NCBI GenBank assembly: GCA_963924565.1
Contig: OZ004612.1
Coordinates: 7,068,001-7,132,000 of the forward strand
From: Ascidiella aspersa
Lineage: Eukaryota
Length of the DNA: 64,000 bases
Direction: 5' to 3'
Every line of letters begins with the position of its first letter. The first letter of the stretch is position 1. A program made the position numbers and the translations under genes. The notes under the pieces were generated by a model. It was not told where the DNA came from. It worked only from the letters and a program-made list of their open reading frames with translations, and ran no database searches. Below are positions 1-64,000 of the stretch, one piece after another.

Positions 1-207
1 GCCAAAAGTGGTCCTGAGGGCCTGTCGAACTATATTTTTTGCCAACTTAAACTGTATGTAATTCAATTTTTTTCGCCCCCATGACAGTCTTTTGGGAACC
101 AAGCGCCGTGTTATATTTCATCTTAATATCAAATGGTTTTACGTGGGCCTTCAACTGCCCGGAAAAGAGTACTTTGGGCCGCAACAAAAAACGTTTGCCG
201 ACCACTG
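1..207. mobile_element. Right part of a non-autonomous hAT (Charlie-like) MITE, cut by the window edge; full copy at 41762-42104
   Basis: Ends in GTTTGCCGACCACTG (207) followed by GCATAAAG; near-identical to 41903-42104. Confidence 0.8.
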
Positions 208-573
208 GCATAAAGTATGCTACAGGGTTATTCAAGGTCATTTTTAGGCCAACATTCAGCGGTTCATGCCCACCTTTTTGCCAAGTAGGCTTATAGTAAC
301 GCATTAATAAATGGAAAATCGAGAAATCAGCTCGACGAATGTAGTAACTTCGCTTGACTCAGTACAAAACAAAGTCGAATATAAAAAATAACCAGCCGGC
401 GTCGAAGAACAAGATTTGTAATGACTAACTAAGTTAATTTAAATTAAAATGTCTTATTTGTACAATTTAAAAGTAAGTGCAGTTATTCGTTAGATTAATG
501 TCTGTATTTGATAATAACGTGAAGAAGTAAAACAAGGAAATACGTTAAACACAATGCTTCGTATATTTTTAAG

Positions 574-640
574 CAGGGGGCCACGATGGTTAAGAACCTT
601 CCAAATGGGGCCACGAAGCATAAAAGGTTGAGAACCACTG
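574..640. mobile_element. Solo hAT-MITE terminus fragment (duplicate at ~42471-42537)
   Basis: Ends in AAAAGGTTGAGAACCACTG, a typical hAT/Charlie-type terminus. No matching TSD pair found. Confidence 0.45.
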
Positions 641-727
641 TTCAAGGCGATCGGTTTAAAAACGTTAAGGATTTTACCAATATTTTACACATAAGAGTGT
701 GAAAACGTTTGCCTGAAGTATACCGAC

Positions 728-845
728 CTTTCACTTGAACTTTCCCGTTTTCTTCGATGACCACTGCTGCTTTCTTGGCTAACACCGAAGTCAATAAACA
801 AACCACAGCGTAAAACGTCAACCGACTTATCCAAAAATTTGTCAT
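728..845 (-). CDS. First coding exon (signal peptide) of a type-C CTLD adhesion GPCR; the rest of the gene lies left of the window (copy 0)
   Basis: ATG at 845; MTNFWISRLTFYAVVCLLTSVLAKKAAVVIEENGKVQVK-G; phase-1 donor AAG|GTCGGT. Same as exon 1 of copy 3 (42625-42742). The end is homologous to VIEVNDEVRMR-G of the type A/B exon 1. Confidence 0.75.
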
Positions 846-1282
846 TGTTTGCACTATACTCTCTCCTAAAAGTGATGCACACACGAAACTACAGTTGTAA
901 ATTAAAATTACTGCTTCTGGCTGGGCAAATTGCAATTAACGCTATTTATCCCGACCAACAATAAAACAAAGTCATAATAGAGCGATTGACAGAAATTACA
1001 AAGACTAAAATCGCTGCCCTTTTTATATTTTACAATAAATAAATATAATAAACAGAAAATGTAACTAAAAATGCGTTTAAATTAGTCAGTGGTTTTTGAA
1101 GTGTATTTCGCGACATACAAGTTTACCACGAGTGATTTAAAGTGTGCCACGAAAACATAATTGCTTCACAAATGCTGAAACACTCAGGCATGTGAAACTC
1201 CCGTTTAACAACTGTTGTCCAAGCCACCAAAATCTTGCCATTGGTATTTTCGTTTCTCTCTAAATATATTTTGTTCTGCAAA

Positions 1283-2050
1283 GTTGAAGTGATATGAGTC
1301 AACGACCTGAAATAAGTGCACTTAGGTCACTGGTTGAAAATGACTTAACCAGACTTAAGTACATTAGGAAAGCGGATTTGACTTGACTTAAGTCTTTTTA
1401 GACAAATGACTTGTCTTAGATTCAAGCAATTTTAAAAATAGTTTGTAAAATTTGGTTATTTTTTCACACAATGTCAGCTTTTAAAACAATTTTCTAGCTA
1501 AATGTTTATTTTTCGGTTATTGTTTATTTAAAACATTGTTTAGGACCGTGTTTCTAAAAGTGTCTGTTTACTTCTTGTTGGCGTGGAATAGTTTTAGGAG
1601 GTCCATGAAGGCCTGATTGAAACCTAAAATAATAATTTGAAATGTAATGACTTTTACAAAAGAAAAAAGATTAATTTAAAATCTGCTTTGGCTTCTCCTT
1701 AAAAGTATATTTAATTTGCTATTTGAGTCCGACCTGAAACAACAAGTCTACCTGTTTAATGACGTCATATTTGAAAACATTTTTGCCGACCCTGGTTCAA
1801 CAGAACCAAAAAGCAGTTTTAGAGTTCCCCGCTAAAAAAAACGTTTAAGCACCAAAGGGTTGTGATCAAACGATTGAACCAGTTTATTATAGTTTAATTT
1901 TTTATTTGAAATCAAATGATTTGATTTGGATTTGAGTTGTTGTGATGATAAGAATTTGGACAGGGACTTGATTTGCTATATTTCGCAAATGAATTTACTT
2001 AACTTGAATTATTTTTTGCAAATTAGTTGACTGAGACTTTTAACCACCTC
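1283..2050. repeat. Degenerate GACTT/TGACTTA-rich repeat relic, probably an old MITE (duplicate at ~43180-43940)
   Basis: Clusters of (A)TGACTT(G/A)ACTT-like motifs at both ends of the interval. Similar motif clusters at ~9835-9905, ~34915-34960 and ~38445-38490. Confidence 0.35.
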
Positions 2051-3212
2051 TTTACCACATTGCTGACCTGAATAATATTAACAAAACAACCATAGACAAT
2101 TAGTGCAATTGTCAAACAAATCCGGCGTGATTGGCAACAACGGAAACTCATTGATTATCTTGTTTACTGCAAAAAATATTTGCTTCGCATAGAAAATATG
2201 CGCTAAGTGAGCCGCAAGCTGGATAACTTTGAAAACCTTTTGTGTTTGCTTAGTGAAGACTGAGTTATAGTCCTGTTACGCATTGGCCAAGTTTATCAAC
2301 TGGTCAGGTGGATCATTTGCTGATGTCTTTCTTCGCATCCCTACCCTGGCGGTACCCGTTGCTCAACGGTATAACAACAGGAAACGACTTTATCTTGCAT
2401 GGCGCAATGTACCTTAGACTTCAAAAACAAACAGCAGAACCTAACTATAACTTCTTCTTATTTGCTCAGGAATACCGCAATACCCTTTTCTCAATGTTCA
2501 TTGTTTTTTTCAAATTTAATTGCTTAGAAAGGGTTTGTTTCTGGGACCTAAATTAGGTATCAAACTTTTAAAAGCTGATTCTTTGGGTGTACATTATTCA
2601 GGCACGATAACCGATTTATCCTACTGGTCTTAAAGATGGTGAAATTAACAATACCTTCATTATTATGCTATTGTTAGCGTTCTTTCAGCCAGAACGGCGT
2701 CTATTTTGATGTGACGCAATGTACAACAAACGTTAACTTCCGAGGAAAATTCTGGAAAAAAAAAACTATTCTACCTTCTCCGTATTCTGCTGTATAGGAA
2801 TATTCCAATCACACATTGCCAGATTCTTTGTGTCCATTAATCTGTTCAAAATTTTATTTTTGAAATTTTTATTTTTTAGAGATGTGAGACAATATAGGAT
2901 AGGACTAGATAGCCGATGCCCACATGTGGCAAAATCTTTTTTTTTCCAAGTGATAAATAAAATAGAATATAATTCATAGGTTTCCAATTGCTAAACAATT
3001 TGCTAGCCTGTCGACTTGGTAAATATGCCGTTTGTAGTGTTCTATTTCATCAATTGTCCTTTTTTTACCATAGTAAGGTCATATGGTAATATCGGATCTG
3101 TGTTATTTTTACCCCAAATCCATATAAACAAACCTTACACATATATGCTTGAAATTAATCGATACCTTGACTTTTACTACTGACATGGTAATGTAGGGAC
3201 GAACTGTTAGTA

Positions 3213-3218
3213 TTTATT
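3213..3218 (-). promoter_or_regulatory. Candidate polyadenylation signal (AATAAA on minus strand), ~1.3 kb after the stop codon
   Basis: TTTATT on +, retained in all five units. Weak evidence, since the flanks are homogenised and AT-rich. Confidence 0.25.
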
Positions 3219-4599
3219 GGTAAGACTTAAAAATCTTACACCTTAAAATAGCTTAAAGTTACAAACAGGCTAAAAACAACCTACAAATTATAGAGACTGA
3301 TAATATTTTAGCTTTAATTTTTTGTATTATTTTCGTTTGTAAGCATGAAACACTTTTGAGCGGGAAGCATATCAATACAAAGTGAAACACTTCGGGGAAA
3401 ATAACAACAATCAACGACAAAAAGTAAATATAATAAACATAGAAAAAGTCATCGAACCTATGATAGGATAGTGTAAGTGTCACGGGAATGCTTATACATA
3501 AAAAAGCATTGGCCCAACGTTTAAACGACCACATAGGAATCAACGAGCAGAATAAAAGAACAAAAAAAGAACAAAAATCAAATGAGTAATTACATTAGTT
3601 TTCATACAATATAACGGAATAACAACGAATAGGCAAGAAGAAAGTGAAAAGTGCCAATTTATCGTGCTATACAACTCAAGTTAAAAGACATGCTCCCAAT
3701 GCTATTATTTCAAAATTAGTCTTAGTTAACTCTGATATTTGGGCGTAACGCATATGCTATATAGCCGAACCGAAAACGCCCCTATTTTGCTCCGTGTGAT
3801 TTGAGCATTAAATTATCTGCGGTACATTTTAAAGAGGTACACAAAGAAATAATACAGTAATCGAAATTAACGAGCAATACTGCAATCAATATCCGTTGTA
3901 AAACAAAATGCACTGTAAAGAACAAAAGTGGACAAATGTAAAAATTAGGGCGAGTTACAACTAACACATTTATGAAGAAGCCAAATTAGAATACTATACG
4001 AAAATACTTCTTTTAATAAGAAATGCTTTAACCAGAAATGACCGCAATTCCTGGGTTACCAATGGGTCGCTATACTACAGAGGTAGCCTAATACAAAAAA
4101 TCATCACTTTAAAAAATGTAGACTGGAGTTTATGTACCATATAGCTCTAAATAAGCTTTACCGAGTTTCTTTATGTTACAGATAATGCTAAATGAAGTAT
4201 ATTATTTAACGTGTCTCTTTATTTGTCATATTGATTCACAAAATTATAACAACTATATAAAAAGTGGTATATTGGAAACAAAAGGTAGGATTTAAATCAC
4301 GCAATAGTTCCGGGTGAGCACATAGACACCAAAATGCTCCTTAAAATAACGAACTGAATAGCTGCGCTTTTATCCACCGGTTTGGCAACAGCCGATTTAT
4401 ACCATTGGAAACACGAATTGCCGGATATTGTCTATCGCGATCAACTTCCAACCTCACACCCAATTGTTAATATTTGCATTTAATTGTCTAGGCCTACTTG
4501 CTAAACTTAGAAGTCTTTATATTCTGCTGCCCTCTGTTTAGTGTTTTGCTTACGTTATCCGTCTTTCTTCCATCAGGCAGCCCTTTTATTTGGGCTATT

Positions 4600-5590
4600 T
4601 TTCTTTCGTTAGCATTTCTGTTTTCACTAGCCACCCTGTTTTCTAGGATCATCTTGCGTATGTTAGCCATCTTGATTTCGTGAGTCCTCTTGCTTTGTTG
4701 GAGTTCACTCTTGCTTTTCTGAGATGTGGTGATTTTTTGAGTCACCTTGTTTTCCAGAAGTGTTTTTTCATCGTTCAACACTTTTCTGTCGCCATTCTTC
4801 TTTTTTTCAAAGGCCACCAGGGTTTTCTGGGACATAATTCTGTCGTGGGCCATATCGTTTTGCTTGTCCCTCTTACTTCCATAAGCCGTCTGGCTTTCTT
4901 GGACAATCTTCCTTGTATGGGCCATCTTGCTTTCCTGAGTAATTGTTCCTCCTTCGATTATTCTGTTTTGCCGGGGACCACTATTGTCTTCCTGAGATGC
5001 AGTTCTTTTCCGAGTCATCTTGTTTCCGTGAAACCTCTTTATTTGGTCAGTCATTTTGCTCTTGTGAGCCATCTGAGTTTTCTGGTTGTCGTGAGTCACA
5101 TCTTCTTTCTGGTCATGCTGGTTTTCGTAGGACATCTTGCTTTCTTGTACAATCTTGTTTATGTGAGCCATCTTGCTTTCGTGGCTCATTTTTCTTTCGT
5201 GTGACTCCGTGGTTTCGCAAGCCACTTTTCGTTCGTTTACCATCCTGCTGTCGTGAGCCATTTTCCTTTCGTGCGACATATTACTTTTGTCAGCACTTTG
5301 AATTTCTTGAACTGCCTTGCTCACGTGAGCCTTATTACCTCCGTGAACTTTTTCGCTTCTCTGAAATGTTTTTCTCTTTTCCGCCATCTTGATTTCTTTG
5401 ACTGTCTTGCTTCCGTGAGCCGTCTGTCTTTTGTCAGAAACTTTTCGTACGTGAGCCGTTGTACTTCCGCGAGACATCTCGTTTTGCTGGTCAATCTTAC
5501 TTGCATAAGCCTTTCTGCTTTCGTGAGCCATCTTTCTTATATGATCCATATTGCTTTCCGACGATGCCTTGCTTTCCGTAACCATGTTGT
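4600..5590 (-). repeat. Degenerate 18-bp coding tandem repeat encoding (S/R)KMAH(E/D)-like hexapeptides in the receptor tail (present in all five copies)
   Basis: Recurring + strand unit CATCTTGCTTTCGTGAGC and variants; protein e.g. RKMAHESRKAYA, SHERKMAHDSRMVNERK, SHERKMSHESKMAHINK. Confidence 0.75.
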
Positions 5591-8500
5591 TTTCCTTGGT
5601 AGACTTTGAACCGAGGCTTTCTTTTGCCTTTCTATTTGACCTTGTAAATCGAAGTCGGTCAACAATCGCGTGCCGGACCTCACTGTTAAACACCGCGTAG
5701 ACCAGAAGCAAAAAGAATCCTTGCAGTCCGTTCACCACAGTCGAAAGATAAATAAACACGTTGGACGTTCCTAGAAAAATGACGTTGGGCACTGTTACTT
5801 AATTTTAAAGCAATTTACCGCTTCCCTATCAAATACTAGTGTGCTAAAATAAACAAGGAAAATAATGCATTGCATGGTATTATTGAACGACCAACCATAA
5901 AAATACGACAAATGTAATTCAAGGTTGAAAATTACCCTGAGGACACCAAGTAAGCAACCGTGTAAACTAAATATCGGGTCCGAAAGGTTTAACTAGATGC
6001 GAGGACAACCTTAAAATAAATGCTTTAAACAGACCAATCTAGTTCAAATCTAGGCCTATAGCGCGAAATTTACCAGCAAGGAAGAGTACAGCCCACGGAA
6101 CGCCAAACGCAGGAAGCAGCATAAGCATGGCTCGGAGTCCGGCTTTGACGTGGATCAGGTTGTTTCCCATCAGTGGATTGTTGTCCTCGCTACGTTGGGG
6201 CGACCGGCCTTAGCTTTTCCTCGGCTTTGCTCATTGCGTACACAAAGCAACTGACTTTGAGCAAGATGGCAAGATTTACGATTGCAATGGCAGCGAGGGG
6301 AATTATGACGCCGACCAGAAGGATTCCCGAATCTCGACTTAGCCAGCATTGAGCGTAATTGGCCGTTATATTCGGTTTAAAAGCCACCAGCGGTTCGTCC
6401 ATGTAGATGTCGTTGAAGAAATTGTAAACTGTTGTTGCGATCACCGCTGCACAGGGAAAGAGCCAACCGGATGCAAGAAGGCCGATCCTTACGCTTCTGG
6501 AGGAGCCGAGACGAAGAGCGAAGTCGGAAGTTTTTAGGAAGATGTTCACGCCCTCCACCAACATCCAGGCTCCTTAAGAGACAAGGTAAATTAGCAACAT
6601 TTGTTAATGGTACATTTTACGGTTTAAATGTGGTTGTCCACGCCTGACAAATGTTTAGTTTTTACCATACGTAACAACTTATACTTACTGTAAATAGTTT
6701 AACTGAATATTAGTAATCTATAAAGTTCATTTTATCTAAAGCTATGAGGTAAAACTAATTCAAATAATAAAATGGAAGACCCATAAATTAGATACGAAAC
6801 CAACGTTCAAAAAAGCGCAAAACGGAGCAGTTATTAAACAACCTATTTATTCTGCAATAAGCTATGTTTAACATAATGAAATTTACTAAACATTAAAGTT
6901 AAATTCAATTTATTTAAAAATTGCCAAATGATTTCAGGTGAAAAAACTTGCGTCACAGCCACAATTCCCCGATTCAACTGTCTGGGCGAATGGGTGTTAA
7001 TTGCAACATTTGCGTTATGTTCTAAATTGAGGTTTTCCTTCACCTGAACTCAGCATTGCGAAATGCTGCGCGACCGCCAACACCTGACAAGCAAGTTGGT
7101 CGTCCAAGGCAAAGTCGTGAACCAAGTTGCCCAAATGCAGCAGTAATAGGCAAGCGGCCAGATGTATCTGCACAACGGTTCGGCCGCTTTTGACCTTTCG
7201 TTTGGCCACAAGCAAAGCGATGATCGTCAGTACGAGTGAGAAAGAAGAAACGCAGCCGGTGACGTAACCAAGAATCTGTGTACAGTAAAATATTAGTACA
7301 AAAACAACTAATGGTCAACTCGTTCCTTTTGTGGTTGATCCACGCCAGTTCATTTCAATCAGAGGCATTTTAAGGTAAGCGGGGATTCGTTTGGCAGACC
7401 AAAATCTAAAAATTCATAAAATTCCTTAAATAGACATTTACATGCCTTATGCATATCACATGACAAAATTCAGTGATATAAAGTTTTGTAAAATTCTTTA
7501 CATTTCAGTGTTTAAAACCTGGGTCACTCCAAACCCGATGAAACTGCCTGGGGCCCTTAAAATGGCGTAGTAATATAGACAAGTTAAAATGGCGTACTAT
7601 TACTATCAATTGCGATTTGTGTTAAGCCGAAGCAGGCGGATATACGTTGGTCACTACGTCATTCCTCTGCGTTGCCAGTCTTGTATACCAGCCAATGTTC
7701 TTTTATTTCTTTTAACCGAGGCGTCAAACATTCTCGCTTCGTTTATTAAATCCAGCCTTATAGTGTGGACCTATATGACCGAGCTGTTTACATGTGTCGT
7801 CATATGCCATGCTTCTGTTTTCGTTTATTACTGCAACCTTTATCGGACCGCCCTAACAAATTCGAGCGCGGTAACTAACAAACAATCTCCTTCTAAATTA
7901 GGCGATTTGCACAATAAAACAGACTACAGCTATAACCTTATTGGCAAAGCTCCCGGCCCCGTTTTAATATTAAAATCGTTGCCAAAGTGGCTGATCAAAA
8001 TACGGTCGGTTTGAAGTTGTCCAAATGGGTTACGCTATTATGATTTGATGTAATTCTTGTTATTTTTTAAATTACTTATCGAATAAATCCAAATGCTCGT
8101 GTTTACCATGAAAATCAAAACTTACAGACAATTAGAGTAAATAATAACGGCAAGTGTTGTAATGCATATCCATTGCGGTAAATGCGTTTAAACCAATGCA
8201 AATTTTATTTCCGCATCATAAATAATTTATATTAAAGGTGCCCGAAACAATGTTACTGCTCCAACTCGATGAACAAAAAAACATTAAAGGCTACAATATT
8301 TCTTGGCTAAAATTTTAGGGCTCGAGATAATAAGGATATTGTTACTACAATAATATTAAAGCGAATTGTTACCACATGTTGGAAAATGTCACTTTAACCA
8401 AGTGGTGGACCATGGCGTAGGATATTGAGGGGGTCAATTACTTTAGGAATGACTTAACTTTTTCACGTGACGTCATAAAGCGCCTAATCTTTAAATAATA

Positions 8501-10202
8501 TTTTGCTGTCCAGCGAATTTACTATTTTTCGAAAATAACAGCATTTGTAGTCTAATTTAGTATAAACTTCAGTGGTTATGAATTTATACCAGGTAACATG
8601 ACATATAATATAACATCTTTGGGCTGAACTGATAACGGACAAAAGCCTAGTAAAAATGCATAGAAACTAATTATTTTGTAAAAACAGTTTATATTAACAT
8701 AATAAAAGTTTAAATATAGTTTGAAACGGATGCAAGGCCTTTTGGTTACCTGTATCCTCTCTTGCATATGTCTTAGCAGGAGTACCGTTTACATTTAGGC
8801 ATTACGCGGGTATCAGTTTTACCTTAGCTGGATACGGTATGACGACAGCTTCCACGGTAAGCATGACAGCAAAGATGGTGGCGTGGTTCGAAGCGCAGGC
8901 GACTTTTCCCTGCTCCATCCCGACCAGCGTCATTCCAGTAGCCTCAAAATCTCCCGTACTGGTGTTGTAGAACACGCAGCGAAGTTTGACGCTGCGCAGA
9001 AGTAGGCTTCCACTAGTGTTGCCTTTGTAGCTTTGCACCGAGTAGATTGACCTGATTATGTCAGTCATGTTGCTTGTCCGAACTTCGTAACTTAACTTAA
9101 ATGGTAAATGTTACGTCACAACATTGTTTGACAACAGCAACTTTAAAGTAGCACGGAGTTGTACAAAGAATTAATAAAACATATCATGCAGGACTTCGGC
9201 TTACTTAGGAAGCATAAAGAGAAGATCGATATTCAAAGTCAAATATAGTTATTTTAAGTATAGGCCTACTGTAGTTATTTGTGTCCCAGTTGTTGATGGG
9301 TGAAACAAGATAAAAAATAAATATATAATGTACAAAAATAAGGCACGAACATTACAACCTTTTTTAGTGCATAAAAAAATGAATTTTTAATTTCCCAACT
9401 ATTGATCATTATGATTTTTTTAATAGTATATCATTTTCATAAGGAGTAAAGTAAATTATAGTGGAATGGCCAACAGGCAGTGCATTTAAGCGAACGATTT
9501 AATTTAAGTGTACGTAAGTTACTGGTTTTAATTTAATTAACTTAACCTATAAGTCTTTTGGACAAAATCGCTCAACTTTACTAAACCCTTTCGGACAAAT
9601 AAATTCATTTCACTTAAGCGTGTTCTTTAATAATTAATTTTTGATACAATTTATTTAGTCTTACCGCAAAGTCTGTTAGTAATTATGCTTCATAACTACA
9701 TATTACGTTTTGTTATTCGCGAATTCAAACATCTTCCGGATCGGATAAATTTACCAATTATAATAATTTACCATTTTATTTCTACTTTTGTAAATGACAT
9801 GCCCAGCCTCTACTTGCTATAAAAATTACTTAGACTGAGCCTTGACTTCATGTGTTTAGTAAATGATTTGACTTTTAGTTGTTTTTCTGCAAATGATTTA
9901 ACTTTCAATTAAAAATAACTGGTTTGCAACACAGTAAAAATTTACTTAAATAAAAAAAAATCTGCATACCGTAACATTCCCCGTCAATTTTGCGGGTGTA
10001 ACTCCCAGTAGGGTTCCCATCAAAAAGTTGCCTTCAAGAGTTCCGTCTTCCTTCAAAGATTTGTTGGCAACCCATTGGTTGGTCGGTGGGGTAAAATTGA
10101 TCAATTCCAGTGCGACTCGCTTTGGTGTAATAAATGACGTCAGAGCTACGTCATCGAATTGGTAAGTGGTCGAGTTTCCTGGCTCGTGCATCAGGTATTC
10201 TA

Positions 10203-10261
10203 CTTTGGCGTCGTTTTCTGAACAAGGCTTGCCTTTGGTGTCGGTTTCTGAACAAGGCTTG
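10203..10261. repeat. 30-bp tandem duplication at the exon-5 splice acceptor (also in copies 2 and 4)
   Basis: CTTTGGCGTCGTTTTCTGAACAAGGCTTG / CTTTGGTGTCGGTTTCTGAACAAGGCTTG, period 30; single copy in copy 3 (~35309-35337). Confidence 0.85.
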
Positions 10262-10552
10262 TGCTTTAACAAAATGGGTTTAGTTCCTTGTGTTTAGTAA
10301 AAGAAGATAAAATTTCGGCAACGTGGACACAAACCAATATACGTTTGATTTCGTTAAGTCACCGAGAACATCATTTCACATTTTCGGATTTTTTGAGGTT
10401 GGTTCTAAGCACGATTTTTTTAGAATTCAAAATACTGTAGGACGGATAAAAAGACATGCTCATTTTTATTAAATTCGTGCTTTGCTCACTTAAAAAAGTT
10501 GAAAGGAATTGGGTCGCCAAATATTCGCTGTTAGCTACCCTTGGCATTTAGG

Positions 10553-11143
10553 CAGGGAGTCTAACCGGAACCGAAGTGGAACTTTATGAACCGGTTTTGG
10601 GTCAATTTTTTTCGAACCGTAACCGAACCTGTACCGTTTTTTAAACGACTTTAAGTAGCCGAAGCGGAACTGAACCAAATAATTTGAACGAACATGAACT
10701 TTAAACGAACCCGAACCTGAGCGGTTTGCTCCAGCATGACGTCACAACTTGTATTTTAAAGACTCAAATTATGCCATGTTTAAAATTTTATAAACAAATT
10801 TGAATATTGATTAAAAAACGTTGATTTTTTTTATTTTTTAGATATTTAAATAATGAGTTGCTGTTTTCTTAATACGTCACGTAACTTTAACTGAATGACT
10901 TACTATTCATAGATTATTCTCTACATTTGTTGACCTACATTTTTAGATTTAACGCAATTTATATAATATCCGAACCGGAACTTTATCAACCGGTTTTGAA
11001 ATAACGATGGTCGGACCGGAGCTGAACCGTAACTTTTGATTTGCTCCGAACCGAAACCGAAACTGAAACTGAACCATATTCCGAAAAAATCCTTAAACCC
11101 GAACCGAACCTGAACCGGAAAAGGCAAACGGTTCGACTCCCTG
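10553..11143. mobile_element. hAT-type MITE with internal GAACC/AACCG repeats, in intron 4 of copy 1
   Basis: TIRs CAGGGAGTCTAACCG ... CGGTTCGACTCCCTG; 8-bp flanks CATTTAGG / TATTTAGG (7/8 TSD). Confidence 0.85.
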
Positions 11144-14100
11144 TATTTAGGTCGTAGTCCCATCGAAAAGGAATGGTAGCCCATAATAAAATATATTTTA
11201 TGCACAGGCTATGATAAACGAATTTACACTGCTGGGCATTTAGATATTGACTTAGCCGAAACAAATTGATTTGGTGGCTTTAAGGTTAAGACTTTCTTAC
11301 AAATCGTAATTTGAATCGCCCGCAACTTGATTCAGTAATTACTCATTATGCTTCAGGGTAAGTAGACCAGTTTGTGTAAAAACAAACAAATTGATAAACT
11401 TTTTAAAGGTTCACTTTTAGTTTTCGCTTTTTAACCAATACTGATCTAACGCTGAACTTACCGAATTTAGAGCAGATGTCGTTTTGAGAATCATCGCTTT
11501 TAATGCGATAAAATGTTGCTGTAAATAAAAAGGTTGATTTAATATGATTTAAGTTTGCTAGATTTTGTGTAGTTGGATTTTTAAAAAGCAGGACATAGGC
11601 CTGTACACATTAATGATGTAACAATTTGTTGCATTTATATTATGCAATACGCTAACTTATACATTAAATTCATCTTATTGTTCTAAACTTTGATCTAAAT
11701 GCTTTTCAATATACTAGAGCCGTCGTCGCAATAGATATTGAATTATTTATTCTAAACTAAAAAAATAATTCTCGAAAAACACCACCAAAGCTCCCGAAAA
11801 AACGAAATCGCAAATATGGAAAATCAATACCAAACATTAGCATTATATCTTGGTAGAATATCTCTCCAATTTCGCAAAATCATTTATTTTTTTTAACTAG
11901 CGGGGGCGCGCGGCAAACAATGCTTCAGGGTATAAGCGTTGATGAAATTGTTTATAAGCCTGGTGGGTTAAAAATTACACTTACCATTGAAGTAACACAC
12001 ATAAGAGTTTTTTTCGTCCCCGTCTATGTTGTCCCACTTAGTTGAATCTCTCATCATAATCACGCATTTTTGATCTGGATCAGACGAAGGCTGACATGTA
12101 TTCCAACTGTCGTGATATGTAACGCTGCTTCCATCCGTCCAACGATAAGAATTTTTTTGACCTATATTTGTTTCAGAGCGTGCTCCTGCGAAGTTCAAAT
12201 TTATAAGAACAAAATTTAATTTCTAATTATATACTTCGTCAAACCATTATATAACCTGTGTGTAGCAGGACAGCAAGAGCCTAGTATGACGTTGTAGTGG
12301 AAAATACAGTATGGTGGTCGTATTTTGTTTTACAATAAGGTCTTAAAACCAAGTTACCAAAGTCGAAGAGGTTCAAAATTGGTCAGGGTGAACATTATTG
12401 TAGTTTAAATAAAAAAAAAATTTAGTGTCGACAATGTTTGTTTTTTTAATAAGTAAACGTCTACAAAAAGTACAACAGCCTTGAAGTTATTGCAGCTGTC
12501 TTAGGATGAATTGTGGTAAACCAGTCGTTTTATAATGTGGTCATAAGTGGTTCATATTGGGCACGAATGCTTTAATATGTTCTAACTGACTTCCTCATTT
12601 AATATTGAGCAATACCCGAAAAGCTAACACAAACAATGCAGCACAAAAACAAACCACTAGTTTTGTTAGAATTACCGCCTGATTTGTTAAAAAATATATT
12701 CAAAGTAAAACATTTCTAAAAAAACTGTGACTTTTAAATAAGGGTTACTCGGCTACTCGCCCATTGATATCATTACAAAATTGTGTCGCCGACGGCACTA
12801 GTTCTCGTGATTAAATTTATTGGAAGTGGTTTTAAACCTAGGTAAGATTTTCAAAAATTTGATAAAAATTGCGGAAACACTACGAAGAAATGGCTCATAT
12901 TGATGAAATTGTAAATTATTGTTGCTATTTTCTTGGTTGTGATGTCTTGCTTATTACCAATCTACTTAAGAAAGTTGAGTTGACAAAATTTTGCTATTAT
13001 ACTTTAAGTTTGGTGTTTGGGTTGCCGCCTAAAATGTTAATAAACACTGTTTAAGCAAAATAAAGCCGTTTTACACCTCTTCTGTATATTGAAAATTTGT
13101 TCACCTGAGTATAGATATTTATGTGAGATCACAAACTTTCTTACCGATCCACATGTCGACACCAGGATTGTATTTTCTACCAATACAAGAAACGAGTTCG
13201 TTTTCGTGTTCGTCTTCGATTTTAGCCAGTTGGCCTGCTTTGTTAGAGCATATATATTTGGCGTTATTAAATATTTTTCGACTGTTTTGCTTTTTCCCGA
13301 AAATTCCATATATCTTTACGCTAGTGCCATCTAAAATAAATAGAAATATATGTCTATATATATCAAATTCAATTATAAAAAATATCTAAGTCAATTATAC
13401 ATTTTGTCATTCCTACTGAGAATCTATTCTTGGAAAGCACAACCCAAAAACAAATTATGTCCATATTAAGATTCAGTATTATTTTCTTTATTTGAGTACA
13501 AAAGTACAAAATAAAAATTATTGCTGTGCATAACATACCTGTCAGTTCCAGTTTGCTTGCGATATCCAGGTCTTTAAAGCAAGATTTATATGCATTTCGC
13601 TGACCAGGACCATTTAAACCTACAAACATCCATTGCTTTATTCGCAACAAAGTCTGGACTCGTCTCAACAGATTTACGAGTGGTAAAATCATTTACGGGA
13701 GCAAAAGATAAGAACTAATTCTGCTTTTCTTACAATTAGCTCTGAGAAAGCATTCCTCAATTTTATTCAGTGGTTTGTTATAACAAGGCCTTAACAATTC
13801 AAAAACCATCTTTCGCGTGCTCTTTATACTTTGCGTTTTGCGGCCGGGTTTTAGCACAGTAGAAAATATAGTTATACCATCACAATTGCAATAAGACGTT
13901 TTACCGTTTAAAAATTTTTCTTCACACCTTGAATCCATTTTTACCCGTTGTACAACTTACCTCTCATCCGCACTTCATCGTTCACTTCGATGACCATTCT
14001 TTGCCTGAAAGCTGTTAGTTGGTTAGACGCCAGATGAGAAAACAAGCAAAAGACGACAAAAGAAAACTGCCGCAATCCTTTCCGAAAACCAGCCATGTGT

Positions 14101-17100
14101 TGTACTGATAAATACTTAAACCTGAACAAAACACGTCCCAATTAATATTGACTTCGCTTCAACAACCACATTCCAACATGCTACAACGCAAATTGCGATG
14201 AACGCTACTTCCAAATAAAAAATATTAAGCAAACGAACGATAGAGCGTCAAAATATAAATTGTTTCACGGTAACTAAATATTTGGAGCGGTCACAGTCAT
14301 GCGTCCTAATTAGTGATTGCTAATATGTGTAACACGTTTTGTTCTTGTAGAAATAACCTCATTGTGGAAGAAATAGGCTTCAAGTCTAGCATTGTGGACT
14401 TCAATGCAAACTTTATTCTCACACAACCTATTCAATTGGTGTCAAAACCATCATGATAATCCTGCTATTTGCATCTTTGGTGCTTCCTGACCCGTGTTGC
14501 AAAATACAAAAACTATAGAGAAATCTAATGAACTGACAACGAGATGCGGTTGTGCTTAGCCAGAACGGAAATCGTTTCAATCCTGTTCACTGCTAAACAT
14601 AATTGCACAAGTTTGCATTGAAATGCAAATCAATTTGTTTAGACCACTTTACGAACTGGTTAAGTTTGAGAACATCTGGTGTTAAAGATTGCGAAATTAA
14701 CAATTGATCCATTGTATTGCTATGCGGGCAACACTCGTGCTATCAATGCTAACAATATATCATCCAAAACGGCGTCTATTTTGCTGTGACGCGATGTACA
14801 ATAACGTTAACTTCCGAGGAAAATCCTAGAAAAAAAAACGATTGTACCTTCTTCGTATTGTGCAGTATAGTAATAATCCAATCATACTTTGTCAGCTTCT
14901 TTGTGTCCATTAATTTGTTCAAAATTTTATTTTGTGCTGTCGGACAATAGAATTTGTTTCCGACTTAGAAAGCAAATGTACACTTTTGGTCAGTTAGCAC
15001 TGTGGTCAGCAAATAATATATCTCTAAACTAAAACAAACCTCTTTTGTGAAGATATAAACATGTCGATTGTCGAATGGCTTTGGCAACAAGTTCACAATT
15101 GCCAATGCGACAACTTGGTATTTTCAATGTAGAGGATTTCAAATAGCATATAAGCTGCTTGTTCTTTTTTTAGCGCATTAAATTCAAATCAAAAATTTCT
15201 GTTTAATTTGTCATAGGATTTTACATTTACAGAGTCAATTTATAGGTATTAAACTAACTTGGGTAGCCTATGTTATTTTCCTAGATTAAATTTAATCACG
15301 TTGAAACTTATCACGTCTAACTTATTTAAATAGATTTAAATTAACCATGCGTGACAAACCGTTAATGACCAGCAGGGGACGAATAAGGGAAGTAGAGGGG
15401 CATTAGGCATTATAAATACCAAATGCATAGTTTCTATTTTTTTTCAAATTTTTTTGGCCGTTTTAAGTAATTTAATAAGAATAAAGACGCTGTGCATGTT
15501 TTGGCATGTTGCGTCGTGTAACTAATTTGACGTCTTGTTGTTACATAACTTTATAACTTCATTCCTATAAAATTTAGGCCCCAAACAAAAATCCTAGGTC
15601 TGCCACTGAAATCAAGCATAGGTGTGAGACAATATAGGATCGGATTATATACCCGATGCCCCCATGTTACAAAACCTTTTTTTTTTTCTAATAATAAATA
15701 AAATAGAATATAATTCATAGGTTTCCAATTGCTAAACAATTTGCTAGCCTGTCGACTTGGTAAATATGCCGTTTGTAGGTTTCTATTTCATCAATTGTCC
15801 TTTTTTTACCTTAGCAAGGTCATATGGTAATATCGGATCTGTGTTATTTTTACCCCAAATCCATATAAACAAACCTTACACATACATGCTTGGTACTAAT
15901 CGATACCTTGACTTTTACTACTGACATGGTAATGTAGGGACGAACTGTTAGTATTTATTGGTAAGACTTAAAAATCTTACACCTTAAAATAGCTTAAAGT
16001 TACAAACAGGCTAAAAACAACCTACAAATTATAGAGACTGATAATATTTTAGCTTTAATTTTTTGTATTATTTTCGTTTGTAAGCATGAAACACTTTTGA
16101 GCGGGAAGCATATCAATACAAAGTGAAACACTTCGGGGAAAATAACAACAATCAACGACAAAAAGTAAATATAATAAACATAGAAAAAGTCATCGAACCT
16201 ATGACAGGATATAGTGTAAGTGTCACGGGAATGCTTATACATAAAAAAGCATTGGCCCAACGTTTAAACGACCACATAGGATTCAACGAGCAGAATAAAA
16301 GAACAAAAAAAGAACAAAAATCAAATGAGTAATTACATTAGTTTTCACACAATATAACGGAATAAAAAAAAATAGTCAAGAAGAAAGTAAAAAGTGCCAA
16401 TTTATCGTGCTATACAACTCAAGTTAAAAGACATGCTCCCAATGCTATTATTTCAAAATTAGTATACGTTGCTCTGATATTTGGGCGTAACGCATATGCT
16501 ATATAGCCGAACCGAAAACGCCCCTATTTTGCCCCGTGTGATTTGAGCATCAGATGATCTGCGGTACATTTTAAAGAGGTACACGAAGAAATAATACAGT
16601 AATCGAAATTAACGAGCAATACTGCAATCAATATTCGTTGTAAAACAAAATGCACTGTAAAGAACAAAAGTGGACAAATGTAAAAATTAGGGCGAGTTAC
16701 AACTAACACATTTATGAAGAAGCCAAATTAGAATACTATACGAAAATACTTCTTTTAATAAGAAATGCTTTAACCAGAAATGACCGCCATTCCTGGGTTA
16801 CCAATGGGTCGCTATATCCAGAGGTAGCCTAATACAAAAAATCATCACTTTAAAAAATGTAGACTGGAGTTTATGTGCCATACAGCTCTAAATAAGCTTT
16901 ACCGAGTTTCTTTATGTTACAGATAATGCTAAATGAAGTATATTATTTAACGTGTCTCTTTAGTTGTCATATTTATTCATATAATTATAACAACTGTATA
17001 AAAAGTGGTATATTGGAAACAAAAGGTAGGACTTAAACCACGCAATAGTTCCGGGTGAGCACATAGACACCAAAATGCTACTTAAAATAACGAACTGAAT

Positions 17101-17229
17101 AGCTGCGCTTTTATCGCACCGGTTTGACAACAGCTGTTTTATTCCATTGGAAACACGAATTGCCGGATATTGTCTATCGCGATCAACTTTCAACCTCAGA
17201 CGCAATTGTTAATATTCGCATTCAATTGT

Positions 17230-20200
17230 TCACTTGCTATACTTAGAAGTCTTTATATTCTGCTGCCCTCCGTTTAGTGTTTTGCTTACGTTATCCGTCT
17301 TTCTTCCATCAGGCAGCCCTTTGATTTGGGCTATTTTTCTTTCGTTAGCATTTCTGTTTTCGTTAGCCATCCTGTTTTCTAGGATCATCTTGCTGATGTT
17401 AGCCATCTTGATTTCGTGAGTCCTCTTGCTTTGTTGAAGGTCACTCTTGCTTTTCTGAGATGTGGTGATTTTTTGAGTCACCTTGTTTTCCAGAAGTGTT
17501 TTTTCATCGTTCAACACTTTTCTGTCGCCATTCTTCTTTTTTTCAAAGGCCACCAGGCTTTTCTGGGACATAATTCTGTCGTGGGCCATATCGCTTTGCT
17601 TGTCCCTCTTACTTCTATAAGCCGTCTGGCTTTCTTGGACAACGTTCCTTGTGTGGGCCATCTTGCTTTCCTGAGTAATTTTTCCTTCTTCGATTATTCT
17701 GTTTCGCCGGGAACCACTATTGGCTTCCTGAGATGCGTTTCTGTTCTGAATGATCTTGTTTCCGTGAAAACTCTTTATTTGGTCAGTCATTTCGCTCTTG
17801 TGAGCCATCTGAGTTCTTTTCTGGGCCTTCTTGTTGTCGTGTGTCATGTCTTCTTTCTGGTCATGCTGGTTTTCGTAGGACATCTTGCTTTCTTGTACAA
17901 TCTTGTTTATGTGAGCCATCTTGCTTTCGTGAGCCATTTTTCTTTCGTGTGACTCCGTGGTTTCGTGAGTCACTTTTCGTTCCTGTACCATCCTGCTGTC
18001 GTGAGCCATTTTCCTTTCGTGCGACATATTACTTTTTTCAGCTTTTTGAATTTCTTGAACTACCTTGCTCACGTGAGCCTTATTACCTCCGTGAACTTTT
18101 TCGCTTCTCTGAAATGTTTTTCTCTTTTCCGCCATCTTGATTTCTTTGACTATCTTGCTTCCGTGAGCCGTCTGTCTTTTGTCAGAAACTTTTCGTACGT
18201 GAGCCGTTGTACTTCCGCGAGACATCTCGTTTTGCTGGTCAATCTTACTTGCATAAGCCTTTCTGCTTTCGTGAGCCATCTTTCTTATATGATCCATATT
18301 GCTTTCCGACGATGCCTTGCTTTCCGTAACCATGTTGTTTTCCTTGGTAGACTTTGAACCGAGGCTTTCTTTTGCCTTTCTATTTGACCTTGTAAATCGA
18401 AGTCGGTCAACAATCGCGTGCCGGACCTCACTGTTAAACACCGCGTAGACCAGAAGCAAAAAGAATCCCTGCAGTCCGTTCACCACAGTCGAAAGATAAA
18501 TAAACACGTTGGACGTTCCTAGAAAAATGACGTTGGGCACTGTCACTTAATTTTAAGGCAATTTACCGCTTCCCTATCGAATACTAGTGTGCTAAAATAA
18601 AACAAGAAAAATAATGCATTGCATGGTATTATTGAACGACCAACCATAAAAATACGATAAATGCAATTCAAGGTTGAAAATTACCCTGAGGACACCAAGT
18701 AACAACCGTTTAAACTATAGATATCGGGTCCGTAAGGTTTAACTAGACACGAGGACAACCTTAAAATAAATGCTTTAAACAGACCAATCTAGTTCAAATC
18801 TAGGCCTATAGCGCGAAATTTACCAGCAAGGAAGAGTAGAGCCCACGGAATTCCAAGCGCAGGAAGCAGCATAAGCATGGCTCGGAGTCCTGCTTTGACG
18901 TGGATCAGGTTGTTTCCCACCAGTGGATTGTTGTCCTCGCTACGTTGGGGCATCGGCCTTAGCTTTTCCTCGGCTTTGCTCATTGCGTACACAAAGCAAC
19001 TGACTTTGAGTAAGATGGCAAGATTTACGATTGCAATGGCAGCGAGGGGAATTATGACGCCGACCAGAAGGATTCCCGAATCTCGACTTAGCCAGCATTG
19101 AGCGTAATTGGCCGTTATATTCGGTTTAAAAGCCACCAGCGGTTCGTCCATGTAGATGTCGTTGAAGAAACCGTAAACTGTTGTTGCGATCACCGCTGCA
19201 CAGGGAAAGAGCCAACCGGATGCAAGAAGGCCGATCCTTACGCTTCTGGAGGAGCCGAGACGAAGAGCGAAGTCGGAAGTTTTTAGGAAGATGTTCACGC
19301 CCTCCACCAACATCCAGGCTCCTTAAGAGACAAGGTAAATTAGCAACATTTGTTAATGGTACATTTTACGGTTTAAATGTGGTTGTCCACGCCTGACAAA
19401 TGTTTAGTTTTTACCATACGTAACAACTTATACTTACTGTAAATAGTTTAACTGAATATTAGTAATCTATAAAGTTCATTTTATCTAAAGCTATGAGGTA
19501 AAACTAATTCAAATAATAAAATGGAAGACCCATAAATTAGATACGAAACCAACGTTCAAAAAAGCGCAAAACGGAGCAGTTATTAAACAACCTATTTATT
19601 CTGCAATAAGCTATGTTTAACATAATGAAATTTACTAAACATTAAAGTTAAATTCAATTTATTTAAAAATTGCCAAATGATTTCAGGTGAAAAAACTTGC
19701 GTCACAGCCACAATTCCCCGATTCAACTGTCTGGGCGAATGGGTGTTAATTGCAACATTTGCGTTATGTTCTAAATTGAGGTTTTCCTTCACCTGAACTC
19801 AGCATTGCGAAATGCTGCGCGACCGCCAACACCTGACAAGCAAGTTGGTCGTCCAAGGCAAAGTCTTGAACCAAGTTGCCCAAATGCAACAGCAATAGGC
19901 AAGCGGCCAGATGTATCTGCACAACGGTTCGGCCGCTTTTGACCTTTCGTTTGGCCACAAGCAAAGCGATGATCGTCAGTACGAGTGAGAAAGAAGAAAC
20001 GCAGCCGGTGACGTAACCAAGAATCTGTGTTCAGTAAAATATTAGTAAAAAAGCAACTAATGGTCAACTCGTTCCTTTTGTGGTTGATCCACGCCAGTTC
20101 ATTTCAATCAGAGGCATTTTAAGGTAAGCGGGGATTCGTTTGGCAGACCAAAATCTAAAAATTCATAAAATTCCTTAAATAGACATTTACATGCCTTATG

Positions 20201-23200
20201 CATATCACATGACAAAATTCAGTGATATAAAGTTTTGTAAAATTCTTTACATTTCAGTGTTTAAAACCTGGGTCACTCCAAACCCGATGAAACTGCCTGG
20301 GGCCCTTAAAATGGCGTAGTAATATAGACAAATTAAAATGGCGTACTATTACTATCAATTGCGATTTGTGTTAAGCCGAAGCAGGCGGATATACGTTGGT
20401 CACTACGTCATTCCTCTGCGTTGCCAGTCTTGTATACCAGCCAATGTTCTTTTATTTCTTTTAACCGAGGCGTCAAACATTCTCGCTTCGTTTATTAAAT
20501 CCAGCCTTATAGTGTGGACCTATATGACCGAGCTGTTTACATGTGTCGTCATATGCCATGCTTCTGTTTTCGTTTATTACTGCAACCTTTATCGGACCGC
20601 CCTAACAAATTTGAGCGCGGTAACTAACAAACAATCTCCTTCTAAATTAGGCGATTTGCACAACAAAACAGACTACAGCTATACCTTATTGGCAAAGCTC
20701 CCGGCCCCGTTTTAATATTAAAATCGTTGCCAAAGTGGCTGATCAAAATACGGTCGGTTTGAAGTTGTCCAAATGGGTTACGCTATTATGATTCGATGTA
20801 ATTCTTGTTATTTTTTAAATTACTTATCGAATAAATCCAAATGCTCGTGTTTGCCATGAAAATCAAAACTCACAGACAATTAGAGTAAATAATAACGGAA
20901 AGTGTTGGAATGCATATCCATTGCGATAAATGCCTTTAAACCAATGCAAATTTTATTTCCGCAGCATAAATAATTTATATTAAAGGTGCCCGAAACAATG
21001 TTACTGCTCCAACTCGATGTACAAAAAACATTAAAGGCTACAATATTTCTTGGCTAAAATTTTAGGGCTCGAGATAATAAGGATATTGTTACTACAATAA
21101 TAATAAAGCGAATTGTTGCCACATGTTAGAAAATGTCACTATTGAGGGGTCAACTTTTTTAGGAATGATGTAACTTTTTCACGTGACGTCTTAAAGCACC
21201 TAATCTTTAAAACACATTTTCTTGTCCAGCGAATTCAATATTTTTCGAATAACAGCGTTTGTAGTTTTATTTAGTATAAACTTCAGTGTTTATGAATTCA
21301 CAAGTATAACATCTTTGGGCTGAATTTATAACAGACAAAAGCGAAGTAAAATGCATGGAAGCTGAGTATTTTTGTAAAAAAAGTTTACATTTACATAATA
21401 AAAGTTTATATAGATTGAAAAGGAAGCATGGTCTTATGATTTTCTGTATCCTCCCGTGCATATATGTCTCAGTACTTACACTAAGCAAAAGTGCACCTGT
21501 TCCAATCGGACACTACTCGGAGATCAGTTTTACCTTAGCTGGATACGGTATGACGACAGCTTCCACGGTTAGCATGACAGCAAAGATGGTGGCGTGGTTC
21601 GAAGCGCAGGCGACTTTTCCCTGCTCCATTCCGACCAGCGTCATTCCAGTAGCCTCAAAGTCACCCGTACTGGTGTTGTAGAACACGCAGCGAAGTTTGG
21701 CACTTCGCAGAATTAAGGTTCCAGTCTCGTTGCCTTTGTAGCTTTTCACCGAGTAGATTGAGCTTATTATGTCAGTCATGTTGCTTGTCCGAACTTCGTA
21801 ACTTAACTTAAATGGTAAATGTTACGTCACAACATTATTTGACAACAGCAACTTTAAAGTAGCACGGAGTCGTACAAAAAATTAATAAAACATATCATGC
21901 AGGACTTCGGCTTACTTAGGAAGCATAAAGAGAAGATCAATATTCAAAGTCAAATATAGTTATTTTAAGTATAGGCCTACTGTAGTTATTTGTGTCCCAG
22001 TTGTTGATGGGTGAAACAAGATAAAAAATAAATATATAATGTACAAAAATAAGGCACGAACATTACAACCTTTTTTAGTGCATAAAAAAATGAATTTTTA
22101 ATTTCCCAACTATTGATCATTATGATTTTTTTAATAGTATATCATTTTCATAAGGAGTAAAGTAAATTATAGTGGAATGGCCAACAGGCAGTGCATTTAA
22201 GCGAACGATTTAATTTAAGTGTACGTAAGTTACTGGTTTTAATTTAATTAACTTAACCTATAAGTCTTTTGGACAAAATCGCTCAACTTTACTAAACCCT
22301 TTCGGACAAATAAATTCATTTCACTTAAGCGTGTTGTTTAATAATTAATTTTTGATACAATTTATTTAGTCTTACCGCAAAGTCTGTTAGTAATTATGCT
22401 TCATAACTACATATTACGTTTTGTTATTCGCGAATTGAAACATCTTCCGGATCGGATAAGTTTACAAATTATAATAATTTACCATTTTATTTATACTTTT
22501 GTAAATGACATGCCCAGCCTCTACTTGCTATAAAAATTACTTAGATGAGTCTTGACTTCATGTGTTTGGTAAATGATTTGACTTTTAGTTGTTTTTCTGC
22601 AAATGATTTAACTTTCAATTAAAAATGACTGGTTTGCAACGCAGTAAAAATTTACTTAATTAAAAAAAAATCTGCATACCGTAACATTTCCCGTCAATTT
22701 TGCGGGTGTAACTCCCAGTAGGGTTCCCATCAAAAAGTTGCCTTCAAGAGTTCCGTCTTCCTTCAAAGATTTGTTGGCAACCCATTGGTTGGTCGGTGGG
22801 GTGAAATTGATCAACTCCAGTGCGACTCGCTTTGGTGTAATAAATGACGTCAGAGCTACGTCATCGAATTGGTAAGTGGTCGAGTTTCCTGGCTCGTGCA
22901 TCAGGTATTCTACTTTGGCGTCGTTTTCTGAACAAGGCTTGCCTTTGGTGTCGGTTTCTGAACAAGGCTTGTGCTTTAACAAAATGGGTTTAGTTCCTTG
23001 TGTTTAGTAAAAGAAGATAAAATTTCGGCAACGTGGAGACAAACCAATATACGTTTGATTTCGTTAAGTCACCGAGAACATCATTTCACATTTTCGGATT
23101 TTTTGAGGTTGGTTCTAAGCACGATTTTTTTAGAATTCAAAATACTGTAGGACGGATAAAAAGACATGCTCATATTTATTAAATTCGTGCTTTGCTCACT

Positions 23201-26200
23201 TAAAAAAGTTGAAAGGAATTGGGTCACCAAATATTCGCTGTTAGCTACCCTTGGCATTTAGGCAGGGAGTCTAACCGGAACCGAAGTGGAACTTTATGAA
23301 CCGGTTTTGGGTCAATTTTTTTCGAACCGTAACCGAACCTGTACCGTTTTTTAAACGACTTTAAGTAGCCGAAGCGGAACTGAACCAAATAATTTGAACG
23401 AACATGAACTTTAAACGAACCCGAACCTGAGCGGTTTGCTCCAGCATGACGTCACAACTTGTATTTTAAAGACTCAAATTATGCCATGTTTAAAATTTTA
23501 TAAACAAATTTGAATATTGATTAAAAAACGTTGATTTTTTTATTTTTAGATATTTAAATAATGAGTTGCTGTTTTCTTAATACGTCACATAACTTTAACT
23601 GAATGACTTACTATTCATAGATTATTCTCTACATTTGTTGACCTACATTTTTAGATTTAACGCAACTTATATTATATCCGAACCGAAACTTTATCAACCG
23701 GTTTTGAAATAACGATGGTCGAACCGGAGCTCAACAGGAACTTTTAAATTGCTCCGAATCGAAACCGAAACTTAACCATATTCCGAAAAAATCCTTGAAC
23801 CCGAACCGAACCTGAACCGGAAAAGGCAAACGGTTCGACTCCCTGTATTTAGGTCGTCGCAAAAATCTAACAAGAAAAAAAGTAATCCCATCGAAAAGGA
23901 ATGGTAGCCCATAATAAAATATATTTTATGCACAGGCTATGATAAACGAATTTACGCTGTTGGGCATTTAGATATTGACTTAGCTGAAACAGATTGGTTT
24001 GGCGACTTCAAGGTTTAGACTTTCTTGCAAATCGTAATTTGAATCGCCCGCAACTTGATTCAGTAATTACTCATTATGCTTCAGGGTAAGTAGATCAGTT
24101 TGTGTAAAAACAAACAAATTGATAAACTTTTTAAAGGTTCACTTTTAGTTTTCGCTTTTTAACCAATACTGATCTAACGCTGAACTTACCGAATTTAGAG
24201 CAGATGTCGTTTTGAGAATCATCGCTTTTCATGCGATAAAATGTTGCTGTAAATAAAAAGGTTGATTTAATATGATTTAAGTTTGCTAGATTTTGTGTAG
24301 TTGGATTTTAAATAAACAGGACATAGGCCTGTACACATAAATGATGTAACAATTTGTTGCATTTATATTATGCAATACGCTAACTTATACTTTAAATTCA
24401 TCTTATTGTTCTAAACTTTGATCTAAATGCTTTTCAATATACTAGAGCCGTCGTCGCAATAGATAATAAAAAAAAAATGTTTTTAACTTATTACACTGGT
24501 GGGTTAAAAATTACACTTACCATTGAAGTAACACACAAAAGGGTTTGCTTTGTCCTCGATGTTGTCCCACTTAGTTGAATTTTTCATCATAATGACATAT
24601 TTTTGATCTTGAAGATCAGACGGCTGACTTGAATGCCAACTGTCGTGATATGTAACGCTGCTTTCATCCGTCCAACGATAAGAAATATTTTGACCTATAT
24701 TTTCTTTAGCGCTCGCGCCTGCGAAGTGCAAATTTATAAGAACAAAATTCAATTTTTAATTAAATACTCCGCCAAACCATTATATAATTTGTAGCAGGAC
24801 AATAAGGACCTGGTATGACGTTGTAATGGCAAATACAGTATGGTGGTGGTATTTTGTTTTACAATAAGGTCTTAAAACCAAGTTACCAAAGTCGAAGAGG
24901 TTCAAAATTGGTCAGGGTGAACATTATTGGAGTTTAAATCAAACAAAAATGAAGAAAAATTTAGTGTCGACAATGTTTTTTTTTTAAATAAGTAAACGCC
25001 TACAAAAAGTACAACAGCCTCGAAGTTATTGCAGCTGTAGGACACGGTCTTGAATATAAATTGTGGTAAACCAGTCGTTTAATAATGTGGTCATAAGTGG
25101 TTCATATTGGGCACGAATGCTTTAATCTATTCTAATTGATTTTCTCATTCAATATTGAGCAATACCCGAAAAGCTAACACAAACAATGCAGCACAAAAAC
25201 AAACCACTATAGTTTTGTTAGAATTACCGCCTGATTTGTTAAAAAATATATTCAAAGTAAAACATTTCTAAAAAAACTGTGACTTTTAGATTGGCTACTC
25301 GTCCATTGAGATCATTACAAAATTGAGTCGCCGACTGCACTAGTTCTCGTGATTAAATTTATTGGAAGTGGTTTTAAACCTATAGGTAAGATTTTCACAA
25401 AATTGATAAAAATTGCGGAAGTAATGCGAATAAATGGCTCATATTAATGAAATTGTAAATCATGGCTGCTATTGTCTTGTTTGTGATGATTTCCTTGATT
25501 ATTAACAATCTACTTAAGAAAGTTGATTTGACAAAATTTCGCTATTATATACTTTAAGTTTGGTGTTTGGGTTGCCGCCTAAAATGTTAATAAACACTGT
25601 TTAAGCAAAATAAAGCCGTTTTAACACCACTTCTGTATATTGAAAATTTGTTCACCTGAGTAGTCATTTATTTGTGACCACAAACTTTCTTACCTATCCA
25701 CATGTCGAAATTGTGTTGTTTACGGATGCAGTCAACGAGTGCGTTTTCGTTTTCGTCTTCGATTTTAGCTAGTTGGCCTGCTTTGTTAGAGCATTCCTTT
25801 CGGGCTTCCGAAAATGTTTTTTGATTTTTTTTCTTTTTCCCGAAAAGTCCATATATCTTTACTCTAGTGCCATCTAGAATGAAAAAAAATATCAAATTCA
25901 AATCCTATACCCTTTGTCGTTCCTATACTGAGAATCGATTCTGCAAAAGCACATCCCAAAAACAAATTATGTCCAATTTAAGATTCAGTATTATTTTCTG
26001 TATTGGAGTACAAAAGTACAAAATAAAAATTATTGGTGTGGATAACATACCTGTTAGTCCCAGTTTGCTTGCGATACCCAGGTCTTTAAAGCAATATTCA
26101 TATACACTTCGACGATCAGTACCATTTAAACCTATAAACATACATTGCTTTATTCGCAAAAAAGTCTGGTCTCGTCCCAACAGGTTTACGAGGGGTAAAA

Positions 26201-26605
26201 TCATTTACGGGAGCAAAAAATAAGAACTAATTCTACTTTTCTTACAATTAGCTCTGAGAAAGCATTCCTCAATTTTATTCAGTGATTTGTTATAAGAAGG
26301 CCTTAACAATTCAAAAAACAACTTTCGCGTGCTCTTTATACTTTACGTTTTGCGACCGGTTTTTAGCACCGTAGAAAGTAGTTATAACATCACAATTGCA
26401 AAAAAAGTTTTACCGTTTAAAAAGTTTTCTTCACACCTTGAATCCATTTTGTTCCGTTGTACAACTTACCTCTCACCCGCACTTTTTCGTTCACTTCGAT
26501 GACCATTCTTTGCCTGAAAGCTGTTAGTTGGTTAGACGACAGATGAGAAAACAAGCAAAAGACGACAAAAGAAAACTGCCGCAATCCTTTCCGAAAACCA
26601 GCCAT
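17230..26605 (-). CDS. Adhesion GPCR copy 2 (type-B CTLD + GAIN/GPS + 7TM + tail), ~1046 aa, apparently intact
   Basis: Exons 26470-26605, 25694-25873, 24521-24718, 24190-24246, 22680-~22957, 21534-21806, 19793-20024, 18824-19321, 17230-18518. Phases 1,1,1,1,0,0,1,1; total 3141 nt, in frame. CTLD WIG/WTD motifs, GPS H-A-T-IFAVML, WMLVEG, CWL, LPALGIPW, NGLQGFF. Confidence 0.88.
23263..23845. mobile_element. Same-site copy of the GAACC-rich hAT MITE in intron 4 of copy 2
   Basis: Same TIRs and CATTTAGG/TATTTAGG flanks as 10553-11143. Confidence 0.85.
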
Positions 26606-29600
26606 GTGTTGTACTGCTAAATCCTTAAACCTGAACAAAACACGTCTAAATTAATATTGGCTCCGATTCAACAACCACATTCCAACATGCTACAACGCAA
26701 ATTGCGATGAACGCTACTTCCAAATAAAAAATATTAAGCAAACAAACGATAGAGCGTCAAAATATAAATTGTTTCACGGTAACTAAATATTTGGAGCGGT
26801 CACAGTCATGCGTCCTAATTAGTGATTGCTAATATGTGTAACACGTTTTGTTCTTGTAGAAATAACCTCATTGTGGAAGAAATAGGCTTTAAGTCTAGCA
26901 TTGTGGACTTCAATGCAAACTTTATTCTCACACAAACTATTCAATTGGTGTCATAACCATCATAATAATCCTGCTATTTGCATCTTTGGTGCTTCGTGAC
27001 CCGTGTTGCAAAATACAAAAACTGACAACGAGATGCGGTTGTGCTTAGCCAGAACGGAAATCGTTTCAATCCTGTTCACTGCTAAACATAATTGCCAAAG
27101 TTTTCATTGAGATGCAAATCAATTTGTTTAGACCACTTTACGAACTGGTTAAGTTTGAGAACATCTGGTGTTAAAGATTGCGAAATTAACAATTGATCCA
27201 TTGTATTGCTATGCGGGCAACACTCGTGCTATCAATGCTAAAAATACATCATCCAGAACGGCTTCTATTTTGCTGTGACGCGATGTACAATAACGTTAAC
27301 TTCCGAGGAAAATCCTAGAAAAAAAAACGATTGTACCTTCTTCGTATTGTGCAGTATAGCAATAATCCAATCATACTTTGTCAGATTCTTTGTGTCCATT
27401 AATCTGTTCAAAATTTTATTTTGTGCTGTCGGACAATAGAATTTGTTTCCGACTTAGAAAGCAAATGTACACTTTTGGTCAGTTAGCACTGTGGTCAGCA
27501 AATAATATATCTCTAAACTAAAACAAACCTCTTTTGTGAAGATATAAACATGTCGATTGTCGAGTGGCTTTGGCAACAATTTCACAAATGCCAATGCGAC
27601 AACTTGGTATTTTCAATGTAGAGGATTTCAAATAGCGTATATGCTGCTTATTTATTTTTTAGCGCATTAAATTCAAATCAAAATTTCGGTTTAATTTGTT
27701 ATAGGATTTTACATTTTACAAAGTCAATTAGATATCAAACTAACTTGCCTATGTTATTTTCCTAGATTAAATTTAATCATGTTGAAACTTATCAGGTTTA
27801 ACTTATTTAAATAGATTTAAATTAACCATGCGTGATAAACCGTTAATGACAAGCAGGGGACGAATTAGGGAAGAAGAAGGGCATTAGGCATTATAAATAC
27901 CAAATGCATATTTTCTATTCTTTTTTCAAATTTTTTTGGCCGTTTTAAGTAATTTAATAAGAATAAAGACGCTGTGCATGTTTTGGCATGTTGCGTCGTG
28001 TAACTAATTTGACGTCTTGTTGTTACATAACTTTATAACTTCATTCCTATAAAATTTAGGCCCCAAACAAAAATCCTAGGTCCGCCACTGAAATCAAGCA
28101 TAGGTGTGAGGCAATATAGGATTGGATTATATACCCGATGCCCCCATGTTACAAAACCATTTTTTTTTTCTAATAATAAATAAAATAGAATATAATTCAT
28201 AAGTTTCTCATTGCTAAGCAATTTGCTAGCCTGTCGACTTGGTAAATATGCCGTTTGTAGGTTTCTATTTCATCAATTGTCCTTTTTTGACCTTAGCAAG
28301 GTCATATGGTAATATCAGATCTGTGTTATTTTTACCCCAAATCCATATAAACAAACCTTACTCATATATGCTTGAAATTAATCGATACCTTGACTTTTAC
28401 TACTGACATGGTAATGTAGGGACGAACTGTTAGTATTTATTGGAAAAACTTAAAAATCTTACACTTTAAAATACCTTAAGGCTACAAACAAGTGAAAAAC
28501 AACCTACAAATTATAGAGACTGATAATATTTTAGCTTTAATTTTTTGTATTATTTTCGTTTGTAAGCATGAAACACTTTTGAGCGGGAAGCATATCAATA
28601 CAAAGTGAAACACTTCGGGAAAAATAACAACAATCAACGACAAAAAGTAAATATAATAAACATAGAAAAATTCATCGAACCTATGATAGGATAGTGTAAG
28701 TGTCACTGGAATGCTTATACATAAAAAAGCATTGGCCCAACGTTTAAACGACCACATAGGATTCAACGAGCAGAATAAAAGAACAAAAAAAGAAAAAAAT
28801 CAAATGAGTAATTACATTAGTTTTCACACAATATAACGGAATAAATACAAATAGTCAAGAAGAAAGTAAAAAGTGCCAATTTATCGTGCTATACAACTCA
28901 AGTTAGAAGACATGCTCCCAATGCTATTATTTCAAAATTAGTCTTAGTTAACTCTGATATTTGGGCGTAACGCATATGCTATATAGCCGAACCGAAAACG
29001 ACCCTATTTTGCCCCGTGTGATTTGAGCATTAAATTATCTGCGGTACATTTTAAAGAGGTACACGAAGAAATAATACAGTAATCGAAATTAACGAGCAAT
29101 ACTGCAATCAATATTCGTTGTAAATTAAAATGCACTGTAAAGAACAAAAGTGGTTGAATGTAAAAATTAAGGCGAGTTACAACTAACACATTTATGAAGA
29201 AGCAAAATTAAAATGCTATACGAAAATACTTCGAATCCCTTAACAAGAAATGACCACCATTCCTGGGTTACCATTGGGTCGCTATACTCCAAAAGTAGCC
29301 TAATGCAAAAAATCATCACTTTAAAAAATGTAGACTGGAGTTTATGTGCCATACAGCTCTAAATAAGTTTTACCGAGTTTCTTTATCTTACAGATAATAC
29401 TAAATGAAGTATATTATTTAACGTGTCTATTTAGTTGTCATATTTAATCATATAATTATAAAAACTGTATAAAAAGTGGTATATTGGAAACAAAAGGTAG
29501 GATTTAAATCACGCAATAGTTCCGGGTGAGCACATAGACACCAAAGTGCTACTTAAAATAACGAACTGAATAGCTGCGCTTTTATCGCACCGGTTTGACA

Positions 29601-29700
29601 ACAGCCGTTTTATTCCATTGGAAACACGAATTGCCGGATATTGTCTATCGCGATCAACTTTCAACCTCAGACGCAATTGTTAATATTCGCATTCAATTGT

Positions 29701-32700
29701 TCACTTGCTATACTTAGAAGTCTTTATATTCTGCTGCCCTCCGTTTAGTGTTTTGCTTACGTTATCCGTCTTTCTTCCATCAGGCAGCCCTTTGATTTGG
29801 GCTATTTTTCTTTCGTTAGCATTTCTGTTTTCGTTAGCCATCCTGTTTTCTAGGATCATCTTGCTGATGTTAGCCATCTTGATTTCGTGAGTCCTCTTGC
29901 TTTGTTGAAGGTCACTCTTGCTTTTCTGAGATGTGGTGATTTTTTGAGTCACCTTGTTTTCCAGAAGTGTTTTTTCATCGTTCAACACTTTTCTGTCGCC
30001 ATTCTTCTTTTTTTCAAAGGCCACCAGGCTTTTCTGGGACATAATTCTGTCGTGGGCCATATCGTTTTGCTTGTCCTTCTTACTTCCATAAGCCGTCTGG
30101 CTTTCTTGGACAATCTTCCTTGTATGGGCCATCTTGCTTTCCTGAGTAATTGTTCCTCCTTCGATTATTCTGTTTCGCCGGGGACCACTATTGTCTTCCT
30201 GAGATGCAGTTCTTTTCCGAGTCATCTTGTTTCCGTGAAACCTCTTTACTTGGTCAGTCATTTTGCTCTTGTGAGCCATCTGAGTTTTCTGGTTGTCGTG
30301 AGTCACATCTTCTTTCTGGTCATGCTGGTTTTCGTAGGACATCTTGCTTTCTTGTACAATCTTGTTTATGTGAGCCATCTTGCTTTCGTGGCTCATTTTT
30401 CTTTCGTGTGACTCCGTGGTTTCGCAAGACACTTTTCGTTTGTTTACCATCCTGCTGTCGTGAGCCATTTTCCTTTCGTGCGACATATTACTTTTGTCAG
30501 CACTTTGAATTTCTTGAACTGCCTTGCTCACGTGAGCCTTATTACCTCCGTGAACTTTTTCGCTTCTCTGAAATGTTTTTCTCTTTTCCGCCATCTTAAT
30601 TTCTTTGACTGTCTTGCTTCCGTGAGCCGTCTGTCTTTTGTCAGAAACTTTTCGTACGTGAGCCGTTGTACTTCCGCGAGACATCTCGTTTTGCTGGTCA
30701 ATCTTACTTGCATAAGCCTTTCTGCTTTCGTGAGCCATCTTTCTTATATGATCCATATTGCTTTCCGACGATGCCTTGCTTTCCGTAACCATGTTGTTTT
30801 CCTTGGTAGACTTTGAACCGACGCTTTCTTTTGCCTTTCTATTTGACCTTGTAAATCGAAGTCGGTCAACAATCGCGTGCCGGACCTCACTGTTAAACAC
30901 CGCGTAGACCAGAAGCAAAAAGAATCCTTGCAGTCCGTTCACCACAGTCGAAAGATAAATAAACACGTTGGACGTTCCTAGAAAAATGACGTTGGGCACT
31001 GTTACTTAATTTTAAGGCAATTTACCGCTTCCTTATCGAATACTAGTGTGCTAAAATAAACAAGGAAAATAATGCATTGCATGGTATTATTGAACGACCA
31101 ACCATAAAAATACGACAAATGTAATTCAAGGTTGAAAATTACCTTGAGGACACCAAGTAAGCAACCGTGTAAACTATAGATATCGGGTCCGAAAGGCTTA
31201 ACTAGATGCGAGGACAACCTTAAAATAAATGCTTTAAACAGACCAATCTAGTTCAAATCTAGGCCTATAGCGCGAAATTTACCAGCAAGGAAGAGTAGAG
31301 CCCACGGAATTCCAAGCGCAGGAAGCAGCATAAGCATGGCTCGGAGTCCTGCTTTGACGTGGATCAGGTTGTTTCCCACCAGTGGATTGTTGTCCTCGCT
31401 ACGTTGGGGCATCGGCCTTAGCTTTTCCTCGGCTTTGCTCATTGCGTAGACAAAGCAACTGACTTTGAGCAAGATGGCAAGATTTACGATTGCAATGGCA
31501 GCGAGGGGAATTATGACGCCGACCAGAAGGATTCCCGAATGTCGACTTAGCCAGCATTGAGCGTAATTGGCCGTTATATTCGGTTTAAAAGCCACCAGCG
31601 GTTCGTCCATGTAGATGTCGTTGAAGAAACCGTAAACTGTTGTTGCGATCACCGCTGCAGAGGGAAAGAGCCAACCGGATGCAAGAAGGCCGATCCTTAC
31701 GCTTCTGGAGGAGCCGAGACGAAGAGCGAAGTCGGAAGTTTTTAGGAAGATGTTCACGCCCTCCACCAACATCCAGGCTCCTTAAGAGACGAGGTAAATT
31801 AGCAACATTTGTTAATGGTACATTTTACGGTTTAAATGTGGTTTTCCACGCCTGACAAATGTTTAGTTTTTACCATACGTAACAACTTATACTTACTGTA
31901 AATAGTTTAACTGAATATTAGTAATCTATAAAGTTCATTTTATCTAAAGCTATGAGGTAAAACTAATTCAAATAATAAAATGGAAGGCCCATAAATTAGA
32001 TACGAAACAAACGTTTAAAAAAGCGCAAAACGGAGCAGTTATTAAACAAACTATTTATTCTGCAATATGCTATGTTCAACATAATGAAATTTACTAAACT
32101 TTAAAGTTAAATTCAATTTATTTAAAAATTGCCAAATGATTTCAGGTAAAAAAACTTGCGTTACAGCCACAATTCCCCGATTCAACTGTCTGGGCGAATG
32201 GTTGTTAATTTCAACATTTGCGTTATGTTCTAAATTGAGGTTTTCCTTCACCTGAACTCAGCATTGCGAAATGCTGCGCGACCGCCAACACCTGACAAGC
32301 AAGTTGGTCGTCCAAGGCAAAGTCTTGAACCAAGTTGCCCAAATGCAGCAGCAATAGGCAAGCGGCCAGATGTATCTGCACAACGGTTCGGCCGCTTTTG
32401 ACCTTTCGTTTGGCCCCTAGCAAAGCGATGATCGTCAGTACGAGTGAGAAAGAAGAAACGCAGCCGGTGACGTAACCGAGAATCTGTGTACAGCAAAAAA
32501 TTAGAAACAAGCAACTAATGGTCAACTCGCTCCTTTTGTGGTTGATCCACGCCAGTTCATTTCAATCAGAGGCATTTTAAGGTAAGCGGGGATTCGTTTG
32601 GCAGACAAAAAATCTAAAAATTCATGAAAACCCCAAACCGCCATTTACATGCCTTATGCATATCACATGACAAAATTCAGTGCTATAAAGTTTTGTAAAA

Positions 32701-35700
32701 CTCTTTACATTTTAAGGTTTTAAACCTGGGTCACTCAAAACGCGAAGGAACATGCCCGGGAACCCTTAAAATGGCGTAAAAATATAGACAAATTAAAATG
32801 GCGTACTATTACTATCAATTGCGATTTGTGTTATGCCGAAGCAGGCGGATATACGTTGGTCACTACGTCATTCCCTGTGGTGCCAATCTTGTAAACCAGC
32901 CAATGTTCTTTTATTTCTTTTAACTGAGGCGTCAAACATTCTCGCTTCGTTTATTAAATCCAGCCTTATAGTGTTGGCGTATATGCTACCGAGATGTTTA
33001 CATGTTTCGTCATATGCCATGCTGCTGTTTTTTTATTACTATAACCTTTGTCGGACCGCCGTGACGAATTCGAACGCAGTAACGAAATCTTATTCTAAAT
33101 TAGGCGATTTGCACAACCAAACAGACTACAGCCATACCTTATTGGCAAAGCTGACGGCCACGTTTTAAACTTAAAATCGTTGCCAAAGTATACGCTATTA
33201 TGATTCGATGTAATTCTTGTTATTTTTTAAATTACTTATCGAATAAATCCAAATGCTCGTGTTTGCCATGAAAATCAAAACTTACAGACAATTAGAGTAA
33301 ATAATAACGGTAAGTGTTGGAATGCATATCCATTGCGATAAATGCGTTTATCCCAATGTAAAATTTTATTTCCGTAGTATAACAATATTGTCTCAAAGAT
33401 GCCCAAAACTGTGTTACTGCTCCAATTCGATGTATAAAAAACAATAAAGACTAGAATTTTTCTTGGCTAGAATTTTAGGGCTCTATAAATAGTAAGGATA
33501 TTAATACTATACAATAATAATAAAGCGAATTGTTGCCACATGTTAGAAAATGTCACTTTAACCAAGTGGTGGACCATGGCGTAGGATATTGATGGGGTCA
33601 ATTGCTTTAGGAATGACTTAACTTTTTCACGTGACGTCATAAAGCACCTAACCTTTAAATAACATTTTGTTGTCCAGCGAATTCAATATTTTTCGAAAAT
33701 AACAGCATTTGTAGTCTAATTTAGTATGAACTTCAGTGGTTATGAATTTATACCAGGTAACATGACATATAAGTATAACATCTTTGGGCTGAATTGATAA
33801 CGGACAAAAGCGAAGTAAAAATGAATAGAAACTTAATATTTTGTCACAGTTTATAATAACATAATAAAAGGTTAAATAGTTTGAAAAGGATGCAAGGCTT
33901 TTTGCTTCCCTGTGTCCTCCCTTGCATATGTCATTTAGGCATTACTCGGGTATCAGTTTTACCTTAGCTGGATATGGTATGACGACAGCTTCCACGGTTA
34001 GCATGACAGCAAAGATGGTGGCGTGGTTCGAAGCGCAGGCGACTTTTCCCTGCTCTATCCCGACCAGCGTCATTCCATTAGCCTCAAAATCTCCCGTACT
34101 GGTGTTGTAGAACACGCAGCGAAGTTTGGCACTTCGCAGAATTAAGGTTCCACTAGTGTTGCTTCTGTAGCTTTTCACCGAGTAGATTGACCTGATTATG
34201 TCAGTCATGTTGCTGGTCCGAACTTCGTAGCTTAACTTAAAGGGTAAATGTTAAGTCACAACATTGCTTGACAACGGCAATTTTAACGTAGCGTATAGCT
34301 TTATTATCGTAAGATAAAAATTACATGCAAGCCTAAACTCACGAATTGCCCTACTTCGGTCACATAAACCTAAGTGAAAATCGATCTTCATGGTCTAATA
34401 TAGTTGACTTAAGTATACTGTAGTTAAATATGCACCAGTGTTCATGGGTGTAACATAATCTAAATATATATAATATACAATCTACAAAAATAAGACACAG
34501 ACATTACATAAAACGTTTTAGAATAGAAAACGTGGAATTTTCGTTTTCTTAACTTTTTATTATTAGGATTTTGTTACGCATCATTCATAGTGGAGTAAAA
34601 AAAATTATCATGGAATGGTAAATCATTAGTGCACTTAAGTGATTTAAATTAAGTGCACGTAAGTTACTGATTTTAACTTATTAACCTAAGTCTTTTGGGC
34701 AAAATCACTTAAACTCTTTCGGACAAATAAGTTTACTTTGCTTAAGTGTTTCGTTTATGTTTGTTTCAATTTATTTAGTTTTATTGCAATATCTGTTAGT
34801 AAAACTGCTTGATATAGTTATATATCACGTTTTGTTGTTCGCTATTTAAAACAACTCTCCAGATCGGACAAGTTTAACAAATATAATAGTTTAACATTTT
34901 ATGTATATTGATGTAAATGACTTGACTTGGACTCAAAATGACTTGGACTAACTTGACTTCATGTGTTAAATTATTCATAATTTACTTTTTTTTACGAATG
35001 ATTGAAGTAAGACCTAAAAATGACTGGCTTACAATACAGTAAACATTGAAAAATTGCAGCAAAAATACGCTTACTGTAACATTCCCCAATTTTTTCGCGG
35101 GTGTAACTCCCATTAGGGTTCCCATCATAAAGTTGCCCAAAATGGTTCCCTGTTCCTTTAAAGATTTGTTGGCACCCCATTGGTTGACCGGTGGGTAAAA
35201 ATTGATTAATTCCATTCCAACTGCCTCGGGTGTAATAAATGACGTCAGAGATACGTCATCGAACTGGTAGCTAGTCGAGTTTCCAGGCTCGTGCATGACG
35301 TATTCTACTTTTAGGTCGTTTTGTGAACAAGGCTTGCCTACTTTGGCAAAAGGAGAGTAGTTTATTCAAGTATCAAAACAAGATTATTTTAGTAGAAAAA
35401 TTTATTATTTAATAAAACGTAGAACAAGCACAACAAGCTTTACTAAATGGTTTCTTTCCTTGGGAAGAAACACAAAAAAAAATACATACAGATACAGCTT
35501 ACAGACGTAACACTGCACTCACCCAATTTAAAGCAGATGTCGTTATAAGAATCGTCGCCGACGATATGGAAAAATGTCGCTGTCAATAAAATGCACAAAG
35601 CAATTTGTTAACTTAACGTCGCTCGCCCCACATATTCGATTGAACCCTCTATCAAAAACTGTTGGACAACCCTGACTTTAACCAAAGCTGTTAAAACACA

Positions 35701-38700
35701 TGTGACTGTATAATCAGGCAATTCGATTATATCGTTAAAAATATGTACATTGTTAGACTATCTTCGATTATATTTAAAAAAATGCCGTCCAACTGAAAAC
35801 TGAAGACAAAAATATTAAGCAATATTAAACATCAAGACTAACAGGTTGGCGAAAACGTTAATGAAGACCTTACTAAAAAGTTTAAATTTACTGTGTTGCG
35901 CTAAGTGCTGTGCTTCGAATCGTGCATATTGCATTTATTTTATTTCACCGTTTGTCTTTTATAAACGGGTGTTATGGTTGCACCATTCTTTTGTCAGTTT
36001 ACATGTTGTATCTGCGAAATAACCTTACTGAATTTTATATTTGGAGTCAGCACCGACGACTTAAATGCTTACCTTTGTAGAAACATACATAATTTTTCAT
36101 CCCGTCTACTGCGTTATTCCACTTGTTTTTTTGCCATATGTGGACGTACAGTTCGTTTCGACGATCATCAGGTTGACCGCCTGACCAAAACTCCGTTGAT
36201 TTTGATACTTCGCTCCCATCAGTCCAATAATACGAACCTATTTCATCTAGAGGCGTGCTATTTTTGGCCTTTGCTCCTGGAAAAATTTAGTTAAAAATCA
36301 AATAATGTTTTTAAATAGTGTTTTTAATATATTGTTTATTTTCAGCAAAACCTTAATTTGGCGTATAATTAAGTAAACCTGCATAAAAAGCTGACTAATG
36401 GTATTTTTTTTTTATATATATTTTAGACAGGGTTGCGTTGTTTATAATTTGTCAGGGGAATATTTTGAGGAGTTAGTATTCCATGCGTGGTTTCTCAGCG
36501 TTAGTCGGCGTTAAAAATAGGTTTATTAACAAGGTTAAATTTTCGATAATTTATATTTAAATTTGGTTTGTTGGTTTAGGCTATTCCCTGACTAGCTTTG
36601 GCAAGCAAAACACATATTGGCCTTATATTTCCCACTTTTACCTATATTATGACTTATCTAATACTAAGAGGTTATGTTTGCCAAAAGATACTTTTTCAAT
36701 GGCGGTATTTCTGTAATCACTGTGCAATTTATTTTTTTTAATTTAGATTTGCAATTTTTTGAGTTTTATTTTGACCGAATTATAATTAATAGCCGATTCT
36801 TTCCTTAATTTTCAACAAAAATCAAAAATATGCATGCATCGACGGCCCCGTTAATTTCGGCTCTCCCCCATAATACGAAACTTTAGAAAGGCATTTCTAC
36901 TACATATAGTCGGCTTGATTCGTCCGCCACGCGCCGGACGGCTAACATTAATAGAGAAAAGACGTTTTATCCCTTACTAGTATTTGTGCCGTGCTTTGTA
37001 GCCGAGTGTTTATTCGATTCCTAAACAGGGTTGGAAATAGAATAATTTTTTTATCGAATCGATAAAAAATATCTTACAGATACACATCGGATATGTCGAC
37101 ACACAAATTACGTCATAACAGAGCGTCAAAAACAGACGTTCCAAAACTTTACCAAAAATTTTGCGTGAAATACCCGTTGCAATTATTTTATATTTCGCGG
37201 CCCTGCAAAAATTCAAGGGTCAGTTGACCCATGTTTCTTGTAGAACACTAGTGAAGTAACGATTATTTGTAACTAAGGTTGCAACTTTGTAACTAATGGG
37301 TACAATTCGCTAATAGCAGATAGTACAGCATAGATGCTTTATGATGTCACAATAGACATCATAAAACACGATATATCGTTGAATAATAAAGCTTAAATTA
37401 AGACAATAATGGTAACAGACAATTGTTAAAACATAGACTAATGTTCAAAAACATTCGCTATAGCCTAATGTTGAAAAACATAAAGACCAATTCTCCTTGC
37501 AGACCCCTGAAACTGCTGTACTGACCCAGTTTGGGAACAAGAAATAGCTTTATGAAAACTGAGGTTATCGCCGTAATAAACTAATATGCTAAACTAAAAC
37601 CCTAGCTTAAAGGCTTTAAGGAGGTTGTAGGCTGGCCTGGTGAAAAAGGACCAGGCCTGGTAAAAATGGAACACTTTTCTACCAACACGATATATCTAAA
37701 AATGTAGTTTACCGTAAAGCCGTCTCGGGAGTAGTGTAATTGTTTTGCCATTGAAACGAATCACAATTAACATAATGATTTTCGGGTGCTTTTTGGGGAT
37801 TGGGTTGATTCTCACGTTGGGTCAACCTCATTTTTGTCTGTTACTTGGCCATAAATTTGATACATTCTGAAATTCTTTTACGGTTTACATTTTTGTCTTC
37901 AAATGGTGACTGGTTCTAATGCGTTCGATTCCGTAATACCACGATAACCACGCGCCTTTCACTGTATTATGTTTGCTTATACACCGAGTCAACAGTGCCG
38001 TTATCATATGGACAACATCTTTAGAAGGTTTTACAGTGGCCACTTTTCACGCGATATGTCACGGTTTTCGTTACGCGAAAGATGTGTGGCGTGATTAGCT
38101 CGAATCTACAACAAATTTGTTGTTACAACGAAATATACAATAGTGATAAACAGTCAACGGCCTCATGGATTTTTAGATTTGATTTAACCATTGGGAAATC
38201 AGCTAGGATTTGCCAATTTATGAAGGCTATTGCAGAGGTTATTATTTAGTATGCCCGGGAAGCGCTAGTAATCCGGCAAGAGTTGCTTATTAAAACTCCT
38301 AATATGGTCAACGCCGGGTATTTCGTCTTATAGGTTTCTTATATCGACATATGTTGTATAGTTTTTTATCCATAAACAAAAAAATAAATTATTACACTTC
38401 AACAAAATAAACTAAAGAAAGAATTTAATTAAATATCTAAATAACTTAAGTCCAAGTTGAATTACTCATCTAAATGAGAGTCAAGTAATTCTGCCTAAAA
38501 GAGGATGGTCAATTATTTTTAAAAACAGTGACTTTGCTTAAGATTCGCTTCATTACAACACCGCTTTATGTTGACTATTTGTTGACATTTATGTTAAGCC
38601 CAAATCTTCTTACCGATCCATAGTTCATCATTTGGGTTGTACTCAGCCATGCAACTCACAAGTTCATTTTCTTGTTCGTTTTCGATTTTTGCCAATTGCC

Positions 38701-41700
38701 CGTTGTTTTTCATAGCGCATTGATTTTGGGCTTCCTCGAAATCTTTCTTATCTCGAAAAACTATGTAAAGCTTTACGACTGCTCCGTCTAAAAACAAAAA
38801 AACACGTTTAAATTACAGTTACGATCTTGCCTACTCAGACGTTATTATATAAATGTGTATTGGAGTTTTTCGGAATTTATTGTGGACAGATATTTATACT
38901 TTAAACCAGGGGTCGGCAACCTTTTTTGCACTGCGGACCGGTTTAAAACTAAAATTTTGTCGCGGACCGGCCTTAAAAAACAACAAATGTTCAGAAAAGT
39001 AAATTTATTGCAACTTTTAATGCGAAATTTATGCTTGTTTTGCCGCAAAGAGGTGCTCCCATCTAAGAATTATTGAACTTACTGAAACCCGCGGGCGGCA
39101 TCCGGCCAGCCAAACAATTTAGTTTATTCCGCAGACCGCGGCCCATTTCAATAAAACTTTTAGGCCTTCACGTTTTTTCTTAAATTAGACTTGTATATAC
39201 CATTATTGCCAATTCCTATATTCTTATCAGCTTGTCAATATAAGGATATTTAAAGCATTCTTTCAAACGAAGTCACACTTTTGTATATCATGTAATAATG
39301 TATAATCCCATTTTTGACCAGGCCCTTCAAGACACTTTTGATAGTTAGCCTACGTAATATAAAAAAAATAATAATGGAAAAAGTAGGAAACACAGACCGA
39401 CACCTGAAAAGTACAGTATAGACCTACGTATAAGGCTTGCCAGAACGATGTCAGAAAAAAAAGGCTTGTGACTTTTTTGTCATTTTTATAGAGCAGGGGT
39501 CGGCAACCTACGTCCCGCGGGCCGGATCCGGCCCACCTAAGTAATTCATCCGGCCCGTCGCCTCTTTGACAAACTAGACACGAGTCTATACTATTTTAAC
39601 TACGTTAATGCGATAAATTTTCGCGCTTTGCGCGAATGATCTCAAAAACCGGTAAGTTTACATTTTGATACTGTCTTTTAAATAGATCAGCGCTTTACCG
39701 TTGCGGCGTGGAAGGCTGGCAAGTGCGCCGCGGTCAAACGGAAAACGAAATTTTTTGACATATATTTTATTATTTTTGGCAGTGTAATAAATTCTTGCGA
39801 AAAATTTCAAAGAAACACCGGTATAACAAAAAAAAACGCGCTCGTTTCGCTCGCCACGTACGCCCAGACTTAAAAATTTAGCAAATACTGATAGATTAAC
39901 CAATAAAGTTATCGCGTTTTTCAAAGTAGTTTTATTACACTTTTCATTAATAGTATTCATGAACAAGTGTGGACTCGAATCTTACATCAAACAAACTCTT
40001 TTTTTCTCGCTTTGTGCCAACACATTTTTGTCTCCTTAAATGTAATTAAACACATCTTGAAGTGCAAAGCAAATCCGAAAACCACCTGATTAAAAGTTGT
40101 TCTAACATTTTAATCACACATTTCTTAGTTAACTTTTTGTGCGGCCCGCAGAGACCTTTCTGAGTTTGGTTTTGGCCCGCGACTAGAAAAAGGTTGCCGA
40201 CCCCTGTTATAGAGTCTACATTACAACTATAGAGGCTAAAACTAATTAATATACATACGTTTTCTCGAAAACTTTCCTGCTTAAATATCAAAATAATAAA
40301 TTATTTCAATATGGGGCATTAGTTTATGAACATTTTTTGCATGAAATTCTGTTGTACTTTAAGGTGAGCACGCTTAAAATTAAATCACATGATATTTTAG
40401 CCAATTTTTCGTTATATTCTAAGTACTAGAAGTAGATTTTGTAATAAAAATTTGCATTATGGATGTTGTCAACGTTCTATGTACCGCATATGGCCAGGAC
40501 ACACTAGTTGTTTTGTACCTCACGAGAGCTTACTACTAATTTGGATTTTTTATCATACCAAACAACCATGGACTTATAGTCTATATTAGAACGAAGTTAA
40601 ATGTGTTTTAAATACTTTTTTAGGTTTTATGTACTGTTCGTGTTTAAACAAAATTTTAATCTGACAACCCTGCTACGGACCGGTAGCCAACTCCTCGCGG
40701 ACCAATACCGGTCCGCGGACCGGCATTTGCCGACCATTGCTTTAAATGATTGCTATGCATAGATTCTTTGTTAAATGAAATTCCCAAATAAAATATGAAT
40801 ATATCATACCTTGAAGTTGCTCTGGGTTGTTTTCGTAGTTGTTCGTAAAACACAATTCATATCGTGTTAAGGATTCAACTTCGAAGGTTGTACCTTTACA
40901 TAATGTTTTTGTTTGTATGTTTTCAGAAGTTACTTTAAAAGGTGGCCAAGTATGGCGAAAAAATAAGCATGGCCTCATTGCGCATTGTACACGTTTGCCA
41001 TTTTTTCGTGTTCCGAAATACATTTTAATCATAGAATATTAAACACTGTTTTCGAATTTGAGCTTTTATGCAAATTGTATGCAAAATGTGTCTTCTGATG
41101 TTTAATGTTATATGGAGAACATTAAAAACCTTTAGAGATTTAGGTGAAAAGTTACTCTTTTTTTTACACAATAAGAGAAGCTAATGTATAGAATATTTTC
41201 CGCATTTGACGTATTTTAAAATAAAACACTCTCTTTTTTTCTTCAGCTGCATTGAATATATTTTAGTTGTCGTTTTATTCATTTTTTTGTTGGTGTGCTG
41301 CCACAAATGTTACTTCCTGTTAGTATGCTGCCGGTTAAAAAGTTGTGCTTGGTTCCCAATCATATAGGTAAAGGCAGCCAATTTTACAGTTTCGTTTCAA
41401 ATAACAAGGGATAATTTAATTTAAACTGTGTTATTACCCTGGCTATTTAGTAACCAGTAAACCAGTATTAAACTAAAAAGCGTTTCAAACCTATAAACTA
41501 TGACATTCGATTTGAAATGCGTATAGCCACGGTGCAAATCTTTCTAAATTATTAAAAATAACGTCATCCTTCTGAAGACATATTTCTTTCTTGCAAACGG
41601 TTCTAATTGGTTAAACTTGCTGATACCCTTGCCTAATCATTAAGTGTCCGACAAATGCTGTTCGGCGAGCAACTAGTGTGCAATGCCAGGTGCAACGGTT

Positions 41701-42742
41701 TCGCAATTTCCTTTAAAAACGTGCAGTTGCAAAAAAAGGTTCCATCGTAAAAAGCGTAAAGCAGTGGTCGGCAAACTGAGGGCCGCGGAGCAATTTTTAG
41801 TGGGCCGCTTGATAGTCGTACAATCCTACATTAACTACTCTTGATTTTAAAATTGGTGTTGAATAGAATTTTTAAATTGGCTCAGCTTGGAAAGGCCCGT
41901 GTGCCAAAAGTGGTCCTGAGGGCCAACTATATTTTTTGCCAACTTAAACTGTATGTAATTCATTTTTTTTCGCCCCCATGACAGTCTTTTGGGAACCAAG
42001 CGCCGTGTTATATTTCATCTTAATATCAAATGGTTTTACGTGGGCCTTCAACAGCCCGGAAAAGAGTACTTTGGGCCGCAACAAAAAACGTTTGCCGACC
42101 ACTGGCATAAAGTATGCTACAGGGTTATTCAAGGTCATTTTTAGGCCAACATTCAGCGGTTCATGCCCACCTTTTTGCCAAGTAGGCTTATAGTAACGCA
42201 TTAATAAATGGAAAATCGAGAAATCAGCTCGACGAATGTAGTAACTTCGCTTGACTCAGTACAAAACAAAGTCGAATATAAAAAATAACCAGCCGGCGTC
42301 GAAGAACAAGATTTGTAATGACTAACTAAGTTAATTTAAATTAAAATGTCTTATTTGTACAATTTAAAAGTAAGTGCAGTTATTCGTTAGATTAATGTCT
42401 GTATTTGATAATAACGTGAAGAAGTAAAACAAGGAAATACGTTAAACACAATGCTTCGTATATTTTTAAGCAGGGGGCCACGATGGTTAAGAACCTTCCA
42501 AAGGGGGCCACGAAGCATAAAAGGTTGAGAACCACTGTTCAAGGCGATCGGTTTAAAAACGTTAAGGATTTTACCAATATTTTACACATAAGAGTGTGAA
42601 AACGTTTGCCTGAAGTATACCGACCTTTCACTTGAACTTTCCCGTTTTCTTCGATGACCACTGCTGCTTTCTTGGCTAACACCGAAGTCAATAAACAAAC
42701 CACAGCGTAAAACGTCAACCGACTTATCCAAAAATTTGTCAT
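29701..42742 (-). CDS. Adhesion GPCR copy 3 (divergent type-C CTLD with QPD/WNN motifs + GAIN/GPS + 7TM + tail), ~1032 aa, apparently intact
   Basis: Exons 42625-42742, 38614-38787, 36073-36276, 35523-35579, 35075-35340, 33963-34235, 32252-32483, 31283-31780, 29701-30977; total 3099 nt, in frame, with the same phases as the other copies. Confidence 0.85.
35523..35579 (-). CDS. 57-nt linker exon 4 of copy 3 (ATFFHIVGDDSYNDICFKL); homologs at 11462-11518, 24190-24246, 53290-53346
   Basis: GACAG|CG acceptor and TTGG|GTGAGT donor; conserved DDSxNDIC and identical length in all copies although the flanking introns differ. Confidence 0.85.
36073..36276 (-). CDS. Exon 3 of copy 3: C-terminal half of the CTLD (not in the ORF track)
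   Basis: TTTTTCCAG|GA acceptor, AAAG|GTAAGC donor; GAKAKNSTPLDEIGSYYWTDGSEVSKSTEFWSGGQPDDRRNELYVHIWQKNKWNNAVDGMKNYVCFYK. Confidence 0.88.
38907..40739. mobile_element. Older hAT (Charlie-like) non-autonomous element in intron 1 of copy 3, hosting a nested MITE
   Basis: Left end CAGGGGTCGGCAACC; right end TTTGCCGACCATTG; flanks CTTTAAAC / CTTTAAAT (7/8); GC-rich CCGCGG/GGACC subterminal motifs. Confidence 0.55.
39494..40206. mobile_element. 713-bp hAT (Charlie-like) MITE with perfect TIR and TSD
   Basis: TIR CAGGGGTCGGCAACCT / AGGTTGCCGACCCCTG; identical 8-bp TSD TTATAGAG on both sides; subterminal GGCCCGC motifs. Confidence 0.92.
41762..42104. mobile_element. 343-bp hAT (Charlie-like) MITE
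   Basis: TIR CAGTGGTCGGCAAAC / GTTTGCCGACCACTG; flanks GCGTAAAG / GCATAAAG (7/8). Confidence 0.88.
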
Positions 42743-44790
42743 TGTTTGCACTATACTCTCTCCTAAAAGTGATGCACACACGAAACTACAGTTGTAAATT
42801 AAAATTACTGCTTCTGGCTGGGCAAATTGCAATTAACGCTATTTATCCCGACCAACAATAAAACAAAGTATTAATAGATCGATTGACAGAAATTAAAAAG
42901 ACTAAAATCGCTGCCCTTTTTATATTTTACAATAAATAAATATAATAAACAGAAAATGTAACTAAAAATGCGTTTAAATTAGTCAGTGGTTTTTGAAGTG
43001 TATTTCGCGACATACAAGTTTACCACGAGTGATTTAAAGTGTGCCACGAAAACATAATTGCTTCACAAATGCTGAAACACTCAGGCATGTGAAACTCCCG
43101 TTTAACAACTGTTGTCAAAGCCACCAAAATCTTGCCATTGGTATTTTCGTTTCTCTCTAAATATATTTTGTTCTGCAAAGTTGAAGTGATATGAGTCAAC
43201 GACCTGAAATAAGTGCACTCAAGTCACTGGTTTAAAATGACTTAACCAGACTTAAGTACATTAGGAAAACGGTCTTTTTTGACAAATGACTGTCTTAGAT
43301 TGAAGTAATTTTAAAAATAGTTTGTAAAATTTGGTCAGTTTTTCACACAATGTCAGCTTTTAAAACAATTTTCTCGCTAAATGTTTATTTTTCGGTTATT
43401 ATTTATTTAAAACATTGTTTAGGACCGCGTTTCTAAAAGTGTCTGTTTACTTCTTGTTGGCGTGGAATAGTTTTAGGAGGTCCATGAAGGCCTGATTGAA
43501 ACCTAAAATAATAATTTAGAATGTAATGACTTTTACAAAAGAAAAAAGATTAATTTAAAATCTGCTTTGGCTTTTCCTTAAAAGTATTAAAAGTATATTT
43601 AATTTGCTATTTGAGTCCGACCTGAAACAACAAGTCTACCTGTTTAATGACGTCATATTTGAAAACATTTTTGCCGACCCTGGTTCAACAGAACCAAAAA
43701 GCAGTTTTAGAGTTCCGCGCTAAAAAAAACGTGTAAGCACCAAAGGGTTAGGATCAAACGATTGAACCAGTTTATTATAGTTTAATTTTTTATTTGAAAT
43801 CAAATGATTTGATTTGGATTTGAGTTGTTGTGATGATAAGAATTTGGACAGGGACTTGATTTGCTATATTTCGCAAATGAATTTACTTAACTTGAATTAT
43901 TTTTTGCAAATTAGTTGACTGAGACTTTTAACCACCTCTTTACCACACTGCTGACCTGAATAATATTAACAAAACAACCATAGACAATTAGTGCAATTGT
44001 CAAACAAATCCGGCGTGCTTGGCAACAACGGAAACTCATTGATTATCTTGTTTACTGCAAAAAATATTTGCTTCGCATAGAAAATATGCGCTAAGTGAGC
44101 CGCAAGCTGGATAACTTTGAAAACCTTTTGTGTTTGCTTAGTGAAGACTGAGTTATAGTCCTGTTACGCATTGGCCAAGTTTATCAACTGGTCAGGTGGA
44201 TCATTTGCTGATGTCTTTCTTCGCATCCCTACCCTGGCGGTACCCGTTGCTCAACGGTATAACAACAGGAAACGACTTTATCTTGCATGGCGCAATGTAC
44301 CTTAGACTTCAAAAACAAACAGCAGAACCTAACTATAACTTCTTCTTATTTGCTCAGGAATATCGCAATACCCTTTTCTCAATGTTCATTGTTTTTTTTC
44401 AAATTTAATTGCTTAGAAAGGGTTTGTTTCTGGGATCTAAATTAGGTATTAAACTTTTGAAAGCTGATTCTTTGGGTGTAAATTATTCAGGCACGATAAC
44501 CGATTTATCCTACCTGTCTTAAAGATGGTGAAATTAACAATACCTTCATTATTATGCTATTGATAGCGTTCTTTCAGCCAGAACGGCGTCTATTTTAATG
44601 TGAAGCAATGTACAACAAACGTTAACTTCCGAGGAAAATTCTGGAAAAAAAAAACGATTCTACCTTCTCCGTATTCTGCTGTATAGGAATATTCCAATCA
44701 CACATTGCCAGATATTTGTGTCCATTAATCTGTTCAAAATTTTATTTTTAAAATTTTTATTTTTTAGAGATGTGAGACAATATAGGATAG
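41903..44790. repeat. Second copy of the type-C 5' region and spacer (matches 1 to ~2900; offset ~41.9 kb)
   Basis: Near-identical sequence at offset 41897 (for example the ORF-track entries 642-935 and 42539-42832 are identical). Confidence 0.92.
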
Positions 44791-46328
44791 GACTAGTAGT
44801 GATAAATAAAATAGTATATAATTCATAGGTTTCCAATTGCTAAGCAATTTGCTAGCCTGTCGACTTGGTAAATATGCCGTTTGTAGGTTTCTATTTCATC
44901 AATTGTCCTTTTCTTACCATAGTAAGGTCATATGGTAATAACGGATCTGTGTTATTTTTACCCCAATCCATATAAACAAACCTTACACATATATGCTTGG
45001 TACTAATCGATACCTTGACTTTTACTTCTGACATGGTAATGTAGGGACGAACTGTTAGTATTTATTAGTAAGACCTAAAAATCTTACACCTTAAAATAGC
45101 TTAAAGTTACAAACAGGCTAAAAACAACCTACAAATTATAGAGACTGATAATATTTTAGCTTTAATTTTTGGTATTATTTTCGTTTGTAAGCATGAAACA
45201 CTTTTGAGCGGGAAGCAAATCAATACAAAGTGAAACACCTCGGGAAAAATAACAACAATCAACGACAAAAAGTAAATATAATAAACATAGAAAAAGTCAT
45301 CGAACCTATGATAGGATATAGTGTAAGTGTCACTGGAATGCTTATACATAAAAAAGCATTGGCCCAACGTTTAAACGATCACATAGGATTCAACGAGCAG
45401 AATAAAAGAACAAAAAAAGAAAAAAATCAAATGAGTAATTACATTAGTTTTCACACAATATAACGGAATAAAAACAAATAGTCAAGAAGAAAGTAAAAAG
45501 TGCCAATTTATCGTGCTATACAACTCAAGTTAAAAGACATGCTCCCAATGCTATTATTTCAAAATTAGTCTTAGTTAACTCTGATATTTGAGCGTAACGC
45601 ATATGCTATATAGCCGAACCGAAAACGCCCCTATTTTGCTCCGTGTGATTTGAGCATTAAATTATCTGAGGTACATTTTAAAGAGGTACACGAAGAAATA
45701 ATACAGTAATCGAAATTAATGAGCAATACTGCAATCAATATTCGTTGTAAATTAAAATGCACTGTAAAGAACAAAAGTGGACAAATGTAAAAATTAAGGC
45801 AAGTTACAACTAACACATTTATGAAGAAGCAAAATTAAAATGCTATACGAAAATACTTCGAAAACTTTAACAAGAAATGACCACCATTCCTGGGTTACCA
45901 TTGGGTCGCTATACTCCAAAGGTAGCCTAATGCAAAAAATCATCACTTTAAAAAATGTAGACTGGAGTTTATGTACCATATAGCTCTAAATAAGTTTTAC
46001 CGAGTTTCTTTATCTTACAGATAATACTAAATGAAGTATATTATTTAACGTGTCTCTTTAGTTGTCATATTGATTCACACAATTATAACAACTGTATAAA
46101 AAGTGGTATATTGGAAACAAAAGGTAGGATTTAAATCACGCAATAGTTCTGGGTGAGCACATAGACACCAAAATGCTCCTGCAAATAACGATCTGAATAG
46201 CTGCGCTTTTATCGCACCGGTTTGACAAGAGCCGATTTATACCATTAGAATTACGGATGGCCCAGGTATTGTCTATCGCGATCAACTTTCAACCTCAGAC
46301 GCAATTGTTAATATTCGCATTCAATTGT

Positions 46329-49300
46329 TCACTTGCTATACTTAGAAGTCTTTATATTCTGCTGCCCTCCGTTTAGTGTTTTGCTTACGTTACCCGTTTG
46401 ATAAACTTGCAGCCCTTTTATTTGGGCTATTTTTCTTTCGTTAGCAGTTCTGTTTTCGCTAGCCATCCTGTTTTCTAGGATCATCTTGCTGATGTTAGCC
46501 ATCTTAATTTCGTCAGTCCTCTTGCTTTGTTGAAGGTCACTCTTGCTTTTCTGAGATGTGGTGATTTTTTGAGTCACCTTGTTTTCCAGAAGTGTTTTTT
46601 CATCGTTCAACACTTTTCTGTCGCCATTCTTCTTTTTTTCAAAGGCCACCAGGCTTTTCTGGGACATAATTCTGTCGTGGGCCATATCGTTTTGCTTGTC
46701 CCTCTTACTTCCATAAGCCGTCTGGCTTTCTTGGACAATCTTCCTTGTATGGGCCATCTTGCTTTCCTGAGTAATTGTTCCTTCTTCGATTATTCTGTTT
46801 CGCCGGGAACCACTATTGTCTTCCTGAGATGCAGTTCTTTTCCGAGTCATCTTGTTTCCGTGAAACCTCTTTATTTGGTCAGTCATTTTGCTCTTGTGAG
46901 CCATCTGAGTTTTCTGGTTGTCGTGAGTCACATCTTCTTTCTGGTCATGCTGGTTTTCGTAGGACATCTTGCTTTCTTGTACAATCTTGTTTATGTGAGC
47001 CATCTTGCTTTCGTGGGCCATTTTTCTTTCGTGTGACTCCGTGGTTTCGTGAGCCACTTTTCGTTCGTGTATCATCCTGCTATCGTGCGCCATTTTCCTT
47101 TCGTGCGACATATTACTTTTGTCAGCACTTTGAATTTCTTGAACTACCTTGCTCACTTGAGCCTTATTACCTTCGTGAACTTTTTCGCTTCTCGGAGATG
47201 TTTTTCTCATTTCCGCCATCTTGATTTCTTTGACTATCTTGCTTCCGTGAGCCGTCTGTCTTTTGTCAGAAACTTTTCGTACGTGAGCCGTTGTACTTCC
47301 GCGAGACATCTCGTTTTGCTGGTCAATCTTACTTGCATAAGCCTTTCTGCTTTCGTGAGCCATCTTTCTTATATGATCCATATTGCTTTCCGACGATGCC
47401 TTGCTTTCCGTAACCATGTTGTTTTCCTTGGTAGACTTTGAACCGAATCTTTCTTTTGCCTTTCTATTTGACCTTGTAAATCGAAGTCGGTCAACAATCG
47501 CGTGCCGGACCTCACTGTTAAACACCGCGTAGACCAGAAGCAAAAAGAATCCTTGCAGTCCGTTCACCACAGTCGAAAGATAGATAAACACGTTGGACGT
47601 TCCTAAAAAAATGACGTTGGGCACTGTTACTTAATTTTAAGGCAATTTACCGCTTCCCTATCGAATACTAGTGTGCTAAAATAAACAAGGAAATTAAATG
47701 CATGCATGGTATTATTGAACGACCAACCATAAAAATACGACAAATGTAATTCAAGGTTGAAAATTACCCTGAGGACACCAAGTAAGCAACCGTGTAAACT
47801 AGATATCGGGTCCGAAAGGTTTAACTAGATGCGAGGACAACCTTAAAATAAATGCTTTAAACAGACCAATCTAGTTCAAATGTAGGCCTATAGCGCGAAA
47901 TTTACCAGCAAGGAAGAGTACAGCCCACGGAATTCCAAGCGCAGGAAGCAGCATAAGCATGGCTCGGAGTCCGGCTTTGACGTGGATCAGGTTGTTTCCC
48001 ATCAGTGGATTGTTGTCCTCGCTACGTTGGGCGACCGGCCTTAGCTTTTCCTCGGCTTTGCTCATTGCGTACACAAAGCAACTGACTTTGAGCAAGATGG
48101 CAAGATTTACGATTGCAATGGCAGCGAGGGGAATTATGACGCCGATCAGAAGGATTCCCGAATCTCGACTTAGCCAGCATTGAGCGTAATTGGCCGTTAT
48201 ATTCGGTTTAAAAGCCACCAGCGGTTCGTCCATGTAGATGTCGTTGAAGAAACCGTAAACTGTTGTTGCGATCACCGCTGCACAGGGAAAGAGCCAACCG
48301 GATGCAAGAAGGCCGAACCTTACGCTTCTGGAGGAGCCGAGACGAAGAGCGAAGTCGGAAGTTTTTAGGAAGATGTTCACGCCCTCCACCAACATCCAGG
48401 CTCCTTAAGAGACAAGGCAAATTAGCAACATTTGTTAATGGTACATTTTACGGTTTAAATGTGGTTGTCCACGCCTGACAAATGATTAGTTTTTACCATA
48501 CGTAACAACTTATACTTACTGCAAATAGTTTAACTGAATATTAGTAATCTATAAAGTTCATTTTATCTAAAGCTATGAGGTAAAACTAATTCAAATAATC
48601 AAATGGAAGACCCATAAATTAGATACCAAACCAACGTTCAAAAAAGCGCAAAACGGAGCAGTTATTAAACAACTTATTTATTCTGCAATAAGCTATGTTT
48701 AACATAATGAAATTTACTGAACATTAAAGTTAAATTCAATTTATTTAAAAATTGCCAAATGATTTCAGGTAAAAAAAACTTGCGTTACAGCCACAATTCC
48801 CCGATTCAACTGTCTGGGCGAATGGGTGTTAATTGCAACATTTGCGTTATGTTCTAAATTGAGGTTTTCCTTCACCTGAACTCAGCATTGCGAAATGCTG
48901 CGCGACCGCCAACACCTGACAAGCAAGTTGGTCGTCCAAGGCAAAGTCGTGAAGCAAGTTGCCCAAATGCAACAGCAATAGGCAAGCGGCCAGGTGTATC
49001 TGCACAACGGTTCGGCCGCTTTTGACCTTTCGTTTAGCCACAAGCAAAGCAATGATCGTCAGTACGAGTGAGAAAGAAGAAACGCAGCCGGTGACGTAAC
49101 CGAGAATCTGTGTACAGCAAAAAATTAGTAAAAAAGCAACTAATGGTCAACTCGCTCTTTTGTGGTTGATCCACGCCAGTTCATTTCAATCAGAGGCATT
49201 TTAAGGTAAGCGGGGATTCGTTTGGCAGACAAAAAATCTAAAAATTCATGAAAACCCCAAACCGCCATTTACATGCCTAATGCATATCACATGACAAAAT

Positions 49301-52300
49301 TCAGTGCTATAAAGTTTTGTAAAATTCTTTACATTTCAGTGTTTAAAACCTGGGTCACTCCAAACCCGATGAAACTGCCTGGGGCCCTTAAAATGGCATA
49401 GTAATATAGACAAATTAAAATGGCGTACTATTACTATCAATTGCGATTTGTGTTAAGCCGAAGCAGGCGGATATACGTTGGTCACTACGTCATTCCTCTG
49501 CGTTGCCAGTATTGTAAACCAGCCAATGTTCTTTTATTTCTTTTAATCGAGGCGTCAAACATTCTCGCTTCGTTTGTTAAATCCAGCCTTATAGTGTGGA
49601 CCTATATGACCGAGCTGTTTACATGTGTCGTCATATGCCATGCTTCTGTTTTCCTTTATTACTGCAACCTTTATCGGACCGCACTAACAAATTCGAGCGC
49701 GTTAACTAACAAACAATCTCCTTCTAAATTAGGCGATTTGCACAACAAAACAGACTACAGCTATACCTTATTGGCAAAGCTCCCGGCCCCGTTTTAATAT
49801 TAAAATCGTTGCCAAAGTGGCTGATCAAAATACGGTGGGTTTGAAGTTGTCCAAATGGGTTACGCTATTATGATTTGATGTAATTATTGTTATTTTGAAA
49901 TATAGGCCTACTGGTCGAATAAATCCAAATGCTCGTGTTTACCATGAAAATCAAAACTTACAGACAATTAGAGTAAATAATAACGGCAAGTGCTGTAATG
50001 CATATCCATTGCGATAAATGCGTTTAAACCAATGTAAATTTTATTTTCGCAGCATAAATAATTTATATTAAAGGTGCCCGAAACAATGTTACTGCCCCAA
50101 CTCGATGTACAAAAAACATTAAAGGCTACAATATTTCTTGGCTAGAATTTTAGGGCTCGAGATAATAAGGATATTGTTACTACAATAATATTAAAGCGAA
50201 TTGTTACCACATGTTGGAAAATGTCACTTAGACCCATGGGTGAATCATGGTAGGCTATTGAGGGGTCAACTTTTTTAGGAATGATGTAACTTTTTCACGT
50301 GACGTCATAAAGCACCTAATCTTTAAAACACATTTTCTTGTCTAGCGAATTCAATATTTTTCGAATTACAACGTTTGTAGTTTAATTTAGTATAAACTTC
50401 AGTGTTTATGAATTCACAAGTATAACATCTTTGGGCTGAATTAATAACAGACAAAAGCGAAGTAAAATGCATGGAAGCTGAGTATTTTTGTAAAAAAAGT
50501 TTACATTTACATAATAAAAGTTTATATAGATTGAAAAGGAAGCATGGTCTTATGATTTTCTGTATCCTCCCTTGCATACATGTCTCAGTACCTACACTAA
50601 GCAAAAGTGTACCTTTTCCAATCGGACACTACTCGGAGATCAGGTTTACCTTAGCTGGATACGGTATGACGACAGCTTCCACGGTTAGCATGACAGCAAA
50701 GATGGTGGCGTGGTTCGAAGCGCAGGCGACTTTTCCCTGCTCCATCCCGACCAGCGTCATTCCAGTAGCCTCAAAGTCACCCGTGCTGGTGTTGTAGAAC
50801 ACGCAGCGAAGTTTGGCACTTCGCAGAATTAAGGTTCCAGTCTCGTTGCCTTTGTAGCTTTTCACCGAGTAGATTGAGTTGATTATGTCAGTCAAGTTGC
50901 TTGTCCGAACTTCGTAACTTAACTTAAAGGGTAAATGTTAAGTCACAACATTGTTTGACAACAGCAACTTTAAAGTATAGCACGGAGTCGTACAAAAAAT
51001 TAATAAAACATATCATGCAGGACTTCGGCTTCTTTAGGAAGCATAAAGAGAAGATCGATATTCAAAGTCAAATATAGTTATTTTAAGTATAGGCCTACTG
51101 TAGTTATTTGTGTCCCAGTTGTTGATGGGAAAAACAAGATAAAAAATAATATAATGTACAAAAATAAGGCACGAACATTACAACCTTTTTTAGTGCATAA
51201 AAAAAATGAATTTTTAATTTCCCAACTATTGATTATTATGGTTTTTTTAATAGTATATCATTTTCATAAGGAGTAAAGTAAATTATAGTGGAATGGCCAA
51301 CAGGCAGTGCATTTAAGTGATCGATTTAATTTAAGTGTACGTAAGTTACTGGTTTTAATTTAATTAACTTAACCTATAAGTCTTTTGGACAAAATCGCTT
51401 AACTTTACTAAACCCTTTCGGACAAATAAATTCATTTCACATAAGCGTGTTCTTTAATAATTAATTTTTGATACAATTTATTTAGTCTTACCGCAAAGTC
51501 TGTTAGTAATTATGCTTGATAACTACATATTACGTTTTGTTATTCGCGAATTCAAACATCTTTCGGATCGGATAAGTTTACCAATTATAACAATTTACCA
51601 TTTTGTTTATACTTTTGTAAATGACATGCCCAGCCTCTACTTGCTATAAAAATTACTTAGATGAGTCTTGACTTCATGTGTTTGGTAAATGATTTGACTT
51701 TTAGTTGTTTTTCTGCAAATGATTTAACTTTCAATTAAAAATGACTGGTTTGCAACACAGTAAAAATTTACTTAAATAAAAAAAAAACCGCATACCGTAA
51801 CATTTCCCGTCAATTTTGCGGGTGTAACTCCCAGTAGGGTTCCCATCAAAAAGTTGCCTTCAAGAGTTCCGTCTTCCTTCAAAGATTTGTTGGCAACCCA
51901 TTGGTTGGTCGGTGGGGTGAAATTGATCAATTCCAGTGCCACCGCCTTTGGTGTAATAAATGACGTCAGAGCTACGTCATCGAATTGGTAAGTGGTCGAG
52001 TTTCCTGGCTCGTGCATCAGGTATTCTACTTTGGCGTCGTTTTCTGAACAAGGCTTGCCTTTGGTGTCGGTTTCTGAACAAGGCTTGTGCTTTAACAAAA
52101 TGGGTTTAGTTCCTTGTGTTTAGTAAAAGAAGATAAAATTTCGGCAACGTGGACACAAACCAATATACGTTTGATTTGGTTAAGTCACCGGGATCATCAT
52201 TTCACATTTTCGGATTTTTTGAGGTTGGTTCTAAGCACGATTTTTTTAGAATTCAAAATACTGTAGGACGGATAAAAAGACATGCTCATTTTTATTAAAT

Positions 52301-55300
52301 TCGTGCTTTGCTCACTTAAAAAAGTTGAAAGGAATTGGGTCACCAAATATTCGCTGTTAGCTACCCTTGGCATTTAGGCAGGGAGTCTAACCGGAACCGA
52401 AGTGGAACTTTATGAACCGGTTTTGGGTCAATTTTTTTTGAACCGTAACCGAACCTGTACCGTTTTTTAAACGACGATTTAAGTAGCCGAAGCGGAACTG
52501 AACCAAATAATTTGAACGAACATGAACTTTAAACGAACCCTAACCTGAGCGGTTTGCTCCAGCATGACGTCACAACTTGTATTTTAAAGACTCAAATTAT
52601 GCCATGTTTAAAATTTTATAAACAAATTTGAATATTGATTGAAAAACGTTGATTTTTTTTATTTTTTAGATATTTAAATAATGAGTTGCTGTTTTCTTAA
52701 TACGTCACGTAACTTTAACTGAATGACTTACTATTCATAGATTATTCTCTACATTTGTTGACCTACATTTTTAGATTGAACGCAATTTATATAATATCCG
52801 AACCGGAACTTTATCAACCGGTTTTGAAATAACGATGGTCGGACCGGAGCTGAACCGTAACTTTTGATTTGCTCCGAACCGAAACCGAAACTGAAATTGA
52901 ACCATATTCCGAAAAAATCCTTAAACCCGAACCGAACCTGAACCGGAAAAGGCAAACGGTTCGACTCCCTGTATTTAGGTCGTAGTCCCATCGAAAAGGA
53001 ATGGTAGCCCATAATAAAATATATTTTATGCACAGGCTATGATAAACGAATTTACGCTGCTGGGCATTTAGATATTGACTTAGCCGAAACAAATTGGTTT
53101 GGTGGCTTTAAGGTTAAGACTTTCTTGTAAATCGTAATTTGAATCGCCCGCAACTTGATTCAGTAATTACTCATTATGCTTCAGGGTAAGTAGATCAGTT
53201 TGTGTAAAAACAAACAAATTGATAAACTTTTTAAAGGTTCACTTTTAGTTTTCGCTTTTTAACCAATACTGATCTAACGCTGAACTTACCGAATTTAGAG
53301 CAGATGTCGTTTTGAGAATCATCGCTTTTAATGCGATAAAATGTTGCTGTAAATAAAAAGGTTGATTTAATATGATTTAAGTTTGCTAGATTTTGTGTAG
53401 TTGGATTTTTAATAAACAGGACATAGTCCTGTACACATTAATGATGTAACAATTTGTTGCATTTATATTATGCAATACGCTAACTTATACTTTAAATTCA
53501 TCTTATTGTTCTAAACTTTGATCTAAATGCTTTTCAATATACTAGAGCCGTCGTCGCAATAGATAATAAAAAAAAATGTTTTTAACTTATTACACTGGTG
53601 GGTTAAAAATTACACTTACCATTGAAGAAACACACAAAAGGGTTTGCTTTGTCCTCGATGTTGTCCCACTTAGTTGAATTTTTCATCATAATGACATATT
53701 TTTGATCTTGAAGATCAGACGGCTGACTTGAATGCCAACTGTCGTGATATGTAACGCTGCTTTCATCCGTCCAAAGATAAGAAATATTTTGACCTATATT
53801 TTCTTTAGCGCTCGCGCCTGCGAAGTGCAAATTTATAAGAACAAAATTCAATTTTTAATTAAATACTACGCCAAACCATTATATAATGTGTAGCAGGACA
53901 ATAAGGACCTGGTATGACGTTGTAATGGCAAATACAGTATGGTGGTGGTATTTTGTTTTACAATAAGGTCTTAAAACCAAGTTACCAAAGTCGAAGAGGT
54001 TCAAAATTGGTCGGGGTGAACATTATTGGAGTTTAAATCAAACAAAAATGAAGAAAAATTTAGTGTCGACAATGTTTTTTTTTTAAATAAGTAAACGCCT
54101 ACAAAAAGTACAACAGCCTCGAAGTTATTGCAGCTGTAGGACACGGTCTTGAATATAAATTGTGGTAAACCAGTCGTTTAATAATGTGGTCATAAGTGGT
54201 TCATATTGGGCACGAATGCTTTAATCTATTCTAATTGATTTTCTCATTCAATATTGAGCAATACCCGAAAAGCTAACACAAACAATGCAGCACAAAAACA
54301 AACCACTATAGTTTTGTTAGAATTACCGCCTGATTTGTTAAAAAATATATTCAAAGTAAAACATTTCTAAAAAAACTGTGACTTTTAGATTGGCTACTCG
54401 TCCATTGATATCATTACAAAATTGTGTCGCCGACTGCACTAGTTCTCGTGATTAAATTTATTGGAAGTGGTTTTAAACCTAGGTAAGATTTTCACAAAAT
54501 TGATAAAAATTGCGGAAGTAATGCGAATAAATGGCTCATATTAATGAAATTGTAAATCATGGATGCTATTGTCTTGTTTGTGATGATTTCCTTGATTATT
54601 ACCAATCTACTTAAGAAAGTTGAGTTGACAAAATTTCGCTATTATATACTTGAAGTTTGGTGTTTGGGTTGCCGCCTAAAATGTTAATAAACACTGTTTA
54701 AGCAAAATAAAGCCGTTTTAACACCACTTCTGTATATTGAAAATTTGTTCACCTGAGTAGTCATTTATTTGTGACCACAAATTTTCTTACCTATCCACAT
54801 GTCGAAATTGTGTTGTTTACGGATGCAGTCAACGAGTGCGTTTTCGTTTTCGTCTTCGATTTTAGCTAGTTGGCCTGCTTTGTTAGAGCATTCCTTTCGG
54901 GCTTCCGAAAATTTTTTTTGATTTTTTTTCTTTTTCCCGAAAAGTCCATATATCTTTACTCTAGTGCCATCTAGAATGAAAAAAAATATCAAATTCAAAT
55001 CCTATACCCTTTGTCGTTCCTATACTGAGAATCGATTCTGCAAAAGCACATCCCAAAAACAAATTATGTCCAATTTAAGATTCAGTATTATTTTCTGTAT
55101 TGGAGTACAAAAGTACAAAATAAAAATTATTGGTGTGGATAACATACCTGTTAGTCCCAGTTTGCTTGCGATACCCAGGTCTTTAAAGCAATATTCATAT
55201 ACACTTCGACGATCAGTACCATTTAAACCTATAAACATACATTGCTTTATTCGCAAAAAAGTCTGGTCTCGTCCCAACAGGTTTACGAGGGGTAAAATCA

Positions 55301-55702
55301 TTTACGGGAGCAAAAAATAAGAACTAATTCTACTTTTCTTACAATTAGCTCTGAGAAAGCATTCCTCTATTTTATTCAGTGATTTGTTATAAGAAGGCCT
55401 TAACAATTCAAAAAACATCTTTCGCGTGCTCTTTATACTTTGCGTTTTGCGACCGGTTTTTAGCACCGTAGAAAGTAGTTATAACATCACAATTGCAAAA
55501 AACGTTTTACCGTTTAAAAAGTTTTCTTCACACCTTGAATCCATTTTGTTCCGTTGTACAACTTACCTCTCACCCGCACTTTTTCGTTCACTTCGATAAC
55601 CATTCTTTGCCTGAAAGCTGTTAGTTGGTTAGACGCCAGATGAGAAAACAAGCAAAAGACGACAAAAGAAAACTGCCGCAATCCTTTCCGAAGACCAGCC
55701 AT
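46329..55702 (-). CDS. Adhesion GPCR copy 4 (type-B CTLD), ~1041 aa, apparently intact
   Basis: Exons 55567-55702, 54791-54970, 53620-53817, 53290-53346, 51796-~52073, 50650-50922, 48876-49107, 47906-48403, 46329-47602; total 3126 nt, in frame. Confidence 0.88.
52379..52971. mobile_element. Same-site copy of the GAACC-rich hAT MITE in intron 4 of copy 4
   Basis: Same TIRs and flanks as 10553-11143. Confidence 0.85.
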
Positions 55703-58700
55703 GTGTTGTACTGATAAATCCTTAAACCTGAACAAAACACGTCCAAATTAATATTGGCTTCGCTCCAACAACCACATTCCAACATGCTACAACGCAAATT
55801 GCGATGAACGCTACTTTCAAATAAAAAATATTAAGCAAACAAACGATAGAGCGTCAAAATATAAATTGTTTCACGGTACCTAAATATTTGGAGCGGTCAC
55901 AGTCATGCGTCCTAATTAGTGATTGCTAATATGTGTAACACGTTTTGTTCTTGTAGAAATAACCTCATTGTGGAAGAAATAGGCTTTAAGTCTAGCATTG
56001 TGGACTTCAATGCAAACTTTATTCTCACACAAACTATTCAATTGGTGTCAAAACCATCATAATAATCCCGCTATTTGCATCTTTGGTGCTTCGTGACCCG
56101 TGTTGCAAAATACAAAAACTATAGAGAAATCTAATGAACTGACAACGAGATGCGGTTGTGCTTAGCCAGAACGGAAATCATTTCAATCCTGTTCACTGCT
56201 AAACATAATTGCCAAAGTTTTCATTGAAATGCAAATCAATTTGTTTAGACCACTTTACGAACTGGTTAAGTTTGAGAACATCTGGTGTCAAAGATTGCGA
56301 AATTAACAATAGATCCATTGTATTGCTATGCTGGCAACACTCGTGCTATCAATGCTAACGATATATCATCCAGACCGGCGTCTATTTTTCTGTGACGCGA
56401 TGTACAATAACGTTAACTTCCGAGGAAAATCCTAGAAAAAAAAACGATTGTACCTTCGTCGTATTGTGCAGTATAGCAATAATCCAATCATACTTTGTCA
56501 GCTTCTTTGTGTCCATTATTCTGTTCAAAATTTTATTTTATGCTGTCGGACAATAGAATTTGTTTCCGACTTAGAAAGCAAATGTACACTTTTGGTCAGT
56601 TAGCACTGTGGTCAGCAAATAATATATCTCTAAACTAAAACAATACTCTTTTGTGAAGATATAAACATGTCGATTGTCGAGTGGCTTTGGCAACAATTTC
56701 ACAAATGCCAATGCGACAACTTGGTATTTTTAATGTAGAGGATTTCAAATAGCGTATATGCTGCTTGTTCATTTTTTAGCGCATTAAATTCAAATCAAAA
56801 TTTCGGTTTAATTTGTTATAGGATTTTACATTTTACAAAGTCAATTAGATATCAAACTAACTTGCCTATGTTATTTTCCTAGATTAAATTTAATCATGTT
56901 GAAACTTATCAGGTTTAACTTATTCAAATAGATTTAAATTAACCATGCGTGTTGAACCGTTAATGACAAGCAGGGGACGAATTAGGGAAGAAGAAGGGCA
57001 TTAGGCATTATAAATACCAAATGCATATTTTCTATTCTTTTTTTCAAATTTTTTTGGCCGTTTTAAGTAATTTAATAAGAATAAAGACGCTGTGCATGTT
57101 TTGGCATGTTGCGTCGTGTAACTAATTTGACGTCTTGTTGTTACATAACTTTATAACTTCATTCCTATAAAATTTAGGCCCCAAACAAAAATCCTAGGTC
57201 CGCCACTGAAATCAAGCATAGATGTGAGACAACATAGGATTGGATTTTATACCCGATGCCCCCATGGTACAAAACCATTTTTTTTTTCTAATAATAAATA
57301 AAATAGCATATAATTCATAAGTTTCTCATTGCTAAGCAATTTGCTAGCCTGTCGACTTGGTATATATGCCGTTTGTAGGTTTCTATTTCATCAATTGTCC
57401 TTTTTTGACCTTAGCAAGGTCATATGGTAATATCAGATCTGTGTTATTTTTACCCCAAATCCATATAAACAAACCTTACTCATATATGCTTGAAATTAAT
57501 CGATACCTTGACTTTTACTACTGACATGGTAATGTAGGGACGAACTGTTAGTATTTATTGGAAAAACTTAAAAATCTTACACTTTAAAATACCTTAAAGC
57601 TACAAACAAGTGAAAAACAACCTACAAATTATAGAGACTGATAATATTTTAGCTTTAATTTTTGGTATTATTTTCGTTTGTAAGCATGAAACACTTTTGA
57701 GCGGGAAGCATATCAATACAAAGTGAAACACTTCGGGAAAAATAACAACAATCAACGACAAAAAGTAAATATAATAAACATAGAAAAAGTCATCGAACCT
57801 ATGATAGGATAGTGTAAGTGTCACGGGAATGCTTATACATAAAAAAGCATTGGCCCAACGTTTAAACGACCACATAGGATTCAACGAGCAGATAAAAGAA
57901 CAAAAAAAGAAAAAAATCAAATGAGTAATTGCATTAGTTTTCACACAATATAACGGAATAAATACAAATAGTCAAGAAGAAAGTAAAAAGTGCCAATTTA
58001 TCGTGCTATACAACTTAAGTTAAAAGACATGCTCGCAATGCTATTATTTCAAAATTAGTCTTAGTTAACTCTGATATTTGGGCGTAACGCAAATGCTATA
58101 TAGCCGAACCGAAAACGACCCTATTTTGCCCCGTGTGATTTGAGCATTAAATTATCTGCGGTACATTTTAAAGAGGTACACGAAGAAATAATACAGTAAT
58201 CGAAATTAACGAGCAATACTGCAATCAATATTCGTTGTAAATTAAAATGCACTGTAAAGAACAAAAGTGGTTGAATGTAAAAATTAAGGCAAGTTACAAC
58301 TAACACATTTATGAAGAAGCAAAATTAAAATAATATAACAAAATACTTTGAATCCCTTAACAAGAAATGACCACCATTCCTGGGTTACCATTGGGTCGCT
58401 ATACTCCAGAGGTAGCCTAATGCAAAAAATCATCACTTTAAAATATGTAGACTGGAGTTTATGTGCCATATAGCTCTAAATAAGTTTTACCGAGTTTCTT
58501 TATGTTACAGATAATACTAAATGAAGTATATTACTTAACGTGTCTCTTTAGTTGTCATATTTAATCATATAATTATAAAAACTGTATAAAAAGTGGTATA
58601 TTGGAAACAAAAGGTAGGATTTAAACCACGCAATAGTTCCGGGTGAGCACATAGACACCAAAATGCTACTTAAAATAACGAACTGAATAGCTGCGCTTTT

Positions 58701-58925
58701 ATCGCACCGGTTTGACAACAGCCGTTTTATTCCATTGGAAACACGAATTGCCAGATATTGTCTATCGCGATCAACTTTCAACCTCAGACGCAATTGTTAA
58801 TATTCGCATTCAATTGTTCACTTGCTATACTTAGAAGTCTTTATATTCTGCTGCCCTCCGTTTAGTGTTTTGCTTACGTTATCCGTCTTTCTTCCTTCAG
58901 ACAGCCCTTTTATTTGGGCTATTTT

Positions 58926-61900
58926 TCATTCGTTAGCAGTTCTGTTTTCGCTAGCCATCCTGTTTTCTAGGATCATCTTGCTGATGTTAGCCATCTTGAT
59001 TTCGTGATTCCTCTTGCTTTGTTGAAGTTCACTCTTGCTTTTCTGAGATGTGGTGATTTTTTGAGTCACCTTGTTTTCCAGAAGTGTTTTTTCATCGTTC
59101 AACACTTTTCTGTCGCCATTCTTCTTTTTTTCAAAGGCCACCAGGCTTTTCTGGGACATAATTCTGTCGTGGGCCGTATCGTTTTGCTTGTCCCTCTTTC
59201 TTCCATAAGCCGTCTGGCTTTCTTGGACAATCTTCCTTGTATGGGCCATCTTGCTTTCCTGAGTAATTGTTCCTTCTTCGATTATTCTGTTTCGCCGGGA
59301 ACCACTATTGGCTTCCTGAGATGCAGTTCTTTTCCGAGTCATCTTGTTTCCGTGAAACCTCTTTATTTGGTCAGTCATTTTGCTCTTGTGAGCCATCTGA
59401 GTTTTCTGGTTGTCGTGAGTCACATCTTCTTTCTGGTCATGCTGGTTTTCGTAGGACATCTTGCTTTCTTGTACAATCTTGTTTATGTGAGCCATCTTGC
59501 TTTCGTGAGCCATTTTTCTTTCGTGTGACTCCGTGGTTTCGTGAGTCACTTTTCGTTCGTGTACCATCCTGCTGTTGTGAGCCATTTTCCTTTCGTGCGA
59601 CATATTACTTTTGTCAGCACTTTGAATTTCTTGAACTACCTTGCTCACGTGAGCCTTATTACGTCCGTGAAATATTTCGCTTCTCTGTGATGTATTTCTC
59701 TGTTCCGCCATCTTGATTTCTTTGACTGTCTTGCTTCCGTGAGCCGTCTGTCTTTTGTCAGAAACTTTTCGTACGTGAGCCGTTGTACTTCCGCGAGACA
59801 TCTCGTTTTGCTGGTCAATCTTACTTGCATAAGCCTTTCTGCTTTCGTGAGCCATCTTTCTTATAGGATCCATATTGCTTTCCGACGATGCCTTGCTTTC
59901 CGTAACCATGTTGTTTTCCTTGGTAGACTTTGAACCGAGGCTTTCTTTTGCCTTTCTATTTGACCTTGTAAATCGAAGTCGGTCAACAATCGCGTGCCGG
60001 ACCTCACTGTTAAACACCGCGTAGACCAGAAGCAAAAAGAATCCTTGCAGTCCGTTCACCACAGTCGAAAGATAAATAAACACGTTGGACGTTCCTAGAA
60101 AAATGACGTTGGGCACTGTTACTTAATTTTAAGGCAATTTACCGCTTCCCTATCGAATACTAGTGTGCTAAAATAAACAAGAAAAATAATCCATTGCATG
60201 GTATTAATGAACGACCAACCATAAAAATACGACAAATGTAATTCAAGGTTGAAAATTACCATGAGGACACCAAGTAAGGAACCGTGTAAACTATAGGTAT
60301 CGGGTCCGAAAGGCTTAACTAGATGCGAGGACAACCTTAAAATAAATGCTTTAAACAGACCAAACTAGTTCAAATCTAGGCCTATAGCGCGAAATTTACC
60401 AGCAAGGAAGAGTACAGCCCACGGAACGCCAAGCGCAGGAAGCAGCATAAGCATGGCTCGGAGTCCGGCTTTGACGTGGATCAGGTTGTTTCCCATCAGT
60501 GGATTGTTGTCCTCGCTACGTTGGGGCATCGGCCTTAGCTTTTCCTCGGCTTTGCTCATTGCGTACACAAAGCAACTGACTTTGAGCAAGATGGCAAGAT
60601 TTACGATTGCAATGGAAGCGAGGGGAATTATGACGCCGACCAGAAGGATTCCCGAATCTCGACTTAGCCAGCATTGAGCATAATTGGCCGTTATATTCGG
60701 TTTAAAAGCCACCAGCAGTTCGTCCATGTAGATGTCGTTGAGGAAACCGTAAACTGTTGTTGCGATCACCGCTGCACAGGGAAAGAGCCAACCGGATGCA
60801 AGAAGGCCGATCCTTACGCTTCTGGAGGAGCCGAGACGAAGAGCGAAGTCGGAAGTTTTTAGGAAGATGTTCACGCCCTCCACCAACATCCAGGCTCCTT
60901 AAGGGACAAGGTATATTAGCATCATTTGTTAATGATGCATTTTACGGTTTAAATGTGGTTGTCCACGCCTGACAAATGTTTAGTTTTTACCATACGTAAC
61001 AACTTATATACTTACTGTAAATAGTTTAACTGAATATTAGTAATCTATAAAGTTCATTTTATCTAAAGCTATGAGGTAAAACTAATTCAAATAATAAAAT
61101 GGAAGACCCATAAATTAGATACGAAACAAACGTTCAAAAAAGCGCAAAACGGAGCAGTTATTAAACAACTTATTTATTCTGCAATAAGCTATGTTTAACA
61201 TAATGAAATGTACTAAACCTTAAATTTAAATTCAATTTATTTAAAAATTGCCACATGATTTCAGGTAAAAAAAACTTACAGCCATAATTCCCCGATTCAA
61301 CTGTCTGGGCGAATGGGTGTTAATTGCAACATTTGCGTTATGTTATAAAATTCAGGTTTTCCTTCACCTGAACTCAGCATTGCAAAATGCTGTGCGACCG
61401 CCAACGCCTGACAAGCAAGTTGGTCGTCCAAGGCAAAGTCGTGAAGCAAGTTGCCCAAATGCAGCAGCAATAGGCAAGCGGCCAGATGTATCTGCACAAC
61501 GGTTCGGCCGCTTTTGACCTTTCGTTTGGCCACAAGCAAAGCGATGATCGTCAGTACGAGTGAGAAAGAAGAAACGCAGCCGGTGACGTAACCAAGAATC
61601 TGTGTACAGTAAAATATTAGTACAAAAACAACTAATGGTCAACTCGTTCCTTTTGTGGTTGATCCACGCCAGTTCATTTCAATCAGAGACATTTTAAGGT
61701 AAGCGGGGATTAGTTTGGCAGACCAAAATCTAAAAATTCATAAAATTCCTTAAATAGACATTTACATGCCTTATGCATATCACATGACAAAATTCAGTGA
61801 TATAAAGTTTTTATATAAACATTTTAAGGTTTCAAACCTTGGTCACTCAAAACGCGAAGCAACATGCGCGGAAACCCTTAAAATGGCGTAAAAGTATAGA

Positions 61901-63401
61901 CAAATTAAAATGGCGTACTATTATTTACCAATTGCGATTTGTGTTAGGCCGAACCCGGCGGATATACGTTTCTCACCACGTCATTCCCTGTGGTGCCAAT
62001 CTTGTAAACCAGCCAATGTTCTTTTATTTCTTTTAACTGAGGCGTCAAACATTCTCGCTTCGTTTATTAAATCCAGCCTTATAGTGTGGGCGTATATGTT
62101 ACCGAGATGTTTACATGTTTCGTCATATGCCATGCTGCTGTTTTTTTATTACTATAACCTTTGTCGGACCGCCGTGACGAATTCGAACGCAGTAACGAAA
62201 TCTTATTCTAAATTAGGCGATTTGCACAACAAAACAGACTACAGCCATACCTTATTGGCAAAGCTCCCGGCCCCGTTTTAAACTTAAAATCGTTGCCAAA
62301 GTGTCTGTTAAAATTATGGTTGGTTTGAAGTTGTCCAAATGGTTTACGCTATTATGATTTGATGTAATTCTTGTTATTTTTTAAATTACTTATCGAATAA
62401 ATCCAAATGCTCGTGTTTGCCATCAAAATCAAAACTTACAGACAATTAGAGTAAATAATAACGGTAAGTGTTGTAATGCATATCTATTGCGATAAATGCG
62501 TTTAAACCAATGTAAAATTTTATTTTCGCAGAATAAATAATTTATATCAAAGATGCCCGAAACAATGTTACTGCTCCAATTCGATGTGCAAAAAACATTA
62601 AAGGCTACAATATTTCTTGGCTAGAATTTTAGGGCTCGAGATAATAAGGATATTGTTACTACAATAATATTAAAGCGAATTGTTACCACATGTTGGAAAA
62701 TGTCACTTAGACCCATGGGTGAACCATGGTAGGCTATTGAGGGGTCAACTTTTTTAGGAATGATGTAACTTTTTCACGTGACGTCTTAAAGCACCTAATC
62801 TTTAAATAACATTTTGTTGTCCAGCGAATTCAATATTTTTTGAATAACAGCGTTTGTAGTTTAATTTAGTATAAACTTCAGTGTTTATGAATTCACAAGT
62901 ATAACATCTTTGGGCTGAATTAATAACAGACAAAAGCGAAGTAAAATGCATGGAAGCTGAGTATTTTTGTAAAAAAAGTTTACATTTACATAATAAAAGT
63001 TTATATAGATTGAAAAGGAAGCATGGTCTTATGATTTTCTGTATCCTCCCGTGCATATATGTCTCAGTACTTACACTAAGCAAAAGTGCACCTGTTCCAA
63101 TCGGACACTACTCGGAGATCAGTTTTACCTTAGCTGGATACGGTATGACGACAGCTTCCACGGTTAGCATGACAGCAAAGATGGTGGCGTGGTTCGAAGC
63201 GCAGGCGACTTTTCCCTGCTCCATCCCGACCAGCGTCATTCCAGTAGCCTCAAAGTCGCCCGTACTGGTGTTGTAGAACACGCAGCGAAGTTTGGCACTT
63301 CGCAGAATTAAGGTTCCAGTCTCGTTGCCTTTGTAGCTTTTCACCGAGTAGATTGAGTTGATTATGTCAGTCATGTTGCTTGTCCGAACTTCGTAACTTA
63401 A
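58926..63401 (-). CDS. Adhesion GPCR copy 5, 3' part (exons 6-9); 5' exons lie beyond the window; tail shortened by a premature stop
   Basis: Exons 63129-63401 (GPS), 61368-61599, 60400-60897, 58926-60094. AGA>TGA at 58926-58928; the stop used by the paralogs is still present at 58818-58820. Confidence 0.82.
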
Positions 63402-64000
63402 CTTAAAGGGTAAATGTTAAGTCACAACATTATTTGACAACAGCAACTTTAAAGTATAGCACGGAGTCGCACAAAAAAATAATAAAACATATCATGCAGG
63501 ACTTCGGCTTCTTTAGGAAGCATAAAGAGAAGATCGATATTCAAAGTCAAATATAGTTATTTTAAGTATAGGCCTACTGTAGTTATTTGTGTCCCAGTTG
63601 TTGATGGGAAAAACAAGATAAAAAATAATATAATGTACAAAAATAAGGCACGAACATTACAACCTTTTTTAGTGCATAAAAAAAATGAATTTTTAATTTC
63701 CCAACTATTGATCATTATGATTTTTTTAATAGTATATCATTTTCATAAGGAGTAAAGTAAATTATAGTGGAATGGCCAACAGGCAGTGCATTTAAGCGAA
63801 CGATTTAATTTAAGTGTACGTAAGTTACTGGTTTTAATTTAATTAACTTAACCTATAAGTCTTTTGGACAAAATCGCTTAACTTTACCAAACCCTTTCGG
63901 ACAAATAAATTCATTTCACATAAGCGTGTTCTTCAATAATTAATTTTTGGTACAATTTATTTAGTCTTACCGCAAAGTCTGTTAGTAATAATGCTTGATA

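Follow-up and report, generated by a model that had tools for sequence, protein, structure and literature searches.

Nordstrom et al. (2008, PMC2246102) reported amphioxus adhesion GPCRs that carry a Lectin C-type domain at the N-terminus; the paper only lists this domain, which among GPCRs it called unique to amphioxus. Compared by domain combination, the genes described here resemble those receptors in joining a lectin domain of the C type (CTLD), a GPS and a family-B seven-transmembrane region (7TM) in an invertebrate chordate, but they form a tandem array with distinct sensor types (A, B, and C) and concerted evolution, which the amphioxus paper does not describe. In Ciona, the tunicate adhesion-GPCR expansion lacks clear vertebrate orthologs and has short ectodomains, 21 of 30 receptors having a GPS domain only (Kamesh et al. 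2008, PMC2396169), whereas the present genes carry a CTLD head and form a recently homogenized array. Styela clava (XP_039251382) and Clavelina lepadiformis (CAK8676912 / XP_076802372) have predicted, uncharacterized proteins that share the Pfam architecture of the present genes. The 7TM regions of these proteins are 33–37% identical to exon 8 of the present array, but their CTLDs show no detectable similarity to the exons of type A, B, or C (phmmer E>0.01) and their stalks are much longer, with the GPS at residues ~470–730 compared with ~300 here. The family had been proposed as possibly undescribed in the initial annotation; this is true only in part, given these ascidian Lectin_C-GPS-7tm_2 proteins and the amphioxus receptors. 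Latrophilins (ADGRL) and other vertebrate adhesion GPCRs are built on the same general plan, in which a head of the carbohydrate-binding type is followed by GAIN/GPS, tethered agonist, and 7TM, and their Stachel core TxFAVLM is kept here as TIFAVML. However, the latrophilin lectin domain has a rhamnose-binding (Gal_lectin) fold in place of a CTLD, and the vertebrate GAIN has ~320 amino acids, two disulfides, and an HL|T site, whereas only ~175 residues separate the CTLD from H-A|T in the present array and one disulfide is lost.

In the tandem red/green opsins of primates, Ly49/KIR of NK cells, and EMR2/CD97 (EGF-TM7), which are multigene families under concerted evolution with ligand-binding differences kept by selection, conversion likewise homogenizes introns and signaling parts, and the ligand- or spectrum-determining exons stay different. 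These belong to different protein families from the present array.

Organization of the array

Self-comparison of the window, that is, the whole 64,000-nucleotide stretch analyzed, revealed a tandem repeat whose units start 12.7, 12.5, 16.6, and 12.5 kb apart, and a ~5.5-kb block that is common to all five window copies and 93.5–96.8% identical among them. The minus strand of the window contains five complete constant modules and, from a sixth gene, exon 1 (Table 1), in agreement with the at least six head-to-tail copies claimed in the initial annotation. Genome-wide, the array consists of 10 head-to-tail units (g1–g10) at C6:7.001-7.136 Mb, whose types run C A A B C and then A B C B A, with one additional diverged paralog directly to the left. 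The sensor typing given earlier was also right: type A is represented by copy 1 (g6), type B by copies 2 and 4 (g7 and g9), and type C by copy 3 (g8) and by exon 1 of copy 0 (g5), whose body lies left of the window at C6:7055591-7064651. Copy 5 (g10) is type A, judging from its CTLD exons just past the window. A genome search found no closer relative of the CTLD and stalk exons elsewhere in the genome, the stalk exon being confined to the array and the neighboring paralog. It is likely that the window covers the right half of a tandem array of ten genes, which belong to a lineage-specific adhesion-GPCR family, in this tunicate genome.

Errors of assembly might account for part of the copy number, if expanded repeats or misplaced haplotypes gave rise to the near-identical 42-kb blocks. 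The 99.9–100% identity of g4–g5 and g7–g8 over 29 kb and the near identity of g2 and g6, down to a shared frameshift, would be consistent with this. However, the blocks are not simple copies of each other, since one has an extra unit (g3) and 0.1–0.4% of sites differ, and tunicate haplotypes are expected to differ by more than 0.1%. Summed word depth in DNA run X1 was roughly proportional to assembled copies (~110–150 in B-only exons, ~210–270 in A+B-only introns, and ~300–700 in all-type regions), which is weak evidence because depth is not a copy number. We regard such an artefact as improbable.

Table 1 Features of the window (positions counted from its first nucleotide).
Feature	Position	Strand	Basis or remark
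g5 (copy 0) E1, signal peptide, type C	728..845	-	protein-identical to copy 3 exon 1; GT donor
g6 (copy 1, type A)	4497..14096	-	exon mapping; AG/GT at every exon
g6 E9-E6	E9 4497-5770, E8 6074-6572, E7 7044-7275, E6 8823-9095	-	exon mapping
g6 E5-E1	E5 9970-10217, E4 11462-11518, E3 11985-12185, E2 13145-13330, E1 13961-14096	-	exon mapping
g6 E8, +1 nucleotide insertion in third intracellular loop after TM5, then premature stop	6190..6204	-	pairwise alignment
g7 (copy 2, type B), intact reference model, ~1036 codons	17233..26605	-	open frames, splice phases, Pfam
g7 E9, TM7 and ~380-aa basic His/Met/Lys-rich tail, degenerate 18-nt repeat	17233..18518	-	
g7 E8, TM3 to TM6	18824..19321	-	Pfam 7tm_2 E=9.6e-12, profile positions 93-222
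g7 E7, TM1 to start of TM3	19793..20024	-	Pfam 7tm_2 E=1e-7, profile positions 6-90
g7 E6, GPS motif, H-A|T site, then tethered-agonist-like stretch	21534..21806	-	Pfam GPS E=1.5e-6
g7 E5, N-glycan-rich stalk	22680..22927	-	acceptor uncertain, may be 30-60 nt further 5'
g7 E4, 19-codon phase 1-1 mini-exon	24190..24246	-	AG/GT in all copies; conserved in diverged left paralog
g7 E3, CTLD second half (QPS ... WDN ... C)	24521..24718	-	matches mannose receptor 2 (Endo180) family CTLDs, PDB, E=0.004
g7 E2, CTLD first half, ends in WIG motif	25694..25873	-	Pfam Lectin_C E=1e-7; splice sites
g7 E1, start codon, signal peptide, first CTLD strand, phase-1 donor	26470..26605	-	conserved in all A/B copies
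High-copy interspersed repeat, intron 4 of A/B units	23150..23950	.	word depth in DNA runs
A-versus-B divergence island, 2.2 kb (g7 coordinates)	24300..26470	-	fixed-difference count
Homogenized constant block of g7 (3' flank, E9, E8, E7, most of intron 6)	15620..21140	-	93.5-96.8% identity
Constant-block equivalents in other units	2880-8393, 28102-33189, 44802-50228, 57294-62707	-	
g8 (copy 3, type C)	29704..42742	-	exon mapping; Pfam Lectin_C on both CTLD exons
g8 E9-E6	E9 29704-30977, E8 31283-31780, E7 32252-32483, E6 33963-34235	-	exon mapping
g8 E5-E1	E5 35075-35322 (acceptor must sit 5' of this), E4 35523-35579 (type-C mini-exon), E3 36073-36276, E2 38614-38787, E1 42625-42742	-	
g9 (copy 4, type B), intact	46332..55702	-	exon mapping
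g9 E9-E6	E9 46332-47602, E8 47906-48403, E7 48876-49107, E6 50650-50922	-	exon mapping
g9 E5-E1	E5 51796-52043, E4 53290-53346, E3 53620-53817, E2 54791-54970, E1 55567-55702	-	
g10 (copy 5, type A), 3' part	58821..64000	-	exon mapping
g10 exons	E9 58821-60094, E8 60400-60897, E7 61368-61599, E6 63129-63401	-	E5-E1 just right of window
g10 E9, in-frame stop	58926-58928	-	36 codons before normal tail end

Gene model and predicted receptor

Each unit is predicted to comprise nine exons, encoding a signal peptide, the CTLD (two exons), a 19-amino acid mini-exon, a stalk, the GPS, and the 7TM (three exons) with a ~380-amino acid tail. AG/GT splice sites are kept at every exon in all ten copies, with compatible phases. 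The exons predict a protein of ~1036 amino acids that would comprise, in order, a signal peptide, one divergent CTLD, a short glycosylated stalk, a degenerate GPS, a secretin-family 7TM, and a long basic tail, which is probably disordered. Lectin_C, GPS, and 7tm_2 were all matched in the predicted exons by Pfam, in support of the CTLD, GPS, and 7TM architecture initially claimed. Within the 7TM, 7tm_2 covers E7 and E8, and TM7 is supplied by E9; the GPS exon E6 directly precedes the TM1 exon E7 across a phase-0 junction. The nearest proteins to E8 are ascidian adhesion GPCRs (38–40% identical), and a profile of ascidian relatives matched the structures of ADGRD1, ADGRL3, and ADGRG2 with E down to 1e-78, ADGRD1, L3, G2, G6, and E5 being matched about equally well. 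Aligned with this profile by hhalign, the stalk exon E5 was not recognizable as GAIN (probability 0.5%), and it had no match in PDB. The GPS motif retains only the first and third of four cysteines, has other residues in place of both Trp, and carries Ala at P1; His and the nucleophilic Thr are in place, and the Stachel core is canonical. The repeat in intron 4 reached a word depth of 30,000–215,000 in DNA runs, compared with ~200–400 alongside.

Lectin_C was matched by E2 of type B (E=1e-7), E2 of type C (E=3.9e-7), and E3 of type C (E=0.012); because each CTLD exon was scored on its own, these values understate the match of the whole domain. Of the CTLD cysteines, C1 (E2) and C4 (E3, in the final ..VC..) are retained; at the C2 position, types B and C have Tyr and type A alone has Cys, and no type has C3. 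PDB alignments and the sequences thus showed that the two conserved CTLD disulfides (C1-C4 and C2-C3) are not both kept, the second being missing. QPD..NE..WNN of type C aligns to EPN..NE..WND of DC-SIGNR with one ligand Asp changed to Asn, whereas QPS..QK..WDN of types A and B aligns to QPD..EN..WQN of a mannose receptor 2 CTLD with several ligands lost. The earlier idea of a glycan receptor is weakened by this, the canonical Ca/sugar motif being near-intact only in type C and non-canonical in A and B.

Homogenization and integrity of the signaling half

Distances between copies were 0–4.5% over the stretch that begins with the GPS exon and ends 1.6 kb beyond the stop, and the copies did not group there by sensor type. 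Over E5–E9, the A copies g2/g6 were 1.2–1.4% from the B copies g4/g7 and 1.6% from the C copies g5/g8, and the C copy g1 was 4.2% from g5/g8. The near identity of this half together with the mixing of types indicates gene conversion or recombination, and the constant signaling half that had been claimed, introns included, is supported. E5–E8 are under purifying selection among copies (omega 0.1–0.4; within-type N:S=46.5:40.5, p=2e-6 against neutrality), and the tail encoded by E9 is near-neutral (omega (dN/dS) 0.6–0.97).

The nine-exon frames of g3, g5, g7, g8, and g9 are fully open, and the remaining five of the ten have either a frameshift or a shortened tail. E8 of g6 is 499 nt as against 498, and the alignment of CCGAT-GCCCC with CCGGTCGCCCC places a frameshift near 6202; g2, outside the window, carries it too, and both are shifted before TM6. 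A nonsense codon lies ~35 codons short of the tail end in g4 and g10, and g1 has a truncated tail. The frameshift in copy 1 and the early stop in copy 5 were absent from the initial annotation. In the sampled ~6% of one RNA run, no read fell on the exons of copy 2, and reads on the copy 2 stretch were confined to the intron 4 repeat.

These defects, the near-neutral tail, and the missing exon reads would fit an array of pseudogenes that were duplicated recently, are silent and decaying, and have no function today. We consider this improbable: it is opposed by the five fully open copies, by the splice sites kept throughout, and by purifying selection on E5–E8, while the nonsense codons in g4 and g10 shorten a weakly constrained tail only by its final ~35 residues, and one RNA sample of unstated tissue, sampled at 6%, cannot show silence.

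Divergence of the sensor half

Exons 1–4 form three strict types, with differences of at most 1.8% within types and 8% between A and B, and C is unalignable with A/B. Between C and A/B, dS was >1 in E1–E3, 0.5 in E4, 0.35–0.41 in E5, and 0.02–0.13 in E6–E9. Of 168 fixed differences between A and B, 160 lie inside the 2.2-kb island, at 14–16% in the CTLD exons, 5–8% in the island introns, and 0.1–0.4% in the flanks. CTLD divergence between A and B is therefore greater than that of local non-coding DNA, the CTLD exons being 2–2.5 times as divergent as the island introns (Fisher p=1e-6), with an excess at both nonsynonymous (p=1e-5) and synonymous sites (p=0.005). The outcome that the initial annotation named as refuting, CTLD divergence no greater than that of local neutral sequence, is thus not what was observed. 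For these exons, dN was ~0.2, dS ~0.2, and omega ~1 between A and B, and omega was 0.23–0.56 between C and A/B. Their within-type N:S of 19:3 differs from that of the 7TM exons (p=0.006) but does not exceed the neutral expectation significantly (p=0.22). The CTLD exons are under relaxed or, possibly, positive selection, omega being ~1 and not >1. The view of a diversified sensor thus stands as regards a variable half and has to be tempered by the presence of only three types in ten genes and by the CTLD dN/dS.

The same data bear on a neutral origin, in which one or a few unequal crossovers or conversions overwrote the 3' halves of three old paralogs that were then amplified, leaving sensor diversity unselected. 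The small number of types, a CTLD omega never above 1, and the within-type ratio compatible with neutrality would all suit such a by-product, and segment-wise incongruence demonstrates frequent recombination within the array in any case. On the other hand, the CTLD exons exceed the island introns in synonymous and nonsynonymous divergence alike, and a single neutral tract boundary is an unlikely cause of this because it would not spare exons while homogenizing the introns between them. In addition, no outside donor of CTLD exons was found in the genome. We hold a purely neutral origin to be possible but rather unlikely.

Discussion

The explanation that we favor, and consider probable overall, is a lectin-headed adhesion-GPCR array with three retained sensors and a homogenized signaling half. 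Recent segmental duplication may have multiplied three old paralogs (A, B, and C) in the form of a higher-order repeat, with recombination or gene conversion holding the 3' half near-uniform. The CTLD-bearing 5' half would have escaped this homogenization, such that A and B differ only at the CTLD exons and their immediate surroundings. In the predicted receptor, ligand binding to the CTLD, possibly of a glycan in the case of type C, would alter how far the tethered agonist is exposed, and the 7TM that the copies share would signal through one G-protein pathway. An immune or allorecognition role is purely conjectural. The pattern of a variable head on a constant body is what would be expected if selection preserves different sensors.

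Organisation of the array

Comparison of the window with itself revealed repeat units arranged head to tail, with starts 12.7, 12.5, 16.6 and 12.5 kb apart, in which a block of ~5.5 kb was 93.5–96.8% identical across all five copies. The window was AT-rich (33–43% GC) and contained no N, and every long conserved open stretch lay on the minus strand. Taking the assembly (308 Mb, 75 contigs) as the genome, we mapped flanks and exons and found ten units (g1 to g10, left to right) at 7.001–7.136 Mb of contig OZ004612.1 (C6). By class of C-type lectin-like domain (CTLD) sensor, their order was C A A B C, then A B C B A for g6–g10, the copies in the window. Self-comparison and exon mapping thus confirmed the tandem array proposed in the initial annotation, and the exon 1 it placed at position 728 proved to be the type C first exon (728–845) of a sixth gene, g5, the rest of which is located to the left of the window. 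The types held for whole units, with lengths of 12.5–12.7 kb for A, 12.5 kb for B and 16.6–16.9 kb for C. Units were 96–99.9% identical within a type and ~94–95% between A and B, and C units aligned with A and B units over ~7 kb only, at ~90% identity. The near-identity of g2, g4 and g5 to g6, g7 and g8, respectively, indicates very recent duplication of three or four units as one block. The first intron was ~3.8 kb in type C (38788–42624 in copy 3; also noted at 1–2912) versus 0.6 kb in A and B, and this difference explains why the 16.6-kb units are 4 kb longer. Several short ORF-like stretches occurred in this intron, together with a recurring GPR..CRPLLY motif that is probably a SINE-like repeat.

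Gene model and domains

The gene model was built from reading frames, from splice signals and from what the copies have in common, with the intact g7 (copy 2, type B) as reference; its nine predicted exons (E1–E9) total ~1036 codons.

Predicted exons of the reference gene g7 (GPS, proteolysis-site domain of adhesion GPCRs; TM, transmembrane segment)
Exon	Window position	Strand	Content
E1	26470-26605	minus	start codon, signal peptide, first strand of CTLD
E2	25694-25873	minus	CTLD, first half
E3	24521-24718	minus	CTLD, second half
E4	24190-24246	minus	19-codon mini-exon
E5	22680-22927	minus	glycan-rich stalk; acceptor uncertain by 30-60 nt
E6	21534-21806	minus	GPS with H-A/T, then TIFAVML
E7	19793-20024	minus	TM1-3
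E8	18824-19321	minus	TM3-6
E9	17233-18518	minus	TM7 and ~380-aa basic tail with degenerate 18-nt repeat

The two introns beside E6 were in phase 0 and all others in phase 1. AG and GT were kept at each exon in all copies except for the AG assigned to E5, which is absent in type C; the predicted type C E5 must use an AG slightly further 5′. An ORF beginning MILPL (25926–26204) was considered as the signal-peptide exon and dropped in favour of E1, because E1 encodes a genuine signal peptide, is followed by a GT donor in phase 1 and ends in residues homologous to those of type C exon 1.

Frames were fully open in g3, g5, g7, g8 and g9. In g2 and g6 (window copy 1), E8 shared a +1 insertion that lies past TM5 and outside any homopolymer run and brings the frame to a premature stop. 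A nonsense codon ~35 codons short of the end of the tail was present in g4 and g10 (window copy 5), and the tail of g1 was truncated.

Database and domain searches were run with single exons, one by one, and matched Lectin_C, GPS and 7tm_2 in Pfam. The CTLD kept the WIG motif and the outer disulfide, and the second disulfide was absent. In type C, QPD..NE..WNN aligned to EPN..NE..WND of DC-SIGNR, and the predicted sugar site is of a near-canonical galactose type. Types A and B have QPS..QK..WDN, aligned to QPD..EN..WQN of mannose receptor 2 CTLD, and these residue changes make Ca-dependent sugar binding by A and B doubtful. The GPS kept one of its two disulfides and lost both tryptophans, and the TIFAVML that follows it matched the tethered-agonist core. 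No match of the stalk exon E5 to GAIN was obtained when hhalign was applied to an alignment of ascidian relatives.

Constant and variable halves

Per-segment distance matrices showed that the types are strict in E1–E4, with within-type distances of at most 1.8%, an A–B distance of 8%, and type C unalignable. From E5 on, the types dissolved: the A copies g2 and g6 were 1.2–1.4% from the B copies g4 and g7, in E9 they were 1.6% from the C copies g5 and g8, and in E7–E8 the C copy g1 was 4.2% from g5 and g8. This regrouping means that trees differ between segments, the hallmark of recombination or gene conversion. Synonymous divergence (dS) of C from A and B fell along the gene, from more than 1 in E1–E3 to 0.5 in E4, 0.35–0.41 in E5 and 0.02–0.13 in E6–E9. 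The drop from E5 to E6 places the main homogenisation boundary in the intron between them, and identity rose by a second step in the intron after E6. Segment distances and the dS gradient together bear out the earlier description of a constant signalling half and a variable sensor half in the predicted genes.

Nearly all fixed A–B differences (160 of 168) were confined to an island of 2.2 kb that starts at the end of E1 and stops shortly before E4. They amounted to 14–16% in CTLD exons, 5–8% in island introns and 0.1–0.4% outside the island (Fisher p = 1e-6), so that CTLD divergence, which the initial annotation had proposed to compare with local neutral divergence, exceeded that of the adjacent introns. 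Pairwise A–B values in CTLD exons were 0.17 at nonsynonymous and 0.19 at synonymous sites, against 0.07–0.08 in introns (p = 1e-5 and 0.005). The greater divergence of the exons would be best accounted for by conversion that removes differences from introns while selection preserves those in exons.

Selection differed along the gene. E5–E8 had an omega of 0.1–0.4 and within-type N:S of 46.5:40.5 (p = 2e-6 against neutrality) and are under purifying selection. For the CTLD exons, omega was ~1 between A and B and 0.23–0.56 between C and A/B; within-type N:S was 19:3, unlike that of the 7TM exons (p = 0.006) and not significantly different from neutrality (p = 0.22). Omega of the tail was 0.6–0.97. 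We read these values as a constrained and homogenised signalling body with a sensor under relaxed constraint or diversifying selection.

Relatives and genomic surroundings

Among 1.8 billion representative proteins, the best matches of E8 were only 38–40% identical, and the named ones were all ascidian adhesion GPCRs, from Clavelina, Phallusia, Styela and Ciona; proteins of the genome itself are thus absent from the public collections. PDB searches with E8 and E6 as single exons returned no matches; only a profile of 41 ascidian relatives succeeded, matching the solved ADGRD1, ADGRL3, ADGRG2, ADGRG6 and ADGRE5 (E = 1e-78 to 1e-54). Matches to several solved receptors mark the family as a genuine adhesion-GPCR lineage with no single clear counterpart in vertebrates, in agreement with a report on Ciona adhesion GPCRs, most of which were described with the GPS alone (PMC2396169). 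Lectin_C was present in 3 of the 41 relatives, and the two that were identified, Styela clava XP_039251382 and Clavelina CAK8676912, are both annotated as uncharacterised and carry CTLDs without detectable similarity to those of the array. Adhesion GPCRs with Lectin C-type heads were listed for amphioxus in 2008 and then held to be unique to it (PMC2246102). The lectin-headed architecture is therefore already known, and the array family is an undescribed tunicate member; of the initial interpretation, the constant body with distinct sensors stands, and the claim of novelty holds at the level of the family only.

Directly left of the array lies a diverged CTLD-bearing paralog (C6:6984296-6991083) with the same layout of CTLD, mini-exon, stalk, GPS and 7TM. 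E4 and E5–E9 were conserved in it. At the amino-acid level, its CTLD, stalk and GPS exons were 38–41% identical to the array, a value that climbed to 70% for the TM1 exon and 82% for the TM3–6 exon. At least 18 more adhesion-GPCR TM3–6 exons, 22–40% identical and on both strands, occupied C6:6675460-6978414, and with the array they form a ~460-kb adhesion-GPCR megacluster. A genome search found CTLD and stalk exons of the array family at no other place, and no outside donor for the CTLD exons in the genome. CTLD candidates numbered at least 528 genome-wide, with a giant cluster on contig C2; this cluster (C2:5.87–7.55 Mb) held most of the 150 scored Lectin_C matches among the 528 candidates. 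Adhesion-GPCR 7TM exons lay near it at C2:7.55–7.83 Mb, including the closest 7TM outside C6 (C2:7810469, 46% identity). Elsewhere in the assembly, the mitochondrial COX1 (C75:23317-24654) had in-frame TGA codons, as expected under the ascidian mitochondrial code, and its best public protein match was 77% identical.

RNA and DNA reads

Reads of an RNA run (X4) and of three DNA or unknown runs were mapped over 19950–25940. In X4 (2026, ~6% sampled, tissue unknown) no reads fell on copy 2 exons within this stretch, which does not imply silence; its reads fell only on an intronic high-copy repeat at 23150–23950. This repeat lies in intron 4 of copy 2, has equivalents in other A and B units and is interspersed at very high copy; its summed word depth in DNA runs was 30,000–215,000 versus a few hundred alongside, and most RNA reads on it continued into unlike sequence. 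DNA runs of the same organism covered the whole stretch. Their summed word depth, which is not itself a copy number, rose roughly in step with the number of assembled copies across B-only, A+B and all-type segments, and this scaling lends weak support to the assembly. Contigs of DNA run X1 were nearly identical to the assembly, and an X2 contig over the type B E2 (25619–25940) differed at 7 of 322 positions, which may be due to a different allele or to a further copy in a second individual.

Discussion

Adhesion GPCRs are mostly orphan receptors, and diversification of their ectodomains is known mainly from domain lists. The array shows a textbook combination of concerted evolution and differences kept in ligand-binding exons, unusually clear because the copies are so young. 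Tunicates lack adaptive immunity, and some species have allorecognition. On a speculative reading that we consider improbable, the array and the ~460-kb megacluster would be a germline-encoded recognition system, in which selection keeps CTLD types distinct, ongoing conversion holds every type to a single signalling module and tail, and glycan, microbial or self/non-self cues feed one pathway. On the same reading, splicing might read through from unit to unit, since the introns around the sensor exons are all in phase 1 and only ~3 kb separates neighbouring units, which share one strand. Such splicing could supply combinatorial heads, and the sensors of frameshifted copies could remain in use.

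The array is a clean natural experiment, with ten very young copies, one signalling body and three separate heads, and the boundaries between constant and variable regimes are sharp and measurable. Should its genes be silent, it would simply add a further young segmental duplication to a genome in which CTLDs and adhesion GPCRs abound. Should they be expressed, it would make tractable the question of whether tunicates sense patterns or glycans through lectin-headed GPCRs, and it would also reveal how a receptor gene is partitioned by selection and gene conversion.

What the first reader, a model, noticed from the sequence alone, without database searches (positions are those of the whole stretch)
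11985..13330. Lectin exons of copy 1 vs copy 2 diverge faster than the rest of the gene: diversifying selection
Exon 2 differs at about 20 of ~62 residues plus a 2-aa indel (e.g. KQNSRKIFNNAKYIC vs KKKNQKTFSEARKEC; GRKYNPGVD vs RKQHNFD), yet exon 5 is identical in protein between the two copies and adjacent intron stretches (~13020-13110 vs ~25570-25660) are nearly identical. Changes spare the core GQLAKIEDE and DMWIG motifs.
Basis: partly seen in the sequence, partly recalled or inferred. Interest (0 to 1): 0.75.

Follow-up and report, generated by a model that had tools for sequence, protein, structure and literature searches.

The report
Lectin-exon divergence island in receptor array
In a row of near-identical lectin-tipped adhesion-GPCR genes, the two exons that encode the lectin tip stay far more different between neighbouring copies than the DNA around them, a known signature of selection keeping gene copies apart while gene conversion makes the rest alike.

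Summary
Copy 1 (type A) and copy 2 (type B) differ at 20 of 59 aligned residues plus a 2-residue gap in lectin exon 2, and at 21 of 65 plus a 1-residue gap in exon 3. The next exon is identical in protein, 0 of 86.

The exons differ at 63 of 378 bases against 158 of 2535 in the introns.

Pairwise dN/dS is 0.99 (dN 0.188, dS 0.190). Synonymous sites are raised as much as nonsynonymous ones. My own site-model tests give p=0.047 with 5 sequences and p=0.65 with 7.

Intron 2 is a mosaic. Body exons do not follow head type. Divergence decays with distance upstream of exon 2.

Best reading: a divergence island at the lectin head, in an array otherwise homogenised by gene conversion. Reading frames are kept, so these are not pseudogenes. 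There is no RNA support.

The scan has noted similar lectin-headed arrays elsewhere in this genome.

The parts
13145..13330 (-). Copy 1 (type A) lectin exon 2, 186 nt, phase 1-1. It encodes the N-terminal half of the C-type lectin-like domain.
   Evidence: Translation; Pfam Lectin_C 22.8 bits; splice sites.
11985..12185 (-). Copy 1 (type A) lectin exon 3, 201 nt, phase 1-1. It encodes the C-terminal half of the domain, with QPS and WDN motifs.
   Evidence: Translation; Pfam Lectin_C 26.5 bits; splice sites; exon-wise matches to solved lectin domains.
12186..13144 (-). Intron 2 of copy 1. It differs from copy 2 at 64 of 943 aligned bases, with the differences unevenly spread.
   Evidence: Variance/mean ratio 1.91 (P=0.005) and a 136-nt identical run (P=0.002).
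13537..13692 (-). Putative exon 1: an ATG-started open frame of 51 codons that ends in a phase-1 donor matching exon 2.
   Evidence: The frame is open in all 7 A/B copies. 15 of 51 residues differ between A and B. Nd 14.5 of 117.7 sites, Sd 3.5 of 35.3 sites. Inferred; no RNA support.
13331..13536 (-). Putative short intron 1, highly diverged between types A and B.
   Evidence: 21 of 174 aligned bases differ, plus 35 gap columns.
11738..13970 (.). The type A head block, which is the divergence island. Outside it, copies 1 and 2 are mostly 96-100% identical.
   Evidence: Sliding identity; 60-column profile; decay of divergence upstream of exon 2.
11738..11951 (.). An insertion of about 214 bp in intron 3, present in all four type A copies and absent from type B.
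   Evidence: Self-BLAST break at 11737/11952 against 24465/24488; gap columns.
25694..25873 (-). Copy 2 (type B) lectin exon 2, 180 nt.
24521..24718 (-). Copy 2 (type B) lectin exon 3, 198 nt. It lacks the two cysteines that type A has near the QPS motif.
54791..54970 (-). Copy 4 (type B) lectin exon 2.
   Evidence: 1 of 180 nt differs from copy 2.
53620..53817 (-). Copy 4 (type B) lectin exon 3.
   Evidence: 2 of 198 nt differ from copy 2.
38614..38787 (-). Copy 3 (type C) lectin exon 2, 174 nt.
36073..36276 (-). Copy 3 (type C) lectin exon 3, 204 nt, with QPD and WNN motifs.
9971..10232 (-). The exon after the lectin exons in copy 1. Its protein is identical to that of copy 2.
   Evidence: Acceptor and donor read; 0 of 86 residues differ, dS 0.051.
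8823..9095 (-). GPS-motif exon of copy 1. It serves as an internal control tract where the exon is less diverged than its intron.
   Evidence: Pfam GPS 29 bits; dN 0.042, dS 0.150; the downstream intron is visibly more diverged in the alignment.

Best explanation
The window holds part of a ten-gene, minus-strand tandem array. Each gene has a lectin head, a GPS motif and a 7TM body, so it looks like an adhesion GPCR. Most of each 12.5-kb unit is kept nearly identical among copies by gene conversion or unequal crossing over. The lectin head comes in discrete types: A, A', B, C and C'.

Between types A and B, the head block (about 11738-13970) is an island of retained divergence. The coding exons are its summit. 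Exons 1-3 and the short intron 1 keep an older divergence of roughly 0.13-0.19 per site, at synonymous and nonsynonymous sites alike. The long intron 2 and the upstream flank have been partly re-homogenised, to about 0.07 with identical runs.

Within the exons, about 30-40% of codons are strongly conserved; by my placement these are the fold core. The rest change at or slightly above the neutral rate.

Shown here: the array, the types, the exon-above-intron contrast, the mosaic, and the preserved reading frames.

Inferred: conversion tracts that would overwrite the head exons are removed by selection because types A and B bind different ligands.
For: 1. Array and types. There are 10 complete genes on C6:7001600-7135640, in the order C', A, A, B, C, A, B, C, B, A'.

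2. Homogenised body. Copy 1 against copy 2 is mostly 0.96-1.00 identical in 200-nt windows outside the head block, apart from a few other lower tracts: 8252-8850, 11029-11200 and 4975-5163.

3. Body segments do not follow head type. The exon after the lectin exons of copy 1 is 100% identical to those of two type B genes, but 95.7% to that of a type A gene with the same exon 2. The GPS exon is 100% to one type A gene and 91% to another. Polymorphisms are shared across types upstream (13 'other_shared' sites).

4. Exons exceed introns. 63 of 378 bases differ in the exons against 158 of 2535 in the introns (p=1.3e-10). 0 of 2155 intron windows reach exon level. After composition and CpG correction, 26.5-34.2 differences are expected against 63 observed.

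5. Synonymous sites are raised too. dS is 0.190 and dN 0.188. 5 of 26 fourfold sites differ against an intron rate of 0.062 (p=0.02). This fits an older, unconverted exon tract better than pure adaptive acceleration.

6. Intron 2 is a mosaic. The variance/mean ratio is 1.91 (P=0.005), and there is a 136-nt identical run (P=0.002).

7. Divergence decays upstream of exon 2: 17.5% at 1-100 nt, 9-10.5% at 101-400, 7.3%, 3.6%, then 2.1-2.7% beyond 900 nt.

8. Internal control. Around the GPS exon the usual order holds: exon dN 0.042 and dS 0.15, with a more diverged intron.

9. The genes are not pseudogenes. Both exon indels are in frame (6 and 3 nt), against 1 of 16 intron indels. Only 9.1% of neutral simulations stay free of stop codons. 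Splice sites are kept in all 10 copies.

10. The pattern is a described one. It is the 'peak of divergence' under gene conversion, with opsin exon 5 as the example (PMC3924837, passages read). CEACAM32 shows conversion in introns and the leader exon but not in the Ig exons (PMC7042247, abstract read).
Against: - No orthologous array from another species or haplotype could be examined, so the conversion of introns is inferred from the mosaic pattern only.
- The synonymous excess rests on few sites: 11.2 synonymous differences on 67 sites.
- The first 130 columns of intron 2, next to exon 2, are nearly identical (6 of 127). That is a sharp edge rather than a smooth decay.
- The other paralog contrasts do not repeat the exon-specific excess. 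For B against B3, exons show 3 of 378 against introns 42 of 2779. For C against C', exon 2 shows 10 of 174, but with 6 nonsynonymous to 3 synonymous changes, an equally diverged upstream flank, and exon 3 at 1 of 204.
- The codon data alone fit a neutral-plus-constrained model (M1a), so no selection on the variable sites is demonstrated.
- No expression was seen. RNA run X3 gave no reads on the lectin exons at 95% likeness or better, with only about 6% of the run read.
- The GC3 difference between head exons (0.37-0.39) and body exons (0.49-0.61) is not matched in body introns (0.29-0.35), so it is weak evidence for biased conversion.
Confidence: 0.55

Rival explanations
1. This is the first reader's view: classical positive (diversifying) selection. 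After a recent A/B duplication, dated by the introns at about 0.07, amino-acid replacements in the lectin exons were driven to fixation faster than neutral, without any intron homogenisation.
For: - dN of 0.188 is 2.3-2.9 times the intron divergence.
- M1a against M2a on the 5 A/B sequences gives 2dlnL=6.1, p=0.047, with 4% of sites at omega about 18.
- A against A' has 8 nonsynonymous and 0 synonymous differences. Six of the seven exon-2 changes lie within 35 nt, and by my reading of the aligned columns five of the six changed residues sit at sites that also differ between A and B. No donor exists in the assembly; the best other match is 96%.
- Many replacements change charge.
Against: - dS is raised as much as dN. 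Omega is 0.99-1.09 and not different from 1 (p=0.81).
- The 7-sequence test gives p=0.65.
- Intron 2 is a significant mosaic.
- Recombination among paralogs and multi-nucleotide codon changes (for example two 3-nt codon changes) are known to inflate site-model tests. That point is from my own knowledge, not from a call.
- The codon models are my own implementation and were not checked against PAML.
Confidence: 0.2
2. Relaxed constraint. The surface of the lectin head is simply free to drift in redundant copies. The exon-intron contrast then comes from conversion tracts that missed the short exons by chance, together with a higher mutability of the more GC-rich exons.
For: - M1a fits with 62-70% of codons at omega=1.
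- On recent branches, exons are about as diverged as introns: pooled 22 of 1143 against 172 of 11054, summed.
- No expression was detected.
- Exon GC is 0.39 against 0.32 for introns.
Against: - Composition explains only part of the excess: 34.2 differences expected against 63 observed, P=6e-6.
- Both exons exceed every one of 2155 intron windows.
- Frames, splice sites and core motifs are preserved.
- The loss of two cysteines in type B is paired. I read the coupled change as a sign of a working protein.
Confidence: 0.15
3. Exon replacement. One type received its lectin exons by ectopic conversion from a more distant lectin gene, which would make the exons look older than their introns.
For: The sharp drop of divergence right after exon 2 (6 of 127 bases) would fit an exon-sized tract.
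Against: - Whole-genome searches find exon 2 relatives only in this array (10 matches).
- Nothing outside the array is above 45% identical to exon 3.
- No protein above 43% identity appears among 104 hits in the 1.84-billion-protein library.
- Differences are spread over both exons and putative exon 1, not confined to one patch.
Confidence: 0.05

Closest known systems
Peak of divergence between duplicated genes under gene conversion (Teshima and Innan model; primate red/green opsin exon 5 against its flanking introns)
   Same: The paralogs are tandem and mostly homogenised. The introns are more alike than a functionally important exon. Divergence is highest at the coding target (PMC3924837, passages read; here).
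   Different: In the opsins two known tuning residues explain the peak, and orthologues prove the intron conversion. Here about a third of all residues in two or three exons differ, the ligand is unknown, and no orthologue was available.
CEACAM32 escaping concerted evolution in the ruminant CEA family
   Same: Conversion is found in introns and the leader exon, but not in the exons for the ligand-binding domains. This is read as selection hindering conversion (PMC7042247, abstract read).
   Different: The fold differs (Ig-like domain) and the case concerns a single escaped gene. Here three head types recur in an ordered array, and putative exon 1 is diverged as well.
Clustered protocadherins: regional gene conversion of 3' parts, with diverse N-terminal ectodomains
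   Same: A tandem receptor array has a homogenised constant part and a variable ligand-binding part that escapes conversion. Positive diversifying selection is reported there for EC2-EC3 (PMC1852091, passages read).
   Different: Protocadherin variable exons are spliced to shared constant exons. Here each unit is a complete gene, and omega above 1 is not established.
Adhesion GPCRs with C-type lectin N-termini (reported for amphioxus)
   Same: The domain combination of Lectin C-type, GPS and 7tm_2 (PMC2246102, passages read; here).
   Different: No relation of descent was tested. The Ciona GPCR survey that I read in passages describes mostly GPS-only adhesion receptors (PMC2396169). A paper search for 'adhesion GPCR' + 'C-type lectin' + 'Ciona' found 0 papers.

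Membership tests
C-type lectin-like domain (Pfam PF00059) | Profile match above the curated cutoff | tested here: met
   Searched exon by exon: 22.8 and 26.5 bits against a cutoff of 22.6, covering profile positions 2-45 and 49-107 of 107.
C-type lectin-like domain (Pfam PF00059) | WIG(L) and W-x-D-G core motifs | tested here: met
   DMWIG and YRWTDGS are present in the translations and conserved in A, B and C. The motif names are recalled.
C-type lectin-like domain (Pfam PF00059) | Four canonical cysteines (two disulfides) | tested here: not met
   The helix-1 and last-strand cysteines are present in all types. The strand-3 cysteine is present only in type A. The cysteine after the WND-position motif is absent in all types. 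Type A has an extra cysteine just before QPS. The canonical positions are recalled.
Calcium-dependent sugar-binding C-type lectins | EPN or QPD motif together with WND | tested here: not met
   Types A and B have QPS and WDN. Type C has QPD and WNN. Actual binding was not tested.
Adhesion GPCR | GPS motif and a secretin-type 7TM region | tested here: met
   GPS 29 bits (cutoff 22.5). 7tm_2 scores 30.4 and 35.3 bits on two ORFs (cutoff 20.6).
Adhesion GPCR | Complete GAIN domain with a cleavable site | not tested
   Only the GPS exon and the exon before it were read. No fold was made, because the exon-joined protein was left out.
Divergence island under concerted evolution | The rest of the paralogous unit is homogenised, with incongruent genealogies | tested here: met
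Divergence island under concerted evolution | The peak is centred on the coding target, and flanking non-coding DNA is less diverged | tested here: met
   The edge after exon 2 is sharp rather than graded.
Divergence island under concerted evolution | Exons group by type across species while introns group by species | not testable with these tools
   No relative was found: one search had no candidates, and the best of 104 hits was 43% identical.
Positively selected recognition domain | dN/dS above 1 | tested here: not met
   0.99. M0 omega is 1.09, not different from 1 (p=0.81). It is 0.63 when type C is included.
Positively selected recognition domain | A site model with an omega>1 class fits better | tested here: inconclusive
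   p=0.047 with 5 sequences and p=0.65 with 7 sequences. This is my own implementation, and recombination is not modelled.

The most novel reading that the evidence does not exclude
The lectin heads may be under real adaptive diversification. In that reading the array is a germline repertoire of ligand specificities (A, A', B, C, C') mounted on one homogenised adhesion-GPCR signalling body. It would be an invertebrate-chordate counterpart of variable-head receptor clusters such as clustered protocadherins or NK-receptor lectin arrays, used for glycan, microbe or self/non-self sensing. New head variants such as the A' patch would arise by point mutation at the same exposed helix positions.
Probability: 0.25. 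Interest if true: 0.65.

Novelty: new member of a known kind. Interest (0 to 1): 0.4.

Why it matters
The locus is a clean, well-bounded example of concerted evolution working against selection for different copies. It sits in a receptor family whose ligands are unknown. The divergence island marks the lectin head, and within it the residues around the first helix and the loops flanking the QPS and WDN motifs, as the parts that set the copies apart. That gives a concrete target for binding assays.

It also shows that dN/dS alone would mislead here. The informative contrast is exon against intron, combined with the mosaic of the intron.

It does not change what is known about how such arrays evolve.

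Tried and rejected
- **RNA evidence.** One RNA run of the same species label (X3) was laid on 8700-14650 at 80% likeness. 898 reads were laid and none was 99% alike. Depth fell only on a dispersed repeat at 10491-11286, with traces at 12680-13475. This gave no splice junctions and no expression evidence. The roughly 18 reads at 13284-13298 carry six listed changes. By my comparison with the type B exon, only one of these matches type B, so I set them aside.
- **Relatives in public proteins.** The search for homologous proteins with exon 3 found no candidate; it only sees proteins of 36-115 residues. The search of protein representatives with exon 3 gave 104 hits, the best 43% identical, mostly multi-lectin proteins. 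No orthologue test was therefore possible.
- **Donor search.** The A' exon-2 patch has no donor in the genome. Exons 2 and 3 have no close copies outside the array.
- **Seven-sequence site models** gave no support for omega above 1. The long type C branch (1.9 substitutions per codon) is probably saturated.
- **GC3 as a sign of biased conversion** was inconclusive.
- **Pseudogene reading** was rejected.
- **Assembly artefact** was rejected. Four type A copies and three type B copies each agree with one another.
- **A 13-nt micro-exon upstream of exon 2** was considered and dropped, because it puts a stop codon in frame in type A (reasoned).
- **No three-dimensional model was made.** Placing the variable residues on helices and loops rests on exon-wise alignments to solved chains and on recalled lectin-domain topology.
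- **Paper search** for 'adhesion GPCR' + 'C-type lectin' + 'Ciona' found 0 papers. No supplements were opened.
- **The organism** was not identified by any search. 'Sea squirt' comes only from earlier notes of this scan.
Full report
**What is there**

The window is G000:C6:7068001-7132000, from a 308.6-Mb assembly. A self-comparison shows five tandem units of about 12.5 kb, with one unit of 16.7 kb.

Each unit is a minus-strand gene made of these parts:
- a C-type lectin-like domain split over two phase 1-1 exons (Pfam Lectin_C, 22.8 and 26.5 bits, searched exon by exon);
- a GPS motif (29 bits);
- two 7tm_2 matches (30.4 and 35.3 bits);
- a long last open frame.

Searching the whole genome and then 164 kb around the window shows ten complete genes on C6:7001600-7135640. 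By lectin type their order is C', A, A, B, C, A, B, C, B, A'. The A-B-C triple is duplicated with a period of 42,113 bp. The two type C head regions are identical over 5,915 aligned bases. The finding's copy 1 is type A and copy 2 is type B. Copy 4 is also type B.

**The observation**

The finding's coordinates run exactly from the end of exon 3 (12185..11985) to the start of exon 2 (13330..13145). Splice sites of both exons are conserved in all ten copies.

| Region, A against B | Residues differing | Bases differing |
|---|---|---|
| Exon 2 | 20 of 59, plus a 2-residue gap | 32 of 180 |
| Exon 3 | 21 of 65, plus a 1-residue gap | 31 of 198 |

In the rest of the gene:
- the exon after the lectin exons is identical in protein (0 of 86 residues, dS 0.051);
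- the TM frames have dN 0.014-0.016;
- the GPS exon has 7 of 90 residues different (dN 0.042, dS 0.150);
- the tail has dN 0.036.

The lectin exons are therefore by far the most diverged coding parts.

**More than chance**

Against the aligned introns, 158 of 2535 bases differ in all: intron 1 part 82 of 1445, intron 2 64 of 943, intron 3 part 12 of 147. The exons have 63 of 378. Fisher's test gives p=1.3e-10. Against only the introns inside the diverged tract (128 of 1597) it gives p=1.6e-6. None of 2155 intron windows of 190 columns reaches either exon's divergence.

I also corrected for base composition and CpG content, using the introns' own class rates. That predicts 26.5-34.2 exon differences against 63 observed.

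**Is it positive selection?**

- Nei-Gojobori counts over both exons give 11.2 synonymous differences on 67.2 sites and 49.8 nonsynonymous differences on 298.8 sites. That is dS 0.190, dN 0.188, ratio 0.99.
- Fourfold sites differ at 5 of 26, against an intron rate of 0.062 (p=0.02). Synonymous sites are therefore raised about as much as replacement sites.
- My own maximum-likelihood codon models (F3x4, not checked against PAML, recombination ignored) give the following for the five distinct A/B sequences: omega 1.09, not different from 1 (p=0.81); M1a against M2a 2dlnL=6.1, p=0.047, with 4% of sites at omega about 18.
- With the two type C sequences added: omega 0.63; M1a fits 38% of codons at omega 0.07 and 62% at omega 1; M2a is no better (p=0.65).

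But omega above 1 is not shown either.

**Evidence for concerted evolution with an island**

- Outside about 11738-13970, copies 1 and 2 are mostly 96-100% identical in 200-nt windows. A few other lower tracts exist, such as 8252-8850.
- Body segments do not follow head type. Copy 1's post-lectin exon is 100% identical to those of two type B genes, but 95.7% to that of a type A gene with an identical exon 2. Its GPS exon is 100% to one type A gene and 91% to another.
- Upstream of the island, 13 sites show polymorphisms shared across types.
- Intron 2 is a mosaic, with variance/mean ratio 1.91 (P=0.005) and a 136-nt identical run (P=0.002).
- Upstream of exon 2, divergence falls with distance: 17.5%, 9-10.5%, 7.3%, 3.6%, then 2.1-2.7%.
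- That flank probably contains exon 1. It is an ATG-started frame of 51 codons, open in all seven A/B copies, ending in a phase-1 donor that fits exon 2. It has 15 of 51 residues different and pN 0.123 against pS 0.099.
- The short intron 1 differs at 21 of 174 bases, plus 35 gap columns.
- The short intron and the exon synonymous sites thus agree on an older divergence of roughly 0.13-0.19. The long intron and the flanks sit near 0.07 or below.
- Around the GPS exon the usual order holds, with the exon less diverged than its intron.

**Functional state**

- Both exon indels are in frame (6 and 3 nt), against 1 of 16 intron indels.
- Only 9.1% of neutral simulations with 61 intron-spectrum substitutions stay free of stop codons.
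- Type B lacks both of the cysteines that type A has around the QPS motif, a paired change.
- No RNA support was obtained. In run X3, with about 6% of the run read, only a dispersed repeat in the intron was covered.

**Where the changes lie**

By exon-wise alignment to solved lectin domains (mannose receptor, rhodocetin, CD23, surfactant proteins) and by recalled domain topology, the conserved blocks are the core strands and the end of helix 1 through the start of helix 2.

The variable residues lie in four places:
- before and on helix 1;
- at the end of helix 2;
- after the WIG motif;
- around the QPS and WDN motifs, which are themselves kept.

**Other contrasts, including those against an exon-specific effect**

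| Contrast | Exons | Introns | Nonsynonymous : synonymous |
|---|---|---|---|
| A against A' | 8 of 387 | 30 of 2794 | 8 : 0 |
| B against B3 | 3 of 378 | 42 of 2779 | 3 : 0 |
| C against C' | exon 2: 10 of 174; exon 3: 1 of 204 | intron 2: 34 of 2336; upstream flank: 55 of 1951 | 7 : 3 |

- For A against A', six of the seven exon-2 changes lie within 35 nt. By my reading of the aligned columns, five of the six changed residues sit at sites that also differ between A and B. No donor exists in the genome.
- For C against C', the upstream flank is locally as diverged as exon 2.

**Verdict**

The best-supported mechanism is a divergence island: selection against homogenising the lectin heads, in an array under concerted evolution.

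This is a known kind of pattern. Examples are the opsins (PMC3924837, passages), CEACAM32 (PMC7042247, abstract) and the protocadherins (PMC1852091, passages). The domain combination is described for amphioxus (PMC2246102, passages).

Strict diversifying selection remains possible but unproven. Earlier notes of this scan describe similar lectin-headed arrays elsewhere in this genome and call the organism a sea squirt. I did not verify the organism.

Noticed in passing
C6:7039033-7106788 (window -28967 to 38788): The A-B-C gene triple is duplicated as a block with a 42,113-bp period. The two type C head regions are identical at 5,915 of 5,915 aligned bases, so the block duplication is very recent.
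   Followed up: partly
L004 / L019:3454-3639 (just right of the window, equivalent to window 67454-67639): The tenth gene (A') differs from type A by 7 bases in exon 2. All 7 are nonsynonymous, and six lie within 35 nt on the stretch before the first cysteine. No donor sequence exists in the assembly.
   Followed up: partly
window 10491-11286: An intronic dispersed repeat is covered by RNA reads in both orientations, at depth 20-100. Nearly all of those reads are under 95% alike, so they come from other copies of a transcribed repeat family.
   Followed up: no
window 11738-11951: An insertion of about 214 bp in intron 3 is present in all four type A copies and absent from type B. It marks the 3' edge of the head block.
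   Followed up: partly
window 12080-12100 and 24615-24635: Type A has two cysteines around the QPS motif where types B and C have none. The paired presence or absence suggests a type-specific extra disulfide.
   Followed up: no
window 8250-9060: This is a second unconverted tract with its own genealogy. A variable patch in the GPS exon and a strongly diverged downstream intron set copy 1 apart from copies 2 and 4, which are 96-99% alike there.
   Followed up: partly
window 10232-10290: Types A and B carry a tandem duplication of about 25 nt at the acceptor of the exon after the lectin exons. DNA homology to type C starts exactly at this exon.
   Followed up: no
window 4497-13692: GC3 is 0.37-0.39 in the head exons and 0.49-0.61 in the body exons. 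Body introns are not GC-enriched (0.29-0.35).
   Followed up: partly
L011:574-846 (C6:6988574-6988846): A more distant relative of the post-lectin exon (41% identity) lies left of the array. This points to a further family member.
   Followed up: no
C2:6.0-7.5 Mb of the same genome: Many weak matches to lectin exon 3 (27-39% identity) cluster on another contig, so the genome holds a large separate lectin-exon cluster.
   Followed up: no

Follow-up and report, generated by a model that had tools for sequence, protein, structure and literature searches.

Adhesion GPCR copies with near-identical 7TM exons in an ascidian tandem array carry three divergent CTLD heads, with Ca2+ site 2 differing between type C and types A and B

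Adhesion GPCRs that bear a CTLD are already known, both from amphioxus (PMC2246102) and among ascidian proteins in the databases. The amphioxus receptors carry Lectin C-type domains and resemble the locus studied here in that an invertebrate chordate joins a CTLD to a GPS-7TM receptor; we liken them by description only, and that description gives neither a site-2 analysis nor a tandem array. Ascidian adhesion GPCRs termed 'unclassified' (Clavelina, Phallusia and Styela; P0003, P0005, P0008, P0050, P0057, P0075 and P0076) also resemble the present genes, having a GPS and a secretin-like 7TM and, in some cases, one N-terminal CTLD. As far as the Ciona survey describes them (PMC2396169), its 24 unclassified receptors include no CTLD, and the closest pair is at most 89% identical. 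The locus described here is distinguished from the ascidian unclassified receptors by its ten copies, near-identical 7TM, three divergent heads, lack of a Ser/Thr stalk and very short GAIN domain, and our search of the open-access literature found no description of an ascidian tandem array of CTLD adhesion GPCRs. Eight of the 10 best long relatives that we looked up are named ascidian proteins (Clavelina, Phallusia, Styela or Ciona), and Lectin_C was matched in 4 of the 36 long relatives scanned, all four ascidian. The best relatives share 33-41% identity in exon 8, the top value being 41% among 84 representatives. No database copy of the spliced protein was found: the exon 8 search gave 0 matches, and alignment of exon 3 returned 7 unrelated CTLD proteins.

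For the binding site itself, CTL1 of Endo180/MRC2 (PDB 5AO5; PMC4635314) shares with one head type of the array, type C, the QPD, the downstream Glu and an Asn at the position of the WND Asp, and it holds a metal at site 2 through Gln326, Asp328, Glu333 and Asn348. It differs in having Gln rather than Asn after the Trp (aligned with the array family, it reads QPD..E..W-Q-N), in keeping both disulfides and in belonging to a multi-CTLD endocytic receptor. Human CLEC18A/B/C (PMC7893028, PMC11103991) are like the array in being near-identical paralogs in which QPD is constant and WND has become WNN in one member. That member is CLEC18C, whose QPD/WNN state is covered in both reports and for which the authors suggest, rather than measure, weaker binding (PMC7893028). 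However, the CLEC18 paralogs are secreted CAP-CTLD proteins with single-residue differences, whereas the heads of the array types differ at 33-55% of residues and WNN is their family's common state. Canonical galactose-type CRDs (QPD with WND) share with type C the QPD and the Glu at canonical spacing. Type C lacks their WND Asp, their inner disulfide and the Trp two residues past QPD. This Trp has a role in high galactose selectivity.

We analysed a window of 64,000 nucleotides (C6:7,068,001-7,132,000, where C6 is the contig carrying it and k denotes thousand positions); coordinates without a contig are positions in this window. The window lies within a tandem array of 10 adhesion GPCR gene copies on C6, comprising 4 of type A, 3 of type B and 3 of type C in the order C, A, A, B, C, A, B, C, B, A. 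The genes have 9 exons that encode a predicted signal peptide, a CTLD, a short GAIN/GPS region, a 7TM and a long tail. In copy 3 (type C), nine GT-AG exons give an open model of 1032 aa, in which a hydrophobic leader is followed by the CTLD (residues ~40-163), by ~200 residues closing with the GPS, by a secretin-like 7TM and by a long charged tail. Pfam Lectin_C, GPS and 7tm_2 were matched in that order along the gene model. The features are as follows.

728..845, minus strand: exon 1 of the next type C copy to the left, from the gene model
5686..14096, minus strand: copy 1 (type A) gene, with a net +1 frameshift near 6200 in exon 8; the model ends at 661 aa
11985..12185, minus strand: copy 1 (type A) exon 3, CQPS..Q-K-C..WDN, with an extra Cys before QP and the Cys after WDN lost
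17230..26605, minus strand: copy 2 (type B) gene, open model of 1059 aa
24521..24718, minus strand: copy 2 (type B) exon 3, SQPS..Q-K-Y..WDN, inner cysteines absent
29701..30977, minus strand: copy 3 exon 9, last helix (by a profile of relatives) and a cytoplasmic tail of ~390 residues, charged and internally repetitive, to the stop
31283..31780, minus strand: copy 3 exon 8, middle and later 7TM helices (Pfam 7tm_2, E 2.2e-11)
32252..32483, minus strand: copy 3 exon 7, first 7TM helices (Pfam 7tm_2, E 1.7e-7)
33963..34235, minus strand: copy 3 exon 6, GPS region with a His-Ala-Thr triad and Stachel-like TIFAVML (Pfam GPS, E 2.3e-6, above the cut-off)
35075..35340, minus strand: copy 3 exon 5, putative first part of the short GAIN domain; alone it has no Pfam match
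35523..35579, minus strand: copy 3 exon 4, a 19-residue linker with one Cys, 74-76% identical to A/B though the flanking introns are unalignable
36073..36276, minus strand: copy 3 (type C) exon 3, encoding the C-terminal CTLD half; its Ca2+ site-2 positions are Q, D, E, N and N, and Tyr and Asp stand in place of the inner-disulfide cysteines
38614..38787, minus strand: copy 3 exon 2, encoding the N-terminal CTLD half with the helix 1 Cys, helix 2 and WIG
42625..42742, minus strand: copy 3 exon 1, ATG and a hydrophobic predicted signal peptide with a hydropathy peak at residues 12-30
46329..55702, minus strand: copy 4 (type B) gene, open model of 1054 aa
53620..53817, minus strand: copy 4 (type B) exon 3, from the motif and the gene model
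58926..64000, minus strand: copy 5 (type A), represented by exons 6-9, with the CTLD exons just past the window edge at C6:7,134-7,136k

Models are open through the 7TM in 8 of the 10 copies, with tails shortened in 3 of those 8. The 7TM is broken in the other two, which are frameshifted copies among the four of type A; the apparent +1 frameshift in exon 8 of copy 1 recurs in a second type A copy at C6 ~7,019-7,027k, and such receptors would lack their last helices. The frameshifts together with the shortened tails indicate that part of the array is decaying. One pair of 29-kb blocks is 99.86% identical, and some copies may be assembly duplicates. Open reading frames in intron 1 of types A and B (13369-13692 and 25923-26204) were considered as exons and ruled out, as exon 1 sits upstream and splices in frame. 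A plus-strand frame of 109 aa that overlaps exon 3 (35965-36294) was taken as a shadow frame. Elsewhere in the genes, Lys, Glu, His, Met and Ser abound in the exon 9 tail (29701-30977 and equivalents), which repeats internally at a spacing of ~246 bases and whose ends vary; its dN/dS is near 1. Exon 5 of types A and B begins with a short duplication (10286-10200 and equivalents) that yields two KPCS repeats, compared with one in type C, and changes the number of ectodomain cysteines. Introns at about 23050-24360 and 38750-40710 contain high-copy repeats whose contig depth exceeds 20,000 in the public run X1.

An initial annotation had proposed 36073-36276 as an exon overlooked by the open reading frame track and had read a difference in sugar-site motifs between the paralogs. 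This interval matches the exon to the base (204 nt), with the acceptor ttttccag before it and the donor gtaagc after it, and the exon is in phase 1 at both ends and in frame with exons 2 and 4. The four motifs occur as quoted, all on the minus strand: GQPDDRRNEL..KWNN in copy 3 (QPD codons at 36175-36167, WNN at 36121-36113), CQPSSDPDQK..KWDN in copy 1 and SQPSDLQDQK..KWDN in copies 2 and 4. The pattern [QE]P[DNS]..W[ND][ND] was found 4 times in the six frames of the window, compared with a mean of 0.017 (maximum 1) in 60 shuffles. That the track missed the exon is plausible, because its open frame is only 79 aa from stop to stop. Pfam Lectin_C matched exon 2 with an E value of 2.6e-6 and exon 3 with 0.0076, the latter alone below the curated cut-off; the two exons, 2.3 kb apart with exon 2 upstream, carry consecutive halves of the profile (positions 2-44 and 53-105, respectively). 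A profile of the array family matched 139 PDB sequences, and among the 60 listed all are CTLD proteins by name. Cys63 and Cys162 are present and would form the outer disulfide, and the WIG spans the joint of exons 2 and 3.

We infer the splicing of exon 3 from the conservation of its frame and splice sites. In RNA run X4 (~6% of one run, tissue unknown), the bins with exon 3 and with exons 6-9 received no read and splice joints were absent, which is weak evidence; 284 of the 286 placed reads fitted only partly, and nearly all reads placed on the window fell in the high-copy intron repeats. With blocks that are 98-99.9% identical and no spliced reads in this sample, the array could be partly an assembly artefact or the exon could be unspliced, in which case the 'types' would be alleles or silent relics. 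Contig depth in X1 (about 110-130 for C-specific, 180-210 for B-specific and 250-420 for shared sequence) likewise shows no obvious fit to 3:3:10, although it is a poor measure. We nevertheless regard this explanation as very improbable. Conservation of the splice sites, phases and frame extends over all 10 copies to diverged neighbours, X1 contains both B- and C-specific DNA, and introns 1-4 of type C are unalignable with those of A and B, unlike alleles. Exon 3 is also present in contigs of X1 (35475-37054, 5 other letters; this run may be the window's own source) and of a second public run, X3 (36062-36252, 0 other letters).

The five site-2 positions were assigned by alignment to DC-SIGNR and CD23. 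They read Q, D, E, N and N in type C and Q, S, Q, D and N in types A and B. Type C thus has QPD, a Glu at canonical spacing and an Asn after the Trp, which are 4 of the 5 canonical ligands, whereas A and B have QPS and a Gln. The Glu-to-Gln change at the third ligand and the loss of the inner disulfide were both absent from the initial annotation. WND is absent, being WNN in C and WDN in A and B, and EPN is absent from all 10 array copies and present in 3 neighbours. The inner Cys pair is kept in none of the 10 array copies, compared with all 14 parsed neighbours. In type A a new Cys directly precedes QP and the first inner Cys is retained, whereas B and C have neither; a replacement disulfide in type A, pairing Cys138 with Cys148, is a guess. 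The prediction for the exon 3 half-domain (pLDDT 51, pTM 0.30) is too poor for the geometry of Ca2+ site 2.

Exon 3 matches on 604 kb of C6 numbered 25, namely the 10 array copies and 15 neighbours, one of which could not be parsed; a very divergent copy, D, was missed by the profile. Copy D (C6 6,984-6,992k) is sister to the array, being 82% identical in exon 8, and has a CTLD second half without any site-2 motif and a short tail. Of the 14 parsed neighbouring CTLDs, 4 have QPD-E-NN and 8 have Asn at the last position. Three of the 4 with QPD-E-NN fall in the array's sister clade on the GPS-7TM tree (99/94). Based on this motif sharing, from which we read polarity because the CTLD tree leaves deep branches unresolved, type C most likely keeps the family state and A and B have derived sites that are eroded or remodelled. 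Other site-2 variants were noted nearby. CTLDs at C6 6,733k, 6,774k, 6,777k and 6,791k have Cys at the first and third Ca2+ ligand positions (CP..C-x-C), with a disulfide possibly replacing the Ca2+ bridge, and an inverted recent pair of CTLD adhesion GPCRs at C6 6,952-6,959k and 6,971-6,979k reads EPN..WNN and EPS..WND.

On these residues, type C likely holds a metal ion at site 2, as its counterpart in Endo180 does, and the Ca2+-dependent sugar site has likely been lost in A and B because an acidic residue stands at only one of the five positions. The A and B loops do contain spare Asp residues that could stand in for the lost Glu. The motifs alone cannot tell which sugars, if any, the heads bind. 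Type C could nonetheless be a Ca2+-dependent galactose-type lectin head, and A and B lectin heads of other sugar specificity. Its four canonical ligands fit this explanation, as do the retention of QPD-E-NN in several lineages of the cluster and the EPN/QPD rule, described as largely valid for human lectins with exceptions (PMC4681411). A clam lectin with QPS and WND, MmCTL5, weakly binds several sugars with Ca2+ (PMC12842671). The same report, where it treats molluscs, calls the rule simplified, lists QPS variants and finds that motifs predict mollusc lectin specificity poorly. The WNN state, for which weaker binding was suggested in CLEC18C, the missing inner disulfide and the single acidic residue in A and B also speak against it. 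Further, Endo180 CTL1, with QPD, Glu and the last Asn, holds a metal and lies outside the sugar-binding domains in the published account (PMC4635314), carbohydrate binding apparently being confined to CTL2 (PMC4635314; PMC7949135). This precedent makes galactose binding by type C doubtful, and its sugar binding would be at most weak or atypical. We therefore consider the galactose-type explanation unlikely. The initial annotation had called type C close to canonical, which is not supported as a predictor of galactose binding given the loss of the WND Asp, the replacement of both inner-disulfide cysteines (Cys to Tyr and Cys to Asp) and the Endo180 case. Its suggestion that the paralogs differ in ligand or Ca2+ dependence stands in part: the exon is real CTLD coding sequence and the types very likely differ in one or the other, but a sugar 'switch' does not follow. 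Types A and B have neither the mannose-type EPN nor any canonical set, and QPD..E..WNN is also found in 4 neighbouring genes outside the array. That A and B lost or remodelled the site is more likely than a change from galactose to another sugar.

The divergence of the heads contrasts with that of the signalling half. In the CTLD exons the types are on average 0.15-0.29 apart in DNA distance, whereas in the 7TM exons the mean is 0.022-0.031, similar to the distance within types (0.015-0.027). Introns 1-4 of C cannot be aligned with A and B, but identity is 96-98% in introns 7 and 8. The CTLD tree puts each type on one side of a branch, while B and C are not clades on the 7TM tree (AU p 0.019 and 0.0495, respectively, marginal for C). 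Between A and B, 64-67 of 378 bases differ in the CTLD exons (17%), compared with 6.3-7.3% in introns 1-3 and 1-3% in intron 4. The contrast with introns 1-3 has a Fisher p of about 1e-8 to 1e-10, for what amounts to a single independent test, since the 12 pairs are almost copies of one another. Four-fold sites in the A and B CTLDs are also raised (6 of 25-27 differ). Divergent exons that stand as islands among homogenised introns are the expectation for conversion opposed by selection.

An alternative is that the heads bind nothing specific, the site is eroding under relaxed constraint and the motif differences are neutral. It would account for the loss of the inner disulfide, for the frameshifted and truncated copies, for the absence of the motifs from copy D, the next relative, and for the lack of RNA support in the X4 sample. 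Between the A and B heads, dN is 0.19 and dS 0.20, and relaxed constraint also yields such a dN/dS of about 1, a ratio that the tail shares; this runs counter to a reading of selection. The corresponding ratios are 0.10-0.33 in the GAIN and 7TM. No test for positive selection as dN>dS was significant, the CTLD ratio being about 1 and not above. Differences within types were all non-synonymous in the A and B pairs tested (9/9 and 3/3, not significant), and 4 of 11 were synonymous in the C pair tested (dN/dS 0.43). However, both CTLD exons exceed 2.5-fold the divergence of the introns that flank them on either side and of the one that separates them, a pattern that neutral decay does not produce. 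In addition, the 20 CTLD exons of the 10 models contain no stop or frameshift, and dN/dS is 0.30-0.52 between the A or B heads and those of C. Relaxed decay is thus improbable in our view, more so than a galactose-type head.

Taken together, we favour as the probable explanation that in the array a nearly uniform GAIN-7TM body carries three kinds of sensor head (A, B and C), with conversion homogenising the 3′ half, selection keeping the heads distinct by ligand, C holding a metal and A and B having lost the Ca2+-sugar site. Unequal crossing-over and gene conversion would repeatedly homogenise the 3′ half, and selection would hold the head exons apart since the heads bind different ligands. 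The type C head would retain the QPD..E..WNN site of the family, with a metal likely at site 2. The A and B heads may bind through another surface, possibly to a non-sugar ligand. As the signalling halves are near-identical and the three heads very different, the copies likely sense different ligands. A relay from head to 7TM through the GAIN domain and Stachel is established for the adhesion GPCR family. Here, as in other adhesion GPCRs, ligand or pull on the head would act through the short GAIN domain and the Stachel-like peptide on the 7TM.

The putative GAIN domain of these receptors is very short. The ~200 residues that separate the CTLD from TM1 in type C leave ~25 beyond a subdomain B, and on that account the helical subdomain A, which comprises 2-6 helices in vertebrates (PMC13197933), looks absent, unless the gene models miss an exon. 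For structure prediction, we folded the single GAIN exon of a sister-clade gene, which type C matches over 111 residues at 31%. The model has a pLDDT of 64.5, and its six best Foldseek matches are GAIN structures (E 1.6e-3 to 2.3e-2). It aligned with CELSR1 (Z 9.5, rmsd 3.3, 140 aligned) and BAI3 (Z 9.2, rmsd 3.5, 137 aligned), although an unrelated axonemal chain tied at Z 9.7, and the ranges covered in GAIN structures are those of the C-terminal beta-sandwich (Z 8-9.5), which favours a GAIN fold but does not settle it. At the GPS, the triad H-A-T and the Stachel-like TIFAVML compare with a consensus of H-L/I-S/T and TxFxxLM (PMC13197933). We are unsure of cleavage because the triad has Ala for Leu/Ile and only 2 of the 4 cysteines are present.

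The array sits inside a larger cluster: across 604 kb of C6, 25 exons encode a second CTLD half and more than 25 frames bear a GPS. At about 6,727-6,737k of this contig there is an apparent chimera whose head is 92-96% identical to that of the 6,789k gene, on the 7TM of the 6,719k clade. Another, at 6,901-6,908k, joins a body of the 6,789k clade to a head that is 75-92% identical to the head of the 6,719k gene. A third candidate (CTLD at C6:6,880k) was dropped, since other exons intervene. Heads thus apparently move between deeply different signalling bodies, with breakpoints near a Ser/Thr stalk. Genome-wide, receptor exon 8 has 79 matches, with several clusters on C6, C2, C8 and C1, a large expansion of adhesion GPCRs. 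CTLD exons are also clustered in very large number on contig C2, at about 5.6-7.55 Mb, and this cluster makes up the majority of the at least 150 Lectin_C matches listed. We do not assign it to the same receptor family, as the 80 kb sampled had CTLDs (EPN/QPK/EES with WID/WVD) and no GPS or 7TM match. More tentatively, the whole C6 cluster may be a recombination-driven ascidian receptor repertoire, in which heads are kept apart by selection and swapped among signalling bodies, by conversion in the array and as chimeras between deep clades. In the array, the head would then rest directly on a GAIN reduced to subdomain B.

The motif difference alone is ordinary because EPN/QPD/WND variants are common among invertebrate lectin paralogs. 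What is noteworthy is its setting, in which orphan adhesion GPCRs with a near-constant signalling half keep three heads distinct despite conversion, a natural head-swap experiment. One reporter body joined to heads A, B and C could reveal what ascidian adhesion GPCRs sense. Such a system also bears on whether Ca2+ and sugar are still bound by a WNN site that lacks the inner disulfide, and on whether GAIN cleavage and signalling persist when the helical subdomain is small or missing. If the more tentative repertoire reading is true, the cluster would be a minimal modular adhesion GPCR system that discriminates self, non-self or microbial surfaces.
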